Source of the DNA: an uncultured Bacteroidota bacterium
Lineage (GTDB): Bacteria; Bacteroidota; Bacteroidia; Bacteroidales; GCA-2748055
Assembly: GCA_963783435.1 (NCBI GenBank)
Contig: CAWANQ010000002.1
Span: 329,044 to 393,043 of the forward strand
Direction: 5' to 3'
Length of the DNA: 64,000 bases
Shown: piece by piece, positions 1 to 64,000 of the stretch
Layout: each line of letters begins with the position of its first letter
Numbering within the stretch: the first letter of the stretch is position 1
Translations under genes and position numbers: made by a program
Notes under the pieces: model-generated
What the model was told of the DNA's origin: nothing
What the model saw: only the letters and a program-made list of their open reading frames with translations
The model's database searches: none

Positions 1-2783
1 TAAGGATTCCCTATGGTGGTCTGATCTTCAGAATTCACCACACCATCCTGGTTGAAATCGACGATTCTTACACCACCAAGCACATCGGAGGATTGTGCCA
101 ATCCTGCTTCCTGGGCATCAATCAGTTCCTGCTTTGATTTCCAGATCCCATCTGTAACATAGCCATAGTACTGGCAGACCGGTTCATTTACACGCAGGAC
201 ATACTGATGCTTGTATCCGGTGAAGAACTGTTCTGTTACATCGCCATAGGAGACCAGGTGATTCTTGTTCCGGGTGAAGTTGATTCCCATGTTCCAGCTG
301 AAATCCTTCCTATCCACAGGGACCGTATTCAGCGCCATCTCCAGGCCCTCATTCCTGATCTCACCGATGTTGTTCCACTGTGATTCGAACCCGGTGATGG
401 TTACCAGTGGATCCTGAAGCAGGAGGGAGGTCGTGAGGTTGCTATAGACATCTATTGAAAGAGTGACCCTGTTCCTTATGATTCCCAGGTCCAATCCCAG
501 GTTGGTTTCATTGGTCTGTTCCCACCCCAGATCAGAATTCCCAAGAACCCGTGGATCGCCAATATCTCTAGGCGAAGGTGCAAAACCACTGAGCACATTG
601 GAGCCAAATTGGTATTGACGGATATTAATAGGTGTCACATAAGAGTATCTATCGATCCGGTTATTTCCTGAGATACCCCAGGTGGCCCTGAGTTTAAGTG
701 TAGAGAGCCATTCCACTGACTGCATAAACCCTTCTTCAGAAATCCTCCATCCTGCCGAGAGGGATGGGAAGTATCCCACCCGTCGATCGGGACCGAATTG
801 TGAACTTCCATCAGCCCTGATCACTGCAGATAAAAGGTATTTTTCCAGGTAATTGTACTGAACCCGGCCAAAGGCTGACAACAAGCCTTCGTCGGAGCGT
901 CCCGACCAGGTACCTTCTGCATTGATCTCACCTGCGCTGTTCATGGACCGTACCAGGTCGCTGGGGAATAGGTTCCCTTCAATTCTCGAGTAGGTATCCA
1001 CATAATTTTCCACAGAGAAGCCGGCCAGGAAATCAAATCGATGATCCCCTAATTCAAGCATATAGCTCAGGGTATTCTCATTCACTAGTGAGTAACGGAC
1101 CGTATTTGTAAGGGATCCACTTCCGTTTCCCGCATCGTTATTCCCTTTGGAAACATTGTAGGATTCCTTGTAACTGTCCCTTTCAGAATACCTTACATAG
1201 GTTCCCAGGGAAGTCCTGAAAGTTAATCCATCGACAATCTTCCAATTCAGATAGGCATTTCCGGTGAACTTAAAAAAAGTGGTCCAGTCATGGTTTGTCA
1301 ATGCCTGTGACAGAGGCGTAATGGCAGCGGTGTTGAATTCGGATTTAATAAAAATGGGGTTCCCACTTTCGTTGAGCAATAGATTACCATCCTGATCGGT
1401 GGCGTACATATTTGAAAAATCGGTGGCCTGTGCATAAGTTCCAGGCGTTTTCCATCCGATAGAGGGGCCCAGTCCTATGGCCCTGGAAAACTCATCGTGA
1501 TAGGTCGGGAGCTCTATTTGTTTGATGGCATTTGCCATGGCTGCATCGCTGTTTCTTCGTTTCTGATATTGTGGTCTGAGATTGAAGCCGATTTTTACCT
1601 TATCGGAGAGTTTCACATCCAGGTTAGAGGTGAAGGATACCGTGGTATATTCATTGTCGATCACCACCCCTTTCATACCCCTGTAGGACCCACCCAGGTA
1701 GTAGTTCACCATGTCGCTACCCCCCGATGCACTTAATGAAATGGTATTGGTCATCCCATTTTGGGTAATCCCTTCCTGCCAGCTGGTGGCTCCCGAAATA
1801 TTTGAAAGGATACCGTGCTGGTAATAAAAGCTGCCATCCCCTGTGGGGTTATACCATTCGTCCCAGGTCGGATAAGGATCGCCTTTGGGATTCAGAACTG
1901 GATTCCCATCTGAATCGATGGGGTTATCCGGGACTTGCTCCCCATTACTTAGAAAGGGGGTTTCCCACTTTTGCCGTTCCTGGTTGAAATAGTAGTTGGC
2001 CAGCCCAGGGCCGTCATAGGCATCAAAATAGCTGTAGACCTGCGAGAAGCCAGTGGCTACCTTTACATCAAAACGGGTTTGATTCTTTACCCCCTTTTTT
2101 GTAGTAACCATTATTACTCCATTCGCTCCCCTTGAGCCATAGATTGCTGTTGAAGCGGCATCTTTCAATACCTCCAGCGATTCCACATCCGATACATCCA
2201 CGTCACTGAGGTCTCCATCTACCATGGGGAATCCATCCACCACGATTAGTGGTTTATTGGATGCGCTGAAGGAGGCCGATCCCCTTATTTTTATATCGGG
2301 CGCCTCACCCACCTCACCGGATCTGTCCCTGATCTGAACACCTGCCAGTTTTCCCTGCAAAGCGTTTTCCAGCCTGGCCACCGGCAATTGATCAAGTTTC
2401 TCCTTTTCAGCTGTGATGCCCGCTACCGCGCCTGTAAAATGTGATTTTTTCTGCGACCCATAACCGATGACCACCAGCTCTTCCAAACCGGTGGATTCTT
2501 CTTTAAGTATGACATTGATCTCAGTCCGGTCACCCACCTGAATCTCTTGCTTTTCATATCCAATGTAACTGAAGGTGAGTACATCATTTTCGGAAGCTTC
2601 TATGGTATAGTTCCCATCTGCATCCGTAATAACCCCTCTTGAGCTGCCTTGAATTACAATATTGACGCCAAGTAAGGGAATCCCAGCCGGATCACTAACC
2701 GATCCCTTAAGCTGTCGGATCTGGGCATTTAGCAAAAAACCAATCCAGAGAAGGCTACAGATAAATATTACTTTCTTAGTCAT
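1..2783 (-). CDS. SusC/RagA-type TonB-dependent outer-membrane receptor (C-terminal part lies beyond window start)
   Basis: The reverse frame is open from the ATG at 2781-2783 to position 1, so it has no in-window stop and is absent from the ORF track. My translation begins MTKKVIFICSLLWIGFLLNAQ. It continues with a carboxypeptidase-regulatory-like segment (GSVSDPAGIPLLGVNIVIQGSSRGVITDADGNYTI) and plug-region strings (LEELVVIGYGSQKK, DVESLEVLKDAASTAIYGSRGANGVIMVTTKKG). Confidence 0.9.
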   Translation of the reverse strand, partial: MTKKVIFICSLLWIGFLLNAQIRQLKGSVSDPAGIPLLGVNIVIQGSSRGVITDADGNYTIEASENDVLTFSYIGYEKQEIQVGDRTEINVILKEESTGLEELVVIGYGSQKKSHFTGAVAGITAEKEKLDQLPVARLENALQGKLAGVQIRDRSGEVGEAPDIKIRGSASFSASNKPLIVVDGFPMVDGDLSDVDVSDVESLEVLKDAASTAIYGSRGANGVIMVTTKKGVKNQTRFDVKVATGFSQVYSYFDAYDGPGLANYYFNQERQKWETPFLSNGEQVPDNPIDSDGNPVLNPKGDPYPTWDEWYNPTGDGSFYYQHGILSNISGATSWQEGITQNGMTNTISLSASGGSDMVNYYLGGSYRGMKGVVIDNEYTTVSFTSNLDVKLSDKVKIGFNLRPQYQKRRNSDAAMANAIKQIELPTYHDEFSRAIGLGPSIGWKTPGTYAQATDFSNMYATDQDGNLLLNESGNPIFIKSEFNTAAITPLSQALTNHDWTTFFKFTGNAYLNWKIVDGLTFRTSLGTYVRYSERDSYKESYNVSKGNNDAGNGSGSLTNTVRYSLVNENTLSYMLELGDHRFDFLAGFSVENYVDTYSRIEGNLFPSDLVRSMNSAGEINAEGTWSGRSDEGLLSAFGRVQYNYLEKYLLSAVIRADGSSQFGPDRRVGYFPSLSAGWRISEEGFMQSVEWLSTLKLRATWGISGNNRIDRYSYVTPINIRQYQFGSNVLSGFAPSPRDIGDPRVLGNSDLGWEQTNETNLGLDLGIIRNRVTLSIDVYSNLTTSLLLQDPLVTITGFESQWNNIGEIRNEGLEMALNTVPVDRKDFSWNMGINFTRNKNHLVSYGDVTEQFFTGYKHQYVLRVNEPVCQYYGYVTDGIWKSKQELIDAQEAGLAQSSDVLGGVRIVDFNQDGVVNSEDQTTIGNP

Positions 2784-2793
2784 GCTAAACTAG

Positions 2794-4320
2794 TTAAATG
2801 GTTTCCTTCTTTTGCTTGAACTGATGATCGTGATCTGTGGCCTGCTTTCGAAGCGCACATTTCTTTTCCATCTCTGCGATGACCTCTATATACTCCGGGT
2901 TCTCAATCACATTGACCGTCTCTTGCGGATCGAGCTTGTGATCGTACAAATCTCGGGCAAGTACCTCACCGGTGCTGAGTTTAACCCACTCTATGTAGTT
3001 GTACCTGGCCGATTTTACAGCGTAGCCCATAATGGTCTTGTCATACTCCCAGCGATCATGGGGCCATACGCTGTAGACATCCTGATCCCATTCTAATTCA
3101 GGATCCTCCAATACGGGAACCAGGCTTTTTCCCTGCAAGTGATCTGGTTTCTCCAGTCCACACAGGTCGGCCAAGGTGGGATAAATGTCCAGCAATTCGC
3201 TTAGTGCATCCGTACTTACATTCTTCTTACCTCCAGGGACACTGATGATTAAAGGGACCCGGGTATCGATGTCCATATTAGACCACTTACACCAGTACCC
3301 ATAATCGCCAAGCTTATACCCATGATCGCCCCAGAGAACAACAATGGTATTCTCTGCCAGCTCCAAAGTTTCAAGTTCGTCAAGTATTTTTCCAATAAGG
3401 GCGTCCACATAAGAAACACAGGCATAATAACCCCTTCGAAGTATCAGGGTGGTGTCCGGGCCAACGGGCTCGGTGCTTTTGGGCATTCCATAATAATTTC
3501 GCAACTCCCCCCACGATCGAAGGGTATAGCGGTTAGAATTTTTGGGTGGCTCCAGAATTTCGGGCTGCTGAATAGATTCAGGTGGGTAGAGGTCCCAATA
3601 CTTTTTAGGGGCATTGAAGGGAAGGTGGGGTTTATGAAAACCCATGGCCATGAAGAAAGGTTTGCCATCCTGTTTATACATTTTTAGTTTGCGCAGGGCA
3701 AATTCTGTATTGTAGCCATCGATATAGGCGCTATCAGGCACATCGGCCCACTCATAGGCAGGTCCGCGATCACCATGATTTCTTCCCTTCACCGGATGTG
3801 CCTCATTGTAGTGCATCTGCTCAATGGCCTCATCGGTATAATAGCCCCGGCCAACCCATTTATCCGTAGGGTCCATAAATTCTTCCCCAAATTGCTCCTT
3901 CTGATCGCTTTTATAATGGTATATCTTTCCAAAGGCAGATACTTCGTACCCATTGGCTGCAAATAACTTGTTCAGGGTCGTTACTCCAGGCACAAGGTTT
4001 TGAACAGATTCGCCTGTGTAGATCCCAAATTGCTCAGGCCGGTAGCCTGTCATTAGCGAAGCCCGCGAGGCCATGCAAATGGACTGCTGAACAAAAGCAC
4101 TGTTAAATCGGACCCCACTGCTGGCCAGCCTGTCGATATTGGGAGAGTGGATGTGTTCCGATCCATAGCAATTCAATTCGGTTCGCATGTCATCCACAGC
4201 GATAAACAATACATTATAGGGTACTTGCTGGCTGGCTTCACTGCTACATGAGCTTATGCTGCCCAGGGCCAAAAGAAGGGCCAGAAGAAGGGTAATAGGG
4301 GAAGTTTTTTGTTTGGTCAT
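2794..4320 (-). CDS. S1-family sulfatase (iduronate-2-sulfatase-like), lipoprotein signal
   Basis: 508-aa ORF with a lipobox-like LGSISSCSS. The sulfatase N-terminus reads NVLFIAVDDMR...SICMASRASLMTG (formylglycine motif C-M-A-S-R at 4063-4077), followed later by LWGDHGY. Confidence 0.9.
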   Translation of the reverse strand: MTKQKTSPITLLLALLLALGSISSCSSEASQQVPYNVLFIAVDDMRTELNCYGSEHIHSPNIDRLASSGVRFNSAFVQQSICMASRASLMTGYRPEQFGIYTGESVQNLVPGVTTLNKLFAANGYEVSAFGKIYHYKSDQKEQFGEEFMDPTDKWVGRGYYTDEAIEQMHYNEAHPVKGRNHGDRGPAYEWADVPDSAYIDGYNTEFALRKLKMYKQDGKPFFMAMGFHKPHLPFNAPKKYWDLYPPESIQQPEILEPPKNSNRYTLRSWGELRNYYGMPKSTEPVGPDTTLILRRGYYACVSYVDALIGKILDELETLELAENTIVVLWGDHGYKLGDYGYWCKWSNMDIDTRVPLIISVPGGKKNVSTDALSELLDIYPTLADLCGLEKPDHLQGKSLVPVLEDPELEWDQDVYSVWPHDRWEYDKTIMGYAVKSARYNYIEWVKLSTGEVLARDLYDHKLDPQETVNVIENPEYIEVIAEMEKKCALRKQATDHDHQFKQKKETI

Positions 4321-4324
4321 ATAC

Positions 4325-5533
4325 CTAAAGTTTGGTAATAATTAATCGATCGGTTGGTTTCACTTTATTCTCCAACCTCTGCAAGTAGGCATCATATATC
4401 GGATCATTGAATTTTCGAGAACATTCAGAGGCCAGTGGAATTAAACTCGACCATTCTACTTCGGTGATTTGCTGATAGGGCCAGTCCTCAAAATGATCCA
4501 TGTAGGAAAAGATAAAATCGCAGGCCTTCTTCAGACTTCCTTCATCCTGGGACTGATATTCCCACAGGTTTATCCCGTACTTCTCCCCCATTTTAGCCAG
4601 TAGCGCATATGCATGCAGATTCATAACAGAATAGCGATATGCCCGGGTTCGAGCCAGTTCCAGCTCCTGTCGTCCCTGGGAATCAATCTGCCGGTCAATT
4701 CTACTAAATGCGGATCTGCTAATTACCTCCCTGGCAAGATCTGTATCTCCTATAAAATCTGCATAGCAGGCCAGCTGAACATCGTACCAGGTTCCATGGT
4801 TGTTTTCGTGTGCCTGCTCATCCTTTCCATGCCCACTCTGCTGCAGCCATTCCGCATAAGAAGAAAACCATTGCCTCAACTTCTTGGTCTTTCTTTGATT
4901 CCAGAATTGTCCCCTCTCCAACAGTTTAACTGCATCGATGATTTTGATATAATTGCGTGTATCGATAATCCCCACTCCCCTTCCATCCACTTTTCCGGGG
5001 ATCGATTGGCCAAATTCCAGGTTTGGATTCATGCTTGTTTCCGCTTGAAGAAACCAGACATCTAACATCTCGACAGCTTTCCTGGAGTACTCCTGATTGT
5101 TGCTATGGAACCAGGCCAGTGTCAGCGTAGTCACATCATTTACCATATTCGAAGAAGACCTGTCATCGAAACGCCTTGTGTTGCCTTCCGGGTTCCGGTA
5201 TCCATCTTTCCTGATATAGGGCAAGCCGTCGGGCTGTTCTGGGTCTGGCCACCAATAAGTAGCCAGGCTCATATAATCTTTCTTATCTCCGCTAGGGGGA
5301 AGGCTTTCCTTATGAATTACCGAATAACAAGGTCGGTTCAGTGCAATGTCCGCTTCCTTAAGTAACCTCTGGTAAGCGGCCAGGTATTCGGGCGATTTCT
5401 CATAAATTCCCTTCCTTATGGCCACCAGATGATCATAATCGAGGGTAAGAAGTTCCACAGATGGACCGCCAAGTTTCTTGCATCCCACAAAGCCCAGGAG
5501 AAGAAGCAGAATAGTTATGATTTTTAATTTCAT
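4325..5533 (-). CDS. Polysaccharide lyase of the alginate-lyase (PL5-like) fold
   Basis: 402-aa ORF with a signal/lipobox (LLLLGFVGCKK). It carries YWWPDP...GLPYIRKDG and ENNHGTWYD, matching the NNH(S/G)xW catalytic region of alginate-lyase-domain enzymes. Confidence 0.7.
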   Translation of the reverse strand: MKLKIITILLLLLGFVGCKKLGGPSVELLTLDYDHLVAIRKGIYEKSPEYLAAYQRLLKEADIALNRPCYSVIHKESLPPSGDKKDYMSLATYWWPDPEQPDGLPYIRKDGYRNPEGNTRRFDDRSSSNMVNDVTTLTLAWFHSNNQEYSRKAVEMLDVWFLQAETSMNPNLEFGQSIPGKVDGRGVGIIDTRNYIKIIDAVKLLERGQFWNQRKTKKLRQWFSSYAEWLQQSGHGKDEQAHENNHGTWYDVQLACYADFIGDTDLAREVISRSAFSRIDRQIDSQGRQELELARTRAYRYSVMNLHAYALLAKMGEKYGINLWEYQSQDEGSLKKACDFIFSYMDHFEDWPYQQITEVEWSSLIPLASECSRKFNDPIYDAYLQRLENKVKPTDRLIITKL

Positions 5534-5708
5534 CTATTTCGTCAGGTCGATGGTATAAAAATAGGATTTGACCCCCTTCACAACTATAAGCACTGTTACA
5601 TATGCTTTCAATTATGTGCCCCTTTTGAACTATTGTTCCACGAATGAAACGTTTGTGGCAAAAGCAAAATTATCAAGTAGGAATTCTATGAATTTTCGAT
5701 GCTTACAC

Positions 5709-5716
5709 TATATTTG
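5709..5716 (+). promoter_or_regulatory. Candidate Bacteroidota -7 box (TATATTTG = TAnnTTTG) 6 nt before the HTCS ATG
   Basis: Exact TAnnTTTG match. Its closeness to the ATG at 5722 would imply a very short or absent leader. Confidence 0.35.
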
Positions 5717-5721
5717 AATTT

Positions 5722-8700
5722 ATGCGATCTACCTGGGTTCTTATATGCATTGTCTTTAGTCTATGGACGTATTCTGTATCCGGTCAGTCTTCAGGGCTTG
5801 AAGATGTATTCTTTCGCACCATCTCTCCCAGAGGCGGCTTTACGGATAAAGGCTTGGAAGAAATTACCCAGGACCACCTGGGTTTTATCTGGATTGGTAC
5901 CCGCGACGGGCTCTATCGCTACGATGGATACGAATTCAAGAAATATGTACATTCCGACAGGGACTCCCTATCCCTTTCAAACGATGGGGTCAGAGATTTG
6001 CTTATCGATCCCAAAAACCGACTGTGGATTGCGACAGAGGGAGGACTAAATCTTTACGACCGTGCCAATGATGAATTCCGTAGCGTGCAGCTACAAGGAA
6101 GTGCTCCTCTTGGACTCATAACCGATCTGGAGTCGGATAGCCTTGGAATACTCTATATAGGGTATGCAAATGGAATCCTCAAATACAGACACGATGAAAG
6201 CCTTACTGAGCAAATCGCTCTTCCTTATGAGGATATCCGTAAAATTCAGCTGAAAGGGGATGGAAACCTACTTGTGGCATTTGTTGAAAACGGTATTTTT
6301 CAGGTTGGGCCCTCAGGCAAGGTTAGGCAAATCATCCCACCCCTGGAAAGCTCACTCCGTGCCTTTCTTCTTTCAGATAACAAACTATACCTGGGTTCCG
6401 AAACCGAAGGAATACATATTCACGATCTGGATGGATTGCCAATCTCAGAACTTAATGCTGAAAAAGGAGATATTAGCCACAACAAGGTCAATAAAATCTT
6501 TCGCGATTCACATGGAAACATTTGGATAGGGACCTACCTGGGCCTCGATATTCTGGACACCAGAGGGTTCATACACCACTATACCCATGATATCCTGGAC
6601 CCATACTCCCTTCCTTACAGTTCAGTTTATGAGGTTTATGAAGATCCGGAAAGCAACTACTGGATCGGAACCTGGTCGGGAGGGCTGGCCTATTACAACC
6701 AGTATGACAATAAATTTCAATCTTATCGGCAGAATCCAGGTATAAATTCAATTTCCAATAACTATGTGAGCTGTTTTACAATGGATCTGCGTGGCGACCT
6801 GTGGATTGGTACGGAACGGGGGGGACTTAACCAGCAGCAAGCATCAAACCAGCTCTTTCGTCAGGCTCCCCTGAGGAATGGAAATTCTGAATCCCTCAAC
6901 ATAAAATCGCTACTTGCGAGCCAGGACGGTAAAATTTTCATAGGAACCTATAAGGGAGGGTTTTACTATCTGGATCAGAACAGGAATCCACATCCCATCG
7001 AACTAAATGAAGTGGAGCCTGGCAATGAGAAAGTCTACGCCATGCTGGAATCAGATTCGGGCATCTGGATAGGGGATTTTGTCTACGGCCTGTTCCACCT
7101 CTCGAAAGACGATTTTTCTAAACAAATTCACTTTACAGGGGGTGAAAATGAGGAGAACCTAAGCTCTTCTAAGATCACTTCACTTTTTTTGGATGATGGC
7201 GACCTCTGGGTAGGAACAAGTAATGGTTTGAACCTACTGCCAAAAGGAGGTGCCGGATTTGTGAGGTTTATGAGTGATAAAAATAATCCGATATCCATCA
7301 GCAGCAATGTGATCACGATGATCTCCAAAGATCAGAACGGAGATATCTGGATCGGTACTCGAAAGGGGGGGCTCAATAAATACCAGAAAAATGATGGGAC
7401 ATTCATCCAATATACCATGGAAGACGGACTGCCGGGGAATGATGCAAATGGAATTCTATGTGATGCATATGGCTATCTCTGGGTAAGTACCGAAAACGGA
7501 ATCTCCAGGTTCGATCCAGATGACGGAAATGTATTAAATTATAATGTGTCGGATGGTCTGCAGGGCAACCAGTTCAACCAGGCCTCAGCTTACATCAGCC
7601 CGGATGGACAAATCTTCTTTGGTGGGACCAATGGCTATACCATTATCCATCCATCCCGAATAAAAAACAACCCGGTAGAACCTATTCCGATTATTACCAA
7701 ATTGACTATCAATAATCAAGAATTACTTGCATCAGAAAGCAACTCACCTCTTAAAACATCCATCAGTGAAACATCCCAGATAAAACTGGCTCAGGACCAG
7801 TCATCAATCTCACTAATGTTCAGCACCAACAACTATCTGAATCCTTCAAAAAACAGTTATGCATACCGGATGGTGGGTCTGAATGATGTCTGGCAATATA
7901 GCTACGTTAACCAGGTGAATTATTCTAATTTGAAATCCGGATCTTACCGGTTTGAACTGCGGGCCGCCAACAACGATGGGGTATGGTGCAAGAATTCCAT
8001 CATTCTGGAGATCGTTGTTCAACCGCCCTGGTGGGGACATCCCCTTAGTATTGCTTTATACGTCCTGGTGGGGTTGGTGACCATGTTCCTGATCAGAAAT
8101 ATGATCCTCTACCGGGAGAGAATGAACTCGGCCGTCAATCTTGAGACTGTTAAACGGGAAAATGAAGAAAACATACACACACTGAAACTTCAGTTTTTTA
8201 CCAACATCTCCCATGAGTTTAAAACCCCTTTGACCCTGATTCTTTCTCCGATCCAACGCCTGGTTCAGGATCGCAAGCTTGATCCTGACGTGAAGGAGGA
8301 CCTCCTGCTCGCACAGAAAAATGCGGTCAGGTTAAAGAGGCTGGTCAATCAATTTATCGAGTTCAGGAAAATTGACCAGGTAAAGCTGAACCTTCATGTA
8401 ACAAAAATCGAATTGGTCACGCTTTGCGAAGAGATATTTTCCTGCTTCAGCGAACTGGCTGAAAAAAGAAAAATTGATTATTCATTCAATCAGCAAATCG
8501 AACCAGTGGAGGTATGGGTGGATGCAGAAAAAATTGAAAATGCCATTTTTAATGTGCTTTCCAACGCCTTTAAGTATACCAGGGATGGTGGACAAATACA
8601 GTTAAGTCTGAGGAAAGGACCCATTCAGATTCCTCAAACCTGGGAGAGCTTCCAAATAGGTCAGACCATTAATCAGGACGGCCTCTTCTGTGAAATATCA

Positions 8701-9798
8701 GATACAGGAATGGGAATTCATCAAGAGGAACTGGAAAGAATTTTTGACCGCTTCTATCGCTCCGAAAATACCAACATTCATTCGGGCAGCGGCATTGGCC
8801 TCTCGCTGGCCAAAGAATACACCCTCTTGCATCATGGATCCATTATGACTGCCAGCAAACCTGAGGAAGGCAGCATGTTCGTGTTTGGCCTGCAACTGGG
8901 CAGAAAGCACTTTGCCAATCAGGACCATGTGGAATTTCATGACCAGCAGCGTCTGCCCTTCGAAAAAAGAAGCAGCGATCTGCCCGAGGAGCTTGCAAGC
9001 ATTTCGACCTCTGTTCCAGATAATAACGTTGAAAAAGACCTTCTTTTACTGATTGAGGATAATCAAGAGTTGAACCAATACCTGACCAAGGTCCTCTCCG
9101 ACCAATATAAAGTGGTTAACTCTCTCAATGGGGATGAGGGCCTTGCCCTGGCCTCAAGATTACTACCTGAGCTGATTCTCAGTGATATTATGCTCCCTGG
9201 TGTGGATGGCTTGCAGATTTGTCAGAGTGTAAAAAAAGATCCCCTTACCAGCCATATTCCAGTGGTTCTTTTCACTGCCCTTTCGGATGACAAACAGAGG
9301 ATTGAGGGGATTGATATGGGGGCAGATGCCTACCTGACCAAACCGGTGGATATTCAATTGCTTTGTTCAACCATCCACAACCTCATTGAAGCTCGTAAAA
9401 AACTGCGGCTGGCATACGGAGGAATGGAGGCAGCTTCGACTCGAGAAGAAGGGCTGTCCGCTTTTGATGCCATGCTCATCAAACGGGCTAAAAAATATAT
9501 TGAGGCCAATATTACCAATCCCGATATCTCCACCACCACACTGGCCTCTGAACTGAACATGAGTCGCACCAACCTTCACCGAAAACTCAAATCACTCACA
9601 GGCAAGTCCAGCACCGAGTTCATCCGTAACCTGCGGATAAACAAAGCCATGGAGCTTATGGAAAACGAGGGCACATCTATCTCCGAAGTATGCTATGCAG
9701 TGGGATTCACCTCCACTTCATACTTCAGTAAGTGTTTTAAGGAAATCTATGGAGTCAAACCCAGCGCTTACAAACGTAATCTGGGTATATCCCTTTAA
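5722..9798 (+). CDS. Hybrid two-component system regulator (periplasmic propeller sensor + HisKA/HATPase + receiver + AraC HTH)
   Basis: 1358-aa ORF with these parts in order: signal peptide; many regulator-propeller repeats (WIGT..GL..YD); a TM helix (LSIALYVLVGLVTMFLI); an H-box (FFTNISHEFKTPLT); an ATPase region (DTGMGI...GSGIGLSLAKE); a receiver (LLLIEDNQEL...SDIMLPGVDG); and an AraC-type C-terminus (SEVCYAVGFTSTSYFSKCFKEIYGVKPSAY). Confidence 0.92.
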   Translation: MRSTWVLICIVFSLWTYSVSGQSSGLEDVFFRTISPRGGFTDKGLEEITQDHLGFIWIGTRDGLYRYDGYEFKKYVHSDRDSLSLSNDGVRDLLIDPKNRLWIATEGGLNLYDRANDEFRSVQLQGSAPLGLITDLESDSLGILYIGYANGILKYRHDESLTEQIALPYEDIRKIQLKGDGNLLVAFVENGIFQVGPSGKVRQIIPPLESSLRAFLLSDNKLYLGSETEGIHIHDLDGLPISELNAEKGDISHNKVNKIFRDSHGNIWIGTYLGLDILDTRGFIHHYTHDILDPYSLPYSSVYEVYEDPESNYWIGTWSGGLAYYNQYDNKFQSYRQNPGINSISNNYVSCFTMDLRGDLWIGTERGGLNQQQASNQLFRQAPLRNGNSESLNIKSLLASQDGKIFIGTYKGGFYYLDQNRNPHPIELNEVEPGNEKVYAMLESDSGIWIGDFVYGLFHLSKDDFSKQIHFTGGENEENLSSSKITSLFLDDGDLWVGTSNGLNLLPKGGAGFVRFMSDKNNPISISSNVITMISKDQNGDIWIGTRKGGLNKYQKNDGTFIQYTMEDGLPGNDANGILCDAYGYLWVSTENGISRFDPDDGNVLNYNVSDGLQGNQFNQASAYISPDGQIFFGGTNGYTIIHPSRIKNNPVEPIPIITKLTINNQELLASESNSPLKTSISETSQIKLAQDQSSISLMFSTNNYLNPSKNSYAYRMVGLNDVWQYSYVNQVNYSNLKSGSYRFELRAANNDGVWCKNSIILEIVVQPPWWGHPLSIALYVLVGLVTMFLIRNMILYRERMNSAVNLETVKRENEENIHTLKLQFFTNISHEFKTPLTLILSPIQRLVQDRKLDPDVKEDLLLAQKNAVRLKRLVNQFIEFRKIDQVKLNLHVTKIELVTLCEEIFSCFSELAEKRKIDYSFNQQIEPVEVWVDAEKIENAIFNVLSNAFKYTRDGGQIQLSLRKGPIQIPQTWESFQIGQTINQDGLFCEISDTGMGIHQEELERIFDRFYRSENTNIHSGSGIGLSLAKEYTLLHHGSIMTASKPEEGSMFVFGLQLGRKHFANQDHVEFHDQQRLPFEKRSSDLPEELASISTSVPDNNVEKDLLLLIEDNQELNQYLTKVLSDQYKVVNSLNGDEGLALASRLLPELILSDIMLPGVDGLQICQSVKKDPLTSHIPVVLFTALSDDKQRIEGIDMGADAYLTKPVDIQLLCSTIHNLIEARKKLRLAYGGMEAASTREEGLSAFDAMLIKRAKKYIEANITNPDISTTTLASELNMSRTNLHRKLKSLTGKSSTEFIRNLRINKAMELMENEGTSISEVCYAVGFTSTSYFSKCFKEIYGVKPSAYKRNLGISL

Positions 9799-9838
9799 AT
9801 CTGAGGAATGGCTTCTGCATTAAGAAAGAACCACCATT

Positions 9839-10555
9839 TTATAACATAGTGTTTACCAGCGGGAATGAAATGGGACGTGAATACATTTCCGGGCTCTCGG
9901 TAATGATCCTGATGTTCTTGAGTTGAAGCAAGCCGGGCTCCATATCAGGGGAAATCTTATGTATTTGAAAGCCTATGATCCCCTTGTCTGTTTTACCATC
10001 GATCAGGTAGGTAGTCGGCACCTCATTCACCCATATCTTGAAAGTATCCCTGATGGCCTCAACCCGGTAGTGATTCCAGTCCGATACCCTGTAGGCTTCC
10101 AGGGCTTCCGGAAAGCCATCCAGGGGAGTTAACCATAGCCTTCCCCGCTCCTCATATATACCTCCCGTCCATTTCCGATCGGTTTGGTCTATTTCCATTT
10201 GAAATCCATGGGCCAAACCATTGTTTGTGAGTGGATCACGAAGGCCCCGAATGAGGATGCCCGAATTCAGCTCTCCTGTAAGCTTAACATCCAGTTCAAG
10301 GATAAAATCCGAAAAGAGCTCACTGTTTATAAGGTACACGAAATTGGCAGTGTCCACCTGCTCCACCCTGAGCACTCCCTCCTCGACCCTTGGTTCCGCA
10401 TAGCCGTCAACGATCTCCCAACCCGTGAGATCTTCTCCGTTAAACAGCTCCCTCCACGGTTCCGCGGGAGTGCGATTGCATGATATATGAATTAAAATGA
10501 ATGCCATGCCCATCAGGGCAGCCAAGCGTCGAAAAAATAATCTGTTTGATGCCAT
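9839..10555 (-). CDS. DUF1080 (3-keto-disaccharide hydrolase-like) secreted protein
   Basis: 238-aa ORF with a signal peptide. It shows the pattern typical of DUF1080: FNGEDLTGWEIV...FILELDVKL...NSGILIRG...GFQMEID...TGGIYE. Confidence 0.7.
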   Translation of the reverse strand: MASNRLFFRRLAALMGMAFILIHISCNRTPAEPWRELFNGEDLTGWEIVDGYAEPRVEEGVLRVEQVDTANFVYLINSELFSDFILELDVKLTGELNSGILIRGLRDPLTNNGLAHGFQMEIDQTDRKWTGGIYEERGRLWLTPLDGFPEALEAYRVSDWNHYRVEAIRDTFKIWVNEVPTTYLIDGKTDKGIIGFQIHKISPDMEPGLLQLKNIRIITESPEMYSRPISFPLVNTML

Positions 10556-10648
10556 GGGTTTGACGGTTTTATCAGACCGGAAGATAGCAAAGAAATCCCA
10601 TTTTTTTGACTAACGCTTCACGGAATCCTGGAGCCTGGGGTGGAATTA

Positions 10649-10673
10649 TTGGGGCATGTCCAATTGCGCAGAT
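10649..10673. repeat. 25-bp direct repeat, copy 1 (TTGGGGCATGTCCAATTGCGCAGAT)
   Basis: Exact 25/25 identity with 10984-11008. Both copies are intergenic. Confidence 0.9.
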
Positions 10674-10983
10674 TTGGACGTACCCCAAATCTTGACAGAT
10701 TAGGCGCGGCCTTAAATAGATATGTTTTATCGAGTTATTGACTGTTTTAATGCTTTATTGGATAATAAATATCTATGAAGAGATATTTATTAGGAGAAAA
10801 GGCATCATATACGCTAATAACTGGATATTGTATATCTGTTCTGTGATCTGCCACCTCCAAAAAACCAATGAGTAAGGTATAGGTTTGCGAAAATGGGGCA
10901 GCCCTATTTTATAAAGAATTATCACTTCTAAATCACCGGAACTCAAATCCCAGTTTACAATGCACAGATATCAAAGGGGCTTT

Positions 10984-11008
10984 TTGGGGCATGTCCAATT
11001 GCGCAGAT
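10984..11008. repeat. 25-bp direct repeat, copy 2
   Basis: Exact 25/25 identity with 10649-10673. This copy lies immediately upstream of the cytochrome gene. Confidence 0.9.
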
Positions 11009-11018
11009 GTGTTGACTT

Positions 11019-12893
11019 TTGATACATATAGTCATAAATTTATACATCCAACCTCACCTGAAAGCAAGCATGCCATGCATATGCTTACATAGGCCTGAAT
11101 GTATCAGATTTTCCCGAAATCCCTTCCGGATTTGTATTTTTTACTGTTTCATTCTTTTCAGCATCCTATCCTGCTCTCGCAAAATCCTCTCTGTTAAAGG
11201 AACCGTGAATGATCCCGATGGCAAAGCTGTGGCCGATGCAATTGTCAGGATCAGGACCGACAGCCTCCATGTTCTGTCCGATTCAGCCGGGAATTTTTTG
11301 CTTGATATAATGAAACCATCAAATGCAACAACAGTTACTGCCTGGAAAGAAGGATATTATATATCCGGAGCCAGGGTGGGGCGCAACCCGGAATACCTCG
11401 AAATTGTGCTGCACAAACATCAAAGCGGCGACAATAAGGATTACCAATGGCTTGAAGCAAAAAAGCAGGACAGGAATTTTCTTGGAAATACTTCAACCGC
11501 ATTCGGGCTATATATGGCCAACAATCCTCCTTTCAGATCCGTCTTTCAATCTCTGAACAAAACCCTGGAAACGGGTTGTATGGATTGTCATGGAAAAGGG
11601 ATGTACACAGAGTGGATCAGTGGGGCCCATTCCCTTGGCAACACGAACCCTCGCTTTATGTCCATGTATAACGGTACCGATCTCCTGGGCAACAAAAGTG
11701 CCGGAACACGATACCACTACTCCAGGGACTATGGGTCAGCAGCTCTCCCGGCACGACAAGACAGCACTTATTTTGGTCCGGGATACAAACTGGATTTCCC
11801 TTACTCGGCGGGTAATTGCGCGGCCTGCCATCTGCCTGCTGCAGCAATAAACAGGCCCTACGACACCGATCCAAATGAAGTTACCGGGAATAAACAGCCG
11901 GGGAAGCCATTGTGATTTCTGCCACAAAATCAGCGATATTCTCCTGGATCCGGTCACCCAGGTTCCCTTCAGAAACAGGCCTGGAGTGCTGTCTTATACA
12001 TTTGTAAGACCCTACAACAATAAACAGGTATTCTTTGGCCCCTACGATGATGTGGATGCCGGGGAGGATATCTGCCTTCCGCTCATGAAAGAGAGCAAAT
12101 ACTGTGCGGGCTGCCACGATGCCGGGTTCTGGGGTGTACCCATCTATGAATCATATTCGGAGTGGTATAACAGTTCTTACCGCGAGAAAGAAATAGACTG
12201 CCAGGATTGTCATATGAGTCCGGATGGTTTGACTTCAAATTTTGCGAAGCGGAGAGGGGGTCTTGACAGGGATCCAGAGTCCATTGCTAGCCACAGATTT
12301 GAAGGAGCTTTGGATCAAAACTTACTTCGAAATTCAGTCTCAATGGCAGTCACACACCTGTATGGCCGATTCAGGACTGAGCCTACAGGTGGATGTGGAT
12401 AATGACAAGACCGGGCATCATGTCCCCACCGATTCTCCTTTGCGAAATGTTATTCTTATCGTGAAAGCGGAAGACAATGTTTCAGGGGAACTGAGACTCC
12501 TTAATGGTCCGAGAATTCCGGAATGGGGTGGTATTGGGAACCCGGAGAAAGGATACTATGCGGGATTGCCTGGAAAAATCTATGCCAAGGTGCTGGAAGA
12601 GCTATGGACCGGGCTCTTCCCCTCAGGGGCCTACTGGATGCCCACACGGATCAGGAGCGATAACCGCATTGCTGCGAATAAATCCGACCAGTCCGAATTA
12701 CCTCTTTGACTTTCCCTCCGGCGATACCATCAGAATTCAGGTCCAACTTCTGTACCGCAGAGCTCCGAAAATGCTGATGGATCAGAAAAAGTGGAATACA
12801 CCCGATATCCTCATGAGCGAGTATAAAACCAAGCTTGTTTTAAAGAATAACAAACTGATCATTGCAAAAAACCTTATCAGACCGAAACCATGA
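11019..12893 (+). pseudogene. Multiheme c-type cytochrome lipoprotein split over four reading frames (three +1 frame changes)
   Basis: Four overlapping ORFs (11019, 11875, 12242, 12504) run in frames 0>1>2>0 and read as one protein. It has a lipobox (FSILSCS), a carboxypeptidase-regulatory-like N-domain and five CxxCH motifs (CMDCH, CAACH, CDFCH, CAGCH, CQDCH). It continues with GHHVPTDSPLRNVILIV...SDNRIAA...LLYRR. The first junction is at the GGGG run 11900-11903. Confidence 0.75.
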
Positions 12894-15424
12894 AAAGAAA
12901 AACCTGGTCGCTGTTAACAGCCAATTTCATTCTAATTATCCTGTCGGCAAGTCAGCTTATTTCTCAACCGGCATATAAGACGGGCACATGGGTAAAGACC
13001 GGGGGGCCTATCGGAGGACTGGGCTACGATGTCCGGCACAGCTTTACAAACCTTGATAAATGGTATGTAACCGATGCCTGGGGAGGGATTTTTCTCAGTG
13101 AAGACCGGGGACTGCACTGGCAGGAGATCAATGACGGGATCACAACCAGGAAAGGCGTCGATGGTATACCTGTATTCTGTGTGGCAGTGGATCCCCACAA
13201 CTCAGATGTTGTATGGGTTGGAACAGATCTTACCGGGAAGATATACAAATCGATCAATGGAGGAAAAACATGGACTGAGAAGAGCGTGGGCATTTCTGAT
13301 ACGCTTATTCCTTTAAGCTTCAGGGGAATCACTATTGATCCTGTGGATTCGGGCATCCTGTTTGCCATGGCTGAGATTGGCAGTCCGGCCTGGCATCCCA
13401 GCGGTGAACCTGTCATTGGAATTGAATTGGACCTTACCATGGGGATCGTCTATAAATCGACCGATGGAGGTGAGTATTGGAGAGAAGTCTGGCGCGGTAA
13501 CAATCTTGCCCGATACTGCCTGATCAATCCCCAAAATACCCAGGAGATGTATGTTTCCACCGGGATTTTTGACCGGGAGTCGGCCAACACAGATGTTGAA
13601 GCAGGATTCGCAGGGGGTGTGGGTATCCTGAAATCTGAGGATGGAGGAGAAACCTGGAGGGTTCTGAACGAAGACAACGGTTTGATGGACCTTTATGTGG
13701 GCAGCCTGTTTATGCATCCTGTTAACCCGGATACCCTGCTGGCCACGGCCAGTCAGAATAACTGGTCTGCCTATGGAGAGGAGTTCACCGGGGGCATATA
13801 CATGACCACAAACGGAGGAGAGCAGTGGCAGAAACTCAGCGATGAAGAAGAGCTTTTTACAGTGGCCGAGTATTGTATATGCGACCCGAATATTGCCTAT
13901 GTGGTCAGTGCCAACGCAGTATACCGGAGCGAGGATGCAGGATTTACATGGAAACGCTTCAACAGGCCGAATGACACCTGGGGTCCGCCGGGAGTGATTG
14001 CCGGCTTACCCATTGATATGCTTTGTGATCCGGAAGATCCCATGCGGATCATGGTGAACAATTACCTGGGAGGGAATTACCTGAGCCTTGACGGAGGAGA
14101 AAGCTGGCAGATTGCCAGTGACGGATATACGGGTTCCCTGATCAAGGCAATGACTGTGTCCAAAAGAGATCCTGCACTTGTATATTCAGGAAGCAGGAGC
14201 GGGGTGTTTTATTCAAAAAATGGAGGGAAGAACTGGTTTGGTATGGCGAATCCGCCGGAAGGACTACCTGCAAAGTTTAACGAAATCTCAACCATAGTCA
14301 GCAATCCCTTTAATGATCAGAGCCTGCGTGCAGTGGCCGTGGATTATCCGGGTGTCCTCTATTCATTTAACGGAGGAGTGAGCTGGGAAGCCACAGAAAA
14401 GCTCACAGGCTATGAAAAGATAAAGTATTTTCCTGCCGACAGCAGCATCCTATATGCATACGCCGGGAGTGGCAGCTTAATTACCATCCCTGAAAACATC
14501 CCCCCCGACCATGAACTGGACCCACTGTTCGGATTGTATCGTTCCCCGGATGGAGGAATTCACTGGGACCCAATTGAAAGTGACCAGGTGAAAGGCAAAT
14601 GTTTGGCAACTTTTGAGTTGGACCCACTGGATCGGGACATACTCTATGTTTCCATGTGCAATGGGACCATGCTGAAGAGCTATGACGGAGGGAATACATG
14701 GGAAGTCATCGGTGACGGATTGCCGCCAATTCCTGCCCTTACCATGAAGGCGAGTAAAGCAAACCCTCTCATCCTATATGCCGGACTGGGATACAAGATT
14801 CCCATGATGGGTCAGGGCCTCTATAAGAGCGTGGATGGGGGAAATACCTGGGCCAGACTCACTGCGGGCCTGGAACCTGAAGGTTTAATTCTGGACATTG
14901 CCATAGATCCTGAAAATGATTCTGTGATCTATATTGCTGATAATTACAACGGCGTATTTGTAACGGTCGATGGAGGGGCTACATGGCAAGAGCTGAATGA
15001 AGGGATTGACCACAGGGCAGCAACTGCATTGGATATATCGGCAGACGGGAGTGCTTTATACCTTGGAACAGAAGGAGGCGGGGTATACCGTCTGGGTGAA
15101 GTGTCGGCTGCTCCCACTCATATCTCCATAAATAAATACGGGAGTAATGATATATCCCTTTCTCCGGGCTTTCCCAATCCCTTTACAGAGACAACAACAC
15201 TAAATTTCTCAGTGTTAAACAGGACCGATATCCAGATTTCGATCTACAGTAGTACGGGACAATTAATCAAAACCCTTGTCAACCAATCTTACTACCCGGG
15301 GCACTATTCGGTTCAATGGAGCGGCACAAACAACTCTGGCAGCTATGTGCAGGATGGAATATATCTTATGAATATCAGCGCCGGGAATCAATCCCAATCT
15401 GTCAAAATCTCCTATTTGAAGTAG
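12890..15424 (+). CDS. Secreted Asp-box (BNR/sortilin-type) double beta-propeller protein with T9SS C-terminal sorting domain
   Basis: 844-aa ORF with a signal peptide. At least 12 S-x-D-G-G-x-T-W boxes are present (SINGGKTW, STDGGEYW, SEDGGETW, SLDGGESW, SVDGGNTW and others). The C-terminus (FPNPFTETTTLNFSV...GIYLMNISAGNQSQSVKISYLK) is a T9SS CTD. The ATG overlaps the upstream stop (ATGA at 12890-12893). Confidence 0.82.
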   Translation: MKRKTWSLLTANFILIILSASQLISQPAYKTGTWVKTGGPIGGLGYDVRHSFTNLDKWYVTDAWGGIFLSEDRGLHWQEINDGITTRKGVDGIPVFCVAVDPHNSDVVWVGTDLTGKIYKSINGGKTWTEKSVGISDTLIPLSFRGITIDPVDSGILFAMAEIGSPAWHPSGEPVIGIELDLTMGIVYKSTDGGEYWREVWRGNNLARYCLINPQNTQEMYVSTGIFDRESANTDVEAGFAGGVGILKSEDGGETWRVLNEDNGLMDLYVGSLFMHPVNPDTLLATASQNNWSAYGEEFTGGIYMTTNGGEQWQKLSDEEELFTVAEYCICDPNIAYVVSANAVYRSEDAGFTWKRFNRPNDTWGPPGVIAGLPIDMLCDPEDPMRIMVNNYLGGNYLSLDGGESWQIASDGYTGSLIKAMTVSKRDPALVYSGSRSGVFYSKNGGKNWFGMANPPEGLPAKFNEISTIVSNPFNDQSLRAVAVDYPGVLYSFNGGVSWEATEKLTGYEKIKYFPADSSILYAYAGSGSLITIPENIPPDHELDPLFGLYRSPDGGIHWDPIESDQVKGKCLATFELDPLDRDILYVSMCNGTMLKSYDGGNTWEVIGDGLPPIPALTMKASKANPLILYAGLGYKIPMMGQGLYKSVDGGNTWARLTAGLEPEGLILDIAIDPENDSVIYIADNYNGVFVTVDGGATWQELNEGIDHRAATALDISADGSALYLGTEGGGVYRLGEVSAAPTHISINKYGSNDISLSPGFPNPFTETTTLNFSVLNRTDIQISIYSSTGQLIKTLVNQSYYPGHYSVQWSGTNNSGSYVQDGIYLMNISAGNQSQSVKISYLK

Positions 15425-15524
15425 CTCAAAGACCCTGAGTTATCAACGATGCCTGTCAGTGGGTAATTGTCTTCGATTTTTTGACAAAAAAAGCGTACTT
15501 TGAATCTTTCAAAATTAAACGGAA

Positions 15525-16166
15525 GTGCGCTTAGCTATCCTGTCAGATATCCATGAGGACTATGAGAACCTGCTTAAAATTGTGGGGAAAGCTGAGGCCA
15601 GGGGCTTCGATAAACTCATTTGCCTGGGAGATATTTCAGGTTTCAGCCTGCCCTATTACAAGTATGGGAAATCGAGAAATGCATCAGCCTGTCTGGCGCT
15701 GCTCAGGGAGAAATGCGATATAATCATTGCGGGCAACCATGATTTACATGCTGCGGGTATAGATCCGGAACTTCCTGATATTTTAAAGGGCCAGGAAACC
15801 TGGCAGCACGAAGAGGATCTGGATCCTGGATACAGTGAAGAGGATATCAGCTTTCTGGCTACCTTGCCATTCTATGAAATCCTCACCACTCCTGCTGGCA
15901 ACATTCTCTTCAGTCACTATGTCTATCCCAATCTTTCAGGCTTTGTGAAAGGTTTTTACTACTCGGAAAAGGAGTTCCAGGAGCATTTTGCCTTCATGCA
16001 GGAGCGCGAATGCAACCTTTGTTTCACCGGGCATGCCCATCCCGGAGGATTCTACAGGGTTCATCCCCAGGGCTTCAAACAATATCGCCATCGGGGCATC
16101 AAAATTACCTCCTTCCCTACCCTGATTGGAATTCCCCACGTTAACCAGGCACGAACACCGAAGTAG
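15525..16166 (+). CDS. Calcineurin-like metallophosphoesterase
   Basis: 213-aa ORF with a GTG start. The motifs are LAILSDIHED, CLGDISG and AGNHDLH. Confidence 0.8.
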   Translation: MRLAILSDIHEDYENLLKIVGKAEARGFDKLICLGDISGFSLPYYKYGKSRNASACLALLREKCDIIIAGNHDLHAAGIDPELPDILKGQETWQHEEDLDPGYSEEDISFLATLPFYEILTTPAGNILFSHYVYPNLSGFVKGFYYSEKEFQEHFAFMQERECNLCFTGHAHPGGFYRVHPQGFKQYRHRGIKITSFPTLIGIPHVNQARTPK

Positions 16167-16172
16167 TTTTTG

Positions 16173-16180
16173 TATATTTG
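16173..16180 (+). promoter_or_regulatory. Candidate -7 box TATATTTG upstream of the Cache-DUF294 gene
   Basis: Exact TAnnTTTG match 48 nt before the ATG at 16228. Confidence 0.4.
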
Positions 16181-16227
16181 ATACCAACAGCCTCCGGCTG
16201 CAAGTGCTCAGATAAGACATTCCATCC

Positions 16228-18729
16228 ATGCCGCAGACCAACCAGAACCGCTACTTCATCTCCATTGTCGTGCTTTCCATTTTGACGGTGGGCCTTTTCA
16301 TTCTCTCTATTTTCATAGTTATTCTGCCCCGTTTTGAAAAGACCATTCTCACGGGAAAGAAGGAAATGATCTCAGAATTAACCCAATCGGTGTGCAGCCT
16401 TATTGAAGAATACCACCAGGAAGCTGAGACCTTCCAGATAAGCCTGGATTCTGCGCAGACAATGGCGCTGGAAAGAGTTCGGAAAATGCGCTATGGGGAT
16501 GAACTCAAAGACTATTTCTGGATCATCGATATGCATCCCAATATGATCATGCATCCCTATCGACCCGAGCTGGTGGGCTCAGATCTGAACGATTACAAGG
16601 ATCCGAATGGCAAATTGGTATTTGTGGAATCAGTAAATACGGTTACTGAACAGGGTGAAGGATTCATTGATTATATGTGGCAATGGAAAGACGACAGCAC
16701 CCGCATTGTTCCCAAACTGTCCTATGTGAAAGTCTTTGAACCCTGGGGCTGGATCGTGGGGACGGGAATATATCTGGAGGATGTCCGGATAGAAATAGGA
16801 CTGCTCAGGACCAGGCTGCTCAGAATGGCTTTGTGGATGTCCTTCATCCTGGGAATCATCCTGGCATTTATAACCAGGCAGAGTCTGGGCATAGAAAACC
16901 GGAGACGCAGCGCCGAAAAGGAGCTTCGGCAAAGCCGGGAAAAATACAAAACCCTGGTCCAGGCTTCCACCGAAGGAACCCTGATGATGGTGGATCAAAG
17001 CTTTGCCTTTTCAAACCTCAAATTCAGCAGGCTTTCGGGATACGACCCTACGGAGATAAGAGAGATGGATTTCGAGAGCCTTTTCGACCTGAAGTGGTCC
17101 ACCCTCGTGTCTTCCTTTAAGGACCCGAAAAAATCCATCTCCAGCGAAATCAGTCTGAAATGCAAGGACGGAAGCACCAAAGAAGTGGTCATTTCTGCTT
17201 CCAGGGTAAACCATGCAGAACAGACCACCTATATTCTGATCATTAAGGAGCTTAGTTCGCAAGTGCAATACCAGAGGGAGGGAAAGTTGCTCTCCAGGGA
17301 ATTGCAAAACTCACTGCAACTGATGAACCAGCCCCTGATATCACTGGCCCGGGACATACTGAGATGCCCGGCCAGCACCACAGTACGGGAGGCTGCCAGG
17401 ATCATGACCCGGAAAAAAAGGAATGTTCTTTTTATCTCTCAGGATAATGAAATCATCGGACTGATCACCAACAATGATTTAAACAGAAGGGTGCTGGCTG
17501 CCGGCCTTGATCCTGAAACCAGGGTGATTGAAATCATGACCTCTCCCATTGCCAAACTGCCTGAAAAAGCCCTGATCTACGAAGGCTTACTTCACATGAA
17601 GCGGGAACGCATATCCCACATTGCCCTGCCCGACAAAGATCGAAAAATCGCGCTGGTAGTGGGCTACGAAGAGATACTCCGGATGCAACAGAACCTGCTT
17701 GGCTTTATGATCAGCGAGATTGAAAGTGCCGAAGAGGTGAGTCAGATCACCCGCATCTACCAGCGCTTACCTGTTCTGATTCAAGCGCTTATCGAAAGTG
17801 GCAGCAATACATCGAACCTCACAGAGATCATCAGTTCCGTGGGAGATGCCATTCACAAACGCCTGATCGAAATTGCCCTGGAAGATCTGGGACCTGCTCC
17901 CAGGAACTTTGCCTTTATGGTCATGGGAAGCCAGGCCCGGGGTGAGCAAACCCTGGCCACGGACCAGGATAATGCCATAGTGATTGACAATGATCCCGGA
18001 AAGTTGAGTAAAGAGGATCAGGCTTTCTTTCTCGAATTGGGAAAAAAACTAAATAAGGACCTGAATACGGTGGGGTACAAATTCTGTCCGGGAGAGATCA
18101 TGGCCGGAAATCCAAAGTGGAACCAGGACCTCAACACCTGGCAGTCCTACTTCAGCAAATGGATCCAGAGCAGTGAACCGAAAGACATCCTGGACCTGGC
18201 CATATTCTTAGATTTCCGTGGTATATATGGGGATCTGAGCCTCATTGAAAAACTTCGCGATCATGTGAATCGTTCCGCTGAAGGTAAATCCATATTCTTC
18301 TACCACATGGCCCAACCGATTCTGAAAATGAAAGCCCTGCCCAATCTGCCGGGAAACCTGAAAGCAGCTTCACAATCAGATACCCAGGTGGATATCAAAA
18401 TGGCCCTGATACTGGTCACATCTTTCATCCGGCTGTATGCCATTCGCGAAAAACTGGTATCGAACAATAGTATGGAACGTGCCGAGGAATTGCACAAAAG
18501 GAGTGTAATTAGTGCCTCCACCCTGGAAGAATTAAGCGAAACTTTTGATTTTCTTACTTATCTAAGGATCAAAAATCAGGCATATAGTATATCCCGAAAT
18601 GAAGCTCCAGGGAACACATTCAGATTGGGCCAATTATCACATATCGAAGCCCTCACCCTGAAGAAAATCCACACAGATATTGCCAGCCTTCAAACCCTTC
18701 TGGGCAGCGTATACAGCAGAGCAGATTAA
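16228..18729 (+). CDS. Membrane sensor: extracytoplasmic Cache domain + PAS + CBS pair + DUF294-type nucleotidyltransferase
   Basis: 833-aa ORF. It starts with a TM helix followed by a Cache-like block (YFWIIDMHPNMIMHPYRPELVG...GEGFIDYMWQWKDD...WGWIVGTGIYLEDV). A second TM helix and a PAS-like region follow. Next comes a CBS pair (VREAARIMTRKKRNVLFI...GLITNNDL; ISHIALPD). The C-terminus is nucleotidyltransferase-like (FAFMVMGSQARGEQTLATDQDNAIV) with a helical tail. Confidence 0.72.
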   Translation: MPQTNQNRYFISIVVLSILTVGLFILSIFIVILPRFEKTILTGKKEMISELTQSVCSLIEEYHQEAETFQISLDSAQTMALERVRKMRYGDELKDYFWIIDMHPNMIMHPYRPELVGSDLNDYKDPNGKLVFVESVNTVTEQGEGFIDYMWQWKDDSTRIVPKLSYVKVFEPWGWIVGTGIYLEDVRIEIGLLRTRLLRMALWMSFILGIILAFITRQSLGIENRRRSAEKELRQSREKYKTLVQASTEGTLMMVDQSFAFSNLKFSRLSGYDPTEIREMDFESLFDLKWSTLVSSFKDPKKSISSEISLKCKDGSTKEVVISASRVNHAEQTTYILIIKELSSQVQYQREGKLLSRELQNSLQLMNQPLISLARDILRCPASTTVREAARIMTRKKRNVLFISQDNEIIGLITNNDLNRRVLAAGLDPETRVIEIMTSPIAKLPEKALIYEGLLHMKRERISHIALPDKDRKIALVVGYEEILRMQQNLLGFMISEIESAEEVSQITRIYQRLPVLIQALIESGSNTSNLTEIISSVGDAIHKRLIEIALEDLGPAPRNFAFMVMGSQARGEQTLATDQDNAIVIDNDPGKLSKEDQAFFLELGKKLNKDLNTVGYKFCPGEIMAGNPKWNQDLNTWQSYFSKWIQSSEPKDILDLAIFLDFRGIYGDLSLIEKLRDHVNRSAEGKSIFFYHMAQPILKMKALPNLPGNLKAASQSDTQVDIKMALILVTSFIRLYAIREKLVSNNSMERAEELHKRSVISASTLEELSETFDFLTYLRIKNQAYSISRNEAPGNTFRLGQLSHIEALTLKKIHTDIASLQTLLGSVYSRAD

Positions 18730-19631
18730 AGTGATAAGGAAAGGGAATCGGGCAAATTTGTTCTGCTTAGATCATCAATCAGGAAGCTTGGATTATACCC
18801 TGGATTGATGCATTGAACCGGCACCTTGGAATGGGCAATCACTTCGAGTGTAGTTGATCCTATTTTTGACCTGCGACTGTCATTCTCCAGTCTTGTCATC
18901 ATCAAGATCACTGCCGAATCAATCCTGTTGGAAAAAGCAAGGATCTCCTCGGGGACAGAATTATGTGCAAATAGAAGATGAGAATTGCATTTGATCTGAT
19001 GCGCTCTTAAAAATTGCCTTATTTCTTTTAGCCGGGCTCTATAATGGGGCTCAAAACTGGCCATCTCTTTTGCAATTACACTGATTAAAATAACTCCTGC
19101 ATGCAATAGTCGTGCAGTATCAATCGCGCATGCTACCATGTAATCAACGGGCTTGGATAAATCAAGAGAAACAACCAAATAATTATTTTCGGCAAATCTG
19201 TTTTCGCTTACTGTGATCACAGGCAATTGGGCATGTGTCAGAATATATTTTGTGTTTGAACCAATTTTTCTATTTTTTAAACCCCGGGAATTTGATCGAC
19301 CCATAATGATGAGTTGGGCATTGAGGTCTGAGGCCTTTTCAAGGATCTTTTGATCTACTTTCCCAGAAGTAATGATCAGTTCAAAAGCAGTGCTGTCCTC
19401 TGATTTCAAAACAGAATGGACCCTTTCAGATAGCTTATATTCAGCATCTCGTCGCATCTTTCGCTTGATCTCATTATTTGCCAGGCTGTTGGTCATTAAT
19501 CCGTATTCTTGCATTACATACATGCAAGAAATCATGTCCCTGGACTTAGCGGCAATTTTCCTGGCATAGTGCAATGCAGCATCAGAATGGGGACTAAAAT
19601 CTATAGGCACCAGGATTCTTCTTCTGGTCAT
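18726..19631 (-). CDS. Tandem universal stress protein (UspA family)
   Basis: The track ORF is 18726-19676 with a GTG start. I prefer the ATG at 19631 (MTRRRILVPIDFSPHSDAALHYA, a typical Usp N-terminus), because the 45-nt extension would overlap the predicted promoter at 19649-19677. There is a second Usp half (NYLVVSLDLSKP...). Confidence 0.75.
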   Translation of the reverse strand: MTRRRILVPIDFSPHSDAALHYARKIAAKSRDMISCMYVMQEYGLMTNSLANNEIKRKMRRDAEYKLSERVHSVLKSEDSTAFELIITSGKVDQKILEKASDLNAQLIIMGRSNSRGLKNRKIGSNTKYILTHAQLPVITVSENRFAENNYLVVSLDLSKPVDYMVACAIDTARLLHAGVILISVIAKEMASFEPHYRARLKEIRQFLRAHQIKCNSHLLFAHNSVPEEILAFSNRIDSAVILMMTRLENDSRRSKIGSTTLEVIAHSKVPVQCINPGYNPSFLIDDLSRTNLPDSLSLSL

Positions 19632-19648
19632 TGGGATAGAGTTTACAA

Positions 19649-19677
19649 TTGAGACTAGATACTTGTGAATGGTCACA
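19649..19677 (-). promoter_or_regulatory. Predicted ECF-sigma-type promoter, site a (TGTGACCATT-N11-AGTCTCAA)
   Basis: The reverse complement of 19649-19677 is TGTGACCATTCACAAGTATCTAGTCTCAA. The -10-like box ends 17 nt before the ATG at 19631. Confidence 0.65.
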
Positions 19678-19754
19678 TGCAGACTTCAGCAGACTCTTTA
19701 TCGTGATACAGAACGATATCGTATATTTATACCAACAATCAACAAAAATGGGCT

Positions 19755-20762
19755 TTGGAAAATTCAAAAACGCTTATCTCAGAGGACTTCCTTGATTCTT
19801 TAATGAAAAATGCACCTCTTGGAATCATATCTGTCAATGAAACAGGCATGATTTCCAAAGTGAATCGATTGGCTAAAGTTTTACTTCAGGTAAATCCAAT
19901 AAATAAAAAGCTAATTGGGCAGAGCTTATTGGATTGTGTCCTCCATATCCCATTGCTTCATGAGAAGCTTAGCCGATTTCTCGAAAATAACAGGAAATCA
20001 TTTAATACTGAATTAATCAATATAAATGACAGATACATTACTGTCAAGGGGGTCAGTATTAAGAGTGGATTCATATGTATTATTAATGATGTTACCAGGC
20101 TGAAGGAGATGGAGACTGGGTCTATCCAATCCATCATTGCTGGTCAGGAAAATGAGCGAAGGAGGATAGGCCGGGAAATACATGATGGCATAGGACCTTT
20201 ACTCTCATATTCCAAGCTTGAGTTAGATGCATTCCTGGACGAATACGTGGAACAGAATAAGGATATACCTGACGAGAAGCTGATGAATATTCGCAGTACA
20301 CTTGACACCATCACAAATGATCTTCGCAACCTCTCTCACCATTTGGTACCCCGACTCCTGGAAGAATTCGGATTATTTTCTGCATTTAATAGCCTGACCA
20401 CAAGGTTGAATAATTCAATGAAATCGAAGGTCGAATTCTACTGCAATTTTAATTCCCAGACAAGGTTTGATAAGGACCTGGAGCTTAATCTTTATCGCTG
20501 CGGACAAGAACTTGTGAATAACACAGTGAAACATGCCAAGGCATCAGAAATATTGGTTCAGGTCATTAAACATGAACATAGCATTGTACTTATGGTGGAG
20601 GATGATGGAGTTGGATTTGAACAGAATGCAAAAAATATGGATAATTATGGAATCGGATTAACAAATATCCAAACCAGGGTAAGGACATTAAACGGAGAGT
20701 TTATCATTGAATCACTTGAAAATAGGGGAACGACCGCAAGCATAGAGATTCCGCTTAAATAG
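19755..20762 (+). CDS. PAS sensor histidine kinase, NarL-partner type (HisKA_3 + HATPase)
   Basis: 335-aa ORF. The track start is TTG, and the true start may lie at a downstream Met. There is a PAS-like N-terminus, an H-box (QENERRRIGREIHDGIGPLL) and an ATPase region (VEDDGVGF...GIGLTNIQTRV). Confidence 0.85.
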   Translation: MENSKTLISEDFLDSLMKNAPLGIISVNETGMISKVNRLAKVLLQVNPINKKLIGQSLLDCVLHIPLLHEKLSRFLENNRKSFNTELININDRYITVKGVSIKSGFICIINDVTRLKEMETGSIQSIIAGQENERRRIGREIHDGIGPLLSYSKLELDAFLDEYVEQNKDIPDEKLMNIRSTLDTITNDLRNLSHHLVPRLLEEFGLFSAFNSLTTRLNNSMKSKVEFYCNFNSQTRFDKDLELNLYRCGQELVNNTVKHAKASEILVQVIKHEHSIVLMVEDDGVGFEQNAKNMDNYGIGLTNIQTRVRTLNGEFIIESLENRGTTASIEIPLK

Positions 20763-20781
20763 GGTTGAAAATACAGATATC

Positions 20782-21435
20782 ATGGATAAAATACGGGTGT
20801 TATTAGCTGATGATCATAAAATTTTCAGGGATGGAGTTAGATCAATTTTGGAAAAAGAGAGGGATATGTTGGTGGTGGATGATGCTGCCAATGGAATTGA
20901 GGTATTAGAAAAAATTGAGAAGCTGGAGGTAGATGTGCTTGTGCTTGATATCGATATTGGTAAGCCGAATGGCATTGAGATCACCGAGATGGTCAGTAGA
21001 AATCATCCGGAAGTAAAAATCCTGATTTTGTCCATGATGGGTTTACATGACTTTGTTATACAAGCGCTTGAAAAGGGAGCCATTGGATTCTTACTGAAGA
21101 ATACCGGCAAGGATGAGGTTCTGACTGCAATTCGCAGCGTCTCCAAAGGAGATAGCTATTTCAGTAGAGAAGTTTCAGCAGTTTTAATTGAGCAGTTGCA
21201 CAGACCCGCATCTTCCAGAAAAAAAAATGCAGATATCCCCATCTCACCCAGAGAAATTGAAGTGCTTAAACTAATAGCTCAAGAGTATTCAAATTCAGAG
21301 ATTGCCGAGAAACTTTTTATTAGCATCCGAACTGTGGATACCCATAGGAGAAACCTTCTTGAGAAACTGGGTGCTAAAAATACCGCTGGTTTGGTAAAAT
21401 TTGCCATCCAGAAGGGCCTGGTCGATGAGGCATAA
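20782..21435 (+). CDS. Response regulator, NarL/LuxR family
   Basis: 217-aa ORF. The receiver reads RVLLADDHKIFRDG...VLVLDIDIGKPNG. The LuxR HTH reads SPREIEVLKLIAQEYSNSEIAEKLFISIRTVDTHRRNLLEKLG. Confidence 0.92.
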   Translation: MDKIRVLLADDHKIFRDGVRSILEKERDMLVVDDAANGIEVLEKIEKLEVDVLVLDIDIGKPNGIEITEMVSRNHPEVKILILSMMGLHDFVIQALEKGAIGFLLKNTGKDEVLTAIRSVSKGDSYFSREVSAVLIEQLHRPASSRKKNADIPISPREIEVLKLIAQEYSNSEIAEKLFISIRTVDTHRRNLLEKLGAKNTAGLVKFAIQKGLVDEA

Positions 21436-21442
21436 AACTTCC

Positions 21443-21817
21443 TTAATGGTCATTGTAAAACCAATGAATTGCATCTTCATAATTTGTAAAGGTCTGCACA
21501 TCAACCCCCTTACTTTTGGAGCAAAGCTCCATGAAATACGCTTTCTCAAAATTCACACCCGGTAATGCAAGCAGCGCAATTTTATCTCTATGTGAATCCG
21601 GATCATTGATGAGTACATTTGCCAGAGAAAAAATTTCCGCGGTTGAAAGAACCCATTGAGTGCGTCGAAAATCCAGAAGTATATCATAATCAGCCGGAGG
21701 ATGCTTCACACCTGCTACTTCCCGGAGTCTCTTTTTGCTTTCCTCAAATTCAACGCTTCCATCATCAGCCACAGAGAGATAATCAATAGAGCGAATAATT
21801 CTAATTTTTATATCCAT
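21443..21817 (-). CDS. Hypothetical 124-aa protein
   Basis: Clean ORF 58 nt downstream of the epimerase gene on the same strand. I recognise no motif in it. Confidence 0.4.
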   Translation of the reverse strand: MDIKIRIIRSIDYLSVADDGSVEFEESKKRLREVAGVKHPPADYDILLDFRRTQWVLSTAEIFSLANVLINDPDSHRDKIALLALPGVNFEKAYFMELCSKSKGVDVQTFTNYEDAIHWFYNDH

Positions 21818-21875
21818 TTCAGCAAGTTATTACTCTTTTAAACCAATTAAAAATTTTACTGCTTCCTAGTTGTAA

Positions 21876-22940
21876 CTATAGCTTTATTTTTCCAAGTCCA
21901 GGATGGACAGAGGGGTAGAGTATCCCTTGCTCCAATCGGAATAAATCGGAGAAGGGGTCCTCCAGCAAATCCAGGTGACCATCTAAATCGGCGCATACAA
22001 TATTGGGTCGGCTGAGCGTAAAATGAAGTCCAGCCGAGATGCCCAGGGCGCATTCATCAATGCAACCCACCATTACTTCGACTCCGGCTGCTTTTGCTAC
22101 CGAATTGATGTGCTGAGATTCCAGTATTCCACCCACTTTCATAATCTTGATGTTGACCATGTCTATTAAATTGTTGCTCGTCAGGCGGAATGCATCTTTT
22201 AAGGTTTTGAGGCTTTCATCGGCCATAACCCGAATATCATTATTCTGGCTTACCTCTCCCAATCTTTCTTCCTTTTTTTGACTGGTGGGCTGTTCAAATA
22301 TTTCGATGTTTGCACTTTTTGTTTTGCTGATGAATTTGAAAGATTCTTCAGTGGTATACCCCTGATTGGCATCAAAACGAAGGAGAAAATCACCTCCAAG
22401 TTTTTCACGCAACTTCAGAATTTTTTCAATATCCTCAGATAAATTCAATCCCCCTTTCAATTTGAGAATTGAAAACCCTTTCTTCAGGAAGTTTTTTGCC
22501 GTTTCAAGGGTTTCGTCAAGGGGTAAAATCCCAATGGTAATGCTTGTGGGTATTTCATTTCGGTAAGCTCCCAGTAACTGGTAGAGGGGAATTTTGGCTT
22601 TTCGGGCCAGGAGATCATGTAATGCCATGTCGACCATGGCCAGGGTAGATGAAGCACCTGGCAACAACTGTTTGATCAGATCCGTAAACTTGGCGGTTTG
22701 AAATGGAGATTGTTCTTTTAGGAGACTTATGACTACGTTCTCAATATTGCGAATCACCTCTTCGGGAGTCTCACCTGTAACCTCTTTGTCAGGAGCGGCA
22801 CAGCCCCATCCAGTGAGTCCTGTCCCGGTATCCAGCTTCAGTATAATATTTGATGTATGACTTACCGTTTCATAAGCAATGGTATAAGGAATAGCCAGGG
22901 GCATATCCAGCCTGAAATACTCTATGGCCTTTATTTTCAT
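21876..22940 (-). CDS. Enolase-superfamily dipeptide (L-Ala-D/L-Glu-type) or N-acyl-amino-acid epimerase/racemase
   Basis: The start is reassigned to MKIKAIEYFRLDMPL at 22940, whereas the track extends to 22997. The layout is that of the mandelate racemase / muconate lactonising enzyme family (LKLKGG, RFDANQGY, EQP, MADES, KIMKVGG). Confidence 0.8.
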   Translation of the reverse strand: MKIKAIEYFRLDMPLAIPYTIAYETVSHTSNIILKLDTGTGLTGWGCAAPDKEVTGETPEEVIRNIENVVISLLKEQSPFQTAKFTDLIKQLLPGASSTLAMVDMALHDLLARKAKIPLYQLLGAYRNEIPTSITIGILPLDETLETAKNFLKKGFSILKLKGGLNLSEDIEKILKLREKLGGDFLLRFDANQGYTTEESFKFISKTKSANIEIFEQPTSQKKEERLGEVSQNNDIRVMADESLKTLKDAFRLTSNNLIDMVNIKIMKVGGILESQHINSVAKAAGVEVMVGCIDECALGISAGLHFTLSRPNIVCADLDGHLDLLEDPFSDLFRLEQGILYPSVHPGLGKIKL

Positions 22941-22941
22941 T

Positions 22942-23763
22942 CTAATACCTGTTTTGAAAAAGTTTATCAGATGGAGTGTTTTTGATGGTCTCCACAAAAT
23001 CGGCCATTTTTCGGATCATAATTTCCCACATCTTATGCCCCTTCTCGGCACTGGCTAAAGTTGCATTCCCCATCACTCCCGATTTCGTCAATGTTTTTGT
23101 ATGCACATACCAACTCACCCCACGTTCAGAGGTGAAATCCAGGTATTCATTATCCAGGTCAAGGGTGTCATCTACGGCCTTGTCCATATCTACCAGTTCA
23201 GGTCTTATGGCCAGGCTTGTGCTTGTTTCAATTTCTCCTGCATGGATGTCATTGCGGGTCTCGATCAAACCATACAAATCCACGTCACTGGTTTCACCGG
23301 TTTCTACACAAACGAATATTTTGGCATCACGGTTGATCATCTGGGCTGCATAATTCAGGGTTGGAGCATTATCGCCGTGGCCATTTAGGATGACCAGTTT
23401 CTTGATGCCATTTTGTGCAAGACTCATGCCGATATCGTATATAAGAGCCGACAAGGCATTGTTGGTCACACAGATTGTTCCTTTAAACTGACTGTGGTGA
23501 TAGGAGACACCGTAAGGGAGAGGTGGCAATACAAATGGTTTGGGATCCTGACAGGCTTCAGCTACTTTACGGGCCATATAGTCTGCATCAAAATAATCCA
23601 CATCCAGAGGCAGGTGCGGACCATGCTGTTCTATGGCTCCACAGGGCAGAATGGCCGTATCCACAATTTTCAATCGCTCTGTAATTTCAGGCCACTTAAG
23701 CGTGGCCCACATGTATTCAGGATACTCAACTTTGTCTTTCATCCCATCTATATTTTGCTTCAT
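22942..23763 (-). CDS. Creatininase-family amidohydrolase
   Basis: 273-aa ORF. It has the pattern typical of the creatinine amidohydrolase / MftE / ArfB family: ILPCGAIEQHGPHLPLDVD...VILNGHGDN...HAGEIETS. Confidence 0.8.
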   Translation of the reverse strand: MKQNIDGMKDKVEYPEYMWATLKWPEITERLKIVDTAILPCGAIEQHGPHLPLDVDYFDADYMARKVAEACQDPKPFVLPPLPYGVSYHHSQFKGTICVTNNALSALIYDIGMSLAQNGIKKLVILNGHGDNAPTLNYAAQMINRDAKIFVCVETGETSDVDLYGLIETRNDIHAGEIETSTSLAIRPELVDMDKAVDDTLDLDNEYLDFTSERGVSWYVHTKTLTKSGVMGNATLASAEKGHKMWEIMIRKMADFVETIKNTPSDKLFQNRY

Positions 23764-25243
23764 TTAAAAATTCTTCATCCACTTTTACGTCGATCCAACG
23801 CTTGTTCTCTCTCTTTACAGCTCCATCAGCATATTGAGAAAGGATATTAAACAAAGGTTTGCGAATATACTTAGGCAAATCCTCCAGATTACTCCTTTCT
23901 TTATCGAAGCGGAGTTTGGTAATTTCTGCATGTTCCCTGGCGATCTTTTCAGTGAGTCCATTTCGTTGAATCAGATTTTTCCTCAGCATCAGGTAATATA
24001 GATGTGAGGCGTCGCTTCCGATCTGTTTTACCGAATGTGATTCAAGTGCTTTTAATCCCTGCGCAATCTGGACCTCACTGTACCCACATCTTTCAGGATT
24101 CTCATCAAGGGCTTTTAGCATCCCGACGATCCTTCGACACTTCTCACACTTTCCACATGGATACATTCTTCCATTTACTTCATGGGCTGCATGACATGAA
24201 ACCTGGTGCTTTTGAAGATCGGGATAGCGCTTAATAAGAACTTTCATAATAAGCAGTTCCGACATACTCCGAAGAATGGAGAACTGATTGATTCTCCACC
24301 CCTTGTTCCTGTAATACCGGGTCATGGCGTTGTCGAAATATTTACTCTGATCGTAAAGGCCATTGTAGTGTGTGATGCCCTGCAAGTTGCTTGTTAGGGT
24401 GGTATCGTATTCATCCCCTATAAGGATATTTCCGATCCCCTTTTTACGGGCCACGGGAAGCACACCAAACAAAAATACCGCCACAGTCCAGAGCCTAATC
24501 GGATAGATATCAGATCTGATAGAGGCGAAATTTTCTTTGATAAAAGGCAATTGCTTAAGCATCCAGTTGAACAGTCGGTCGCTGTTGCACCATGGCTTCC
24601 TGGTATTTGGTTCGTTTTCATGGAAGAACCTGTGCGCATTGACGGCAGTAAACCAATGCCTTCCCGCTTCGTTGATGAAAATCGGGTAAGGCTCCCCGAA
24701 CTCTTTAACCAATCCATAAGTCAACAGGCTATCCTTTCCTCCACTGCTCAGAATGGCATATTTGGCCGGATCCGTTTCATCGATTTCACGGCCCAGTTTC
24801 ATTTGCTGGTATTGGGTGTTGAGAAAGTGGATCTGAGCCTGGGTGTAGCGGTCTTTTTTTTCCGGCTTCAACTCATCAAAAGGAGGCTTCAGAAATTCAT
24901 TTTTAACCAGGAGCTTGTTGGTTAAAATTTCCCGTGATGTGTTTTCCATCATATCTTTAATGAACTTCTGATCGCTCAGGTCAAAGAGTCCATCGAATTC
25001 AATTATTTCAAAAAAGAGCCCATAATTCAGGGCTGCCTGAGCCAGCATCATGGAGGCCAGATTTACATCGGCCGGCCGCAAACGATCAAAATACGGCTGC
25101 TCATAGGAGTAGATCAATTCAAAGGAGCTTACTTCACCGGCAAATCCTTCTACCTGATAAAGCGCTTTCACCTTTTTTGGCTCAATATGAATATTCTTTA
25201 TGGTAAGCTTCCTTAGTACTTTGAATGAATCCAGCGTAATCAT
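23726..25243 (-). CDS. PP-loop ATP pyrophosphatase (QueC/asparagine-synthetase-like adenylating enzyme) with unknown N-terminal domain
   Basis: 505-aa ORF. It has a PP-loop (AILSSGGKDS) and a QueC-like C-terminal Cys cluster (VSCHAAH...YPCGKCEKCRR). The first ~160 aa are unassigned. Confidence 0.6.
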   Translation of the reverse strand: MITLDSFKVLRKLTIKNIHIEPKKVKALYQVEGFAGEVSSFELIYSYEQPYFDRLRPADVNLASMMLAQAALNYGLFFEIIEFDGLFDLSDQKFIKDMMENTSREILTNKLLVKNEFLKPPFDELKPEKKDRYTQAQIHFLNTQYQQMKLGREIDETDPAKYAILSSGGKDSLLTYGLVKEFGEPYPIFINEAGRHWFTAVNAHRFFHENEPNTRKPWCNSDRLFNWMLKQLPFIKENFASIRSDIYPIRLWTVAVFLFGVLPVARKKGIGNILIGDEYDTTLTSNLQGITHYNGLYDQSKYFDNAMTRYYRNKGWRINQFSILRSMSELLIMKVLIKRYPDLQKHQVSCHAAHEVNGRMYPCGKCEKCRRIVGMLKALDENPERCGYSEVQIAQGLKALESHSVKQIGSDASHLYYLMLRKNLIQRNGLTEKIAREHAEITKLRFDKERSNLEDLPKYIRKPLFNILSQYADGAVKRENKRWIDVKVDEEFLNEAKYRWDERQS

Positions 25244-26310
25244 TTCAAATAAGATTTCAATACTCCCACGAGATCATCAGCTCCAAAAAGTAATACATCA
25301 AATGCTGGAAGTCCGGTCTCCAGGGTAATATCTTTACAAGCAGGTAATACCTCTTCTTCTGTCATCTCTTCATGATTCACCGTGATGGCAATGACCTTTT
25401 TACCGGAAATGGTTTCAATGGCATGAATCTGCTCTTTGAGCGAATGTAAGGGGTAGCCCGGGAATCCATCGTATTCTTTTCTTTTAGGAGCATGCTGAAG
25501 AACCACATAATCGGGCCTTCCGGCAGCCAGGATCTCAAACCCTCCGGGATAAGCAGGATTCATCAAACTACCCTGACCTTCGATAACAATGAGATCTGGC
25601 GATTCATTCTTCCATGCTTCATGTACGGCATGTTCGATCTCACCGGAGACAAAATCATTGATGCAGCTATCCATGATCATGGAATATTTTGCCCCCTGCA
25701 TCCAGGCAGTTTGTCCGGTGCCTGCTATTTCGGCTTTTAAGCCTGCCTTCCTGAATGCGTGAACAATAATCCAGGCGCTTGTTCTTTTACCGATGGCCGA
25801 ATCGGTTCCCAGGAGGGCAATTTTCAAACAGTCGACCTCCTCAATTTTGCCGGAAAAAAAATGCAGCTCATGGCGGTCAGGCGTTCTGCGAACATCCCTC
25901 ACCCTGCAGTTGAATCTTTTTGCAATGGCCATCAGCTTGGCATCCTTGTATAAAAAATCATGAAGACCACTGTCTACATTCATTCCCAGCTCCAGTGCTG
26001 CCATGATCGTCTTTTTGCCTTCAGCCGGAAGACGGCCCCCATCGGTCGCAAGACCAACAACCAGGGTAGTGGGCTTGTTTTCAGAGCCGAGCCTTTCCAG
26101 GGCTTCCTCCAGGTTCTTAAAAATGGGAATGTTTAACATTTTACTGTCCAGCACCATCCCTGCATCCCGACCTGCATATTTTTGATCGATCACCCCCACA
26201 ACTTCGTACCTTTCGGTAAACCTCACTAAGCCGTGAGCTGTTTTCCCATATGGCGTATTAAATGCCCCATCGGCATACACCAGAGCCTTGCCATCAATAG
26301 TTTGTTTCAT
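25240..26310 (-). CDS. DUF1611-family protein (DgcN-like; P-loop-containing)
   Basis: 356-aa ORF. It carries the family hallmarks: DGAFNTPYGKTAHGLVRF, GLATDGGRLP, LLGTDSAIGKRTS, TGQTAWMQG and IEGQGSLMNPAYPG. Confidence 0.72.
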   Translation of the reverse strand: MKQTIDGKALVYADGAFNTPYGKTAHGLVRFTERYEVVGVIDQKYAGRDAGMVLDSKMLNIPIFKNLEEALERLGSENKPTTLVVGLATDGGRLPAEGKKTIMAALELGMNVDSGLHDFLYKDAKLMAIAKRFNCRVRDVRRTPDRHELHFFSGKIEEVDCLKIALLGTDSAIGKRTSAWIIVHAFRKAGLKAEIAGTGQTAWMQGAKYSMIMDSCINDFVSGEIEHAVHEAWKNESPDLIVIEGQGSLMNPAYPGGFEILAAGRPDYVVLQHAPKRKEYDGFPGYPLHSLKEQIHAIETISGKKVIAITVNHEEMTEEEVLPACKDITLETGLPAFDVLLFGADDLVGVLKSYLK

Positions 26311-26334
26311 TCAATAAAAAATTGATACCTGTTT

Positions 26335-27396
26335 TTAATACTTTCCGGTCAAAATTGCGACATACCTGTCATTGATCATTTCACTCTTTTCGTGTACCTC
26401 AAGCAGAGCAATCAGGCCTGATGTGGATGCCGGCAATATCCTGTAGCCCTCTTTTTTATGCAAAAAAGTGCTCATCTCCTTCATCTTTCTATCACTGATG
26501 TGATGGGCCTCCCCACCTGATTCTCTCAGGGCATAAAGTGCCTCATTTCCATCAAAACTATGCCAGTTAATCAGCGGTTCATTAATGGCCGTCTCCCTGA
26601 CCAGTTTTGGATCAATATCTTCACAGGTATCGAGTCCGGATTTGAAAGAGGAGATAATCGGATTTTTATAGGCCGCCGAGCCCGCGATAAATATTGGAAT
26701 CCGTGAGGTCCTGCCACGCTTATACAAGCGCACAAAACCCCGGTAAATTCCTGCCAGAAGTGTGCCGTTGGAAACCGGTGCCGCAATGTATTTAGGTGCA
26801 TCGCGTAACTGGTCATAAATCTCCTCTGCAATTTCGGCATAAGCGGCAATTTGCAAATGCGTATTGGCACCGCCGGGATTGGCATCATACCAGCCGTTCT
26901 TTTTTGCCAGGATGCTCGATTCCTTCACTGCATCCTCATAGGTGCCAGGAAGCTTTATGATCTCTGCATCAAAGTTTAACATCTCACTGGTACGCTCGGT
27001 GTGGTAGGTTTCAGGAATAAAAATCTTGCATGAAATACCTGCCAGGTAGGCCGCATAGGCAATAGCCACACCATAATTTCCACAGGTTGCCAGTGAAATG
27101 ACCTTAAAGTTTCTTCGAAATGCATCCTGAACCTGGGCAAAAGCGATTCGGTCCTTTTGTGTACCTGAAGGGTTCTCTCCTTCATACTTAATATAGAGTT
27201 GCCGGATGTTCAGTTCCCTTTCAAGATTGCGTGCCCTTTTAAGTGAAGTATCACCCACCTCAAGGTTAATGATGTCCTCAAATGATTCAATCCGGTCAAT
27301 AATTGACAAGCTGTCATCCTGAACCATGTCGCTGAGAATCTTGACTTCCTTACTAATTTTAATTTCAGCTGATTTAACGCCATCTAAAAGGTTCAT
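26335..27396 (-). CDS. Fold-type II PLP enzyme (threonine-synthase / cysteine-synthase-like)
   Basis: 353-aa ORF. The PLP-lysine region is YEGENPSGTQKDRIAFAQV (compare NPTGSFKDR), followed by ATCGNYG and SNGTLLAG. Confidence 0.75.
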   Translation of the reverse strand: MNLLDGVKSAEIKISKEVKILSDMVQDDSLSIIDRIESFEDIINLEVGDTSLKRARNLERELNIRQLYIKYEGENPSGTQKDRIAFAQVQDAFRRNFKVISLATCGNYGVAIAYAAYLAGISCKIFIPETYHTERTSEMLNFDAEIIKLPGTYEDAVKESSILAKKNGWYDANPGGANTHLQIAAYAEIAEEIYDQLRDAPKYIAAPVSNGTLLAGIYRGFVRLYKRGRTSRIPIFIAGSAAYKNPIISSFKSGLDTCEDIDPKLVRETAINEPLINWHSFDGNEALYALRESGGEAHHISDRKMKEMSTFLHKKEGYRILPASTSGLIALLEVHEKSEMINDRYVAILTGKY

Positions 27397-27431
27397 TTGA
27401 TCTTTTTTATCCCGATCGGGTTATTTATCAG

Positions 27432-27460
27432 TTTAGACCTTTATAAACAAAATAGTCACT
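27432..27460 (-). promoter_or_regulatory. Predicted ECF-sigma-type promoter, site g (AGTGACTATT-N11-GGTCTAAA)
   Basis: The reverse complement of 27432-27460 is AGTGACTATTTTGTTTATAAAGGTCTAAA. It starts 3 nt after the sigma-gene stop and ends 35 nt before the ATG at 27396. Confidence 0.6.
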
Positions 27461-27463
27461 TCC

Positions 27464-28054
27464 TTAGGCTGCATCCTGCAGACTCAGTATCTGGCCCATT
27501 TTGGTCCGTGCCCTCAATAACCGCATTTTTACAGCACTGGCAGAAAGATCGAATTCATCCTGAAGGTCTTTTACCGAGTAATTCTGACGATACTTTAAAA
27601 CCAGAATTTGCCTCTCCTCTTCCGATAACATCATCAGGTATTCATCGAGGTTTGATTCCAATGCCTCCCATTTTAACCTTGCTTTATAATCTTCTTCATC
27701 CATCCACTCAGCCAGCATTTGCTGCGCTGCCACAATATCTTCATAATATTGTTTCCTTTTCTTTTTGGTCTGAGTGATGCAATAATTGGTAGCAATGGAA
27801 TACAACCAGGTTGAGAATTTCGAGTTTCCCCCAAAGGAGCTCACATTACAGATAGCCTTCACCAATATTTCCTGGGTCATATCAAACGCATCATCTCCAT
27901 TGCGCGAAAAAGAAAAGCACTTAGAATAGACTTTTGAATAATATCGATTGTATAAAATTCCAAAGCAGCTGTTATCTCCTTTCAGGAATTCATCAATAAG
28001 TTGTTCATCGCTTAATCCTTTATACCTCAAATTTTTCATCTTAGTAAATTTCAT
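27464..28054 (-). CDS. ECF-type RNA polymerase sigma-70 family factor (no adjacent anti-sigma)
   Basis: 196-aa ORF. Region 2 reads DDAFDMTQEILVKA...FSTWLYSIATNYC. Region 4 reads LSEEERQILVLKYRQNYSVKDLQDEFDLSASAVKMRLLRAR. Confidence 0.85.
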   Translation of the reverse strand: MKFTKMKNLRYKGLSDEQLIDEFLKGDNSCFGILYNRYYSKVYSKCFSFSRNGDDAFDMTQEILVKAICNVSSFGGNSKFSTWLYSIATNYCITQTKKKRKQYYEDIVAAQQMLAEWMDEEDYKARLKWEALESNLDEYLMMLSEEERQILVLKYRQNYSVKDLQDEFDLSASAVKMRLLRARTKMGQILSLQDAA

Positions 28055-28208
28055 TTTTATTTGAAATAAATGTATTGAGAGTCTGGGCCTTACACCAGAG
28101 TGAATAAGCGTAATTTTATTCTGAAGTTTTCCATGATTAGCAGGTAATTCCGGGAGAATCCCACCCTAGGTATTTCACCTATGCTTCTTTACATCCATGC
28201 ACTTTTTT

Positions 28209-28237
28209 TGTGACCTTTTTTGAATCGCGAGTCTCAA
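28209..28237 (+). promoter_or_regulatory. Predicted ECF-sigma-type promoter, site d (TGTGACCTTT-N11-AGTCTCAA)
   Basis: The sequence is TGTGACCTTTTTTGAATCGCGAGTCTCAA. It lies 163 nt upstream of the MscS ATG at 28401, leaving a long leader. Confidence 0.6.
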
Positions 28238-28277
28238 TATCAAACGATTGAAATTCTGATTTCAAAAACCAATCTTT

Positions 28278-28375
28278 GCCCGGTAGTATGAAATGCGGAA
28301 ATTATCTCCGTTTAATGAAAGCTGGAGATCGAATGTAACAGTAGACACCCGCATGAACTTACCGGGCATCTTTTT
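28278..28375 (+). promoter_or_regulatory. Putative structured 5' leader (three nested helices + U-tract) of the MscS gene
   Basis: Three nested helices are present. P1 is GCCCGGTA (28278-85) with TACCGGGC (28360-67). P2 is ATGCGG (28293-98) with CCGCAT (28349-54). P3 is ATCTCC (28304-09) with GGAGAT (28324-29). They are followed by ATCTTTTT (28368-75). Confidence 0.35.
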
Positions 28376-28400
28376 ATAATCTATAAAAAAAAGGGCGTAC

Positions 28401-29240
28401 ATGAAATTAGGTGAATTTTTACAATCTACCCTGATCGAAACCAAGGACTTCGACGTCACTGTCTACGAAGTTTTCACTATTCTCCTTATTTTCCTTTTTA
28501 CAGCACTGCTCATGAGGGTGCTAAAAAGGGTGTTCCGTAACCGTGAAAAAAGAAAAGAATTTGATTCTGGAAGAAGTCACGCCATTCTGCAAATCCTCAA
28601 ATACGTGATATGGCTGGCGGTTATCCTCATATCCTTTGAAACTGTTGGCATCAAGCTAACTTTGCTACTGGCCGGATCAGCTGCACTTCTGGTTGGCCTT
28701 GGTTTGGGTTTGCAGCAAATATTCCAGGACATAATGTCGGGTGTAGCCATTCTTTTTGAGGGCAATTTAAAGGTGGGTGATATCGTGGAAATCCAGGATA
28801 ACCTCATCGGCCGGGTCATTGAAATAGGTCTGAGAACTTCAAAAATTGAAACCCGTGATAATATTATCATGGTTGTTCCAAATTCAAAATTTGTAACTGA
28901 CATTGTCATCAATTGGAGTCACAATGAGAAGAAGACCCGGTTTCATGTTGATGTGGGGGTGGCCTATGGCTCTGATGTTGAAAAAGTGTCAAAGGTGCTT
29001 CTTCAATGTGCTTTGGCTCAAGATAAAATATTACCCTCTCCAAATCCCTTTGTCCGCTTCAATGATTTCGGTGATTCCTCTCTTGATTTTCAACTATTTT
29101 TCTGGACCACCGAAACCTTCAGTGTTGAATTTATTAAGAGTGAAATTCGCTTTAATATCGATGCGGCATTCAGGAAAAACGGCATTCATATCCCCTTTCC
29201 CCAGCGGGACGTATATGTCAAATCGATGGATCCAAAATGA
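28401..29240 (+). CDS. Small-conductance mechanosensitive channel (MscS family)
   Basis: 279-aa ORF with 3 TM helices. The MscS pore/beta-domain signature reads LLAGSAALLVGLGLGLQQIFQDIMSGVAILFEGNLKVGDIVEI...GRVIEIGLRTSKIETRDN. Confidence 0.87.
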   Translation: MKLGEFLQSTLIETKDFDVTVYEVFTILLIFLFTALLMRVLKRVFRNREKRKEFDSGRSHAILQILKYVIWLAVILISFETVGIKLTLLLAGSAALLVGLGLGLQQIFQDIMSGVAILFEGNLKVGDIVEIQDNLIGRVIEIGLRTSKIETRDNIIMVVPNSKFVTDIVINWSHNEKKTRFHVDVGVAYGSDVEKVSKVLLQCALAQDKILPSPNPFVRFNDFGDSSLDFQLFFWTTETFSVEFIKSEIRFNIDAAFRKNGIHIPFPQRDVYVKSMDPK

Positions 29241-29242
29241 GC

Positions 29243-30274
29243 CTAGGTATTGTTTGCAATTCCCCGCAATAACCTGCCCAGAATATCTGCTCCCGTAATA
29301 ATTTGTTTATTCTGGCTCCAGAGCAAAATAATATCCCTGTCAATCACATCATCATCCTTCGACTCGGGTTGTAAATCAAGCAATTGTAGCAACTCACCAA
29401 GCTTCCTGGTGCTGTCTTTCACCACAATGGGCTCGTGACAATAATCTTCAGGGTCAGTCTCCGGGAGCTCAAAAATAGCAGCCCTGAGAAAGCCATCTGC
29501 ATCCATGACCCAGGAAGGATTGTTATCCTCATCTGTAAAAACAATCCATTTCTCACCTGATTTATTGATACTCAATAGAAAAGCATTGTCCTTCTCACTG
29601 GACCAATCAGGGAAAACAGGTTTCCCTTTTCGATGTTCCAGTGCGATGATGCTATCTGGATTCAACACCTCCCCTTCCTGATCCGCTGCAATATCATCGA
29701 TGGTAAGAAAATTGATTGCCCCCGTTCCCTCCACGTAGTCTATCTCATCGGCATCTTCGTCATGGATGTGTCGATGGATAAGATTTGTCAGGCTTTTTTC
29801 CTTGAAGTAATGGATGCTTTCCTGGCCTACCATCCAATTAAGCATCAAAGCCGAAGGTTTGGTAACAGGGTAAAGCAGATACTGATAGAAGATCAATACA
29901 GGAGATAGCCGTGAAGCCATTTTCAGGGCATGTCTTGAAAAATAAGCCTGGGGGATGATCTCTCCCAAAAAAGTGATGACAATCGTAGAGAATAAGAACG
30001 CCGATAAGCCAGCCATGACTGAATTCGAAATCAGCGTCAGCAACACATTGATCCCCACATTTCCCCAAAGAATGGTGGCTAAGAGAAAATTTGAATCTTC
30101 TCTCAGCTTTAACACCTTTATTGCTGCCTTGTTTTTGTTGCCGGCCTCAATCTCAAGCCGTAACCTGGGAACACTGAAAAAAGCCAGGTTCAATCCAGAA
30201 AACATGGCAGATTGGGTAATGCAAAAACCTATTCCTAACCAGAGAAGAAGGTTTGTGTCTGAAGTAGGTTCCAT
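29243..30274 (-). CDS. CNNM/DUF21-domain membrane protein (CorC/HlyC-like, divergent cytosolic part)
   Basis: 343-aa ORF. The DUF21 pattern is FSGLNLAFFSVPRLRLEIEA...NFLLATILWGNVGINV. The C-terminal half is only weakly CBS-like. Confidence 0.72.
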   Translation of the reverse strand: MEPTSDTNLLLWLGIGFCITQSAMFSGLNLAFFSVPRLRLEIEAGNKNKAAIKVLKLREDSNFLLATILWGNVGINVLLTLISNSVMAGLSAFLFSTIVITFLGEIIPQAYFSRHALKMASRLSPVLIFYQYLLYPVTKPSALMLNWMVGQESIHYFKEKSLTNLIHRHIHDEDADEIDYVEGTGAINFLTIDDIAADQEGEVLNPDSIIALEHRKGKPVFPDWSSEKDNAFLLSINKSGEKWIVFTDEDNNPSWVMDADGFLRAAIFELPETDPEDYCHEPIVVKDSTRKLGELLQLLDLQPESKDDDVIDRDIILLWSQNKQIITGADILGRLLRGIANNT

Positions 30275-30283
30275 CAGCAGGGC

Positions 30284-31330
30284 TTACAAGCAAGCCATCT
30301 CGTCGTTATCGAAATTTCTATTGTAATAACTCATATAATCGACCTTGTTCTCCAACGCATCCAGAACTGCATTGCTGAAATTCACCTTTTCGAAAATCTG
30401 TGCACTACCCAGGCCGCCGGGGCTAAATACATTGATTTCCATCAGTTTATCACCAACAATGTCCAGACCCACCAAAAACATGCCATCCTGAACGAGTTTT
30501 GGCCGAACAATCTCCGCCAGTTGCAGGTGCTGGTCTGTAATTACCGCCTGCCGCATTTTTCCACCAGCATGGATATTGCTCCTCATATCATCGCCCGTTC
30601 TGACTCTTCTGAATGCTGCATATTTCCCTTTATATCGCATGGGTCTTCCATTCATCATAAACAACCTGGTATCCCCCTCATGAGCAGCTGGTAAGTATTC
30701 CTGTGCAATGATATAACCGTCTCTTTGAAGTGCTTCAACGATCTGATTAAGGTTGGATTTATCCTCCGGTTTGACCAGAAAAACACCGGATCCTCCAGAC
30801 CCTTGAAGTGGCTTTAACACAATATGGCCTCCATGCTCACTGGCGAAGTGCTTGATATCGCTCAGGTTACGGGTGATCATGGTTCGGGGGCGAACCTGTT
30901 CCGGAAAGAGCTGAAAATAGCTTTTGTTAAGTGCTTTGGACAAGCCGTTGGGATCGTTTAAAACAATTACTCCATGCCGCATGGCAATCCGGCCAAAATT
31001 AATTCCTGCTGTTGCGGCCCAGGAACGGGATCCAATCTCATTGGCCGGATCACTCCTGAGCATCAGAATATCCAGGTCATCCACTGTGATGCGTTCCATC
31101 ACCCTGGTTTTGCTCTGAAGGGCCTTTAAATATGTTTCCGTGGTCTTATAAGTTTTCTTAACTACAGAGTAAGCTCTGGCCCTGATATTTTCATCCGGAT
31201 CATAGGCAAAATCACCCAGACCGATGACCCAGACTTCATGTCCCCGGTTCGTTGCCCACATACCCAAACGGGTTGTGGTATAACCGCTCTGTTCTGTCAT
31301 TACATCATTTACTACAAATCCTATTTTCAT
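30284..31330 (-). CDS. Glutathione-synthetase-like (GshB family) ATP-grasp ligase
   Basis: 348-aa ORF. It aligns by eye with prokaryotic GshB: LMLRSDPA, VLKPLQGSGGSGVF, EGDTRLFMMNG, SNIHAGG and FLVGLDIVGDKLMEINVFSPGG. Confidence 0.8.
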   Translation of the reverse strand: MKIGFVVNDVMTEQSGYTTTRLGMWATNRGHEVWVIGLGDFAYDPDENIRARAYSVVKKTYKTTETYLKALQSKTRVMERITVDDLDILMLRSDPANEIGSRSWAATAGINFGRIAMRHGVIVLNDPNGLSKALNKSYFQLFPEQVRPRTMITRNLSDIKHFASEHGGHIVLKPLQGSGGSGVFLVKPEDKSNLNQIVEALQRDGYIIAQEYLPAAHEGDTRLFMMNGRPMRYKGKYAAFRRVRTGDDMRSNIHAGGKMRQAVITDQHLQLAEIVRPKLVQDGMFLVGLDIVGDKLMEINVFSPGGLGSAQIFEKVNFSNAVLDALENKVDYMSYYNRNFDNDEMACL

Positions 31331-31341
31331 AATTCACTGTT

Positions 31342-33249
31342 TTATATAAGGTTAAATATAAGCTTTCCATTCCTTAATTCCTCAAGCCTTGAAAGGGACT
31401 GTGGCTCGTTCAGGTATTTTGGAGAGAGAAGAGCAGGCTTTAACACCTTGCGGTATTGAAGCTCATTGATCAGGGGGATGTTTTTTATGGATATCTTTCC
31501 CACAAGCAAGGGCTCCAGCTTACCTCCTTCTCTTAGATAATCCAAAAGTCTTATCAGGCCCCTGAGGTATACTGCATCTTTGGTAAATCCACCACTCCTG
31601 TATATTCGTGAAGTAATTACATAGGCCGATCTGCTTGCAAATCCATGCCTGTGGTTTAATTCTCTGAATGTTTCGATAAAGCTAGCCCCCTCAATCAGCA
31701 TCTGGGCAGCGATGACCCGGCCGGCCAGCAACCGAAATCTGGGGGGACTCAACCCGCCCACCAGATATTCAGAAAGTACAGCTAGCCCTTCCTGTAATTC
31801 ATCATATCCGGCTAGTCCGCTATATAGCTGCTGAAGCGGTTGATTCAGACCATTCACATAGGTCAGAACATGTGTGCCTACCTCATGCTGGATCAAAGCT
31901 TCTACCCTGGATTCAGGAACTTTTAGCCGTTTGCCAATCAAAAGATTTCCGGACGAAACCATTAAACCGGTAATGTCATCGCGGACAATTACCTTAGATG
32001 CTATTTCCGGATAAACTTCTGAAAATCTGGATATTTCCTGCCTGGCCCGCTCAGCAAAGTAGTTGGCATTAACCTGTTTACTACCTCGAATTTCTCGGCT
32101 GCGGGGAGATAGTGTATCCAGGATTCCTTTTGACAAGGTGATAAGCCTTTCATCCATTTCCCCAAAAAGCTGCATGCTTCCATAGAAAAAATTGCGCGTG
32201 TTTCGATCCCTTAGCATGGAAAATTTCTTCTCCAGCTCAACCAGTTTTTCATGGAATACAGCTGATAGTGTGGGGTCCTCAATCCGGTCAAATGGAATTT
32301 TATAGAGCTGCCGTTTAAGCACCGAGGGGTCAAAATTTATCGGTCTATAATTGAACACCGGCTCTCGCGTAAATCGACTCTCATTGAATTTACTCCAGGA
32401 CTGCTCGATATTGACAGGTGTAACCATCATCAGGAAGTCAAATTGATTGCTGATTTCAGCCAGCTTCCGATCCACCTCCCAAACTGCATTCACTACTGCG
32501 CGTCGTCCAAGGGATTGATAGTTTTCTGGATTGGCTTTGGTGCGTTTCTGCGAAAAAGAGTAAGCACCCTGTTTTAGAGCCACGGATACGCCTCTGTGTA
32601 TTCTTTTTAGAACAACTGGAAATACTTCCTTTGAATCCGGATCTCGATAAATGGGAGAAACCTCAAGTCCCACTGCATAACAATTGTTTTTCAATACGTC
32701 ACCCGGTGTCAGTAAGAAGGGCAATTTCTCCGGCCAGGGTCTCTTTGAATAGGTCGTTGAAACAATCCCTCGGTTTTTGGAAACCCTGATCCGTTTTAAT
32801 GCTTTTCCAATGGATTCGATGGTTTCATCCGGGATGCGATTATCGGGTACCAGGATTCGAAATTCAGGAGCTGTCCTGCTATTGTTTGCATCAATAATGT
32901 CAATGGGAGCTACCCGGGCCCAGATTTCAATGATAAGAAAAGCACCAAAGGTGGAGGACAGTGTTTCAACAACCGCTTTCACCAGTGAAGATACGCCCGA
33001 TTTATACCTGGGTGCAGCTGGGGCCACCAGATACGAGGCCTCTCCTTTGATGAGCTGCTCCGTTCCCTCATCTGCATGAGATTTTGAACGACGGTACACA
33101 AACAAAAAGGGTAGATTTCTGTCAATATGCAACCTGCCCTGGCCGGGAAGGGTTCTTCTTACCTGTTTATTCTCACCAAGTCGTTTGGTGATTTCGTAGA
33201 TAAAATCAGCAGTAATTTCATTTTGAATTGTTACCCTACTTTGACTCAT
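31342..33249 (-). CDS. DUF1704 / MATCAP-family metallopeptidase-like protein (QEGLA motif protein)
   Basis: 635-aa ORF. It has an HExxxH motif (IQHEVGTHVLTY) followed by YDELQEGLAVLSEY, the signature of the 'QEGLA motif' family. Confidence 0.78.
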   Translation of the reverse strand: MSQSRVTIQNEITADFIYEITKRLGENKQVRRTLPGQGRLHIDRNLPFLFVYRRSKSHADEGTEQLIKGEASYLVAPAAPRYKSGVSSLVKAVVETLSSTFGAFLIIEIWARVAPIDIIDANNSRTAPEFRILVPDNRIPDETIESIGKALKRIRVSKNRGIVSTTYSKRPWPEKLPFLLTPGDVLKNNCYAVGLEVSPIYRDPDSKEVFPVVLKRIHRGVSVALKQGAYSFSQKRTKANPENYQSLGRRAVVNAVWEVDRKLAEISNQFDFLMMVTPVNIEQSWSKFNESRFTREPVFNYRPINFDPSVLKRQLYKIPFDRIEDPTLSAVFHEKLVELEKKFSMLRDRNTRNFFYGSMQLFGEMDERLITLSKGILDTLSPRSREIRGSKQVNANYFAERARQEISRFSEVYPEIASKVIVRDDITGLMVSSGNLLIGKRLKVPESRVEALIQHEVGTHVLTYVNGLNQPLQQLYSGLAGYDELQEGLAVLSEYLVGGLSPPRFRLLAGRVIAAQMLIEGASFIETFRELNHRHGFASRSAYVITSRIYRSGGFTKDAVYLRGLIRLLDYLREGGKLEPLLVGKISIKNIPLINELQYRKVLKPALLSPKYLNEPQSLSRLEELRNGKLIFNLI

Positions 33250-34031
33250 TCATCTTAGAAATTTCATCCATTAGTCCTGGAACAGTATCATTCAGCATAT
33301 CTGATATGGCTCCAATAAATTCCCAATCTGGCATACCCGACCATTCATCCATGAAAATCTTTTTAAACTCAACTGAAATGCAACATGCAGACTCTTTAAA
33401 ATTATTGTGAATCCAGGTGGGAAAATAACCTCCCCGAAACTTAACATTTTCCCTCACATCCAATTTCCTCCCCAGGATGTCAGCACCTTTCAAATCATTT
33501 ATAAACCTATCTACCAAAGGTGCCCAATAATTTCGATCCATGGTCCCTGTACCGATATTTATTTCAGGATTCAATAGGGGATCATCGGGTGGGGCATCCG
33601 CTCCTTTGCGACGATGGTTATAACTATGAAAATCAAGAATCACGATTTTCCCGAAGCGTTCAATCAGGCTGGCTAAGGCCCTCATGAATTCTCTCATACG
33701 TTTCTGTATACTCTTTCAGTGCATTTTGAGTAACTGCTTCCGGGGGCGCTGCTTTCCATACATTCAGTCCCCATGCATCCGAGGGTGACAGGTAAATGGC
33801 CTTCTCGGGGGGGCGGTTGAGATCAAATTCAAATCGGGACATGCGCGCCACGATATGATTTTCAGACATTTTTGCCCAAACGCCGGTAAATGGGTCTTCC
33901 TCCCTCAGCCGATCTAGTCTCACTCAATGCGAACAGGCGAAGATGATCCATACTTAACTGGTGTCCATCGTGAATCGCCGTTGTAACGATTGGGGAATTA
34001 CTTTTTAACTCAATAACGCAAGTCTGGTTCA
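33236..34031 (-). pseudogene. N-formylglutamate-amidohydrolase-family (FGase) gene interrupted by 2-3 frame changes
   Basis: Three pieces make up the gene. The first is ATG at 34031, shifting within a few codons into ..PDCVIELKSNSPIVTTAIHDGHQLS..LFALSE (unlisted frame, open 33862-34089). The second is RLDRLREEDPFTGVW...EYTETYER (33660-33923). The third is EFMRALASLIERFGKIVILDFHSYNHRR... (33236-33697). Joined, they read as one FGase-like protein. Confidence 0.62.
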
Positions 34032-34036
34032 TATTT

Positions 34037-34065
34037 ATTTAGACTGCGTAAAACAGAATGGTCAC
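34037..34065 (-). promoter_or_regulatory. Predicted ECF-sigma-type promoter, site e (TGTGACCATT-N11-AGTCTAAA)
   Basis: The reverse complement of 34037-34065 is TGTGACCATTCTGTTTTACGCAGTCTAAA. The ATG at 34031 follows after 5 nt. Confidence 0.65.
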
Positions 34066-34149
34066 AATTCGGGGATCCCCTGGCTTCCAAAAGACAACTG
34101 CGCTAGTTGAACGATATTTCTGATGGGAAAAAAGCTACCCGATTTTTTT

Positions 34150-34178
34150 TGTGACCAATGGCTCAAAGTGGGTCTGAA
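34150..34178 (+). promoter_or_regulatory. Predicted ECF-sigma-type promoter, site f (TGTGACCAAT-N11-GGTCTGAA)
   Basis: The sequence is TGTGACCAATGGCTCAAAGTGGGTCTGAA. It ends 23 nt before the ATG at 34202 and is divergent from site e. Confidence 0.6.
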
Positions 34179-34201
34179 AATATATACTCAATGGGAATTG
34201 T

Positions 34202-35728
34202 ATGAAAGAAATTGAAAATATAGAATTGGCGTTTTTAAGCCTGAATGATTATCAGGAACTTAAAGAAGCCATGATTGAATCATACAGTAGTATGCCTAAT
34301 TCATATTGGAAAGAGCATCACATTAAAGCCTTGATAGAAAGATTTCCAGAGGGCCAGGTGGTTATCAAGGTTAACGGGCAGATTGCAGGTTGCGCACTAT
34401 CCATCATTGTAGACTATAATAAGTATGACGAGGATCATACCTACAAAGAAATAACCGGGAACTATACTTTTGACACACACAGTGCCGATGGCGATATGCT
34501 CTACGGGATTGATGTTTTCATTAAACCAGAATTCAGGGGACTAAGACTAGGGAGAAGACTCTATGATTATAGAAAAGAACTATGTGAAAGGATAAACTTA
34601 AAAGGCGTAGCATTTGGAGGCAGAATACCCAATTACCACAAACATTCCAATGAGCTGACCCCCAAAGAATACATCGCAGCTGTCAGGCGGAAAGAGATCA
34701 CAGACCCTGTACTTAATTTTCAAATATCCAATGATTTTCACCCTTCAAAAATTCTCAAGAATTATCTTGACGGAGATGCGGCCTCCAATGAATATGCAGT
34801 ACTCCTGGAATGGGACAATATCTACTATGAAAAGAAGAGTAAAAAGGCCAGCATTACAAAAAAACTGATCCGCCTCGGTCTCATCCAGTGGCAGATGCGC
34901 CCATACAAGAGCCTGGATGAGTTGTTGCAGCAAGCAGAGTTTTTTGTGGATGCTGTCTCGGGTTACCGTTCGGATTTCGCGCTTTTTCCCGAGTTTTTTA
35001 ATGCCCCTTTGATGGCCGAAAATAACCACTTGACTGAACCAGAAGCCATCAGGGAGCTTGCCGGATTTACCCGCCAAATCGTCGATAAATTCTCAGAATT
35101 GGCCATCTCGTACAACATTAATATTATTTCCGGAAGTATGCCTGAACTTCAAAATGATAACCTTTATAATGTGGGCTACTTATGCAAAAGAGACGGGACA
35201 ACTGAAAGGTATGAGAAATTGCATGTTACCCCGGATGAAAAAAAAGTATGGGGCATGCAGAAAGGAAAGCAGCTTCAGGTTTTTGATACAGATTGTGGGA
35301 AGATTGGAATACTCATATGTTATGATGTGGAATTTCCTGAATTGAGCCGCTTACTGGCCGACGAGGGCATGGACGTGTTATTTGTTCCCTTTCTGACCGA
35401 CACTCAAAACGGGTACTCCCGGATTAGAAATTGTGCCCAGGCGCGGGCCATTGAAAATGAATGCTATGTAGCTATTGCCGGATGTGTGGGGAACCTTCCC
35501 AAAGTTCACAATATGGATATTCAATATGCTCAATCTATGGTCTTTACTCCATGTGATTTCGCATTTCCTGCCAATGGCATAAAAGCCGAAGCTACTCCCA
35601 ATACCGAAATGATTCTGATCGCAGATTGCGACGTTAGTTTATTAAGAGAACTCAACCAATTTGGAAGCGTAAGGAATTTGAAGGACAGACGCCAGGATAT
35701 TTATCAATTGCAGAAAACTCCAAAATGA
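34202..35728 (+). CDS. Fusion protein: N-terminal GNAT acetyltransferase + C-terminal carbon-nitrogen hydrolase (nitrilase superfamily)
   Basis: 508-aa ORF. The GNAT core reads GIDVFIKPEFRGLRLGRRLY. The CN-hydrolase E-K-C triad context is ALFPEFF, YEKLHVTP and GILICYDVEFPE. Confidence 0.85.
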   Translation: MKEIENIELAFLSLNDYQELKEAMIESYSSMPNSYWKEHHIKALIERFPEGQVVIKVNGQIAGCALSIIVDYNKYDEDHTYKEITGNYTFDTHSADGDMLYGIDVFIKPEFRGLRLGRRLYDYRKELCERINLKGVAFGGRIPNYHKHSNELTPKEYIAAVRRKEITDPVLNFQISNDFHPSKILKNYLDGDAASNEYAVLLEWDNIYYEKKSKKASITKKLIRLGLIQWQMRPYKSLDELLQQAEFFVDAVSGYRSDFALFPEFFNAPLMAENNHLTEPEAIRELAGFTRQIVDKFSELAISYNINIISGSMPELQNDNLYNVGYLCKRDGTTERYEKLHVTPDEKKVWGMQKGKQLQVFDTDCGKIGILICYDVEFPELSRLLADEGMDVLFVPFLTDTQNGYSRIRNCAQARAIENECYVAIAGCVGNLPKVHNMDIQYAQSMVFTPCDFAFPANGIKAEATPNTEMILIADCDVSLLRELNQFGSVRNLKDRRQDIYQLQKTPK

Positions 35729-37131
35729 AAAACACATACTTCGATTTAATAGAGCAAACCTATTACTTCCCGCAGGAAGGGTTTGATCTGAGAGATGACA
35801 ACCTGACTTTCCACGGGGTATCATTGAAACACCTGATCGAGAAGCACGGAACTCCCTTCAGATTTATCTATTTGCCAAAAATTGGAGACCAGATTAAAAA
35901 GGCAAGGAATCTGTTCAACAGGGCCATTAAAAACAATGCATATAAGGGAAAATACCATTTTTGCTATTGCACCAAATGTAATCACTTCTTTCATGTGATT
36001 AACGAAGCACTGAAACACAAGGTAGATCTTGAAACCTCCTCTTCTTTCGATATTGACCTGATTTTAAATCTGCACAAGAGGAACAAGATTGACAAAGGCA
36101 GGCTGATCGTGCACAATGGCTTTAAGACGGAAGAATATCTGAAGAAAATTATACAACTCCAGGAAGAGGGATTCACAAATTCAGTCATCATCCTGGACAG
36201 CAAAAATGAACTTGAGCGTCTGCTCCGGATTAAAACCAGTAATCCGCTAAAAGTGGGACTCAGAATGGCCATCAATGAAGAGGCTCAATCTGCCTATTAC
36301 ACTTCACGTCTGGGCATCCCTCCGGATGATATCATCGCTTTATTTAAAAAACACATCAGGGATAATAGCAGGGTGGAGCTAAAGATGCTTCATTTTTTCG
36401 TGGATTCGGGCATCAAAGACACGCTCTACTTCTGGGGAGAGTTCCAGAAAGCGCTTAAACTCTATGTGGCACTCAAAAAGGAGAGTGAGAATCTGGAAGC
36501 CTTTAATATTGGAGGAGGTTTTCCCATCCGCAATCACCTGGGATTTGAGTACAACTATGAATACATGATCAATGAGATCATCAAAAATATCAAAGAGGCC
36601 TGCACCAAAGAGAATGTGAAAGAGCCCGATATTTTTACAGAGTTCGGCCGCTTTACAGTGGGTGAGGCAGGCGCCATCATCTTTGAAGTCCTTGAACAAA
36701 AGAAGCAAAATGACACGGAAACCTGGTACATCATCAACAACAGCCTGATGAATACCATCCCCGATGCCTGGTCCATCCATGAGAAATTTATCCTGCTCCC
36801 GGTCAACAAATGGGACCATGAGTACGGACGTGCCAACATCGGGGGCATCAGTTGTGATCATTCGGACTATTACAACTCGGAGGACCTCAACCAGGAGATT
36901 TTGCTTCCTACATATGACAGCAAGGAAAAAGAACCCCTCTACCTCGGATTCTTTCATACCGGCGCCTACCAGGATTCAATCAGCGGTTACGGAGGTATTA
37001 AACACTGCCTTATCCCCTCCCCCAAGCATGTAATCATTGACCGGGATTCCAAAGGGAATATCATTGACCATGTATACCGCGAAGAACAGTCGGTCAAAGA
37101 AATGTTCAATATACTTGGATACAATGAATGA
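35725..37131 (+). CDS. Type III PLP (Orn/DAP/Arg) decarboxylase, probable arginine decarboxylase
   Basis: 468-aa ORF. It has GTPFRFIYLPKI, the PLP-lysine context FCYCTKCNHF, and NIGGGFP. Arginine specificity is inferred from the adjacent agmatinase. It overlaps the upstream gene by 4 nt. Confidence 0.72.
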   Translation: MKNTYFDLIEQTYYFPQEGFDLRDDNLTFHGVSLKHLIEKHGTPFRFIYLPKIGDQIKKARNLFNRAIKNNAYKGKYHFCYCTKCNHFFHVINEALKHKVDLETSSSFDIDLILNLHKRNKIDKGRLIVHNGFKTEEYLKKIIQLQEEGFTNSVIILDSKNELERLLRIKTSNPLKVGLRMAINEEAQSAYYTSRLGIPPDDIIALFKKHIRDNSRVELKMLHFFVDSGIKDTLYFWGEFQKALKLYVALKKESENLEAFNIGGGFPIRNHLGFEYNYEYMINEIIKNIKEACTKENVKEPDIFTEFGRFTVGEAGAIIFEVLEQKKQNDTETWYIINNSLMNTIPDAWSIHEKFILLPVNKWDHEYGRANIGGISCDHSDYYNSEDLNQEILLPTYDSKEKEPLYLGFFHTGAYQDSISGYGGIKHCLIPSPKHVIIDRDSKGNIIDHVYREEQSVKEMFNILGYNE

Positions 37132-37978
37132 CGTGAAAACTTTCGGAGGTATCGGGAAGGAGTATGCCGGCCATGATCAATCGCAAATACTCCTGCAATC
37201 CATCCCCTATGATGGTACAAGTACATGGGGAAAGGGTGCAGACAGGGGATTTGAGGCCTTCCTTGAAGCCGCCGAAAATATGGAACTGTACGATATCGAA
37301 ACCGAATCGGAGGTCTACAGGCATGGCATCCACATACTGCCCGGGATCACAGAGAAAACTTCCCCGGAAGCGGTATACTCGGTGGTTCTGGAACAAACCC
37401 AAAAGCTCCTTTCCAGGAATAAGTTTCTCACCTTCTTCGGCGGGGAACACTCCATCAGCATTGGCATCATTGAGGCCTACAGGAAAGCCTTTCCTGACCT
37501 GACGGTTCTTCAACTGGATGCCCATGCCGATTTAAGGAAACAATATATGAACTCACCCTACAATCACGCCTGTGCCATGCACAGGGCCAGTAAATCGACC
37601 AACCTGGTCCAGGTCGGTATCAGAAGCATGGATGTTTGCGAGAAAGAGTACCTGGATCCTCAGAAGTGCTTCTTTGCCCACAATATGCATTCGAACAGAT
37701 CCTGGGAGGAAGCATCCATTGACTTGATGAGTGAGCATGTATACCTCTCCATAGACCTGGATGTGCTGGATCCCTCTGTGATGCCTTCCACAGGCACACC
37801 AGAACCGGGAGGAATGGACTGGTATATGACCCTGGAATACCTTAAGAAAGTGTTCCTGGCCAAAAACATTGTTGGATTTGACATCGTAGAATTTGCGCCC
37901 ATAAAGGATCTGAAGGCTCCGGATTTCCTGGTGGCCAAACTATACTACAAACTTCTGTCCTATAAATTTCACCTTTGA
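37124..37978 (+). CDS. speB: Agmatinase (arginase/ureohydrolase family)
   Basis: The start is reassigned to MNDVKTFGGI at 37124. The Mn-ligand motifs are GGEHSIS, LQLDAHADLR and LSIDLDVLDPS...TGTPEPGG. Confidence 0.85.
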   Translation: MNDVKTFGGIGKEYAGHDQSQILLQSIPYDGTSTWGKGADRGFEAFLEAAENMELYDIETESEVYRHGIHILPGITEKTSPEAVYSVVLEQTQKLLSRNKFLTFFGGEHSISIGIIEAYRKAFPDLTVLQLDAHADLRKQYMNSPYNHACAMHRASKSTNLVQVGIRSMDVCEKEYLDPQKCFFAHNMHSNRSWEEASIDLMSEHVYLSIDLDVLDPSVMPSTGTPEPGGMDWYMTLEYLKKVFLAKNIVGFDIVEFAPIKDLKAPDFLVAKLYYKLLSYKFHL

Positions 37979-38970
37979 GCCTACCTGAAATGAAAGAACA
38001 ACAAGGCAATATCAGCAAGTTTATGCTTGAACATTTCAAGCATTTCAATTCAGCTGCCATGATCGATGCAGCCATAGGGTACGATAAACAGCTTGTACAG
38101 GGAAACAAAATGATGATCACCCTTGCCGGGGCCATGAGCACCGCTGAACTCGGGAAATCCCTGGCGGAGATGATCCGGCAGGATAAGGTTCACATCATCT
38201 CATGCACCGGGGCCAACCTGGAGGAAGATCTGATGAACCTGGTGGCCCATACTCACTACAAAAGAGTTCCGGAATACCGCGATTTAAGCCCTGAACAGGA
38301 GCGGGAGTTGCTGAACCGGGGTCTGAACCGTGTAACCGATACCTGTATCCCTGAAGAGGAAGCCTTCAGGCGCCTTCAGGAACATATTTTTGATATCTGG
38401 AAGGAAGCAGAAAGCAGAGGGGAACGGTATTTTCCTCATGAATACATGTACAATATGCTTAATTCGGGCGTGCTGGAACAATACTATGAGATCGATCCAC
38501 AGGACAGCTGGATGCTGGCCGCCGCTGAGAAAAGCCTCCCCATCGTGGTACCCGGATGGGAAGACTCCACCATGGGTAATATCTTTGCTTCCTATTGCAT
38601 CAAAGGGGAACTGCAAGCCCAAACTGTAAAATCGGGTATCGAATACATGATGTGGCTGGCCGACTGGTATACCAGGAATACCCGGGAGAAGGGTATCGGA
38701 TTCTTCCAGATAGGAGGAGGCATAGCAGGAGATTTCCCCATATGTGTGGTTCCCATGCTCTACCAGGACCTGGAGCGGACCAGCACGCCTTTCTGGAGCT
38801 ACTTCTGCCAGATATCCGATTCAACCACCAGCTACGGCTCCTATTCCGGTGCCGTCCCCAATGAAAAGATCACCTGGGGGAAACTGGATACCGACACCCC
38901 TAAGTTCATTGTCGAATCGGATGCCACGATTGTTGCCCCCCTGATTTTCGCTTACCTACTGGACTGGTAG
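37975..38970 (+). CDS. Deoxyhypusine-synthase-like protein (bacterial homospermidine-synthase-type)
   Basis: 331-aa ORF. The start is TTG at 37975 or ATG at 37990. The DHS-family pattern is ITLAGAMSTAELG...ISCTGANLEEDL...VPGWEDSTMGN...FQIGGGIAGDFP. Confidence 0.85.
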   Translation: MSLPEMKEQQGNISKFMLEHFKHFNSAAMIDAAIGYDKQLVQGNKMMITLAGAMSTAELGKSLAEMIRQDKVHIISCTGANLEEDLMNLVAHTHYKRVPEYRDLSPEQERELLNRGLNRVTDTCIPEEEAFRRLQEHIFDIWKEAESRGERYFPHEYMYNMLNSGVLEQYYEIDPQDSWMLAAAEKSLPIVVPGWEDSTMGNIFASYCIKGELQAQTVKSGIEYMMWLADWYTRNTREKGIGFFQIGGGIAGDFPICVVPMLYQDLERTSTPFWSYFCQISDSTTSYGSYSGAVPNEKITWGKLDTDTPKFIVESDATIVAPLIFAYLLDW

Positions 38971-39030
38971 TTTTGCGATTTAAGCTATAGTCAATAATTA
39001 GTAAATTGCAGGAACCTAAAGAAATATTAT

Positions 39031-39885
39031 ATGGAGAATTTTTTTGACAACCCTACGGTGAAGTATTCCTTTATCATAGTCGGGACATTGCTTGTTGCAT
39101 TAGTAATCTCTAAAATCCTTAGAATCATTATAAGCAGGTTTATCAAACTTTCTTCCAATAAGCTTAAAGTCGACCATACCCAGTTTAATTTCCTGAAGAA
39201 TGCAGTTACTTTCTTTGTGTTTCTAGGTGCGATAATCTTCATATTCTATACCATTCCAAAGTTAAAAACCCTCAGTTTAACCCTATTTGCCGGGGCAGGA
39301 ATCCTGACGGCCGTTGCCCTTTTTGCCTCTCAACAGGCATTTTCCAATATTGTGAGCGGGGTTTTCATTGTCATTTTTAAACCTTTCAGGGTCAATGACC
39401 TTGTGGATGTGGGAAATTTGCCCAAAGGCAGGGTTGAGGATATTACACTTCGACATACCGTTATCCGAAGTTTTGAAAACCGCAGGATGATTATTCCTAA
39501 TTCGGTGATAAGTTCTGAGATTCTGGTTAACTCGAGCATTGTGGATGAAACAATCTGCAATTTTATTGATATGGGAATAAGTTACGACTCGGATATCGAT
39601 AAGGCCATGCAGATTATGCACGATGAGGGAGTTGCGCACCCAAATTTTATTGATCACAGGTCAGAAGAGGAAATTAAAGAGGGCGTTTTACCAGTCACCA
39701 CCCGGGTGATGGGCTTTGGTGATTCGTCGGTCAACCTGCGGGCTTTTATTTGGTCAAAGGACCACAGCTCAGGATATGTAATGAAAACGGATCTCCATAA
39801 ATCCATCAAAGAACAGTTTGATAAGCAGGGTATAGAGATTCCCTTCCCGTATCGCACTATTGTTTATAAGGACAAAGAGAGATAG
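39031..39885 (+). CDS. Mechanosensitive channel, MscS family
   Basis: 284-aa ORF. The signature reads AGILTAVALFASQQAFSNIVSGVFIVIFKPFRVNDLVDV...GRVEDITLRHTVIRSFENRR. Confidence 0.87.
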   Translation: MENFFDNPTVKYSFIIVGTLLVALVISKILRIIISRFIKLSSNKLKVDHTQFNFLKNAVTFFVFLGAIIFIFYTIPKLKTLSLTLFAGAGILTAVALFASQQAFSNIVSGVFIVIFKPFRVNDLVDVGNLPKGRVEDITLRHTVIRSFENRRMIIPNSVISSEILVNSSIVDETICNFIDMGISYDSDIDKAMQIMHDEGVAHPNFIDHRSEEEIKEGVLPVTTRVMGFGDSSVNLRAFIWSKDHSSGYVMKTDLHKSIKEQFDKQGIEIPFPYRTIVYKDKER

Positions 39886-39969
39886 GAATCCTATCCCTTC
39901 CTGGTCTCGGGCACTTTATCCACTTTACAGCTTACAAAATGGTCACATACGCCTCTGCTCCCTTCTTTA

Positions 39970-39998
39970 TGTGACCTTTTCTCTGGAAATAGTCTTAA
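39970..39998 (+). promoter_or_regulatory. Predicted ECF-sigma-type promoter, site c (TGTGACCTTT-N11-AGTCTTAA)
   Basis: The sequence is TGTGACCTTTTCTCTGGAAATAGTCTTAA. The ATG at 40005 follows after 6 nt, and the next in-frame ATG is at 40014. Confidence 0.62.
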
Positions 39999-40004
39999 TA
40001 ACAT

Positions 40005-40832
40005 ATGAGCGATATGAATTCAACACCAGTAATTGAAGAATTAACAAGGATATTATCAGTCATTTGGGACTTCCTTTTGGGCATCGTCCCAAAACTCATC
40101 CTGGGACTTTTTGTTCTCCTGATAGGGTACATCATTGCACGAATTGTCCAATCCATAGTTACCCGAACTATTGGATATTTGAACAGGACCATAAATAGCA
40201 GACTGAAATCCCAGCTTCTACAGGTAAACCTGGACAGTTCAAAAACTTACATAGGGAAAACCTTCTATTGGATTATTATTATAATTTTTGTTTCTCTATT
40301 TACCGAGATACTTGGTCTTCCAGTAATTACCTTGTGGCTCAAAGGTTTAAGCGAATATCTGCCTAACATTCTGGCTGCTGTAATAATCATTTTCTCAGGA
40401 ATTATATTTGGCAGATTGGTATCTGACCTGGTAAGAAACGGAGCATTAAAAGCGGGTATATCCAATAGCAATACACTGAGTAAATTAACCCGCTATGTGA
40501 TCATGATCATTGCCATTATTATTGCCATTGATCAGATCGGATTTGATATTACATTCCTTACACAACTTATCTATATTCTGCTTGCCACGTTTCTCATAGG
40601 AGCTGCTCTGGCTTTTGGTATAGGCGCCAAAACATCAGTGAGTAATATACTGGCTGCCTACTATGTGAATAGAAGCTTCAAGGAGGGAGACATCATCAGG
40701 ATGGGAAAACATGAAGGAAAAATTATAAAACTTAGCTCCACTTCAATTACCCTTAAAACAGAATTAGGGGAGGTAAACATCCCAGCCAAAGAATTTCATG
40801 AAAAGCAATCTATTCTAATCGACAAAGGCTAA
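40005..40832 (+). CDS. MscS-related membrane protein ('conserved TM helix' repeats + short MscS beta-domain)
   Basis: 275-aa ORF with several TM helices. The C-terminus (FKEGDIIRMGKHEGKIIKLSSTSITLKTELGEVNIP) resembles the MscS beta-domain. Confidence 0.6.
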   Translation: MSDMNSTPVIEELTRILSVIWDFLLGIVPKLILGLFVLLIGYIIARIVQSIVTRTIGYLNRTINSRLKSQLLQVNLDSSKTYIGKTFYWIIIIIFVSLFTEILGLPVITLWLKGLSEYLPNILAAVIIIFSGIIFGRLVSDLVRNGALKAGISNSNTLSKLTRYVIMIIAIIIAIDQIGFDITFLTQLIYILLATFLIGAALAFGIGAKTSVSNILAAYYVNRSFKEGDIIRMGKHEGKIIKLSSTSITLKTELGEVNIPAKEFHEKQSILIDKG

Positions 40833-40834
40833 AT

Positions 40835-41668
40835 ATGGATAGCGACTCAATCATTATTGAACAATTTATATTGAAGTATAGCAAGGAAGCATCAAAGGCT
40901 CTGGAAAAATTTGAACCTGACGAATTGCTGCCTTTCTTTGAGAATAGTTCAGTGGCTGTAGTGTTGGCATTGGTTCAAGAGATGAATCCTCAGATAGTGC
41001 TTCAGGTATTTAAATTAATGAAAGTAGATAAATCTGTACGGCTTTTTGAGGCCATGAAAATACCCCAGGCGGAGCTGTTCATAAGAATGATGCCTGTTTC
41101 TGAGGCAGAACAAGTACTTAGCAGCTTATCTCCGCAAAAGTCACTCCACATAAGACGATTGCTTAAATATCTAAAAACATCTGTGGGCTCATATGTGGAT
41201 CAAACTGTCTTTACCCTCAATGAAAACCTGATCGTAAAAGAGGCTTTGGCTCAGGCTAAAAGACATAATTCCATCCTTGAACCTGAGCTGTTCGTTTTAA
41301 GCCCAGAGAGACAATTAGTAGGAGTAATAAAACTATCCAAACTGATTACTGAATTGCCAAAAAAAGAGATCAGGTCTATCATGGAAACCAACTTAGACAC
41401 AATTGCTCCAGAAACACCAATTCAGTCTGTATTAAATCACCCTGGGTGGCAAGATCGGTATTTAATGCCTGTTGTTGACACATCGAAAGTATTCCTGGGG
41501 GTCATCAATTTAGCAACAGTGCGTAAAATCAAGATCAAATCCGACAAAATTTTGAAAGATCATAGTAAGGATGCCATTGGTGCCCTTGGTGATCTGTACC
41601 ATATTGGAATAGCCGGCCTTTTAAGAGTTGCAACAGACTTAAAATCTGATACATATAATGGAGAATAG
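40835..41668 (+). CDS. Stand-alone MgtE-like cytosolic module (MgtE N-domain + CBS pair, no channel domain)
   Basis: 277-aa ORF. It has helical MgtE_N-like repeats and then a CBS-like pair (VKEALAQAKRH...LVGVIKLSKL; IQSVLNH...FLGVINLATV). It overlaps the mgtE start by 11 nt. Confidence 0.6.
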   Translation: MDSDSIIIEQFILKYSKEASKALEKFEPDELLPFFENSSVAVVLALVQEMNPQIVLQVFKLMKVDKSVRLFEAMKIPQAELFIRMMPVSEAEQVLSSLSPQKSLHIRRLLKYLKTSVGSYVDQTVFTLNENLIVKEALAQAKRHNSILEPELFVLSPERQLVGVIKLSKLITELPKKEIRSIMETNLDTIAPETPIQSVLNHPGWQDRYLMPVVDTSKVFLGVINLATVRKIKIKSDKILKDHSKDAIGALGDLYHIGIAGLLRVATDLKSDTYNGE

Positions 41669-42989
41669 TAAGGAAATTATAATCGAAGATCAAGTCCAGA
41701 AGCACTTATTGGAGGCCTATTTTAATAAATTCCCTCTGGATGCTGCGAATACTCTTTCTTCACTCAACATGGAGAAAGCCATTGAATATTTAAAGGGCCA
41801 ATCCCCTAAAACCGCAGGTCCGATTCTTTCAAGGATGATTCCTGACAAAGCAGCAGTCATATTGGAAAGCCTGGATTCTGATGATTTTAAACAACTCGTT
41901 GAGGCTCTCGATGTTTTTTTATCCGCTCGACTTATCGCGCGTTTCAATCCTAAGAATATAAAACATCGTTTGGAAATCTTATCCCCTGGAAAATCCAAGC
42001 AAATTAAAGAGCTGATTACATTTCCACCCGAATGTGCAGCTTTTATAATGGATCCCCAGGTGACATCCTTCAAGCATCACACCACGGCTAAAGAGGCCTT
42101 AAAGAGGATCCGTAGCCTTAAAGACCGTACCATCTATCAGGTTTGTTTGGTAGATGACGAAGGACATCTCACCAGCATTGTACCCTTACAAAATATTGCC
42201 GTATCTGAGCCAGATGAATCGCTGATAAACCTGGTTGATGGGCCCCAGGTAAGTATTAGTGCGTTATCACCACGTGAAGAGGTGATTAAAGTCATTGAAG
42301 AGAGTAAACTTATCAACTTGCCCGTTGTAGATACAAACAATTTCTTACTGGGAATGATTCGAAAAGACTCGATCATGAATGCAACCAAACTGGATGCTAC
42401 TCAAGATTTACAAGCCATGTTTGGTGCAGGTCGTGAAGAGAGAGCCCTTTCAAAGGTTTCACTGGCAGTTCGGAAACGTTTGCCCTGGCTTCAAATTAAC
42501 CTGGCTACGGCATTCCTTGCTGCATCGGTAGTGGCCATTTTTGAAGACACAATATCCAGAATCACTGTCCTGGCCGTCTTTCTGCCTGTGGTGGCCGGAC
42601 AATCTGGTAATACAGGTTCTCAGGCTTTGGCTGTAACCATGAGGGGACTGGCATTAAGAGAAATTGGCATCAGCTCCTGGTTCCGTGTGGCCAGAAAAGA
42701 GCTCACAGTTGGATTAATAAATGGAGTGGCAGTGGCATTAACCACCTCAGTGATCGTTTTTTTCTGGGCATCTTCTTTTGGGCTGGCTGTGGTGATTGGA
42801 ATTTCTATGATACTATCCATGACTATTGCAGGTTTCTCAGGAGCTATCATTCCCATGGTTTTGCAATCACTAGGTCAGGATCCGGCTTCTTCTTCATCCA
42901 TTATACTCACTACGGTAACAGATATTGTGGGCTTTCTAAGCTTCCTGGGCTTAGCTACTGCATTGGCAACCGTCCTGGGGATCGCCTAA
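41658..42989 (+). CDS. mgtE: Magnesium transporter MgtE
   Basis: 443-aa ORF with an N-domain, a CBS pair and a 5-TM channel domain. The signature is PVVAGQSGNTGSQALAVTMRGLALREI. Confidence 0.9.
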   Translation: MENSKEIIIEDQVQKHLLEAYFNKFPLDAANTLSSLNMEKAIEYLKGQSPKTAGPILSRMIPDKAAVILESLDSDDFKQLVEALDVFLSARLIARFNPKNIKHRLEILSPGKSKQIKELITFPPECAAFIMDPQVTSFKHHTTAKEALKRIRSLKDRTIYQVCLVDDEGHLTSIVPLQNIAVSEPDESLINLVDGPQVSISALSPREEVIKVIEESKLINLPVVDTNNFLLGMIRKDSIMNATKLDATQDLQAMFGAGREERALSKVSLAVRKRLPWLQINLATAFLAASVVAIFEDTISRITVLAVFLPVVAGQSGNTGSQALAVTMRGLALREIGISSWFRVARKELTVGLINGVAVALTTSVIVFFWASSFGLAVVIGISMILSMTIAGFSGAIIPMVLQSLGQDPASSSSIILTTVTDIVGFLSFLGLATALATVLGIA

Positions 42990-43068
42990 AAAAGATCTAA
43001 TTTCGTTGAAATTCTATACCAATATGAATTGTGGTAGCGTATCTTTACATGTGCTTAATTGAATTATT

Positions 43069-44163
43069 ATGTTTGAAGAACTGGCCAACGAAATCATAAA
43101 CCAATACAATGATGGCCGCTGGCAAAGTGCGGTTATTATCAGCATTCTGATACTTGCAGGAAGTCTTGTTATACATTTCATATCGTTTAAAATCTTAAAA
43201 CGCCTCGGTAATAAATCTGATAAACCCTTCTTAAAACTACTTTGGAATAAATTAAGAAAACCTAGCCTGGGTCTTATTCTAACTATAGCCATGGGTGTTA
43301 TTCTATTTGCATTTGCTCCCGAGAATGAGTTTGTCGAGATAATTATGCATCTCATAAAACTTTTCATCATTTTCTTCATTACCTGGGTAATTATCCGGCT
43401 GGTTAGGGTAAGTAGAGAAACTGTATTGGATCGATATGATATTGGGGAAAAAGACAACCTGAAAGCAAGAAGGGTCTATACCCAGTTTAAAATCATTGAG
43501 CGGATATTGGTTTTCATAGTGATTGTGATTGCGATTGCAGTTGCACTCTTGACCTTTGAACAGATAAGGAGAATAGGAGTGAGCCTTTTTGCATCTGCAG
43601 GTGTGGCTGGCATCATTCTGGGTTTTGCCGCACAAAAAATGATCGGAAATGTCTTGGCCGGATTCCAGATTGCTATTGCCCAACCTATCCGAATCGAGGA
43701 TGTGGTCATTGTGGAAAAGGAGTGGGGCTGGATCGAGGAAATTACCCTTACCTATGTGGTTGTCAGGATCTGGGATAAACGGCGGTTGATTTTACCCACG
43801 ACTTACTTCATAGAACAACCTTTTCAGAACTGGACCCGTGTTTCAGCCGATATACTTGGGACCGTATTTCTCTACACAGATTACACAGTCCCTATCGACA
43901 AATTGAGGGAGGAACTTACCAGAGTACTAAAATCGGATAAGAATTGGGATGGAAAAGTAAATGTGCTTCAGGTGACAGATTCAACTGAAAAAACAATGGA
44001 GATCAGGGCCCTGATGAGTTCGGCCGATTCGCCTTCTGCCTGGGATCTGAGGGTAAAGGTTCGGGAGAAACTAATCGATTTTCTGCAAAAAAATTACCCG
44101 GAATCCTTGCCAAAGTCAAGGCTTGATATTGCGCCAAACATAGATAAGCCAGATGTTGGTTAG
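43069..44163 (+). CDS. Mechanosensitive channel, MscS family (larger paralog)
   Basis: 364-aa ORF. The signature reads GVAGIILGFAAQKMIGNVLAGFQIAIAQPIRIEDVVIVEKEWGWIEEITLTYVVVRIWDKRR. Confidence 0.87.
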   Translation: MFEELANEIINQYNDGRWQSAVIISILILAGSLVIHFISFKILKRLGNKSDKPFLKLLWNKLRKPSLGLILTIAMGVILFAFAPENEFVEIIMHLIKLFIIFFITWVIIRLVRVSRETVLDRYDIGEKDNLKARRVYTQFKIIERILVFIVIVIAIAVALLTFEQIRRIGVSLFASAGVAGIILGFAAQKMIGNVLAGFQIAIAQPIRIEDVVIVEKEWGWIEEITLTYVVVRIWDKRRLILPTTYFIEQPFQNWTRVSADILGTVFLYTDYTVPIDKLREELTRVLKSDKNWDGKVNVLQVTDSTEKTMEIRALMSSADSPSAWDLRVKVREKLIDFLQKNYPESLPKSRLDIAPNIDKPDVG

Positions 44164-44178
44164 TTAGGCCAGGATCCC

Positions 44179-44919
44179 CTAGTTATTTTCTACGCTGTAG
44201 ATTTTTGAGTCTGGTTCCAATCTTTCTGAGGTCAGTCCCTTTTGATCGTAAGGAATGCTATTCAGAACATAACGCATGGCTTCTTTCCTGGCTTCATCTT
44301 TATTGTTTCCCTGCATGATAACCCAGGGCGATTTTAGGGTTCCTGTCCGTTTAAACATTTCCATCTTATAATGCGTGAAATCGTTCCATTTCATTTGAGC
44401 CTGCATATCCACCGTGCTGAGTTTCCAACTGATAAGAGGGTTGGTTTTCCTCTCCTCTAATCGTTTGTTTTGTTCATCCTTATGAATAGAGAACCAGAAT
44501 TTTATAATCTGGCAGCCGTCATCAATCAACATATCCTCAAGCTGGGTTACTTGATTCATAAATAAATTGTATTGATCCTTGTTGCAGAATCCCATAACTG
44601 GCTCTACAACTGCCCGGTTGTACCAGCTTCTGTCAAAGAAAACAATTTCACCAGGTTTTGGAAGATGAGAAATATACCTTTGAAAATACCATTGCCCGTT
44701 CTCAATATCGGTTGGTTTTCCAAGTGCAATAACCCGGTAAAAGCGGGGATTAATGTATCTGATAAATCGCATGATTGCCCCACCTTTCCCGGCACTGTCC
44801 CGTCCCTCAAATATGATTATTAAACGCTTTCTATTTTCAATAATCCATTTTTGCATCCGTACCATTTCAATCTGCAGATTGATGTATTCCGGATCGTTTT
44901 CTAAAGAGTGTAATCGCAT
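44179..44919 (-). CDS. ppk2: Polyphosphate kinase 2 family protein
   Basis: 246-aa ORF. It has the PPK2 Walker A context (IIFEGRDSAGKGGAI) and FDRSWYNRAVVEPV. Confidence 0.85.
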   Translation of the reverse strand: MRLHSLENDPEYINLQIEMVRMQKWIIENRKRLIIIFEGRDSAGKGGAIMRFIRYINPRFYRVIALGKPTDIENGQWYFQRYISHLPKPGEIVFFDRSWYNRAVVEPVMGFCNKDQYNLFMNQVTQLEDMLIDDGCQIIKFWFSIHKDEQNKRLEERKTNPLISWKLSTVDMQAQMKWNDFTHYKMEMFKRTGTLKSPWVIMQGNNKDEARKEAMRYVLNSIPYDQKGLTSERLEPDSKIYSVENN

Positions 44920-45100
44920 CTTGAATTTTGACTTTGTTAATCGTATTTAAATTGTACAATTTCACCGAATTCGTTCAGGCGGACGATATAGCTTAACTTC
45001 ATATTAGTTACCTGCAAACGATAAATAAACCCAGGAATACCAATGGCCTCTATCCTTTCTTTATGATCAGACCAAATCCATTCCCCGAATTCTGAATCCC

Positions 45101-45961
45101 TTAGATCCTCTTCTCCCGCATAACCAAGACCGGGACTTTAGACTTCAATGAAATCTCATTGCTTAAGCTTTCATGAAATATTGAATCGAGAAAATAGTGT
45201 TGCTGTTTTACAACAACTAGTAAATCAGCATTGCACTGTTCAACATATTGATTTACAGATTCAATAATTCTTTTGCCATGCAAGCTTTTAAATTCATGTC
45301 GCTTATTTTTTTCGATGGCTTGCATCACCATTCGATACGTATTTGATTGAGTCCATTCCTCCGCCTTTTCCTTCGATGAAATATGAATGAAATGAATGTT
45401 AGAATCGAACAACTTTGCATAGTTTGTTACATCGTGTAAGTATTGTTGGTAATTATTCAACTTTTTCAAATCTGTAGCGAACACGATATTTTTGACCGGC
45501 CTGTATTCAAAGCCAAATGGCACAACCAGTAGTGACGTCCTGTTTTTTTCAAATACATTGTCCCTAATAATTTTCACCTGCCTTCTATTGAATTCTCTGT
45601 TGTCAGATATGGGCAAAACAATTAAATCAACATCATCTTCCTGAGCGATATTTCTAATCTCATCAATAAATACACCATTCACAAACCGGTAATCGAATTT
45701 AATCTTCAAATCCGTATCCGTTATTGCATGTTTCTCAAGAAAATATTGATTGAACTTGCTGATGGCATTATATGCTTCAAACCAATTGATCTTCTTTAAG
45801 TTTTCATATTTCTCCTGGGTAATATCATTGCCAACTTCCACCCTAAAAGCATTGAGAATAATCAGCTCGGCATTAATAATTCTGGCGAACTTAATTCCAA
45901 AAATGTAACCCTCTCTGTAGACAGGATTCTCAAGCTCGAAAGGAAATAAAATCTTTCTCAT
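45101..45961 (-). CDS. Tandem universal stress protein (UspA family)
   Basis: 286-aa ORF with two Usp-like halves (KILFPFELENP...; NIVFATDLKK...VPVLVM). Confidence 0.7.
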   Translation of the reverse strand: MRKILFPFELENPVYREGYIFGIKFARIINAELIILNAFRVEVGNDITQEKYENLKKINWFEAYNAISKFNQYFLEKHAITDTDLKIKFDYRFVNGVFIDEIRNIAQEDDVDLIVLPISDNREFNRRQVKIIRDNVFEKNRTSLLVVPFGFEYRPVKNIVFATDLKKLNNYQQYLHDVTNYAKLFDSNIHFIHISSKEKAEEWTQSNTYRMVMQAIEKNKRHEFKSLHGKRIIESVNQYVEQCNADLLVVVKQQHYFLDSIFHESLSNEISLKSKVPVLVMREKRI

Positions 45962-45978
45962 GACACCACCTTTATTCT

Positions 45979-46008
45979 TTTAGACACCGTATCTATGAAA
46001 TGGTCACT
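45979..46008 (-). promoter_or_regulatory. Predicted ECF-sigma-type promoter, site b (AGTGACCATT-N12-TGTCTAAA)
   Basis: The reverse complement of 45979-46008 is AGTGACCATTTCATAGATACGGTGTCTAAA. It ends 17 nt before the ATG at 45961. Confidence 0.55.
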
Positions 46009-46126
46009 TGGGGGGAAATGGGCAAATGAGATAGAATACGAGTTAGGGATGTATTACTTATATCAAAATCCAGTTTTGATTTCAAAAAAAAAAGCATCAT
46101 CTTGATATTTCTAGACCCTCCAAATC

Positions 46127-47359
46127 ATGAAAAGACCTCTAATTCAACTGCTCGCCCTGATCACTTCAATTCTGACAGGATGGTTCCTGGTGGACTTTCT
46201 CACCGTCCATCCCCTTAAAATGACCGCCTATGCTTCATTCACACTGATTGGAGTGGTGGTCCTGATTGGGTTGATATATGCACTTAAAAAGAAGCGCTGC
46301 AGATGGGTGGCCATACTTGTGTCTCTCATCGGTTTCATTGGCGGATATTCTGTCAACACCAAAAAATTTCTGGCCCGGGAGGATCCCCGTTTTGTACCCG
46401 AACTTACGCGCCAAGCCGGCGATGAAGGGAAGGGCCATACTGCCGTGGTTTATTTCACTCATGGCGAACCAGAAACCTATGATCCCATCGGATGGATCAA
46501 TCAGTTCAGGGAATTCGATGAACAGGGCATCAAATTCGTGCCATTTGTAGCCAGGCCCATATTCGCATATATGCTCAGGAACAGATACCTTGTAATCGGC
46601 AAGAGCAACCACCGCCAGGTTCATCACGAGATGTTTCATTCCCTTGAGAATACCTATCGCTTGGAAGGAGACTCAATAACTCAGTTTTATATCTGCTTCC
46701 TGGATGATGAACCCCGTCCCGATGCAGCTGTGATTGAAGCACTCAATGAAGGGGCTGATACCATTATTGTGGTGGATGTCTTCCTAACAATTTCCAACCA
46801 TACAGCGGAAGGACAACATCTTATTGAGGAGCTTGAAGTGGAAGAAAAACTTGGAATTCCGGTCATTTATACCGAGCCCCTGTGGAGTTCCGAAAAGCTT
46901 CGGTCCGTTTTCCTTGAGAAGGTGTATGCAAGATTAGGCTCTACTCCAAAAGAAGAAACGGCCGTTGCCCTTGTGGGACATGGCCAACCCGATGAATGGG
47001 ATGTGGAATGGGCCACAGAAACAGAACAGGAAATGGCTTTCCGGGAGGAAATTATGAATTTGTTTGTGGAGGATGGATTCAGGCGGGAAAACCTTGGTTC
47101 TGCCTGGATGTCATTTAAGGATCCTAAACCGGCATCCTTAATGTCTGATTTTGTGAATAACGGAGCCACGAAGATCTTCTATTTTTCCGCTGCCATCTCG
47201 GCTGATGCCATGCACAGCCAGATCGACGTTCCCAGGCTGGTAGAAGAATACGATTATCCGCAAGGGGTTGAGACCATCAACCTGGGTGCCTGGAACAATC
47301 ACCCTACTGTTATTGCAGCCATCCGGGAACGCATTGATGAAACCATGGATGCACTTTGA
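46127..47359 (+). CDS. Membrane-anchored ferrochelatase-like (class II chelatase fold) protein
   Basis: 410-aa ORF with three N-terminal TM helices. Two chelatase-like halves follow, with VVYFTHGEPETYD and VALVGHGQPDEWD. The overall spacing resembles HemH, but the usual acidic active-site segment is altered (SADAMHSQID). Confidence 0.5.
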   Translation: MKRPLIQLLALITSILTGWFLVDFLTVHPLKMTAYASFTLIGVVVLIGLIYALKKKRCRWVAILVSLIGFIGGYSVNTKKFLAREDPRFVPELTRQAGDEGKGHTAVVYFTHGEPETYDPIGWINQFREFDEQGIKFVPFVARPIFAYMLRNRYLVIGKSNHRQVHHEMFHSLENTYRLEGDSITQFYICFLDDEPRPDAAVIEALNEGADTIIVVDVFLTISNHTAEGQHLIEELEVEEKLGIPVIYTEPLWSSEKLRSVFLEKVYARLGSTPKEETAVALVGHGQPDEWDVEWATETEQEMAFREEIMNLFVEDGFRRENLGSAWMSFKDPKPASLMSDFVNNGATKIFYFSAAISADAMHSQIDVPRLVEEYDYPQGVETINLGAWNNHPTVIAAIRERIDETMDAL

Positions 47360-49677
47360 AAGTGATTCATCATATCAGTAACGCTGGCAGTAAAAGAAGC
47401 ATAGGCAATAAGGCTGCATCCCTCCAGAAAATGCGTAAACTTGGTTTCCCTGTGCCGGAAACCTATGTGATTCCCATGAAAGTAAGGGAATCTTTCTCCA
47501 TTGAAAAAGAAAAAGTCAGGGCACAGATACGAAGAGAGATCCAACCCCTGGCTGAAAAAGACACATCCTGGGCAATCCGATCCTCCGGTGCACTGGAAGA
47601 TCACCAAAACCATTCCTTTGCAGGGCAATTTGTTACCATTCTGGATGTTAAGGGGACCAATGACATGCTTAATTCCATAGAAAAAGTATGGGACTCGGGC
47701 AATAAGGTCCGGGAAGACCTTTACAAGATAGCGTCTTCGGTAGCCATTAAACCAATGGGGATGTCAGTGATCATCCAGGAAATGGTTCAATCTGTCTGGT
47801 CGGGGGTGGCTTTCAGTATCAACCCGGTCACAGGCAGGAATGAGTTTGTAATCGAGGCTGTGAAGGGCTGTGGCGCACAACTTGTACAGGATGGGGCGAA
47901 ACCCTTTCGCTATATCTGGCATCAGGATACCTGGGACTGCGATACCGAACCGGAAGAAGATTTTAAAGAGGTGCTGGATAAGCTGGTAGATGGAATAAAG
48001 AAATTGCATAAGGCTTATGGTGGAGCCGTTGATATTGAATGGGCCTTTGACGGGAAAAATTTGTATTACCTCCAATGCCGCGAAGTGAAAGTCAGCGAGT
48101 TTCCAACCATTTATTCCAATCATATTTCTCGTGAGGTTCTTCCGGGAATGATCAAACCATTGGTCTGGTCTGTAAACATCCCCCTGGTGAACAGTGCATG
48201 GATTCGACTGCTTGAGGGCGTGCTGGGGAGGTTGAATATTGAACCGGAACAACTGAGCAAGTCATTTTACTACCGTGCCTATTTCAATATGGGAACCCTG
48301 GGAGCATTGTTCACACGCCTGGGACTCCCAAATGACAGCCTGGAGAGTCTCATGGGACGCAAAAATCCCTCCGGGAAAAGCAGCTTTAGACCAAGCCTTA
48401 AAACCATCCGGTATCTGCCTCACATGCTTTTATTCGGGCTGTCCATGTTATTCCTGGAAAGAAAGTTCAAAAAAGAATATGCCCGGATCTCTGCCCGCAC
48501 AGATCAACTCAACAAAAAAATAAAAAAAATAACGGCAGGGGAATATTATAGCTGCTTCAAAGAAATAAGCAGCATTGCTTCTGCTGCTGCCTTTTACAAC
48601 ATCATCATCCCACTTTCATTCCAGATCAGCAACCGGATATTGCAGAATAAGTTGAAAAAATGCAGGATTCCTTTTGAAAACCTGGATTTCGTAAAGGATT
48701 ACCCTGAGCTTTTAGCCTATGATCCCAATGAACACTTGTCAAGCCTGAAGCAGCAATGGGTCTCACTCCCGGCGGAGATCCGCGATTCCATTAAAGATAT
48801 AGATACCCTCAGGTCCTCCAATGCTGATCCTTTGCTGAAGGACATTAATGATAATTTCGGGAAATTAATTACTCAGTTCGGACATTTCAGTGAAAGCGGA
48901 AATGATTTTTCTTGTACACCCTGGCGTGAAGATCCTGACTTCGTCTTCAGCCTGGTGCGCCAGCACTATAGCGGTCATGCTTCCAGAGAACAGTCAGTGA
49001 ATCTTACCTCGGGATCGAAAGGAATACCGAGAAGAGCATATCGAAGGGCCGGCCGTTTCCGTCTTTACCGGGAGATGATCAGCTCAGAATATACAAGAAG
49101 CTATGGCCTGTTCAGGGAACTATTCATGATCACGGGTAAATCCTTCAAGGAAAAAGGTTGGTTGAAAGATCCATCAGATGTTTTCTATCTGACCCTGGAC
49201 CAGCACAAACAGCTAATTGATGGCATCAATCCAGATGAAGCAGGGCACCTCAGACAAGAGGTGGATGAAGTAAAAAAGGAGATGGAGGAGTACAGGGATG
49301 TGATCCTTCCTTCATTGATTTATGGGGATACCCCTCCCCCCCTGCCCAGGAAAGATGTAGAAATGCTTGAAGGCATTCCCACATCACCCGGGATATTTGA
49401 GGATGAGCTGGTGGTAGTAAGGGGATATGAAGACTTTGGCAAGAATGTGGAAGGAAAGATCCTGGTGATCCCCTACTCTGATGTAGGCTGGACCCCCTTG
49501 CTGGTTCGGGCCGGAGCCATTGTATGCGAATCCGGTGGGATGTTGTCCCATGCTTCCATCATTGCCCGGGAACTCTCTATTCCTGCCATTTCTTCAGTGG
49601 ACCATGCTTGTAATCTTAAGGACGGAACCAAAGCCAGGATCGATGGTTATAATGGATTATTAATCATAAATACTTAA
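47356..49677 (+). CDS. PEP-utilising-family dikinase-like enzyme (ATP-grasp PPDK_N domain + phosphohistidine swivel domain, no TIM-barrel)
   Basis: 773-aa ORF. The N-terminal strings are GNKAASLQKMRKLGFPVPETYVI and IRSSGALEDHQNHSFAGQF. The C-terminal string is GGMLSHASIIARELSIPAI. The architecture resembles rifampicin-phosphotransferase-type enzymes. Confidence 0.8.
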   Translation: MKVIHHISNAGSKRSIGNKAASLQKMRKLGFPVPETYVIPMKVRESFSIEKEKVRAQIRREIQPLAEKDTSWAIRSSGALEDHQNHSFAGQFVTILDVKGTNDMLNSIEKVWDSGNKVREDLYKIASSVAIKPMGMSVIIQEMVQSVWSGVAFSINPVTGRNEFVIEAVKGCGAQLVQDGAKPFRYIWHQDTWDCDTEPEEDFKEVLDKLVDGIKKLHKAYGGAVDIEWAFDGKNLYYLQCREVKVSEFPTIYSNHISREVLPGMIKPLVWSVNIPLVNSAWIRLLEGVLGRLNIEPEQLSKSFYYRAYFNMGTLGALFTRLGLPNDSLESLMGRKNPSGKSSFRPSLKTIRYLPHMLLFGLSMLFLERKFKKEYARISARTDQLNKKIKKITAGEYYSCFKEISSIASAAAFYNIIIPLSFQISNRILQNKLKKCRIPFENLDFVKDYPELLAYDPNEHLSSLKQQWVSLPAEIRDSIKDIDTLRSSNADPLLKDINDNFGKLITQFGHFSESGNDFSCTPWREDPDFVFSLVRQHYSGHASREQSVNLTSGSKGIPRRAYRRAGRFRLYREMISSEYTRSYGLFRELFMITGKSFKEKGWLKDPSDVFYLTLDQHKQLIDGINPDEAGHLRQEVDEVKKEMEEYRDVILPSLIYGDTPPPLPRKDVEMLEGIPTSPGIFEDELVVVRGYEDFGKNVEGKILVIPYSDVGWTPLLVRAGAIVCESGGMLSHASIIARELSIPAISSVDHACNLKDGTKARIDGYNGLLIINT

Positions 49678-49681
49678 AACA

Positions 49682-50440
49682 ATGGAATCGATTATCCAAC
49701 TCATATGGCCGATGTATATAGCAGCCGGACTTATAGGTTATCTGTTGGGTTCCCTATCTTTTGCCAGGATAATTACCCTCCTCGTTACTAAATCAAGCCA
49801 TGTTGAGAAACTGAAGCAGAAAGTACCTGGGACTGACCAATTTTTGGAGGCTAATTCAATATCAGCTACGACAGTGGGTGTAAATCTTGGGAAAAAATAT
49901 GGTTGTCTGACGTCTCTACTCGACATGCTTAAGATCATTTTGCCAACCATAATTCTAAAATATTATTTCCCAGATCAACCCTACTATCTGTTGACAGCAC
50001 TGACCGGGATCTTGGGACATGATTATCCTATCTACCACCGTTTCAGGGGCGGAGGAGGAGAATCACTCATCCTTGGTGCCCTTTTGGTAATTAACTGGTT
50101 TGGCGTTTTAATCGCCAGCGCAGCTGCTATGCTATTGGGGTATATTGTCGGCAGGGTACTATTCATGCGATATGGGATGTATGTTTTGATGATTTTCTGG
50201 TATTGGATCTATTTTCAAGACATATATTATGTGTCATTTATGATCTTGGCCAATCTCATTTTGTGGACTTCGATGATTAACACTTGGATCAGGTCTGGAG
50301 CAAAACTAAAGGAACATAATATAAAACTCAAAGAAGAAGACGTATCTGAATTATTTTTGATGGGCAAAGGTATCGGGCGTTTTATTGACAATTACGGTCT
50401 CCCTGCTATAATTAAAAAAATATTTAAGGGTAACTCTTAG
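49682..50440 (+). CDS. Divergent PlsY-family (acyl-phosphate:glycerol-3-phosphate acyltransferase-like) membrane protein
   Basis: 252-aa ORF. It has GYLLGSLSFARI, LLDMLKIILP and ILGHDYPIYHRFRGGGGESL, which match PlsY motifs 2 and 3. Motif 1 (GSGNxGATN) is degenerate (ANSISATT). Confidence 0.6.
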   Translation: MESIIQLIWPMYIAAGLIGYLLGSLSFARIITLLVTKSSHVEKLKQKVPGTDQFLEANSISATTVGVNLGKKYGCLTSLLDMLKIILPTIILKYYFPDQPYYLLTALTGILGHDYPIYHRFRGGGGESLILGALLVINWFGVLIASAAAMLLGYIVGRVLFMRYGMYVLMIFWYWIYFQDIYYVSFMILANLILWTSMINTWIRSGAKLKEHNIKLKEEDVSELFLMGKGIGRFIDNYGLPAIIKKIFKGNS

Positions 50441-50449
50441 AATTGACTC

Positions 50450-50471
50450 TCCCCGCAGCAAGCTGCGGGGA
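50450..50471 (+). terminator. GC-rich hairpin 10 nt after the plsY-like stop (possible terminator, no U-tract)
   Basis: CCCCGCAG (50451-58) pairs with CTGCGGGG (50463-70). Confidence 0.4.
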
Positions 50472-50852
50472 ATCATCGATTAATATATTATTTTATTTGT
50501 GCTCGCTAACCCCGAAGTAGAACTTCGGGGAACCGAGTTTACGAGCTCAGCGGAGCTAATGCGCGAGCGTAATTCAAACCTCAACATTTCTAAGATTAAA
50601 TAGCTGCTTCGTTTTTGTGTGGATGAAATGGGAAAGGAGATCATTGAAGAAGAATATATCACCTTTGCTTTTCGCGATAAGGACACGGCCTTTATTGTAA
50701 ATAATAGACTGCAAAGATCCTATATTCATCCTGGTTCATGACTAATCCCCGACAGAAAGTTCATAGCTTTTAAACTATCATTTTTCAACTTTTATACTGA
50801 TTGTGCCGGAGATAAGCCTGGCGGCTCCAGAAATATACTGCATATTTTTTAT

Positions 50853-50870
50853 AATGAGAATATTCTCATT
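50853..50870. promoter_or_regulatory. Perfect 18-bp palindrome AATGAGAATATTCTCATT (candidate operator) abutting a -7 box
   Basis: The sequence is self-complementary over 18/18 positions. It is immediately followed by TACCTTTG (50870-50877, TAnnTTTG), about 80 nt upstream of the first NifX-like gene. Confidence 0.45.
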
Positions 50871-50957
50871 ACCTTTGTGGGGTAATTAGGCACATGCAAA
50901 GAAGAAAACTGGCAAACGCACTTCTAGAAACAAGGGAAATCAATAAAAAACTAAATA

Positions 50958-51275
50958 ATGAAAACTGTAATTACATCCAAAGGAAATAATACGAAAGCCA
51001 AGTTTGATCCCAGGTTCGGCCGGGCTGGCTGGTTTTGCTTAATTGATAATGAATCTGGTAAACCCACTTTCATTGAGAATGATCAGGCTGAAGCAACAGG
51101 AGGGGCAGGAGTCAAAGTAGCTGAAAAGATGGTTGAAATTGGCGTTAAAAAAGTGATTTCTGGCGATTTTGGACCCAAAGCCAAAGACTTGCTTGACAAA
51201 TTCAATATTCAAATGGTAATTATTTCAGATGACCAACAATCAATCAAAGAGATAGTTTCAAGAATTAAAAATTAA
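50958..51275 (+). CDS. NifX/NifB-C-terminal-like (Nitro_FeMo-Co domain, MTH1175-like) protein
   Basis: 105-aa ORF with FDPRFGRAGWFCLID...GGAGVKVAEKMVEIGVKKVISGDFGPKA. Confidence 0.8.
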   Translation: MKTVITSKGNNTKAKFDPRFGRAGWFCLIDNESGKPTFIENDQAEATGGAGVKVAEKMVEIGVKKVISGDFGPKAKDLLDKFNIQMVIISDDQQSIKEIVSRIKN

Positions 51276-51289
51276 AAACGGAGGTTATT

Positions 51290-51505
51290 ATGCCAGGATT
51301 AGACAGAACAGGACCTGAAGGTAGAGGTTCACGCACCGGAAGGGGATTTGGAAATTGCAATCCAGACTCCCAGAGCAATGAAAAGGATAACACTTCCCAG
51401 GATGTCCAGGATGACAGGGGATTCAAAAGGGGATTTGGGAGAGGAAAGGCTCAAGGCAGAAACAGATTCAGAGGGGGTGGACGCGGATTGGGAAGAAACC
51501 GTTAA
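51290..51505 (+). CDS. DUF5320-like small Gly/Arg-rich protein
   Basis: 71-aa ORF starting MPGLDRTGPEGRGSRTGRGFGNC, the typical N-terminus of this family. Confidence 0.62.
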   Translation: MPGLDRTGPEGRGSRTGRGFGNCNPDSQSNEKDNTSQDVQDDRGFKRGFGRGKAQGRNRFRGGGRGLGRNR

Positions 51506-51562
51506 TGAAGTTTAGGGCTGATACTATTCTATTTAGTTAAATCAATTATTAACTGTTAACAT

Positions 51563-51901
51563 ATGAAGAAATTAATTGCAGTACCATCCAGCAATGGAAT
51601 GCTGGATGAACATTTTGGCCATTGTCGTCAGTTTGTACTTTTATCGGTTGAAGACGACAAAATTGTATCAGAATCTATAATCGATGCCCCGCCACACGAA
51701 CCTGGTTTATTGCCAAAATTTCTGGCTGAAAAAGGAGTTACAGATGTAATTGCAGGTGGTATGGGTAACAGGGCCATTCAACTGTTTAACCAACAACAGG
51801 TGAATGTATTCGTGGGCGCCCCAAAACAAGCTCCGAAAGAAATTACAATTGGATTTCTGAACGGAAGTCTGGAATTTGCGGCCAATTATTGTGACCACTA
51901 A
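51563..51901 (+). CDS. NifX/NifB-C-terminal-like (Nitro_FeMo-Co domain) protein
   Basis: 112-aa ORF with HFGHCRQFVLLSVED...KGVTDVIAGGMGNRAIQLF. Confidence 0.8.
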   Translation: MKKLIAVPSSNGMLDEHFGHCRQFVLLSVEDDKIVSESIIDAPPHEPGLLPKFLAEKGVTDVIAGGMGNRAIQLFNQQQVNVFVGAPKQAPKEITIGFLNGSLEFAANYCDH

Positions 51902-51921
51902 AGAAGCACGTAAGGATACAA

Positions 51922-52815
51922 CTGAAACTGGCAATTGCCAGTGGAAAGGGAGGAACTGGAAAGACGACCGTGGCTGTCAATCTTTTTCATTTCTTATCGA
52001 AACACTACTCCCTTAAAACACAGTTGGTCGATTGTGACGTGGAGGAACCCAATGACCTGCTGTTTCTTCATAACTATAAATTGGATTCGGAGGACATTGC
52101 CACACAACTGATCCCTGTCATAGACAATGACAAGTGTAGCTATTGCAGGAAATGTGTCAGTTATTGTGAGTTCAATGCCATCGTAGTGATCCCTCCTGTT
52201 GCCTTTGCTGAAGTCAACCCAAGCCTTTGTCATTCCTGTGGAGCATGTATTGTGGCATGTGAAGATGGAGCAATCTCTGAAAAGCCGGTGGAGATAGGCC
52301 GAATCAGGAGCTATCAAAATGGTCAGGAGGGAGTTCTTACTGAGGGCAGGTTAAAAATCGGTTCTGCCATGCAGACCATGCTAATCAAAGATACAAAACA
52401 GCACGCCCGTGAGGATATGGATGTGATAATTTTTGATGCTCCACCAGGAACCAGCTGTCCTGTTGTAGAGACAGTGGCTGATGCAGATTATGTGATCCTG
52501 GTAACCGAACCTACGCCTTTTGGTTTGTATGATCTTAAACTTACCGTTGAGATGCTGAGAGAAATTCGGAAGCCCTTCGGTGTGATTGTCAATAAAGCAG
52601 GAATAGGCGATCAAAAAGTCCAGGATTTTCTTTCAGAGCAGAAAATTGAATTGCTGGGTGAGATTCCATACAGCAAGACATATGCTTCAAAGTATGCCAC
52701 AGGTGACATATTAAACAATATCAGCATGGATACTGAAATACAGTACAAATCAATTATTAGGAAACTGATGGCCCGATATACACGAGATGAAGGAGATTAC
52801 AATTTTAAGCGGTAA
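51922..52815 (+). CDS. MinD/ParA-type P-loop ATPase with inserted 2x[4Fe-4S] ferredoxin domain (apparent CTG start)
   Basis: The track ORF starts at GTG 51970, but the Walker A (KLAIASGKGGTGKTTVAV) is encoded in-frame upstream, where the frame is open from 51895. The only start giving the canonical MKLAIASGKGG N-terminus is CTG at 51922. The cluster motifs are CSYCRKCVSYC and CHSCGACIVAC. Confidence 0.7.
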   Translation: MKLAIASGKGGTGKTTVAVNLFHFLSKHYSLKTQLVDCDVEEPNDLLFLHNYKLDSEDIATQLIPVIDNDKCSYCRKCVSYCEFNAIVVIPPVAFAEVNPSLCHSCGACIVACEDGAISEKPVEIGRIRSYQNGQEGVLTEGRLKIGSAMQTMLIKDTKQHAREDMDVIIFDAPPGTSCPVVETVADADYVILVTEPTPFGLYDLKLTVEMLREIRKPFGVIVNKAGIGDQKVQDFLSEQKIELLGEIPYSKTYASKYATGDILNNISMDTEIQYKSIIRKLMARYTRDEGDYNFKR

Positions 52816-53662
52816 GGGAGGCACCGGAAAAACATCCATCACTGCAGCAATTGGGTCCATTGCCAGTGGTGCTGTTTTCTGTGACAATGATGTGGATGCG
52901 GCCGACCTGCACCTGATCATGAAACCGACGATCAGGGAAGAGCATATTTATACAGGAGCCTGGACGGCATCCATCGATCAAAGCGGCTGTATTGATTGCG
53001 GGATTTGTACTGATCACTGTCGTTTCGATGCAATACACCCCAACAGCCTCGGTAAGCTTGAAATTAATCCATTTAAATGTGAAGGTTGCCGCTTATGTGA
53101 GCGGCTCTGTCCTGTTCAGGCAATCTCATCTGTCCAAAGTACCAACAACAGTTGGTTCGTATCAGATACCCGATTCGGCACATTGGTCCACGCAAAAATG
53201 GGACCAGGTGAAGAAAATTCCGGAAAATTGGTTTCAGTAGTACGTAAGCGGGCCCGGGAACTGGCCATTGAGGGAGATGCCAGATACTTGATAAATGATG
53301 GTCCCCCAGGCATTGGATGTGCAGCCATTTCCTCCCTTTCAGGGACAGACCTGGTCATCATGGTCATTGAATCCACTATATCTGGTTTGCATGATGCCAG
53401 GCGCTTGTATGAGCTTATTCATTCATTTTCCATCCCCACCTATGCCCTGCTAAATAAATTCGATATTAATCCAACAAGTACCGCTGAGATTGAAAGATTC
53501 CTCAAGGATAAATCTATTCCTCTTATTGGAAAAATTCCATTTGACAAACACATGGTCAATGCCATGGTACAAGGAAAAACCATTGTGGAATACAGCGACA
53601 AATTCGAAGCATCCAAAATTATCACTGAGGCGTGGAAAAAACTAGAATCTCACCTTTTGTGA
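52787..53662 (+). CDS. MinD/ParA-type P-loop ATPase with inserted 2x[4Fe-4S] ferredoxin domain
   Basis: 291-aa ORF with MKEITILSGKGGTGKTS, CIDCGICTDHC and CEGCRLCERLC. It overlaps the upstream gene by 29 nt. Confidence 0.82.
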   Translation: MKEITILSGKGGTGKTSITAAIGSIASGAVFCDNDVDAADLHLIMKPTIREEHIYTGAWTASIDQSGCIDCGICTDHCRFDAIHPNSLGKLEINPFKCEGCRLCERLCPVQAISSVQSTNNSWFVSDTRFGTLVHAKMGPGEENSGKLVSVVRKRARELAIEGDARYLINDGPPGIGCAAISSLSGTDLVIMVIESTISGLHDARRLYELIHSFSIPTYALLNKFDINPTSTAEIERFLKDKSIPLIGKIPFDKHMVNAMVQGKTIVEYSDKFEASKIITEAWKKLESHLL

Positions 53663-53709
53663 TCCATAAAGGAATTCTAAACTGGCCATAAAATAATACA
53701 ATCCATAAA

Positions 53710-54363
53710 ATGAAGAGAGAAAGAATTTATCCGGAATCAGGTGTCGAGCTAAGTCCATTTATTTCCAGGAACTATGACCGAATTCTGGCCCTTGCATCTA
53801 TGGGACATTATCCGAAATCCATCATTCGGGCTATTGAGGATATGCAAATCCAAGCCAATGACCACATCCTCGATTTGGGATGTGGAACCGGTTATAATAC
53901 CAGTCTAATGGCCTCCTATTTAAACGGCACTGGAAGTATCCATGGATTGGACATCTCCGATGAGATGGCCCTTCAGTTTCAATCCCGATTTTCTGATAAA
54001 AACCACATCACATTCGAAAATAAACGCATTGATCTTCCCTTTCAGCTGGATAAAAAATTTAACAAAATCTTCATAAGTTTTGTGATCCATGGCTTTCCTC
54101 ATGATATTCGAAATATTGTGATTGAGAACGCATACAAGCATCTTGAAGAAGGAGGTGCATTTTATATCCTGGATTTCGCTGAATTTGATATGAATTCTAT
54201 GCCATTCCACCATCGTGCTATCTTCAAGGCGGTCGAATGCAAATATGCTTTCGATTATATTGGGCGTGACTGGAAAGTTATCTTGAAGGACAAAGGATTT
54301 ACTGAATTCACCGAGCATTTTTATCTGAAAAAGTACATGAGATTACTAAAAGCAGTAAAATAA
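53710..54363 (+). CDS. Class I SAM-dependent methyltransferase
   Basis: 217-aa ORF with motif I (ILDLGCGTGYNT). Confidence 0.8.
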   Translation: MKRERIYPESGVELSPFISRNYDRILALASMGHYPKSIIRAIEDMQIQANDHILDLGCGTGYNTSLMASYLNGTGSIHGLDISDEMALQFQSRFSDKNHITFENKRIDLPFQLDKKFNKIFISFVIHGFPHDIRNIVIENAYKHLEEGGAFYILDFAEFDMNSMPFHHRAIFKAVECKYAFDYIGRDWKVILKDKGFTEFTEHFYLKKYMRLLKAVK

Positions 54364-54708
54364 TACCTGATTGTAAAAACCGGACCAAAAGAGCATAGCA
54401 TTCCGATTGTATGTGGATCGGATTTCAGTACCGAATTCATAATAAATATTGCAATAGACTTTTAGTATTATATTCACTTTTTTATCATTTTTTAATATGC
54501 TTGTGCATATTCTACTTATATGGCCATTGGCAAAGCAAACAGTTATATCTTAACATGGATTGAACAATTACAATCCAGTGGCCAGCTCGCAGCAAAGGAG
54601 TCATCTGCTTCAAAATCAAAGTTGATAAGGTCAGATAATCCAACGGTTGAAGGAATAAGTCATAAATCCACCCTGAATTGTCTATATTTAGTATTCTGAT
54701 CCGGCGCT

Positions 54709-56936
54709 ATGAACTATAAAAATAATTCAACGGTGTCTCTGTTCTGCCTGTTGTTATGCTTATGCGGGACAGGTGCCGTTCTGAAAGCCCAGAATCTTCA
54801 CCTGGTCTGGGCCGATGAGTTTGAGGGAAGCTCCATTGATCCCTCCACCTGGCAATACGAGTCCGGACCCTCCAATGACAATGTTCAATATTATACCGAC
54901 CGGGTTGAAAATGCGAGCCTGGTCGATGGCAAACTCAGGATCGTCGCACTGAAAGAATCCTACCAGGGTTATGAATATACCTCAGCCCACATCCGGACAG
55001 AAAAGGCACGAAGCTGGAGGTACGGAAGGATGGAGGCGAGCATAAAACTGCCCGCTACACCCGGATTTGTTCCCGCATTCTGGATGCTTCCGCTTGATAA
55101 CCTATATGGCTGGTGGCCTTTCAGCGGTGAAATTGACATCATGGAACACCCCACCAATGAAGTCACCAAAATTTACGGCACCGCGCATACCGGAAACTAC
55201 AACCTTTTCGAGGGTCCCTTCCCCCCCGGGGCAGCACAGCGGATGTCCCAGATGCCGAGAGTGCATTTCACCTCTATGCCATTGAGTGGACCCCGGAAAG
55301 CATCGACTTTTTTGTGGATGATCAAAAGTATTATTCATTTGAAAATGACAATGGATCCTCAGACACCTGGCCCTTCAATCAGCCCTTTTATATGATACTA
55401 AACCTTGCCGTCGGGGGAGGATGGGTAGGAACGCCAGACGAATCTACAGTCTTCCCTGCCATCATGGAGGTCGATTATGTAAGGGTATACCAGGATCTGG
55501 AAGATTTGGAAATCCATGGCAGCGATTTCATCACATACAATACCGAAAATGTAAGCTATTCCCTCGGGAATATCGAGGGTGCTACTTATCAATGGAGGGT
55601 GCCGGGGGGTGCTGAAATCATCTCGGGTCAGGGCAGTTCTGAAATCACCGTGAACTGGGGACTATTTGGCGGAGATATAGAAGCCGTAATGACCACCGGC
55701 CAGGGTATATACTTAAAAACCCTGCCTGTAAGAGTATCTCCCAATTATCTAAAAAATATGGGATTTGAAAAGGGCGTAAAGCATTGGCAGAGTGCCACGG
55801 GTTACCCCATTAAGGCACAAATCAGGCTGGACAATGAGGAATTTCACGGGGGGGCTCATTCAGTTTCTACCGGCGTAACAGACCCTTCAGGAAATGCCTG
55901 GGATGTTCAGCTGTCGCAGGGTAAACTTGCACTTGAGGGTGGAACAAGGTACCACGCCAGCTTTATGGCAAAATCCGGGACAACACAGGACCAAATCAGT
56001 GCTGCAGTCATCAATACCTCAAATAATGACCTGGCCGGACAAACAACAATCCAGCCGGGAGAAAACTGGGGATTGTATAAATTTGATTTCACCCCTTCGG
56101 CATCCATGACTGCTGCATTCAATGTGGATATGGGTGGGCATACAGGGTCTTACTATCTTGATGATTTTGAGCTGACCACTCCGGAGTTAAGGGATCTGAA
56201 CCTGGTAAAAAATCCCGATTTCTTTGATGAAAAGGAGGACTGGTCACTGACTACACTCTCTGCAGCATTGGCAGAGGGAACAGTGACGAAAGGAGAATAC
56301 GCTGTGTCCATCAGCAACGGCGGTTCCAGCGTTTGGGATATTCACCTGGGACAGTCAGATCTACCCGTAGAGAATGGATATGAGTACATGGTCTCATTCG
56401 ATGCCTACGCCGATGCTCCCAAGCAGATAAGCGCCCTGGTTGGGAAAAATGCTGAACCCTGGACCGTATACAGCGATGAGGAAGCCATCACCCTCTCAAC
56501 AAGCAAACAGACTTATTCATTTACCTTTGCCATGAACGAACAAAGCGACCCTCAGTCCCGCCTGGGATTTGATATGGGTGGGGATAAGACCAATGTCTAT
56601 TTCGATAACATCCTTCTCAGGAAAGGTGAAGCCATATCCACAACTTCAAACTTCTCCCAGGGAAGTAACCGATCGTCCACTTTGCTGAGAAATTATCCCA
56701 ACCCGGTTCAAACAGAAACCTCCTTTTACTATTTCCTTGTGCAGCCGGCACATGTATCCCTTACAATTTTCACCCTCAACGGACAGGAATTAGAAACCGT
56801 CGAAAGCGATTTCCGGCAGAAGGGTGAACATGTGGTCCAGTGGGATGCCGGGGACTTGCCTGCGGGGATTTACCTTTACCAACTCTCTGCAGGTGATCGA
56901 CTTGAAACCCGAAAGCTCATACTTCTTAATCATTAA
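54709..56936 (+). pseudogene. GH16 (laminarinase-like) + 2 CBM4/9-like modules + T9SS CTD, broken by one frameshift at a C7G4 run
   Basis: Two ORFs are involved: 54709-55395 (frame 1) and 55314-56936 (frame 0). The GH16 catalytic motif is GEIDIMEH. After the run CCCCCCCGGGG (55221-55231) the conserved continuation AFHLYAIEWTPESIDFFVDD...MEVDYVRVYQ is in the other frame. The C-terminus (YPNPVQTETSFYYF...GIYLYQLSAGDRLETRKLILL) is a T9SS CTD. Confidence 0.8.
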
Positions 56937-57093
56937 AACAATGTATGATTTTAAGAAAGAGGTTGCAAAAAAGATCCGTGAGGCAAAGGCATTAAGGGCA
57001 AGGATGAAATCCAGCATTAACCTGTAAATCACACTTGCAGCTAGTATTTTTCATAAAGCCCAAAACTATTCGTAGTTTTATTTACTGGAACAT

Positions 57094-60000
57094 ATGAAAC
57101 CATATTTCTGAAAAATACACTTACATACATCACTCTTGTTTTGCTTATCGCTTCCTGCATGAGCGATAAGCAAAGCGCTGATGATGAAATGCCAATTTTA
57201 CATCCGGCTCCGCAAACAGTTGCTTTAAACACCGACGAAGGCTACATAATCAACCCCGTTTCAGGAGACAGCATTCAACCAGTTGTAAATTCATTGGGTT
57301 ATACCCTAAAAACAGGGATGGCATTTCCGGCTAAAGGCAAAGCCATCCATCCCGGCAGTTTGGAACAACCTAAAAGAATTCCTGCAGGTGAACCGGAGAT
57401 GGTCCCCACCAACCTGAACGTACATAAGATACCGGAAACCCTCACTGTCATTACTATAGATAAAAACTCCCTCAAAATTTTTACTCCCGGTATTGATACC
57501 TCATCTTATGTGCATGTTAATTCCACCGGAGATACTGTGCCCACAGGTGTGCCCATACCTGTCAGAGGGAAAGTTGTGCCCTGTATACAACCCCAGCCAG
57601 TTAAGGCTTTACCGCCACACATAAAAGACAACGCCAGCATTAATATGAAATACCTGGATGCGGAACAGGGAATGAATTCGTCAAATGTCACGTCCATCCT
57701 GGAAGACAGTCGTGGCAATTTCTGGTTCGGCACCTGGGGCGGAGGTGTAAGTATGTATAATGGAGAAACCTTTACACATTTTACCGAAAAAGAGGGTTTA
57801 AGTAATAATGTAGTCTGGTCCATTCTGGAGGACAGCCATGACAATCTCTGGTTCGGGACAGAGGGTGGAGGTGTGAGCATGTATAATGGAGAATCATTTA
57901 CACATTTTACCGAAAAAGAGGGCTTAAGTAATAATTGGGTCTATTCCATGCTGGAGGACAGCCATGGAAATCTCTGGTTCGGCACCGTTGGTGGAGGGGT
58001 GAGCATGTTTAATGAAGATACCTTTACACATTTTACCAAAAAAGAGGGACTAAGTAATAATTCTGTCTTTTCCATCCTGGAGGATAGTCATGGCAATTTA
58101 TGGTTCGGCACTGAGGGTGGAGGTGTGAGCATGTATAATGGCGAAAGCTTTACAAGTTTTACTACAAAAGAGGGCTTAAGTAATAATTGGATCTTTTCCA
58201 TACTGGAGGACAGTCATGGCAATCTCTGGTTCGGCACTGGTGGCGGAGGGGCAAGCATGTATAATGGAGAATCTTTTACGCATTTTACCGAAAAAGAGGG
58301 ATTAAGCAATAATCATGTCACGTCCATCCTGGAGGACAGCAATAGCAATTTTTGGTTCGGCTCCAGAGGCGGAGGGGTGAGCATGTATAATGGAGAAAGC
58401 TTTACGCATTTTACCGAAAAAGAGGGTTTAAGTAATAATAATGTTTTGTCCATCCTGGAGGACAGCCATGGCAATCTCTGGTTTGGTACCCTTGGTGGAG
58501 GGGTGAGCATATACAATGTAGAAACCTTTGCCCATTTTACCAAAAAAGAGGGATTAAGTAATGATATTGTCTTTTCCATCCTGGAGGACAGCCATGGCAA
58601 TCTCTGGTTCGGCACCAATGGCAGCGGAGTAAGCAAGTATAATGGCGAATCCTTTGACACATTTTACTACAAAAGAGGGCCTATGTAATAATATTGTCCA
58701 GTCCATCCTGGAGGACAGCAAAGGCAATCTCTGGTTTGGTACATATGATGGAGGTGTGAGCAAGTATAATGGCGATACTTTTACGAATTTTACTGGAAAA
58801 GAAGGTTTAAGTAATAACAATGTCATGTCCATCCTGGAGGATAGGCATGGCAATATATGGTTCGGCACAAAGGGAGGAGGAGTGAGCAGGTATAAGGATG
58901 GAACCTTTGTGCATTTTACAGAAAAAGAGGGCCTGAGTAATAATGTTGTCCAGACCATCCTGGAGGACAGTCAAGGCAATCTCTGGTTTGGCACATTTGG
59001 TGGAGGGCTCACTAAGTATGATGGCGAATCTTTTGAATACTTTACCGAAAACGATGGTTTATGTAATAATATGATCGTGTCAATCCTGGAGGACAGTCAT
59101 GGCAATCTCTGGTTTGGTACATTTGGTGGAGGGGTAAGTATGTATGATGGTGAATCCTTTACTCATTTTACCGAAAAAGAGGGTTTAAGTAATAATTATG
59201 TCTTCTCCATCCTGGAGGATAACAACAGTAATATATGGTTAAGCACACAAATGGGATTAAATCGCTTTGCATTCAGTACGGATCGTGCTCAATGTGGCAT
59301 ACAATAACCCTGTTATTTATTCCTATAGCCTTCAGGACGGCCTGAAAGGAAAGGATTTCTATCCAAACAGTGCCTTAATTGACAATGAAAACCGCATTTG
59401 GTGGGGTAACGGTAAAGGCATTACCATGTTGGATATGAATAATTTTAAGATACCATATCAAGCCCCCACCATGCGACTTGATCAAATAGAAATTAACGAA
59501 CAGTTCATAGATTACCGCCATTTGAAAGATAGTACCGGAATGGAAATGGATTTCGATAGCGTGTTAAAGTTTTATAATTACCCTTTAAACCTGGAATTAC
59601 CGTACAACAATAATCACCTTACCTTTCATTTTTCAGCCATAGATTGGACTGCTCCACATAAAATAAGTTACAGCTTCAAAATGGAGGGATTAAACGATGA
59701 ATGGAGCATACCCACGGAAGAAAGCAAAGCAGATTACCGCAACCTACCTTATGGCACATTTACATTTAAAGTGGCCGCCATAGGAGAATTACAAAAGTGG
59801 AGCGAACCTTTTGAATATACCTTTACTATAAACCGACCCTGGTGGCATACCTGGTGGGCAAGATCGGGCTATGGCATCACAGCCTTACTGCTTGTCATAG
59901 GTATTGTGCGCTGGCGTACAGCCAAACTAGAACAACACCGGAAAGAACTGGAAACACAGGTAGCCCTTGCTACGCAAGAGATTAGATCACAGAAAGATGA

Positions 60001-60922
60001 AGTTGAAGCCCAAAATGAAGAAATTGAAGCTCAGAGGGACAACGTTGTGGCGACAAATGAAGCCCTTGAAAAACAAAAACGTGAGTTAGAATTCACACTG
60101 GAAAATCTGAAATTAATCCAATCCCAGTTAATCCAGTCAGAAAAAATGGCATCCGTGGGATTGCTTACAGCGGGAGTTGCCCATGAACTGAACAATCCCA
60201 TAAATTTCATCAGTGGGAATGTTAGTCCCCTGAGACGTGATTTGAATGACCTATTCTCATTTATTGAAAAATATGATGAGATATTAGAAGTGAACAAACT
60301 TGAAAAAGTGATCAATGACATTAACGATCTGAAAGATGAATTGGACTTTTCATTTTTAACTCAAGAGATTATTAAATTGCTGGAAGGAATGGAGGAGGGC
60401 GCAAACAGATCCAGTTATATTGTGAAGGGTCTGCGCAGTTTTTCAAGACTTGATGAAGAGAAACCCCAACTCTTTAATATACATGAAGGAATTGACTCTG
60501 CATTAATACTGTTGCATAATCAAATTAAGAATAATATCAAAGTTCAGAAGGATTTCGGTGATTTAAAGGAAATAGAGTGTTTTCCGAGCAAACTTAATCA
60601 GGTTATAATGAATATCCTTACAAACAGTATACAGGCTATAGATGGCAAAGGAGAAATATTCATTCAAACCATCAGTAGCGATATTGGAATAAAGATCATT
60701 ATTAAGGACGATGGAATAGGGATGACCCCTGAAGTGAAAAGACATATATTTGATCCATTCTACACAACCAAAGATGTGGGGAAAGGAACCGGACTGGGCC
60801 TTTCAATCGCCTACGGAATTATTGAACAGCACAATGGAATTATTGATGTAATATCTCAACCGGGAATAGGCACCGAATTTATTATTTCACTGCCCAGAAA
60901 ACAATCTAATTTTAACCAGTAG
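57094..60922 (+). pseudogene. Propeller-repeat sensor histidine kinase (lipoprotein signal, 13 regulator-propeller blades, Y_Y_Y-like region, TM, HisKA, HATPase) with 2-3 frame disruptions
   Basis: The ORFs 57141, 58642 and 59267 run in frames 0>1>2. MKPYF (ATG 57094) plus LKNTLTYITLVLLIASC would form a lipoprotein signal if 1 nt were restored near 57106-57110. The kinase core reads VGLLTAGVAHELNNPINF and DDGIGM...GKGTGLGLSIAYG. Confidence 0.8.
57693..59275 (+). repeat. About 13 tandem 126-bp (42-aa) coding repeats
   Basis: The repeated unit is SILEDSHGNLWFGTxGGGVSMYNGESFTHFTEKEGLSNNxVx. DNA-level similarity between copies is high (for example tccatcctggaggacagccatggcaatctctggttcggcac recurs). 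Confidence 0.9.
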
Positions 60923-61129
60923 ATTATTACCATGAATAGATTCTCCCTATTGTACGTTGAGGAGGAGTTTATCTTCACAGACCACGGTAAGCTTGCCATG
61001 ACTGGAATTTAGCTTCTGGAAAAACTAACTCCTGCCCCTCAATTTGTCCCAAAAAGTATCCTCTAACTTTTTTCGATTTTCATTTGTGTGTGTACTTGCT
61101 ATATATTTTTTTGCGAATCGTACCGGATT

Positions 61130-61304
61130 TCCAATAAGGCTCCAAATCTTTAATCTGACCGGTCAGATGATCGATGAGTTCTATAGCAACAGCAAAAACA
61201 TAAGGGCTTATAATATTGATCATCTTCAAGATGGAATTTATATTATAAAACTCAGAACTGATCGGGATAAGATTTACACCGCCAAGCTTATTATAAGCCG
61301 ATAG
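61130..61304 (+). pseudogene. Orphan T9SS C-terminal sorting-domain remnant
   Basis: The C-terminal part of ORF 61044-61304 (RLQIFNLTGQMIDEFYS...LQDGIYIIKLRTDRDKIYTAKLIISR) looks like a T9SS CTD. The upstream part is not protein-like, and no cargo domain is present. Confidence 0.45.
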
Positions 61305-61499
61305 ATCTGATTCCGGGTAAGAAGGTGGTTCTACATGGACGGATTTTTCAACAAACTCTCTAAGTGGTGTTTTTGTGATTTCTTCCACATTTTACATACT
61401 TAAATGTGAATATTTAAAAGAATACCCTACTTTTATCACATATTATATAGGTTTTATGTGATATATATCACGTTTTACATATTTATAAAGTGATTTATC

Positions 61500-62819
61500 A
61501 TGGATATTAAAAGAGATATTGAGCAGAAATTAATATTATGGAAAAAGTCATCTGATAGGAAGCCTCTCATTCTGCGGGGTGCAAGACAGGTAGGTAAAAC
61601 ATATTCATTGAAAAAATTTGGCGAGAAAAATTATAAGAAAACGGCCTATTTCAATTTCGATGAACAGCCCGAATTGAAACAATTCTTTTCCAAAACAAAA
61701 GATGTCCATCGAATAATAAATAATTTGTCACTGGTTTATGGACAAAGGATAACTCCACATGATACACTAATTATTTTTGATGAAATACAAGAATGTAGTG
61801 AAGCGCTGGGAACCTTGAAATATTTTTGCGAAAAGGCTCCAGAATATGACATAGTTTCGGCCGGTTCGCTGCTGGGTGTCGCTTTGACCAAAGGACGTAC
61901 TTTTCCGGTAGGCAAAGTTGAATTCTTAGATATCTATCCTATTACATTTTTTGAATTTTTAGCAACATCATCCCCTCAATTAGCTGACTATTTAAAAAGC
62001 ATTCAGATCATTGAATCCATACCAGATTTTTTTTTAAATCAACTGCTTGAGCAATTCAAGATATACTTCATTACAGGGGGAATGCCTGAATCTATCGGGT
62101 CATATTTGGAAGTAATGGACATGGATAAAGTTCAGAAAATATTGCAAAATATCTTGGATGCATATTCATTGGATTTTTTGAAACATATAGATAAATCGGA
62201 CATATTAAAGGTGGGGTATGTATGGAATTCCATTCCATCTCAACTGTCACGAGAGAATAAAAAATTCTTATATCAAACCGTTAAAGAAGGAGCACGAGCC
62301 CGTGAGTATGAAAATGCAATTGAATGGTTAGACAGGGCCGGATTAGTTCAGAAAATCCATAAAATATCTGCACCAAAGTTACCTCTTACTGCCTATAAGG
62401 ATCTATCTGCATTCAAATTATATATATTAGATACTGGTATATTACGTCGTCTTGCATTACTATCTCCCACCGCAATAACAGAGGGAAATAGACTATTTAC
62501 TGAATTTAAAGGAGCATTAAGTGAGAATTACATTTTGCAAAGTTTAATAACTCAATTTGAAGGCAGACCTTTTTATTGGACATCTGATAACACTGCTGAA
62601 GTAGATTTTGTTATCCAATATCAAAATGAAATAATTCCCATAGAAGTAAAATCGGGTGAAAGCGTTCGAAGCAGGAGCCTTTCTGTATATTCAAGCAAAT
62701 ATTCACCAAAGACAAAAATTCGTTATTCTTTAAAGAACCTATCCTACAACAATGGACTTTTGAATATTCCATTATTTTTAGCTGATGACACTTTGAAGAT
62801 TATAAATTCAGTTGTTTAA
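61500..62819 (+). CDS. AAA-family ATPase with DUF4143-type C-terminal domain
   Basis: 439-aa ORF with Walker A (LRGARQVGKTYS) and Walker B (LIIFDEIQ). The C-terminal block is AEVDFVIQYQNEIIPIEVKSGE. Confidence 0.8.
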   Translation: MDIKRDIEQKLILWKKSSDRKPLILRGARQVGKTYSLKKFGEKNYKKTAYFNFDEQPELKQFFSKTKDVHRIINNLSLVYGQRITPHDTLIIFDEIQECSEALGTLKYFCEKAPEYDIVSAGSLLGVALTKGRTFPVGKVEFLDIYPITFFEFLATSSPQLADYLKSIQIIESIPDFFLNQLLEQFKIYFITGGMPESIGSYLEVMDMDKVQKILQNILDAYSLDFLKHIDKSDILKVGYVWNSIPSQLSRENKKFLYQTVKEGARAREYENAIEWLDRAGLVQKIHKISAPKLPLTAYKDLSAFKLYILDTGILRRLALLSPTAITEGNRLFTEFKGALSENYILQSLITQFEGRPFYWTSDNTAEVDFVIQYQNEIIPIEVKSGESVRSRSLSVYSSKYSPKTKIRYSLKNLSYNNGLLNIPLFLADDTLKIINSVV

Positions 62820-62938
62820 GCCATTCTGATTAAGCACTTTTTACCGGGAAAGACCGCGCCCTTCATTCCTGTCAAGCAAACGAGTAGGAAGATAGGGGAA
62901 AATATTTTATAAACATATCCCCTATCTGTCCTCTCACA

Positions 62939-62968
62939 CCACCTAGCATACCGTTCGGTACTAGGCGG
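62939..62968 (-). ncRNA. Group II intron domain V (catalytic hairpin)
   Basis: The minus strand reads CCGCCUAG-UACC-GAAC-GGUA-UG-CUAGGUGG. This gives an 8-bp lower stem with a CGC triad and a G-U wobble, a 2-nt bulge on the 3' strand and a 4-bp upper stem. Confidence 0.7.
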
Positions 62969-62972
62969 TTCC

Positions 62973-64000
62973 TTAATTAAAACCACTGACAGACCGGTAG
63001 TACTCCAAAAAGAAGATATAACCGGCTTGTCTAAGACGGTTACTGGTGACACTTCTGGTTAAGATCGGACTTCTGGCTGTGTGCCAGTAACCCATTCTCG
63101 TATTCGCAAACTCCCATGCCTTGTATCTTGCAATACCCAGCTTCGTAAGATTACGACCACGGGTGCGTACCCGTTTCCATTGTTTCCAGATAATCATACG
63201 TAGACGTCTGCGGTACCATTCGTCTACTCTTATTAGTAGACTTTTCATGTCTGCCAGTTTAAAGTAATTCACCCAGCCAGTTATATACTGTCTAAGTGCT
63301 ACTTTTCGCCTTGCATATCCCCACCCATTGCTCCGTGATGTAAGCGTTTTGATCCGCTCCTTCATCTTTGCAATGCTTTTCGGGTGTACTCGCAGTCGTC
63401 CTTCTCCTTTATATACATAAAAGGAGTATCCCAAAAATTTCACTTTTGAAATATAGGCTGTCGCCGTCTTTTCCCTGTTTACCCTCAGAAACAGTTTCTT
63501 TTCGATGTACGGAACGATGTTCGCAAGCGTCCTCTCTGCACTCCGTTTGCTCTTGCAAAGGATTACCAGATCGTCGGCATAACGTACAAAGAGGTGCCCT
63601 CGGTTTTCGAGTTCCTTGTCCAACTCGTTGAGCATAACGTTGCTCAACATCGGACTAAGCGGACCTCCCTGCGGAACGCCCATACTCGTCTCTTCAAACT
63701 TGTTGCGTATCACCACTCCTGCATTGAGGTATTTATGGATGAGCGAGATAACCCGCCCATCTTTTACAGTCCTTGATAACACCTCTATCAGTTTACTCTG
63801 ATTGACTGTATCAAAGAACTTCTCAAGGTCCATATCCACGGCGTATTTATAACCGTCTGTGATATAGCTCTTGCATTGGTTCAATGCCTGGTGTGCATTA
63901 CGCTTGGGTCTGAACCCGTAACTGTTCGATGAAAACTGCTTCTCGTAGACAGGTGTTAAGACCTGAGCAATAGCCTGTTGGACTACGCGGTCAACCACCG
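62973..64000 (-). CDS. Group II intron-encoded reverse transcriptase/maturase (N-terminus beyond window end)
   Basis: The RT blocks are GFRPKRNAHQAL, DMDLEKFFDTV, GVPQGGPLSPMLSN and FVRYADDLVILC. The maturase (X) domain reads RQYITGWVNYF...WYRRRLRMIIWKQWK. No endonuclease domain is present. Confidence 0.9.
   Translation of the reverse strand, partial: VVDRVVQQAIAQVLTPVYEKQFSSNSYGFRPKRNAHQALNQCKSYITDGYKYAVDMDLEKFFDTVNQSKLIEVLSRTVKDGRVISLIHKYLNAGVVIRNKFEETSMGVPQGGPLSPMLSNVMLNELDKELENRGHLFVRYADDLVILCKSKRSAERTLANIVPYIEKKLFLRVNREKTATAYISKVKFLGYSFYVYKGEGRLRVHPKSIAKMKERIKTLTSRSNGWGYARRKVALRQYITGWVNYFKLADMKSLLIRVDEWYRRRLRMIIWKQWKRVRTRGRNLTKLGIARYKAWEFANTRMGYWHTARSPILTRSVTSNRLRQAGYIFFLEYYRSVSGFN

Follow-up and report, generated by a model that had tools for sequence, protein, structure and literature searches.

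The 64-kb window analyzed here, i.e. the whole stretch of DNA from an uncultured Bacteroidales bacterium, contains several intergenic copies of one two-box element, which raises the question of what recognizes this element and which genes it places under common control. Seven copies of wGTGACyWWT-N11/12-nGTCnnAA are present, where none is expected by chance. This bipartite element is asymmetric, and 16 nt separate its GAC from its GTC. The exact pattern GTGACYWWT-N11/12-GTCTNAA was matched six times in a pattern search (19649-19676, 27432-27459 and 34038-34065 on the minus strand; 28210-28237, 34151-34178 and 39971-39998 on the plus strand) and not once in 100 dinucleotide-preserving shuffles. 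When both strands (2 x 64 kb) were scanned with a two-box weight matrix, the seven sites scored 24.4 to 29.9 bits, and the runner-up, at 12.9 bits, fell inside the range of shuffled sequences, leaving a gap of more than 11 bits. These figures confirm the claim of an earlier note on this DNA that seven oriented copies cannot be due to chance. Each of the seven sites occupies an intergenic region flanked by Pfam-supported genes and is oriented towards the adjacent gene. The hexamer GTGACC by itself is not enriched in the window (19 observed vs. 19.6 expected), and therefore the signal resides in both boxes jointly, as had been proposed. The coordinates given previously were right for six sites, whereas site e, at 34066-34038, had been placed one base off.

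The genes downstream of these sites, whose earlier annotation was borne out by Pfam and NCBIfam, encode stress proteins, ion channels, Mg2+ transporters, polyamine enzymes and enzymes of unknown product. Predicted promoter a (19649..19677, minus strand; TGTGACCATT-N11-AGTCTCAA; 27.7 bits) is located 17 nt 5' of the ATG (19631) of USP1, a tandem-domain universal stress protein (18726..19631, minus strand; Pfam Usp), and its predicted +1 is the A at 19643; seven of 8 genomes have the orthologous site at 17 nt from the ATG, the other at 15 nt. Promoter b (45979..46008, minus strand; AGTGACCATT-N12-TGTCTAAA) likewise lies 17 nt from an ATG (45961), that of USP2 (45101-45961), which is followed by PPK2 (44179-44919) within the target region 44179..45961 on the minus strand; the gap between these two genes measures 181 nt, so that co-transcription of PPK2 is uncertain. 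The 12-nt spacer of this site and its distance of 17-18 nt are kept in seven genomes, including the window. Promoter g (27432..27460, minus strand; AGTGACTATT-N11-GGTCTAAA) begins 3 nt past the stop codon of a sigma factor gene and 35 nt 5' of the ATG (27396) of a PALP enzyme, the first gene of an operon (21443..27396, minus strand) that also encodes a DUF1611 (DgcN-like) protein, a 505-aa protein without family and members of the creatininase family and enolase superfamily. The order of these genes is conserved in eight relatives, and the counterpart of the promoter in L003 is found 34 nt from its ATG. A 124-aa protein possibly also belongs to this operon.

Promoter e (34038..34066, minus strand; TGTGACCATT-N11-AGTCTAAA; 29.9 bits) is placed 5 nt 5' of the ATG of an FGase-like gene, which is frameshifted in the present assembly and is followed in the same operon (29243..34032, minus strand) by genes for a MATCAP/QEGLA protein, a GshB-like ATP-grasp enzyme and CNNM. 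Its spacing of 5 nt recurs in seven relatives and is 4 nt in L006; the gene order is conserved in eight, and in L008 the families are reordered, with FGase and MATCAP fused. Promoter f (34150..34178, plus strand; TGTGACCAAT-N11-GGTCTGAA) precedes by 23 nt the ATG (34202) of a GNAT-CN_hydrolase gene in an operon (34202..39885, plus strand) that continues with an Orn/Arg decarboxylase, an agmatinase-family enzyme and a deoxyhypusine-synthase-like protein; in L008, the orthologous gene is preceded by a site at 25 nt, as measured to the aligned N-terminus. Promoter c (39970..39998, plus strand; TGTGACCTTT-N11-AGTCTTAA) is found 6 nt 5' of the ATG (40005) of an MscS-like gene, which forms an operon (40005..44163, plus strand) with genes for an MgtE_N-CBS protein and MgtE; five relatives have an orthologous site, and L011 has one of lower score (11.3 bits). 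The previous suggestion that these operons form one regulon is supported by the present data, but two MscS genes require a reservation: those at 39031-39885 and 43069-44163 may belong to the operons of promoters f and c, respectively, yet possess housekeeping-type boxes of their own (TAGTTTTG and TATCTTTA).

A further reservation concerns promoter d (28209..28237, plus strand; TGTGACCTTT-N11-AGTCTCAA), which diverges from the sigma gene and whose box 2 is separated by 163 nt from the start codon of an MscS-family channel (28401..29240, plus strand; Pfam). The site does precede this gene in the position and orientation reported earlier, but a conserved GC-rich hairpin followed by a T-run (28276..28368, plus strand) lies in between. 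With a folding energy of -33 kcal/mol and a stem base (GCCCGGTA/TACCGGGC) that is invariant in six genomes, it resembles a terminator or attenuator; it was not listed by a simple terminator scan because its long interior exceeds the loop of 3-8 nt by which that scan defines a hairpin. Read-through of the hairpin would thus be required for promoter d to control the MscS gene at 28401-29240. Counterparts of promoter d were found in seven relatives, about 160-250 nt upstream of the sigma gene on the opposite strand, and the gene that it drives in relatives is missing in the window.

Orthologues of the sigma factor were identified in 13 other uncultured Bacteroidales genomes, at 50-81% identity, and the motif occurs nearby in all 13, most of which also share neighboring gene families with the window. 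In the 20 kb around each orthologue, compared for 14 genomes including the window, 67 sites scoring 15 bits or more were detected in 342 kb of sigma-linked DNA, as against a single one in the same DNA reversed, so that the expected enrichment and orientation of the motif extend to the relatives. The boxes are conserved at orthologous intergenic positions, whereas the spacers diverge. The sigma orthologue is located inside the motif cluster in 14 of 14 genomes, despite rearranged surrounding genes, and none of these genomes has the motif without the sigma factor or vice versa, a co-occurrence comparison that is thus made without a negative case. The putative assignment of the motif to this particular sigma factor is made by co-occurrence only.

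The spacer measures 11 nt in 60 and 12 nt in 7 of the 67 sites; among 61 non-redundant sites, the G-T-G-A-C core, the G-T-C core and the first A of the AA pair are each kept in 60-61, the second A in 55, and an A is present exactly 6 nt past box 2 in 53. This conserved A is likely to be the transcription start. Distances from box 2 to the ATG show sharp maxima at 5 and 17 nt; for a given gene family they are conserved from genome to genome, in contrast to the diverging spacer sequence. For the FGase-like genes, the A of the ATG is the conserved A in most genomes carrying the gene; in the window, where the ATG lies 5 nt past box 2, its A (34032) is the predicted +1, so that the mRNA is predicted to be leaderless. 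The distance of 6 nt at promoter c similarly predicts a leaderless or nearly leaderless mRNA for the MscS-like/MgtE operon, and both USP genes would have a 5' leader of about 11 nt. Box 1 (wGTGACC) would serve as the -35 element and box 2 (nGTCnnAA) as the -10 element. The sigmaE promoter of E. coli is GGAACTT-N16-TCAAA, and GTC is the usual -10 core of promoters recognized by extracytoplasmic function (ECF) sigma factors. The 16 nt between GAC and GTC, the invariant GTC core and the A 6 nt further on fit such a promoter, although most ECF -35 elements contain AAC at the place of the GAC in box 1. The motif is unlike promoters of the Bacteroidota housekeeping type, whose -7 box has the consensus TAnnTTTG (PMC7366714); when the window was scanned, no TAnnTTT[GA] lay 120 nt or less from any of the seven start codons, in agreement with the earlier note.

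The candidate cognate sigma factor is encoded by the gene at 27464..28039 (minus strand; 191 aa; Pfam Sigma70_r2 and r4_2). The mechanical ORF extends to 28054, but most homologues have 191 aa. The protein scores 85 bits against the sigma70-ECF model TIGR02937 (NCBIfam; cutoff 42.9), and the nearest solved structures are those of SigW (5wuq) and sigmaE (1or7); a second sigma gene was not found in the 64-kb window. Upstream of the sigma gene itself, the best motif scores remain below 5 bits in 10 genomes, so that it would not be autoregulated through the motif; most ECF sigma factors autoregulate (PMC7826278). A housekeeping-type -7 box, TACATTTA (28067..28074, minus strand), is situated 35 nt 5' of its ATG, and TAnnTTTA is common to all nine aligned sigma upstream regions. 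An anti-sigma gene is not recognizable adjoining the sigma gene in either the window or the loci of the relatives.

A link also emerges to a two-component system (19755..21435, plus strand; Pfam and NCBIfam) consisting of a cytoplasmic PAS-HisKA_3 histidine kinase (19755-20762) and a NarL/GerE-type response regulator (20782-21435). In the other genomes, the sigma orthologue is accompanied, at a distance of at most a few kb, by a homologous regulator gene and, except in L003 and L079, by a kinase gene; in the DNA fetched around the sigma gene of L003, neither was present. Judged by this linkage, kinase and regulator are part of the conserved module. A TAnnTTT[GA] box is found at -35 for the sigma gene and at -33 for the kinase gene. 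The palindrome TAGGT-N5-ACCTA (28167..28181), upstream of the sigma gene, occurs once per locus, in exact form in the window and 7 other loci and in degenerate form (TAGGTAAATTACCGA) in L011. Its distance to the sigma core promoter is fixed in 8-9 genomes and that to promoter d is variable, which makes it a candidate operator of the sigma gene.

We consider it probable that the seven elements are promoters for RNA polymerase carrying an ECF-type sigma factor, most likely that encoded at 27464-28039, amid the block of target genes. The two boxes could instead serve a sigma factor encoded elsewhere, the adjacent one being a mere regulon member or an unrelated neighbor. An average Bacteroidota genome contains about 22 ECF sigma factors (PMC7826278), the window covers only 64 kb of a 754-kb contig, the adjacent sigma gene has no motif upstream, and L008 has another sigma gene 9 kb away. 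This explanation is nevertheless unlikely: no motif lies closer than 5 kb to the second sigma gene of L008, which the other loci do not share, the motif directly follows the sigma stop codon in five genomes, L008, L077 and L080 among them, and the sigma orthologue stays within the cluster throughout the rearrangements.

It appears very improbable that the motif is an operator at which a transcription factor such as the linked NarL-type regulator works with the housekeeping sigma factor. Regulator and kinase do track the motif as tightly as the sigma factor, GAC...GTC is a minimal inverted repeat, an additional inverted TGTGACC box adjoins site c, and the box 1 copies of sites e and f are inverted relative to each other. 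However, GerE-type regulators usually bind palindromes or repeats, whereas the two boxes are dissimilar, asymmetric and strictly oriented towards the gene; start codons follow box 2 at a constant 5-6 or 17 nt and the conserved A follows it at 6 nt, so that a separate -7 box would find no space, and the seven sites indeed lack one. Moreover, a different conserved palindrome upstream of the sigma gene is available to the regulator. As for chance copies, by-products of coding sequence or remnants of small mobile repeats without regulatory role, the strict pattern gave mostly unrelated matches when scanned metagenome-wide, including a recurring class of 16 loci on the antisense strand of sequence encoding LDFFxxKGH, which we take to be the N-terminus of alanyl-tRNA synthetase; the strict pattern can thus have other origins. 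For the seven intergenic copies, such an origin is hardly credible. Their flanks and spacers share no similarity when compared with each other, so that they are not a repeat, and the boxes keep orthologous positions although the sigma factors are only 50-80% identical. The shuffles, the score gap, the fixed start-codon distances and the reversed-DNA control effectively refute this possibility.

The ECF-type promoter proposed earlier is therefore supported by geometry, conservation and co-occurrence in at least 14 genomes. In the likely cascade, the two-component system would act on the sigma gene and the sigma factor on its regulon. The sigma gene would be transcribed from its housekeeping-type promoter and not from the motif, which, together with the lack of an adjoining anti-sigma gene, suggests that the sigma level is set transcriptionally, by the linked kinase and regulator and probably via the palindrome. 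Gene content would suggest, as a guess, that the inducing signal is ionic or osmotic stress. The promoters are predicted to join about 25 genes in one regulon, and those that would be jointly activated comprise two USPs, MscS-family channels, the Mg2+ transporters MgtE and CNNM, the polyamine pathway and two enzyme operons of unknown product. As an ECF sigma regulon, this locus represents a new example of an already known kind of control.

A bipartite motif, consisting of box 1 (wGTGACC), a spacer of 11 or 12 nt, and box 2 (nGTCnnAA), had been proposed in an earlier note to occur seven times as an ECF-type promoter and to unite the adjoining genes in one regulon. All seven copies are present; their coordinates were correct for six, and site e, upstream of the FGase-like operon, was corrected by one base to 34066-34038. 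The pattern GTGACYWWT-N11/12-GTCTNAA has 6 exact matches in the window and 0 in 100 shuffled sequences, and the seventh site, which has a 12-nt spacer, is located at 46008-45979. When both strands of the window were scored with a two-box weight matrix, the seven sites obtained 24.4 to 29.9 bits, and the runner-up position on either strand reached 12.9 bits, a value inside the range of shuffled sequences. Given this clean gap, the window contains exactly seven sites, all of them at 19.6-46.0 kb. The GTGACC hexamer by itself is not enriched (19 observed versus 19.6 expected), which bears out the view that the two boxes together carry the signal. The seven sites are all intergenic and each is aimed at the adjoining gene, as had been noticed, with box 2 being separated from the start codon by 17 nt at site a (USP1), 35 nt at site g (PALP operon), 163 nt at site d (divergent from the sigma gene), 5 nt at site e, 23 nt at site f (polyamine operon), 6 nt at site c (MscS-like/MgtE operon), and 17 nt at site b (USP2).

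The pooled set of 16 loci, totaling 342 kb, was found to contain 67 sites at a cut-off of at least 15 bits, versus 1 in the control of the same sequences reversed. The spacer is 11 nt long in 60 of these 67 sites and 12 nt in the remaining 7, and the GAC to GTC distance in the motif is 16 nt. Among the 61 sites of the non-redundant set, G-T-G-A-C and G-T-C are each kept in 60 to 61; of the AA that follows GTC, the first A is present in all 61 and the second in 55, and an A is found 6 nt past box 2 in 53. The AAC core of ECF -35 elements is altered, since a G replaces its first A in 61 of the 61 sites.

The two boxes are unlike each other, and their orientation toward the gene is strict. GTC is the usual core of ECF -10 elements. 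Housekeeping promoters of Bacteroidota carry TTTG at -33 and TAnnTTTG at -7 (PMC7366714), and no TAnnTTT[GA] box was detected in the 120 nt that precede each of the seven first genes, in agreement with the earlier note; in addition, box 2 lies so near the start codons that there is no space for a separate core promoter. A reading of the motif as structured RNA was rejected: complementarity was looked for between the spacers and none was found, the two boxes form no hairpin, and an Rfam search of the whole window at the gathering threshold returned zero matches. The ECF-type promoter reading is supported by every computational test available. From the asymmetric boxes, the strict orientation, the missing -7 box, the 16-nt GAC-GTC distance, the GTC core, and a sigma factor resembling SigW and sigmaE, we conclude that the seven elements are predicted promoters for an ECF-type sigma factor, and GTGAC in place of GGAAC or TGAAC in the -35 element is a group-specific variant. 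The conserved A located 6 nt past box 2 is read as the predicted transcription start; in the FGase-like genes it is the A of the ATG. With a start at this position, the mRNA of the FGase-like operon would be leaderless and the USP leaders would be about 11 nt long. Of the 5' UTRs of B. thetaiotaomicron, only about 3.7% have a length below 10 nt (PMC7366714).

The gene annotations put forward earlier were confirmed with Pfam and NCBIfam. The block begins with USP1 (18726-19631, minus strand), followed by the PAS-HisKA_3 kinase and the NarL/GerE regulator (19755-21435, plus), and by an operon for a PALP enzyme, a DUF1611 protein, a 505-aa family-less protein, a creatininase-family protein, and an enolase-superfamily protein (21876-27396, minus). 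The ECF sigma gene (27464-28039, minus) and an MscS channel gene (28401-29240) precede the operon for FGase-like, MATCAP/QEGLA, GshB-like, and CNNM proteins (29243-34032, minus) and that for a GNAT-CN_hydrolase, an Orn/Arg decarboxylase, agmatinase-family and deoxyhypusine-synthase-like proteins, and MscS (34202-39885). Further downstream are MscS-like, MgtE_N-CBS, MgtE, and MscS genes (40005-44163), as well as PPK2 and USP2 (44179-45961, minus), which are separated from each other by 181 nt. TAnnTTT[GA] boxes of their own were found upstream of MscS 39031 and MscS 43069. A 13-nt inverted repeat, AAATGGTCACATA / TATGTGACCTTTT, at 39937-39949 and 39968-39980 gives rise to a second TGTGACCATT box, located on the minus strand 20 nt upstream of its counterpart at site c; this second box is without a GTC partner and is possibly a -35 box that has been orphaned or has decayed.

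The 505-aa protein (23726-25243, minus) belongs to no Pfam or NCBIfam family. In several relatives it is fused to a creatininase-family domain (L013 15479-17800, L079 18650-20576, and L080 7947-10076), giving products of 709 to 774 aa, and these fusions suggest that the two proteins probably work together in one pathway with the PALP, DUF1611, and enolase-superfamily enzymes. The FGase-like gene (33236-34032, minus) is frameshifted in the window and intact in relatives. A hybrid two-component gene (57141-60922, plus) is broken into three ORFs, a gene near 11-13 kb (11019-12893, plus) also appears split, and the same style of fragmentation was seen in the L001 and L013 genomes; the split genes of the window are probably long-read assembly indel errors and not real pseudogenes. 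The remainder of the window encodes polysaccharide-utilisation-type genes, hybrid two-component regulators, and, at its edge, a group II intron reverse transcriptase/maturase (RVT_1 + GIIM; 62973-63998, minus). The polysaccharide-utilisation-type region at 2794-15424 comprises a sulfatase, an alginate lyase, a 1358-aa hybrid two-component regulator, a 3-keto-disaccharide hydrolase, and a BNR/sortilin protein with a type IX secretion tail, and it contains no motif sites.

A one-genome-per-species scan with the sigma protein resulted in six orthologues of 70-81% identity, all in uncultured Bacteroidales MAGs (L001-L006), and a protein search gave many further homologues, of which seven with 50-67% identity had their contigs taken (L008-L013, L077-L080). 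The motif is present at every one of the sigma-orthologue loci in these 13 other genomes. The genes recurring around the sigma gene encode USPs, MscS-type proteins, MgtE, CNNM, CorA, Na/H and Na/Ca exchangers, and polyamine enzymes, and the FGase/MATCAP/GshB and PALP/DUF1611/creatininase/enolase operons recur there as well. Twelve of the 13 encode a NarL-type regulator homologue at most a few kb away from the sigma gene, usually convergent on it, and a PAS-HisKA_3 kinase gene accompanies the regulator gene in all 12 of these genomes but L079; the DNA fetched for L003 contains neither gene. Promoter geometry is also maintained. At USP1, the gap between the end of box 2 and the ATG measures 17 nt in seven genomes, with one further genome at 15 nt; at USP2, the seven genomes compared all share the 12-nt spacer and a distance of 17-18 nt to the ATG. 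In the window, L001, L002, L003, L004, L005, L020, and L037, the FGase-like coding sequence begins with its ATG 5 nt past box 2; in L006 this distance is 4 nt. Alignment of orthologous upstream regions showed that the boxes are kept and that spacers and flanks vary freely.

Promoter d deserves separate consideration. In relatives, the promoter divergent from the sigma gene drives a gene for an MS_channel_1st_1 protein of about 225 aa. This gene (MKEQVQ...) was observed behind the divergent promoter in L002-L006, and a homologue in L011 follows a comparable site at another position. From the window the gene is cleanly missing (28238-28275 compared with L003 9811-9054), so that promoter d there adjoins a conserved hairpin followed by a T-run (28276 to about 28368-28382, plus strand; -33 kcal/mol). 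The hairpin lies inside the 5' leader behind promoter d, between this promoter and the ATG of MscS 28401-29240, directly upstream of the latter, which would therefore be a target of promoter d only given read-through. The base of its stem, GCCCGGTA/TACCGGGC (TTGCCCGGTAG ... TACCGGGCA), is invariant among the window and L002-L006, with an interior of 30 to 75 nt; the corresponding hairpins are all on the minus strand (L002 9088-9021, L003 9053-8992, L004 9047-8981, L005 9046-8940, and L006 9248-9184). The hairpin has no Rfam match; it may serve as terminator or attenuator, or function as a regulatory RNA. The scan for sigma-70-type promoters and simple terminators is uninformative for Bacteroidota and misses this long composite structure.

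A metagenome-wide scan with TGTGACCWTT-N11-RGTCTAAA returned 63 loci, among which the true relatives are limited to L018, L020, L033, and L037, each carrying two sites amid the same gene families. The biggest recurring class of matches consists of loci from unrelated low-GC bacteria in which the pattern is antisense to conserved N-terminal codons for LDFFxxKGH (L021, L025, L029-L031, L035, L036, L039, L042, L053, L054, L061, L065, L066, L073, and L076), which we take to be the N-terminus of alanyl-tRNA synthetase. The strict pattern is thus significant in the intergenic DNA of the clade and not specific elsewhere, and since most matches are unrelated, the pattern alone is unsafe for blind genome mining. 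A literature search by gene content yielded nothing relevant to the motif.

The sigma protein contains Pfam Sigma70_r2 (residues 34-101) and Sigma70_r4_2 (135-186) and scores 85.2 bits with the TIGR02937 ECF superfamily model (cutoff 42.9); with only sigma-2 and sigma-4 regions in about 190 aa, it is an ECF (group 4) protein. Its closest solved structures are SigW (5wuq) and sigmaE (1or7, 6jbq). It remains far below the cutoffs of all NCBIfam equivalog models, including SigW, SigX, RpoE, and SigM: the best match is SigW (99 bits, cutoff 209), followed by SigX (94 bits, cutoff 194), and RpoE gives 71 bits (cutoff 236). The main text of PMC7826278 describes no Bacteroidota ECF group with a NarL-type two-component system. 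No other sigma genes were found in the window, and the sigma orthologue is located inside the motif cluster in 14 of 14 genomes despite shuffled gene order. In the window, L001-L006, and L008, the strand opposite to the sigma gene carries a motif copy at a distance of about 160-250 nt upstream of it, and in the window, L003, L008, L077, and L080 another copy starts within about 3-30 nt of the sigma stop codon. Among the genomes examined, no negative case for the co-occurrence of motif and sigma was found. This co-occurrence, which is not proof, points to the sigma encoded at 27464-28039 as the probable cognate of the motif.

How the sigma itself may be controlled was approached from its upstream region and its neighbors. 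Autoregulation via the motif was rejected, as a scan of the 140 nt preceding the sigma gene in 10 genomes gave nothing above 5 bits. The neighbors of the sigma, in the window and in relatives, show no anti-sigma Pfam domain, even at relaxed E-values. Next downstream of the sigma gene in the window and L003 is the PALP operon, preceded by promoter g. In L008 (10632-11243), L077 (10595-11251), and L080 (1854-2453), a family-less protein of about 200 aa is encoded right after the sigma, behind a motif copy; its N-terminus is weakly similar to that of USP2 in L008 (E=4e-4), and a faint Usp match was seen in L080. At the remaining loci, the genes for the sigma and the response regulator are convergent. 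A recognisable anti-sigma is thus absent near the sigma, and the protein of about 200 aa could conceivably be a novel one.

Several conserved blocks lie instead in the region upstream of the sigma gene. Read in minus-strand order, 28067-28200 comprises the palindrome TAGGTGAAATACCTA, GGAATTACCT, AAAATTACGCTT, CTCTGG, and the TACATTTA box, the conserved blocks also including AAAATACGCTT and GCTCTGG. The palindrome, TAGGT-N5-ACCTA (28167-28181), is exact in eight genomes, degenerate in L011, and not present in L008, and a conserved TAnnTTTA box is located at 28067-28074. In 8-9 genomes the mutual spacing of the blocks is fixed and their distance to promoter d is variable. A sigma-54 promoter (GG-N10-GC) did not fit these blocks on alignments checked by eye. 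The stretch 28067-28200 is probably an operator combined with a housekeeping-type promoter of the sigma gene; a housekeeping-type box is found upstream of both the kinase and the sigma gene. Pfam identified no membrane segments in the kinase, whose PAS, HisKA_3, and HATPase domains span most of its 335 aa. The simplest model, we infer, is a cascade from the two-component system to the sigma: a cytoplasmic signal would act on the kinase, the phosphorylated NarL-type regulator would activate the sigma promoter via the palindrome, and the sigma would then switch on the seven motif promoters. As a guess from gene content, the inducing signal might be ionic or osmotic stress.

Among the closest known systems, the E. 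coli sigmaE (RpoE) and P. aeruginosa AlgU promoters (GGAACTT-N16-TCAAA / TCTGA; the former being that of E. coli sigmaE) are likewise ECF promoters of two boxes whose cores lie about 16-17 nt apart, with a GTC plus A-rich -10 element and a start (predicted here) about 6 nt downstream, and the sigma proteins are homologous (1or7 E=2e-13, 6in7 E=4e-15). However, the -35 core here is GTGACC and not GGAAC, neither an adjacent RseA-like anti-sigma nor an autoregulatory promoter is found, and the predicted regulon consists of ion channels, Mg2+ transport, polyamines, and USPs instead of envelope-folding factors. The S. coelicolor sigmaE-CseB/CseC system (ECF39) also has an ECF sigma without a functioning anti-sigma that is tied to a kinase/regulator pair. 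CseB is an OmpR-type regulator and CseC a membrane sensor, whereas here the regulator is of the NarL/GerE type and the kinase is soluble with a PAS domain; furthermore, the two-component genes here are convergent with the sigma gene or separate from it and do not form one operon, the phylum is another, and control is inferred. ECF39 is listed as a group under direct transcriptional regulation by a two-component system (PMC7826278), and the logic proposed here matches this.

Another example is PorXY-SigP of P. gingivalis (ECF228), a Bacteroidota two-component system acting via an ECF sigma without a classical anti-sigma; unlike the system described here, PorX lacks a GerE DNA-binding domain and stabilises SigP by direct protein contact, the type IX secretion system constitutes the regulon, and the genes are not clustered with that of the sigma (PMC4800418, PMC7826278). 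Both sigmaE-CseBC and PorXY-SigP are precedents for the cascade model. In P. aeruginosa SigX-CmpX (ECF102), an ECF sigma implicated in mechanical/osmotic sensing is encoded beside a mechanosensitive-channel gene, but this group, from another phylum, has a putative anti-sigma, CfrX, and no linked two-component system (PMC7826278). The alphaproteobacterial EcfG (ECF15) resembles the present case as one ECF sigma with a broad stress regulon including USP-type proteins and a response regulator in control, but it operates by partner switching (NepR/PhyR) and not transcriptionally, recognizes GGAAC-N16/17-CGTT boxes, and forms no compact island. Finally, the Bacteroidota housekeeping promoter seems to drive the sigma and kinase genes here, and its conserved bases are unrelated to the motif.

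Taken together, the system is best filed as a well-defined new ECF sigma regulon of a kind already known, and it is somewhat unusual in that no anti-sigma was found, autoregulation is absent, a cytoplasmic two-component system is linked, and leaderless targets are predicted. It is tentatively proposed, as a possibility rather than an expectation, that the sigma, the cytoplasmic PAS kinase, and the NarL-type regulator act together as master switch for a general response to ionic/osmotic stress in a Bacteroidales clade of many genomes. The sigma would then be free of anti-sigma and autoregulation, would be controlled solely by a transcriptional cascade or by direct regulator-sigma contact, and would drive a compact island with leaderless mRNAs and two enzyme operons for unknown small molecules; it might also stand for an ECF group that is yet to be described.

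The general understanding of ECF sigma action is unchanged by this finding. Bacteroidota possess about 22 ECF sigmas per genome (PMC7826278), and very few of their promoter motifs are known; that of B. fragilis EcfO is one, and in 2020 none was available for any B. thetaiotaomicron ECF (PMC7366714). Here, the motif is sharply defined, its start site is predicted, the proposed cascade from the two-component system to the sigma is testable, and the sigma and its promoters may be an orthogonal pair of use as a genetic part for Bacteroidota. The predicted regulon comprises about 25 genes and is conserved in at least 14 genomes. The two uncharacterised enzyme operons, namely, FGase/MATCAP-QEGLA/GshB-like and PALP/DUF1611/505-aa/creatininase/enolase-superfamily, would gain a functional context from their predicted co-induction with the USPs, the polyamine pathway, MscS channels, and Mg2+ transporters.

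Follow-up and report, generated by a model that had tools for sequence, protein, structure and literature searches.

A five-enzyme operon cassette with a PP-loop protein remotely related to MurL recurs across bacterial phyla

We found that five genes within the window, the 64,000-nucleotide stretch of Bacteroidota DNA analysed here, form a real operon-like unit of enzymes, and that the same five genes recur in identical order at some 130 further loci spread over at least eight phyla. The best explanation is that they constitute one horizontally transferable operon cassette encoding a self-contained small-molecule pathway, most likely acting on an unusual amino acid or dipeptide. In the ORF listing of the window, the block covers positions 21876-27396 of the minus strand, and every gap or overlap measures at most 38 nt (Table 1). 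All open reading frames were found where a first-pass annotation of this DNA had placed a packed operon, with the spacings it had described, and its family calls were confirmed by Pfam and NCBIfam, the PP-loop protein itself being without a Pfam match. Genes 1 and 2 are separated by a 24-nt gap, the DUF1611 stop overlaps the start of the PP-loop gene (ATGA, 25240-25243), and the PP-loop and creatininase-family genes overlap by 38 nt, or by 17 nt if the latter starts at Met8, which is the start in many orthologues. A single nucleotide, at 22941, lies between the creatininase-family and epimerase genes; the epimerase reading frame can be extended to a TTG at 22997, and orthologues align from the ATG (354 aa).

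Table 1 Features of the five-gene block and its upstream region.
Feature	Coordinates	Strand	Details
Gene 1: ThrC-like fold-type II PLP enzyme	26335..27396	-	353 aa; PF00291
Gene 2: DUF1611 protein	25240..26310	-	356 aa; PF17396 + PF07755
Gene 3: PP-loop ATP pyrophosphatase, unnamed family	23726..25243	-	505 aa; no Pfam family
Gene 4: creatininase-family binuclear metallo-amidohydrolase	22942..23763	-	273 aa; PF02633
Gene 5: enolase-superfamily (MLE subgroup) dipeptide epimerase	21876..22940	-	354 aa; PF02746 + PF13378
Presumed promoter/leader, between the upstream ECF sigma gene and gene 1	27397..27463	-	67 nt

The arrangement is far beyond chance: the identical order is kept in nearly all of 50 genome loci and the full five-gene set is found at 38 of the 41 metagenome loci with sufficient flank. 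Counting metagenome loci whose flanks suffice for each test, the PLP enzyme is present in 50 of 52, the DUF1611 protein in 60 of 63 and the epimerase in 57 of 59. The first-pass annotation had made co-occurrence in other genomes the test of its proposal, and the five genes do recur together across phyla, including Bacteroidota, Calditrichota, Marinimicrobia, SAR324, Desulfobacterales, Aminicenantes and Ignavibacteria, with most carriers being marine or sediment heterotrophs. The epimerase gene is non-adjacent in 7 of the 50 genome loci, and the creatininase-family gene is missing in a few. In the flanks of the cassette loci no neighbour beyond the five genes is conserved, and within the cassette neighbourhoods this includes transporters, peptidases and catabolic regulators. 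Fusion of the PP-loop gene to the creatininase-family gene was seen in 48 of 130 loci, and a second kind of fusion, DUF1611-PP-loop, is represented by P0126. Distant branches, at 32-36% identity, keep the PLP, DUF1611 and PP-loop proteins and add a GNAT, an HDAC-type deacetylase and an MR_MLE protein, and in one variant locus (L064) an HDAC-type deacetylase stands in place of the creatininase-family gene. Full-text literature gave no described pathway with this gene combination, in line with the earlier remark that none was known; the cassette represents a widespread pathway without described function, whose signature enzyme has no Pfam family. Since cultured carriers exist (Draconibacterium mangrovi GM2-18, Lutibacter citreus 1KV19, Pelagihabitans pacificus TP-CH-4, Algivirga pacifica JCM 18326 and Saccharicrinis sp. 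156), its function is directly testable.

The signature enzyme is the 505-aa PP-loop protein, which consists of an N-domain (residues ~1-157), a QueC-like core and a C-terminal helical domain. It carries SSGGKDS at residues 166-172 and a Cys4 site in the core (Cys350/363/366/369) that is invariant or nearly so across distant members. The protein has no Pfam match and no sequence match in the PDB, and our search of the N-domain, which had been flagged as about 160 aa of unknown affinity, gave no recognisable relative. Judged from an AF2 model (pLDDT 78.8), the core is a QueC fold: Foldseek matched the model to QueC (3bl5, E 4e-4, TM 0.68 on target) and to Cap9 (9nto_B, E 3e-3), while QueC sequence models in Pfam and NCBIfam gave no match. 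By sequence, the MurL model NF041275 reaches the window protein with E 1e-3 and 17.6 bits, short of the cutoff of 700, and matches 9 of 24 family members (best E 7e-10), which makes the protein a remote homologue of MurL, an ATP-dependent L-to-D peptide epimerase. The earlier designation as a PP-loop adenylating enzyme therefore stands for the PP-loop and is refined to a QueC-fold core with remote MurL homology. The family is large, with >3000 homologues at 90% clustering and only 377 clusters at 50% identity, and in public data its members are annotated as hypothetical or as QueC; a related subfamily (P0225/P0291) lies on a phage-like contig. MurL is ATP/Mg-dependent and AMP-forming, converts L to D only, and acts on N-acylated peptides at a C-terminal residue (PMC5808125, PMC8788868); reviews from 2018 and 2021 describe it as lacking known conserved domains. 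Mur ligases, the class of its L-Glu-adding neighbour murD2, were found in none of the 131 loci, and PADLOC gave no match at the cassette.

These structural matches bear on the idea of a nucleobase or cofactor pathway, in which a heteroaromatic, 7-deazapurine-like carboxylate would be the substrate of the QueC-like enzyme and the creatininase-family protein would be a ring or formamide hydrolase like ArfB. QueC and Cap9 are the top structural matches, ArfB belongs to the creatininase family, and the phage-like setting of the P0225/P0291 subfamily would also agree with it. We nevertheless consider this very unlikely: no queuosine or pterin genes are linked in the cassette neighbourhoods, every partner is an amino-acid enzyme (PLP beta-family, DUF1611, dipeptide epimerase), and the ArfB model gives only 23 bits.

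The DUF1611 protein has the DUF1611_N + DUF1611_C architecture seen in DgcN, and shares a P-loop (GTDSAIGKRT) and an IEGQGSL motif with PDB entries 2g0t, 2obn and 7xrj. Its sole NCBIfam match is the DgcN model NF041892, at 155 bits against a cutoff of 480. The D-glutamate N-acetyltransferase that had been linked to this family is indeed DgcN (NF041892; PMC10845958, PMC12363236), which together with DgcA forms an established acetylate-then-racemise route (PMC10845958, PMC12363236). We propose that the window protein is a paralogue of DgcN and an N-acyltransferase; since the score lies far under the DgcN cutoff, it may use a different acyl donor and acceptor. In trench sediments, dgcN-like genes are reported to be common in Bacteroidia and Marinisomatia (PMC12363236). 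Marine D-amino-acid surveys count DUF1611 genes as 'dgcN', and some of those in Bacteroidia and Marinimicrobia may belong to this cassette instead, in which case the inferred D-glutamate fluxes would change.

Among PDB entries, the epimerase is closest to B. subtilis YkfB (1jpm) and the enzymes of M. capsulatus (3rit) and E. faecalis (3jva), with E ~1e-60. Compared with 1jpm, it has the KxK motif (KLKGG), the second Lys (NIKIMK), the D/E/D metal ligands and the DxD motif (ADLDG), and its GCIDE segment resembles GCMDE of 3rit. In YkfB structures, the DxD motif binds the free N-terminal ammonium of the dipeptide and Arg24 binds the Glu side chain through its gamma-carboxylate. The position of Arg24 is Glu24 in the cassette enzyme and is invariant in 35 orthologues, among which the key motifs (Lys pair, metal ligands, DxD, Glu24 and GCIDE) are at least 95% conserved. 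The pocket is acidic (E24 + D/E), the exchange of Arg24 for Glu suggests a cationic substrate, and the enzyme is probably specific for a cationic C-terminal residue. The annotation as a dipeptide epimerase held for the family and the DxD motif, with the refinement that the enzyme is not of the Ala-Glu type: besides the loss of Arg24, Ala-Glu epimerase models fall below cutoff (NF041118, 221 vs 500; NF011708, 83.5 vs 343). The same evidence weighs against ordinary recycling of murein peptide (L-Ala-D-Glu) by known enzyme types, a reading that draws on YkfB, an L-Ala-D/L-Glu epimerase, as the top PDB match. As LD-carboxypeptidase, NlpC/P60 and MpaA-type genes are also not linked in the cassette neighbourhoods, and the known route has no role for the other four enzymes, we regard it as extremely improbable.

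The gene 4 protein matches PF02633 with E 2e-69 and 234 bits, and its motifs for metal binding and catalysis (EQHGPHLP..D.D, NGHGDN, HAGE.ETS) show conservation of 95% or more; it lies under every functional cutoff (MftE 140 vs 172, creatininase 116 vs 235, IolN 90 vs 245, ArfB 23 vs 180), and we propose that it is a deacylase or amide hydrolase. The PLP enzyme matches PF00291, the fold-type II PLP domain, with E 8e-51, its NPSGTQKDR aligns with the PLP-lysine motif NPTGSFKDR of ThrC, and it scores 416 bits (cutoff 266) against PRK06381, a cluster-derived NCBIfam model named 'threonine synthase'. Against the curated thrC model TIGR00260 it reaches 97.6 bits, below the cutoff of 167. The residues that bind the phosphate of O-phosphohomoserine in T. 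thermophilus ThrC, reportedly identified by Omi et al. in 2003, are T88, N154, S155 and R160; the PLP enzyme has Y/G/G/Q at these positions, in a loop whose alignment differs slightly between templates. The earlier call as threonine-synthase-like is accordingly upheld for motif and family, whereas a genuine threonine synthase was rejected on the replaced phosphate site and the TIGR00260 score. We propose that the enzyme makes or consumes the amino acid of the pathway.

Taken together, these assignments lead us to a tentative reading, less likely than not, in which N-acylation of an amino acid is followed by ATP activation, deacylation and epimerisation, in a logic akin to DgcN/DgcA combined with MurL. 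What the analysis shows directly is which genes are present, their order, co-occurrence and fusions, the assigned folds and homologies and the motifs of the active sites; every substrate, the pathway direction and the nature of the third step, ligation or epimerisation, are inferred. The steps would proceed in gene order through an N-acylated or dipeptidyl intermediate whose alpha-carbon configuration is changed. The ThrC-like enzyme would make a non-standard amino acid whose side chain is probably basic or polar, or consume it in the reverse direction, and the DUF1611 protein would N-acylate that amino acid. The PP-loop enzyme would then adenylate the alpha-carboxylate of the acylated intermediate, converting ATP to AMP, followed either by coupling to an amine to give an amide, as QueC and Cap9 do, or by one-way inversion, as in MurL. 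The creatininase-family metallo-amidohydrolase, often fused to the ATP enzyme, would strip the acyl group, and the enolase-type epimerase would interconvert the L and D forms of the resulting dipeptide's C-terminal residue, the dipeptide having a free amine and the residue probably being cationic. Overall, the pathway would yield either a dipeptide containing a D-residue or a non-canonical D-amino acid in free form.

The PP-loop-creatininase and DUF1611-PP-loop fusions link consecutive steps of this scheme, and the GNAT, HDAC-type deacetylase and MR_MLE protein of the distant branches count in its favour as further acyl-transfer and deacylation enzymes. We also count for it the fixed five-gene order across phyla, the DgcN match of the DUF1611 protein, the QueC/Cap9 fold and MurL homology of the PP-loop protein, the PLP enzyme's lack of the ThrC phosphate site and the DxD motif and acidic pocket of the epimerase; the absence of a transporter from the cassette fits substrates drawn from central metabolism. 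Against it, an ATP-driven MurL-like and a reversible enolase-type epimerase look redundant unless the third step is a ligation, and the relatives whose function is established (DgcN/DgcA, YkfB) serve catabolism or salvage rather than biosynthesis. The remoteness of the MurL match and the low DgcN score also weigh against it. The non-adjacent epimerase gene and missing creatininase-family gene noted above suggest that the fourth and fifth steps may be dispensable.

A rival explanation is a DgcN/DgcA-like catabolism or salvage of D-amino acids, or of D-residue peptides, from cell-wall necromass. Here the DUF1611 protein would acetylate a D-amino acid, the enolase-type enzyme would racemise the N-acyl form, the creatininase-type enzyme would deacylate it to the L-form and the PLP enzyme would degrade it by beta-elimination, with the ATP enzyme making the inversion irreversible. 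The pairing of a DUF1611 and an enolase-superfamily protein mirrors DgcN + DgcA (PMC10845958), the Bacteroidia and Marinisomatia for which dgcN-like genes are reported as common in trench sediments (PMC12363236) are cassette-carrying taxa, and the marine or sediment heterotrophy of most carriers fits. However, the missing transporter, peptidase and regulator genes speak against salvage, ATP expenditure is unusual in catabolism, the epimerase bears the dipeptide DxD signature rather than that of an N-acyl amino acid racemase and lacks the Glu-binding Arg24, and the DgcN and DgcA models (138 vs 400 for the latter) are both far under cutoff; we therefore judge salvage rather unlikely.

The first-pass annotation had further placed the operon in a stress-promoter and channel context, which proved not to be conserved as a property of the cassette. 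The 67-nt upstream region has no sigma-70-like match, and its sequence is common only to the closest relative (L003). Of 131 loci, 7 have an ECF sigma gene close by and 11 have mechanosensitive channel genes, of which 878 kb of flanks contain 14. Channel genes do look enriched around the cassette, an enrichment that is uncalibrated against the same genomes. Because this context is not conserved, the idea of a dipeptide compatible solute remains speculation. Its general form, synthesis of a stress metabolite or compatible solute, would have the PP-loop enzyme amidate or ring-close an intermediate, analogous to AsnO in the N-acetylglutaminylglutamine amide (NAGGN) pathway or to ectoine ring closure, the product being a dipeptide or else a diamino acid that is N-acylated, amidated or cyclised. 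The sigma and channel genes, together with CorA in 6 and USP in 5 loci, point in this direction, as does a variant locus (L129) with mannosylglycerate-synthase-like glycosyltransferases and a channel gene next door; QueC takes a carboxylate to an amide and then a nitrile, a chemistry that would suit such a role, and the absence of a transporter is consistent with synthesis. Yet such neighbours are missing from ~85% of loci, the epimerase and amidohydrolase would have no obvious role and none of the known solutes matches this enzyme set, leaving this explanation decidedly unlikely.

A bolder form of the acylation and epimerisation scheme, possible although somewhat doubtful, is that the cassette is an unrecognised ATP-dependent biosynthesis of a D-residue cationic dipeptide or free non-canonical D-amino acid serving as a stress or envelope metabolite, with a new MurL/QueC-related family, naturally fused to the creatininase-type enzyme, as its hallmark. 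If true, MurL-type adenylation-driven stereoinversion would not be confined to peptidoglycan precursors but would also operate in the small-molecule metabolism of many phyla. The remote homology places MurL in the PP-loop/QueC fold class, with a large family of relatives outside peptidoglycan synthesis, making the mechanism of ATP-driven peptide epimerisation more tractable.

Among known systems, DgcN-DgcA D-glutamate catabolism resembles the cassette in combining a DUF1611-family N-acyltransferase and an enolase-superfamily racemase/epimerase, followed by a deacylase, in an acylate-invert-deacylate logic (PMC10845958; PMC12363236). It differs in that the window proteins score far under both models, the cassette epimerase is of the dipeptide type without the Glu-binding Arg, and three further enzymes (PLP, MurL/QueC-like and creatininase-type) are obligatory partners; DgcN-DgcA is known from marine Proteobacteria and haloarchaea, whereas the cassette taxa differ. 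MurL is the only characterised family matched by sequence by the 505-aa protein and its relatives, the matched stretch spans the PP-loop through the Cys cluster, and in both an N-domain of ~130-160 aa precedes the PP-loop. The similarity is nevertheless very remote, MurL has murD2 as a neighbour and works in peptidoglycan synthesis, to which the accessory cassette does not belong, and the cassette protein is often fused to a creatininase-type hydrolase. QueC and the QueC-like Cap9 share the SGGxDS PP-loop, the four-Cys site and the core fold, and in both a carboxylate is adenylated and then attacked by a nitrogen nucleophile; QueC, however, is a single domain of ~220 aa without the extra N- and C-domains, and the cassette lacks a queuosine or CBASS context. 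The epimerases YkfB/YcjG (Ala-Glu) and the M. capsulatus enzyme (3rit/3ro6) share the catalytic Lys pair, metal ligands and DxD motif with the cassette enzyme, and 3rit also the C-x-D-E segment; YkfB differs at position 24, and the murein-recycling epimerases sit in a murein-recycling operon instead of a five-gene cassette. Finally, the NAGGN pathway (Ngg + AsnO) is alike in logic only, joining N-acetylation to ATP-dependent amide chemistry by a PP-loop-type enzyme to give a small peptide-like stress solute, whereas the cassette has no homology to Ngg (GNAT + ATP-grasp) or AsnO and additionally contains a PLP enzyme, an epimerase and an amidohydrolase.

All five minus-strand genes of the cassette were found in the ORF listing where the first-pass annotation had placed them, with spacings (a 24-nt gap, an ATGA overlap, a 38-nt overlap and a 1-nt gap) that match the ORF coordinates, and the two motifs it had quoted, NPSGTQKDR and SGGKDS, are both present in the encoded proteins. 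Its family assignments for the PLP, DUF1611, creatininase and enolase proteins were confirmed by Pfam and NCBIfam, and every component of the cassette belongs to a known superfamily. Throughout, we infer the functions of the cassette from homology, motifs and gene context.

Genes of the cassette and of its surroundings in the window
Feature	Position (nt)	Strand	Remarks
Tandem-USP protein gene	18726-19676	-	
Histidine kinase / LuxR-type response regulator pair	19755-21435	+	
124-aa ORF	21443-21817	-	58 nt downstream of epimerase gene
Enolase-superfamily epimerase gene	21876-22940	-	ORF listing; MR_MLE_N + MR_MLE_C; ATG start, as supported by orthologues
Creatininase-family gene	22942-23763	-	ORF listing; Creatininase domain
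505-aa PP-loop gene	23726-25243	-	ORF listing; no Pfam family
DUF1611 gene	25240-26310	-	ORF listing; DUF1611_N + DUF1611
PLP enzyme gene	26335-27396	-	ORF listing; PALP (Pfam/NCBIfam)
ECF-type sigma factor gene	27464-28054	-	67 nt upstream of cassette, same strand
GshB/RimK-like ATP-grasp ligase	30284-31330	-	second gene set
MATCAP/DUF1704-like metallocarboxypeptidase homologue	31342-33249	-	second gene set
N-formylglutamate-amidohydrolase-like (FGase-like) gene	33254-34032	-	second gene set
GNAT acetyltransferase-carbon-nitrogen hydrolase (nitrilase superfamily) fusion, 508 aa	34202-35728	+	

With the 505-aa protein as query, a scan in which each GTDB species was represented by one genome yielded 50 loci, in nearly all of which tblastn with the five window proteins recovered the order PLP-DUF1611-PP-loop-creatininase-epimerase at 50-92% identity; the epimerase gene was non-adjacent in seven. 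The carriers include the Bacteroidota Draconibacterium, Saccharicrinis, Lutibacter, Pelagihabitans, Algivirga, Phaeodactylibacter and Maribacter, as well as Calditrichota, Marinimicrobia, SAR324, Desulfobacterales, Aminicenantes, Ignavibacteria and two MAGs labelled Eubacteriales. An independent metagenome scan added 80 loci, in which presence was counted only where the contig has room: DUF1611 was present in 60/63, the PLP enzyme in 50/52, the creatininase in 63/65 and the epimerase in 57/59, with full collinearity of the five genes in 38 of 41. Chance juxtaposition was rejected because the same order recurs in nearly all genome loci, and the co-occurrence in other genomes expected of the operon proposed by the first-pass annotation is thus borne out by both scans. 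That annotation had also known of no described pathway for the gene set, in agreement with our full-text literature search, which found no description of this five-gene combination. A specialist would find it surprising how widespread and how rigid the cassette is.

Clustering of all flanking ORFs showed no other conserved neighbour, the next commonest occurring in 11/131 loci, so that the cassette is self-contained, without a dedicated transporter or regulator. The window proteins share 76-85% identity with their counterparts in a Calditrichota MAG, which points to horizontal spread of the cassette; a plasmid search with protein queries gave no match. PADLOC matched none of the five proteins, and a defence-system reading was dropped on this ground.

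Between the ECF sigma gene and the cassette there is no recognisable anti-sigma gene, and a sigma gene similar to that of the window lies near the cassette in only 7/131 loci. The region upstream of the cassette contains no sigma-70-like match and resembles the corresponding sequence of the closest relative only; a 17-nt stretch of it has one further copy in the window, with three mismatches, which is within chance. The 124-aa ORF beyond the epimerase gene has no Pfam or NCBIfam match and no counterpart in other cassette loci. Synthesis of a compatible solute, as the first-pass annotation had speculated, gains a little from mechanosensitive-channel genes in the flanks (14 in 878 kb of flanking sequence, in 11/131 loci, an uncalibrated count) and from CorA, USP, ECF sigma and MGS-like glycosyltransferase genes that also recur nearby; most loci, however, are without these neighbours, and we consider this reading unlikely.

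The USP gene and kinase/regulator pair (18726-21435) are syntenic with two other cassette-bearing loci, L100 and L043, whose cassette proteins are only ~54-64% identical to those of the window. Additionally, a second peptide-modifying gene set lies on the minus strand at 30284-33249 and 33254-34032, and the same trio occurs near the cassette of L100, with an ATP-grasp protein 88% and a MATCAP-like protein 67% identical to those of the window. Compared to its L100 homologue, the FGase-like gene of the window is split over three reading frames, indicating a pseudogene or sequencing errors. Five other loci (L010, L013, L015, L032, L033) have homologues of the 508-aa GNAT-nitrilase fusion at ~2 kb or less from the cassette, and this protein may serve the cassette pathway as an accessory enzyme.

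Neither the 505-aa protein itself nor a profile of 26 family sequences gave a meaningful match when searched against PDB sequences. An AlphaFold2 model of the protein (pLDDT 78.8, pTM 0.81) matched QueC in a structure search (3bl5, E 4e-4, TM 0.68 on the target), followed by the QueC-like Cap9 (9nto_B, E 3e-3), with weak matches to TtuA, LarE and GMP synthetase. The PP-loop and the cysteines C350, C363, C366 and C369 are kept even among relatives of 23-35% identity. The N-domain (residues 1-157), modelled alone (pLDDT 81), has by Foldseek no PDB neighbour below E 1e-3, with weak RNase-H-like topologies at TM <0.4.

The sole NCBIfam match of the 505-aa protein is MurL, an ATP-dependent L-to-D peptide epimerase (E 1e-3, residues 269-372). 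The MurL model was matched by 9 of 24 diverse family members, the best match reaching E 7e-10 across positions 130-354 of the 447-position profile, a stretch spanning the PP-loop to the cysteine cluster, and no other PP-loop family recurred among the 24 members scanned. By sequence, the MurL-like protein P0225 bridges the family and MurL; a search with this intermediate gave only six relatives, one on a phage-like contig, and the homology to MurL is read from the NCBIfam HMM scores. A close relative of P0225, the 466-aa PP-loop protein P0291 (L066:2599-3999), is encoded on a contig of phage-like look, with many short same-strand ORFs without Pfam matches. Together, the QueC-fold match and the remote MurL match indicate that the 505-aa protein is a putative adenylating enzyme of the QueC fold and represents a new family with remote homology to MurL. 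The discoverers of MurL describe no known domains in it (PMC5808125, PMC8788868), and the placement of its relatives in the QueC fold class would surprise a specialist. A nucleobase or cofactor role of the cassette fits poorly and seems to us improbable.

The PLP enzyme scores above the cutoff of PRK06381, a cluster-derived model named "threonine synthase", and below that of the curated thrC model. Aligned to ThrC structures, it has Y, G, G and Q at the positions of T88, N154, S155 and R160, which we take to be the residues binding the substrate phosphate; it is ThrC-like, and O-phosphohomoserine is probably not its substrate. The DUF1611 protein matched only the model of DgcN, the N-acetyltransferase of the DgcN/DgcA D-glutamate pathway (155 bits, cutoff 480), and has the GTDxxxGK P-loop and IEGQGSL motif common to solved DUF1611 structures. 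The creatininase-family protein keeps the metal and catalytic motifs but does not reach the cutoff for any of the functional subfamilies.

The epimerase is nearest to B. subtilis YkfB, to an E. faecalis dipeptide epimerase and to an M. capsulatus enzyme, which was reportedly crystallised with L-Arg-D-Lys. The catalytic lysines, metal ligands and DxD motif (ADLDG) are all present in the window epimerase, which carries Glu where YkfB has Arg24 and has a C-x-D-E segment in common with the M. capsulatus enzyme; across 35 orthologues, each of these features is conserved to 95% or more. Assuming for Arg24 and DxD the roles they have in YkfB structures, these features argue for a dipeptide substrate whose N-terminus is free and whose C-terminal side chain is basic or donates hydrogen bonds, rather than Ala-Glu. 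Plain murein recycling fits poorly; we judge it highly improbable and rejected it. Salvage of D-amino acids by the same enzymes, in the manner of DgcN/DgcA, would suit hosts that live as heterotrophs in sediment, as well as the published finding that 'dgcN' is abundant in Bacteroidia and Marinisomatia (PMC12363236), but leaves the absence of transporters and the dipeptide signature of the epimerase unexplained, and we regard it as doubtful.

A search of 1.84 billion representative proteins gave 377 clusters related to the 505-aa protein, among them PP-loop-creatininase fusions (P0121, P0123, P0173, P0174), a DUF1611-PP-loop fusion (P0126) and a PP-loop-methyltransferase fusion (P0124). One ORF of >700 aa encodes the PP-loop and creatininase parts in 48 of 130 sampled loci, and such natural fusion of an ATP enzyme to an amidohydrolase would surprise a specialist. 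Within the fused clade (L110-L119, L123, L144, L145, L047, L048), 11 loci carry a NIF3/DUF34-like gene, which comes after the epimerase in 9 of them (e.g. L118:11535-12497) and acts as a lineage-specific sixth gene. In distant members (32-36% identity), the PLP, DUF1611 and PP-loop genes stay together and the accessory enzymes are swapped: L054, L062 and L064 each carry a GNAT acetyltransferase, to which L064 adds an HDAC-type deacetylase with a GNAT-like N-domain and L062 an MR_MLE protein encoded on the opposite strand. In another variant, at L129:6572-7912, the DUF1611 and PP-loop genes are separated by an inserted gene for an AlaDh/PNT-type dehydrogenase. Downstream of this last variant cassette (L129:12503-16235), a mechanosensitive-channel gene is flanked by two mannosylglycerate-synthase-like glycosyltransferases. 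What recurs across the variants is a PLP/DUF1611/PP-loop core surrounded by acyl-transfer, deacylation and epimerisation functions.

We tentatively propose an acylate-activate-deacylate-epimerise pathway whose steps follow the gene order. The PLP enzyme would supply an amino acid, which the DUF1611 protein would N-acylate, as DgcN does; the MurL/QueC-like enzyme would adenylate the carboxylate and then either couple a second amino acid or invert, the 505-aa protein thus acting in ligation (like QueC and Cap9) or in epimerisation (like MurL). The creatininase-type hydrolase would take the acyl group off, and the enolase enzyme would bring the L and D forms of the C-terminal residue into equilibrium in the dipeptide, whose amine is then free. 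Both the PP-loop-creatininase and the DUF1611-PP-loop fusions join consecutive proposed steps, and the logic of the cassette resembles that of DgcN/DgcA and of MurL.

Follow-up and report, generated by a model that had tools for sequence, protein, structure and literature searches.

The stretch of DNA that we analysed (the window) comprises 64,000 nucleotides from an uncultured Bacteroidota bacterium and carries an operon of four co-directional genes on its minus strand, all of them where the original prediction had placed them (Table 1). They encode an FGase-family hydrolase, a 635-aa MATCAP/DUF1704 protein, a glutathione synthetase-like ATP-grasp ligase and a CNNM membrane protein. Spacers of 9-13 nt had been proposed throughout. 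This spacing holds between the ligase and CNNM genes (9 nt) and between the MATCAP-like and ligase genes (11 nt), but the FGase-like and MATCAP-like genes overlap by 14 nt.

Table 1. Features of the four-gene operon, in window coordinates
Feature	Position	Strand	Description
CNNM/DUF21 membrane protein gene	29243..30274	minus	343 aa; PF01595, E 4e-36
PRK12458-type GshB-like ATP-grasp ligase gene	30284..31330	minus	348 aa; PF02955, E 8.5e-51
MATCAP/DUF1704 gene	31342..33249	minus	635 aa; PF08014, E 6e-91, 305.6 bits
MATCAP (PF08014/TIGR02421-like) gluzincin carboxypeptidase domain, residues 260-635	31342..32472	minus	Pfam, PDB profile, Foldseek
QEGLA motif, residues 486-490	31780..31794	minus	E487, predicted third metal ligand
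HEVGTH, predicted zinc-binding and catalytic motif, residues 455-460	31870..31887	minus	H455-E456-x3-H460
N-terminal domain, residues 1-258 of the 635-aa protein	32476..33249	minus	alpha/beta; Foldseek, hhalign
FGase-family (PF05013) amidohydrolase gene	33236..34031	minus	three frames; PF05013 on both larger fragments
ECF-type promoter motif TGTGACC-N16-GTCTAA (motif site e)	34039..34066	minus	upstream of the four-gene operon

The FGase-like gene had been described as frame-disrupted, and we trace the disruption to two independent single-base (+1) insertions, one near 33917 (GAGA[C]TAGAT) and one near 33668 (AGCC[A/C]...CTG). Neither is found in two intact relatives (loci L001 and L088). Deleting the two bases in silico yields a 264-aa ORF with every residue that is invariant in the family (H21, E44, D46, D70, N72, R73, D133, H135 and E221), and unbroken 264-aa orthologues occur at L001, at L088/P0121 and on the P0003 contig. 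The repaired ORF has a dN/dS of 0.155 relative to L001, and its MATCAP-like neighbour one of 0.117. Because a second gene in the window is split in the same way, the disruption may be an assembly artefact; the gene is either very recently broken or mis-assembled. An intact orthologue scores 64.6 bits against PF05013 (cut-off 28.9), the window fragments 29.5 and 20.8, and the AF2 model (pLDDT 92) finds 2q7s as its best Foldseek match (E 4.5e-13, TM 0.73). HMM match, fold and a conserved His/Glu/Asp/His site together establish the protein as a member of the FGase family (PF05013). It has the Pfam family and fold of the N-formylglutamate amidohydrolase HutG but belongs to a separate, strongly conserved subfamily that always lies upstream of a MATCAP-like gene. 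HutG itself was rejected as an identification (TIGR02017, 21.6 bits against a cut-off of 278.75), and no hut genes lie near the FGase-like gene.

The proposal that DUF1704 is the MATCAP family proved correct: Pfam now names PF08014 'MATCAP', and both profile and predicted fold match human MATCAP. The PF08014 match spans residues 287-621, against a cut-off of 27 bits, and a PDB profile search returns human MATCAP (7z5g/7z5h/7z6s, E 1.4e-8). When the AF2 model (pLDDT 80.7) is compared with solved structures by Foldseek, the best match is 7z5g_C (E 7.7e-9, TM (target) 0.66, 385 columns), followed by M32 carboxypeptidases. The catalytic motifs are intact. HEVGTH aligns with HEIGTH and QEGLA with EEGLA of the human enzyme, and H455, E456, H460 and E487 are invariant in a 15-sequence alignment. 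The HExxxH motif and the (E/Q)EG glutamate are thus predicted to form a metal site; in MATCAP enzymes, the glutamate of EEG is a putative third ligand (PMC10499314). These eukaryotic MATCAP/TMCP enzymes strip C-terminal Tyr and Glu (PMC10499314). Several arginines and a lysine are also invariant in the MATCAP-like domain (R504, R506, R511, R548, R551 and K557). Relatives of the window protein have its C-terminal domain and motifs and carry the QEGLA/TIGR02421 name in databases; the window protein falls marginally short of that model (336.1 against a cut-off of 338.65 bits), and the long form in Photobacterium reaches 459.9. The phrase 'flavohemoglobin expression-modulating' (PA3697) in the QEGLA name traces to a genetic screen for factors that control the P. 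aeruginosa fhp promoter, and is a screen-derived label that conveys no biochemical function.

The N-terminal 258 residues gave no match in a Pfam search. They contain conserved motifs (GRLHIDRxLPFLxVYRR, DxGTE and GEASYL), and Foldseek relates them to PNP-like folds, the FGase 2q7s and 3b2y/2qvp (E about 3-5e-3). Alignment by hhalign with the neighbouring FGase-like family gives a probability of 82% (E 1e-5), with the metal-binding His substituted. The domain is probably a degenerate copy of the FGase-like (phosphorylase/peptidase-like) fold. It occurs in 650 clusters at 50% identity, of which the best 150 are mostly about 600-660 aa long; the shorter proteins among the matches listed look like truncated ORFs. 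Some QEGLA members (Pseudoalteromonas, about 426 aa) lack both the N-domain and the partner genes.

The ligase exceeds the cut-off of the PRK12458 subfamily model NF009110 (474.8 against 408 bits) and remains under those of both GshB equivalogs, TIGR01380 (197.3 against 299.05) and NF003573 (210.8 against 272). An ordinary glutathione synthetase, the outcome that would have undone the original prediction, is therefore not what the models identify. NCBI does call NF009110 'glutathione synthetase', and among solved structures the nearest relative is E. coli GshB (1gsa, E 1.3e-37), whose catalytic Mg/ATP and loop residues line up with those of the ligase. Both GshB domains are present, including the N-domain and flexible loop, and dN/dS is 0.026. 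PRK12458-type ligases also adjoin QEGLA genes in Sinorhizobium (501 bits) and Photobacterium (487.8 bits). The S. meliloti paralogue is likewise under both equivalog cut-offs; the Photobacterium ligase passes NF003573 (292.4) and fails TIGR01380 (244.4), yet scores highest with the PRK12458 model. S. meliloti gshB mutants are glutathione-deficient (reviewed in PMC8226930) despite the pSymB paralogue, the strain background being, we infer, the same. The operon contains no gshA, and no gamma-Glu-Cys ligase family was matched in the subset of window ORFs that was scanned. These sequence comparisons make glutathione synthetase an improbable identification. The RimK family of alpha-L-glutamate ligases was also considered and rejected (TIGR00768, 80 against a cut-off of 143.4 bits); RimK structures match the ligase only at E about 2e-7.

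The first three genes form a conserved unit. The order FGase-like, MATCAP-like, ligase is kept across about 15 named bacterial lineages, at 63 of the 71 loci that could be evaluated, with the ligase directly 3' of the MATCAP-like gene at 72 of 76 loci and the FGase gene 5' of it at 67 of 74. Nearly all fetched long-form relatives are flanked by an ATP-grasp ligase and an FGase-type hydrolase. The trio is present in S. meliloti (pSymB), Shinella, Aminobacter and Pararhizobium, and it also occurs in Bacteroidota, Ignavibacteria, Chloroflexota and Planctomycetota, lineages that are not known for glutathione, which further argues against a glutathione synthetase. The Photobacterium pair lacks an FGase gene and some Vibrio and Pseudoalteromonas homologues are solitary, so the trio is not obligatory. 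Linkage across phyla was thus recovered for these three genes but not for the CNNM gene, which had been counted as part of the unit. Only in the closest relatives, at L001 and on the P0003 contig, does that gene lie inside the operon, and in six other fetched loci a CNNM/CorC gene is at most nearby; it is a lineage-specific fourth gene, outside the conserved unit. Its product has a CNNM/DUF21 domain (124.8 bits), no CBS or CorC_HlyC domain was detected in its C-terminal 170 residues, and it is far from the cut-offs of GldE, PaeA and other equivalogs. In or near about 90 loci we found no substrate-like gene and no acidic-tailed ORF, and no uptake transporter or binding protein is conserved beside the trio. 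A PALP and DUF1611 (DgcN-like) pair lies near the trio at eight loci in three phyla; in the window an Ala-Glu-epimerase-like enzyme and an MftE-like peptidase accompany this pair.

The operon was predicted to be stress-regulated, and promoter motifs make this plausible. The -10-like element of the motif ends about 8 nt 5' of the FGase-like ATG, and the motif occupies the same position in seven related Bacteroidota loci (L001, L002, L003, L005, L006, L064 and L088). Within the window, TGTGACC-N15/16-GTCTNA occurs at six sites, which precede a Usp gene, an MscS gene, this operon, a polyamine operon, an MscS/MgtE operon and a second Usp gene. The stricter form GTGACC-N12-20-GTCTAA occurs twice, against 0.05 expected. 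In the rhizobia Sinorhizobium and Shinella, the trio is preceded by EcfG-type promoters (GGAAC-N16-CGTT). The neighbourhood of the trio is also associated with ion and polyamine genes. MscS-type genes lie within 8 kb at 26 of 81 loci, a frequency rated against a rough expectation rather than a matched control, and an ion transporter of any kind lies by the trio at 34 of 81; in the window, the divergent neighbour is a polyamine biosynthetic operon. In Photobacterium damselae grown at 1% versus 3% NaCl, the adjacent 'GshB' gene is up 38-fold and the QEGLA gene 27-fold, alongside RimK and polyamine genes (PMC10308900). Induction at low salt in Photobacterium and the broader EcfG general stress response do not give the osmotic link a clear direction.

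A search of the literature found no published study of the function of the bacterial module and no demonstrated substrate for the family, in agreement with the original prediction. Our tentative reading, which we hold at slightly less than even confidence, is that the three enzymes form a ligase/hydrolase cycle on a glutamate-type small peptide or solute, driven by ECF-sigma stress control. Judging from the families to which the enzymes belong, the ligase would spend ATP on coupling an amino acid, most probably glutamate or some other small residue, to a small acidic acceptor with a free carboxylate, either a glutamyl-type di- or oligopeptide or an N-acyl-glutamate. From the ligase product the MATCAP-like enzyme would then remove C-terminal residues one at a time, as MATCAP/TMCP enzymes do on acidic tubulin tails, and the FGase-like enzyme would cut the final N-acyl-amino-acid bond, which is beyond the reach of a carboxypeptidase. 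Glutamate-type solutes could then pass quickly and reversibly between a free and a condensed form, a buffer used as osmolarity or ionic strength shifts and working beside the regulon's polyamines, MscS channels and Mg2+ transporters. In this lineage the CNNM gene has joined the operon. We lean towards a small molecule because no substrate-like or acidic-tailed ORF lies nearby and because some genomes carry two to three divergent ligase paralogues in the cluster. FGase-family enzymes act on N-acyl amino acids, and the ligase retains the N-domain and flexible loop of GshB. Several points count against this cycle, among them the roughly gauged MscS enrichment, the ambiguous direction of the osmotic link and the lack of an FGase gene beside the Photobacterium pair. 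Expressing a ligase alongside two hydrolases from one operon would be futile without post-translational regulation or action on different bonds, and MATCAP enzymes are known solely as peptidases of protein tails, which favours a protein substrate.

The best-surviving alternative takes up such a protein substrate. The trio could reversibly modify the C-terminus of a specific protein whose gene lies elsewhere, for example one of the ribosome or of a stress response, with the ligase adding one or more Glu- or Tyr-like residues to that protein's tail and the MATCAP-like enzyme removing them, as a counterpart of RimK/RimB and of TTL/TTLL-MATCAP. Every characterised MATCAP-family enzyme acts on protein tails, removing Tyr and Glu (PMC10499314). 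RpsF is glutamylated by RimK-type ATP-grasp enzymes, whose added residues RimB trims (PMC12239564), and low salt induces RimK along with the Photobacterium pair (PMC10308900). The many invariant Arg/Lys residues of the MATCAP-like domain would also suit an acidic substrate. We nevertheless consider a protein substrate rather unlikely, since the ligase is far nearer to GshB, which has a small-molecule acceptor (197-211 bits), than to RimK (80 bits), an FGase-type enzyme has no evident role on a protein, the loci examined offer no candidate substrate, and the multi-ligase expansions more closely resemble stepwise peptide assembly.

A less probable alternative still is that a peptide of exogenous or cell-wall origin is salvaged or broken down along a linear route, in which the three enzymes act on different bonds and the ligase re-uses the freed amino acid for another purpose, possibly together with the neighbouring PALP/DUF1611/creatininase/epimerase operon. 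Sequential action on different bonds would more readily account for the co-transcription of hydrolases and a ligase, and the recurrent PALP and DUF1611 pair, with its additional epimerase-like and MftE-like enzymes in the window, would fit such a route. It is disfavoured by the lack of a conserved transporter or binding protein adjoining the trio and by stress-sigma regulation and an ion-channel context, which point away from nutrient catabolism; ATP-grasp ligases are, moreover, uncommon in catabolic routes. Finally, it is very improbable, given the ligase scores, glutathione phenotypes and phylogenetic distribution above, that the ligase makes glutathione, as an ordinary or alternative synthetase, or makes another gamma-glutamyl thiol tripeptide, with the hydrolases turning over thiol peptides, although the PA3697 flavohemoglobin link, which comes from the fhp screen behind the QEGLA name, could indicate redox or nitrosative stress and an antioxidant role would also fit general-stress promoters.

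The role of MATCAP as a tubulin detyrosinase and deglutamylase is a recent discovery. The bacterial protein resembles MATCAP1/TMCP1 and MATCAP2/TMCP2 (KIAA0895L and KIAA0895) in Pfam family (PF08014), predicted fold and HExxxH...E(G) metal site, and its operon pairs a MATCAP-family peptidase with an ATP-grasp amino-acid ligase, as the eukaryotic TTL/TTLL-MATCAP cycle does. The FGase-like enzyme has a carboxypeptidase-like fold in common with the CCP deglutamylases (a weak Foldseek match, CCP5, E 6e-4), such that the ATP-grasp ligase, MATCAP gluzincin and carboxypeptidase-fold hydrolase of the trio may be said to parallel TTL/TTLL, MATCAP/TMCP and CCP. Unlike the eukaryotic system, the bacterial one lacks tubulin, has an extra 258-residue FGase-like N-domain, uses a GshB-type rather than a TTL-type ligase, places its genes in one operon under a stress sigma factor and more likely acts on a small molecule than on a protein tail. 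The tubulin analogy is a resemblance between enzyme classes rather than a demonstrated common descent of the systems, as distinct from that of the peptidase domain. It is conceivable, though we doubt it, that the trio represents an unrecognised and widespread bacterial form of reversible C-terminal (poly)glutamylation or amino-acid tailing, of a protein or of free oligo-glutamate, under osmotic or ionic stress, and perhaps also that the eukaryotic tubulin code drew its MATCAP arm from this prokaryotic system.

Similar in organisation are the RimK/RimB(/RimA) and RloABC systems of Pseudomonas, whose operons pair an ATP-grasp ligase with a peptidase that undoes its product, much as proposed here. 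These systems, with their polyglutamate-cleaving peptidases, are linked to hypo-osmotic tolerance or environmental stress (PMC12239564). They differ from the trio in that the RimB-type peptidase of Pseudomonas is an aspartic retropepsin, whereas ours is a zinc gluzincin of the MATCAP family; the trio ligase is under the RimK cut-off, the trio adds a third, FGase-type enzyme, and RpsF is the RimK substrate. The bifunctional glutathionylspermidine and trypanothione synthetase-amidases provide a precedent for an ATP-grasp synthetase combined with a hydrolase of the same bond, and a further link to polyamines. Compared with these and with GshB, the operon has neither gshA nor a CHAP amidase, and its hydrolases come from unrelated families.

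Bacterial relatives of MATCAP span about 15 named lineages, and their function can be tested directly in tractable species such as Sinorhizobium meliloti (pSymB) and Photobacterium damselae. Should the module prove to buffer glutamate-type solutes or to tail a protein, it would be a new element of bacterial osmotic and ionic stress physiology, and it would give evolutionary context to one arm of the tubulin code. Our analysis also corrects database annotation: the ligase is probably no glutathione synthetase, and the hydrolase is no HutG.

The FGase-like, MATCAP-like (DUF1704) and GshB-like ligase genes form a trio whose order is conserved across phyla. Sampling one genome per species gave 80 loci, and 63 of the 71 evaluable ones keep the complete arrangement, FGase-like to MATCAP-like to ligase, so the linkage on which the original prediction depended holds. 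Taken pairwise, the ligase gene lies immediately 3' of the MATCAP-like gene at 72 of 76 evaluable loci, and the FGase-like gene lies immediately 5' of it at 67 of 74. Record titles assign the loci to Bacteroidota, Chloroflexota, Ignavibacteria, Calditrichota, Planctomycetota, Poribacteria, Acidobacteriota, Verrucomicrobiota/Kiritimatiellia, Gemmatimonadota, Myxococcota, Thermodesulfobacteriota, Dadabacteria, Chlorobiota, Actinomycetota and Pseudomonadota. The same annotated trio is carried on megaplasmids of Sinorhizobium meliloti, Shinella, Aminobacter and Pararhizobium. Photobacterium has a PRK12458-type ligase (487.8 bits) 5' of a long QEGLA protein, with no FGase alongside. QEGLA-family genes also stand alone, without ligase or FGase partner, as a 663-aa long form in one Vibrio (fetched locus L089, 6110-8101) and a 426-aa short form in Pseudoalteromonas (e.g. 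locus L083, 6977-8257). In some clusters the ligase is represented by two or three divergent paralogues, which belong to different clades (L053, L061, L080, L075, L049, L057, L069, L020). Such clusters are mostly from Planctomycetota and Verrucomicrobia, with L057 from Gemmatimonadota and L069 from Chlorobiota, and some have two or three long MATCAP-like paralogues as well (e.g. FGase-MATCAP-ligase-ligase-MATCAP-ligase).

In the window, Pfam confirms the four co-directional genes that had been described. Spacers of 9-13 nt had been claimed; two measure 9 and 11 nt, but between the FGase-like and MATCAP-like genes there is a 14-nt overlap. Only in the two closest relatives does the operon include the CNNM gene, and comparison of locus neighbourhoods led us to reject it as a member of the conserved unit. 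A DUF21 transmembrane domain is the sole domain detected in its product; CBS and CorC_HlyC models do not match the C-terminal ~170 residues, which is unusual in the family. Sigma-70 promoters and intrinsic terminators within the operon are not informatively above shuffled expectation.

Positions of the trio, its neighbours and the promoter-like elements in the window
Feature	Position	Strand	Basis or context
Usp gene	18726-19676		
ECF-type element	19650-19676	-	before Usp gene
Operon	21876-27396	-	directly behind ECF sigma gene
505-aa ORF	23726-25243		in 21876-27396 operon
ECF sigma gene	27464-28054		
ECF-type element	28209-28236	+	before MscS gene
MscS-type gene	28401-29240		
CNNM gene	29243-30274	-	Pfam
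GshB-like ATP-grasp ligase gene	30284-31330	-	Pfam
MATCAP/DUF1704 gene, 635 aa	31342-33249	-	Pfam
FGase-family gene, out of frame	33236-34031	-	Pfam
ECF-type element (site e)	34039-34066	-	before FGase/MATCAP/ligase operon
ECF-type element	34150-34177	+	before divergent polyamine operon
Polyamine operon: GNAT-CN_hydrolase (nitrilase) fusion, arginine decarboxylase, agmatinase, deoxyhypusine/homospermidine-synthase-like	34202-38970	+	
MscS-type gene	39031-39885		
ECF-type element	39970-39997	+	before MscS-like/MgtE operon
MscS-type gene	40005-40832		
MgtE-like genes (two)	40835-42989		
MscS-type gene	43069-44163		
PPK2 gene	44179-44919		
Usp gene	45101-45961		
ECF-type element	45980-46007	-	before second Usp gene
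Sensor kinase (Reg_prop/Y_Y_Y/HisKA/HATPase_c)	57141-60922	+	three overlapping ORFs

By every test run, the peptidase belongs to the MATCAP Pfam family, as originally stated for DUF1704 with its HExxxH site. It scores 305.6 bits against PF08014, which Pfam now names MATCAP. A profile of 15 homologues matches 7z5g/7z5h/7z6s, which are structures of human MATCAP, with E 1.4e-8, aligning HEVGTH over HEIGTH and QEGLA over EEGLA, and H455, E456, H460 and E487 are invariant in the 15-homologue alignment. The structural comparison agrees: the best PDB match of an AlphaFold2 model (pLDDT 80.7) is human apo-MATCAP (E 7.7e-9, TM 0.66), followed by M32 carboxypeptidases. The protein narrowly misses TIGR02421 (336.1 against a cut-off of 338.65). 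The odd name of the QEGLA family, 'flavohemoglobin expression-modulating', goes back in the literature to PA3697, from a P. aeruginosa fhp promoter screen.

The MATCAP domain is confined to residues 260-635; residues 1-258 make up a distinct alpha/beta domain that Pfam does not match. Fold search relates this domain to nucleoside phosphorylase and FGase-type folds (2q7s, 3b2y, 2qvp; E about 3-5e-3), and profile-profile comparison relates it to the neighbouring FGase-like family (82% probability, E 1e-5, 167 columns). Its strand FLIIEIW aligns on FGase-like VVFDLHSY, so that a metal-binding histidine is lost. We interpret the N-terminal region as a degenerate copy of an FGase-like domain. It is present in 650 clusters at 50% identity; among the best 150 of these, proteins are mostly 600-660 aa, and the shorter ones resemble truncated ORFs.

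The description of the ligase as GshB-type needs qualification. Both GshB domains are present, E. coli GshB is the best solved relative (E 1.3e-37), and the catalytic and flexible-loop residues align with it, but the protein falls below both GshB equivalog cut-offs (197.3 against 299.05; 210.8 against 272). It is also below the RimK cut-off (80 against 143.4) and above that of the PRK12458 subfamily (474.8 against 408). Sequence scores thus place it in PRK12458, outside GshB and RimK. With a dN/dS of 0.026, the ligase gene is the most constrained in the operon.

The hydrolase is likewise classed by its scores as a Pfam FGase member and not as HutG, for which it reaches 21.6 bits against a cut-off of 278.75. 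An intact orthologue scores 64.6 bits against PF05013. Single-sequence and profile searches of PDB gave no match, and only fold search succeeded: the model (pLDDT 92) has 2q7s and 2odf as top matches (E 4.5e-13 to 1e-9), followed at about 1e-4 by CCP5 and by CCP-like M14 enzymes from bacteria. The reading frame is disrupted, as originally noted. Alignment with two relatives, L001 and L088, each with an intact 264-aa gene, locates two single-base insertions, near 33917 and 33668. Deleting both restores a full ORF with every family-invariant residue, and the corrected gene has a dN/dS against L001 of 0.155, near the 0.117 of its MATCAP neighbour. The damage is therefore either very recent or an artefact. 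Programmed frameshifting was rejected, as the two +1 insertions do not compensate each other and both are absent from the two relatives. A sensor kinase elsewhere in the window is split with two apparent frameshifts. Together, these lesions reflect either assembly indel errors, a serious possibility, or several recent pseudogenes.

The trio lies behind a promoter-like element, TGTGACC-N16-GTCTAA (site e of the original prediction). Six copies of this ECF-type element, TGTGACC-N15/16-GTCT(A/C/G/T)A, occur in the window and probably mark genes controlled by the ECF sigma factor encoded there. Seven related Bacteroidota loci keep the element immediately 5' of the start codon of the FGase-like gene. 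The trio of S. meliloti and Shinella follows GGAAC-N16-CGTT (L082 5070-5094; L084 6070-6094; L085 3417-3441), which has the form of an EcfG/RpoE2 general-stress promoter; the variants in Aminobacter and Pararhizobium read GGAAC-N17-CATT. Between the GGAAC promoter and the FGase-like gene, S. meliloti has a 70-aa ORF (L084 6151-6363). A search for literature tying formylglutamate to RpoE2 or the general stress response found nothing relevant.

MscS-type genes lie within 8 kb of the trio in 26 of 81 loci when all neighbours are clustered, and any ion transporter (MscS, cation-chloride cotransporter, CorA, CNNM/CorC, CitMHS-TrkA_C) in 34 of 81. These frequencies are far above an expectation of a few percent that is itself a rough estimate. 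The window itself holds an osmotic/ionic stress island of about 27 kb, with four mechanosensitive-channel genes, two MgtE-type genes, CNNM, PPK2, two Usp genes and a polyamine operon. The polyamine operon is divergent from the trio here and co-directional, directly upstream, in the 85%-identical relative L001 (378-5146), so an inversion took place; the FGase-like gene has its own promoter motif in both.

Three enzymes of known chemistry classes, catalytically intact by their motifs, are thus encoded in fixed order behind a predicted stress-sigma promoter, in an ion, osmotic and polyamine neighbourhood. We propose that the ligase would activate a carboxylate and add an amino acid, that the MATCAP-like enzyme would remove C-terminal residues, and that the FGase-like enzyme would cleave the remaining N-acyl-amino-acid bond. 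Such reversible condensation of glutamate-type solutes would suit a regulon whose other members produce polyamines and open mechanosensitive channels. We tentatively favour a small glutamate-type peptide as substrate because the ligase resembles GshB more than RimK, the substrates of FGase enzymes are small N-acyl amino acids, ligases are multiplied in some clusters, and no substrate gene or acidic-tailed ORF is close by; a scan of some 10,500 ORFs, drawn from the fetched loci and from window positions 20-45 kb, gave no locally encoded candidate whose C-terminal tail is acidic. The next reading, and a rather unlikely one, is protein-tail modification of the RimK or tubulin kind. Both readings have precedents in RimK/RimB and RloABC, ATP-grasp ligases coupled to polyglutamate-cleaving peptidases and needed in hypo-osmotic stress (PMC12239564), and in the MATCAP/TMCP enzymes, which take off C-terminal Tyr and Glu and trim polyglutamate chains (PMC10499314). 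We give still less weight to a linear salvage route through the same three activities. True glutathione-type synthesis is highly improbable, since both the window ligase and its S. meliloti counterpart score below the two equivalog cut-offs and many trio-bearing lineages are not known for glutathione. S. meliloti gshB mutants are, moreover, glutathione-defective (reviewed in PMC8226930), although they would carry the ligase paralogue on pSymB.

In the activities proposed for it, the trio resembles the ligase-plus-peptidase pairs RimK/RimB, glutathionylspermidine synthetase/amidase and TTL/MATCAP. Unlike them, it has a degenerate FGase-like domain fused to the MATCAP-type gluzincin and an additional FGase-like enzyme, predicted to be active. 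In Photobacterium damselae, the neighbouring 'GshB' and QEGLA genes rank with the most induced in published RNA-seq at 1% versus 3% NaCl (38-fold and 27-fold), with RimK (52-fold) and polyamine genes co-induced at 1% NaCl (PMC10308900). Our searches turned up no paper on what bacterial MATCAP homologues do biochemically and no published study of the bacterial proteins, in keeping with the earlier statement that no demonstrated substrate is known; the 2009 Iyer/Aravind amidoligase survey was outside the reach of our search. The gene families and their names are already in databases. The conserved trio, its stress/osmotic context, the N-domain homology and the ligase mis-annotation appear to be undescribed, although the 2009 survey might mention the trio.

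In the operon immediately behind the ECF sigma gene, the recognisable products are a PALP enzyme (PRK06381 type, 416 bits), a DUF1611/DgcN-like protein, an amidohydrolase of the creatininase/MftE-like kind and an Ala-Glu-epimerase/DgcA-like member of the enolase superfamily; the operon also contains a 505-aa ORF that has no match in Pfam or NCBIfam. This content suggests dipeptide or N-acyl-glutamate chemistry. Eight loci, from Bacteroidota, Ignavibacteria and Holophagae, have the PALP and DUF1611 pair no more than 8 kb away from the trio.
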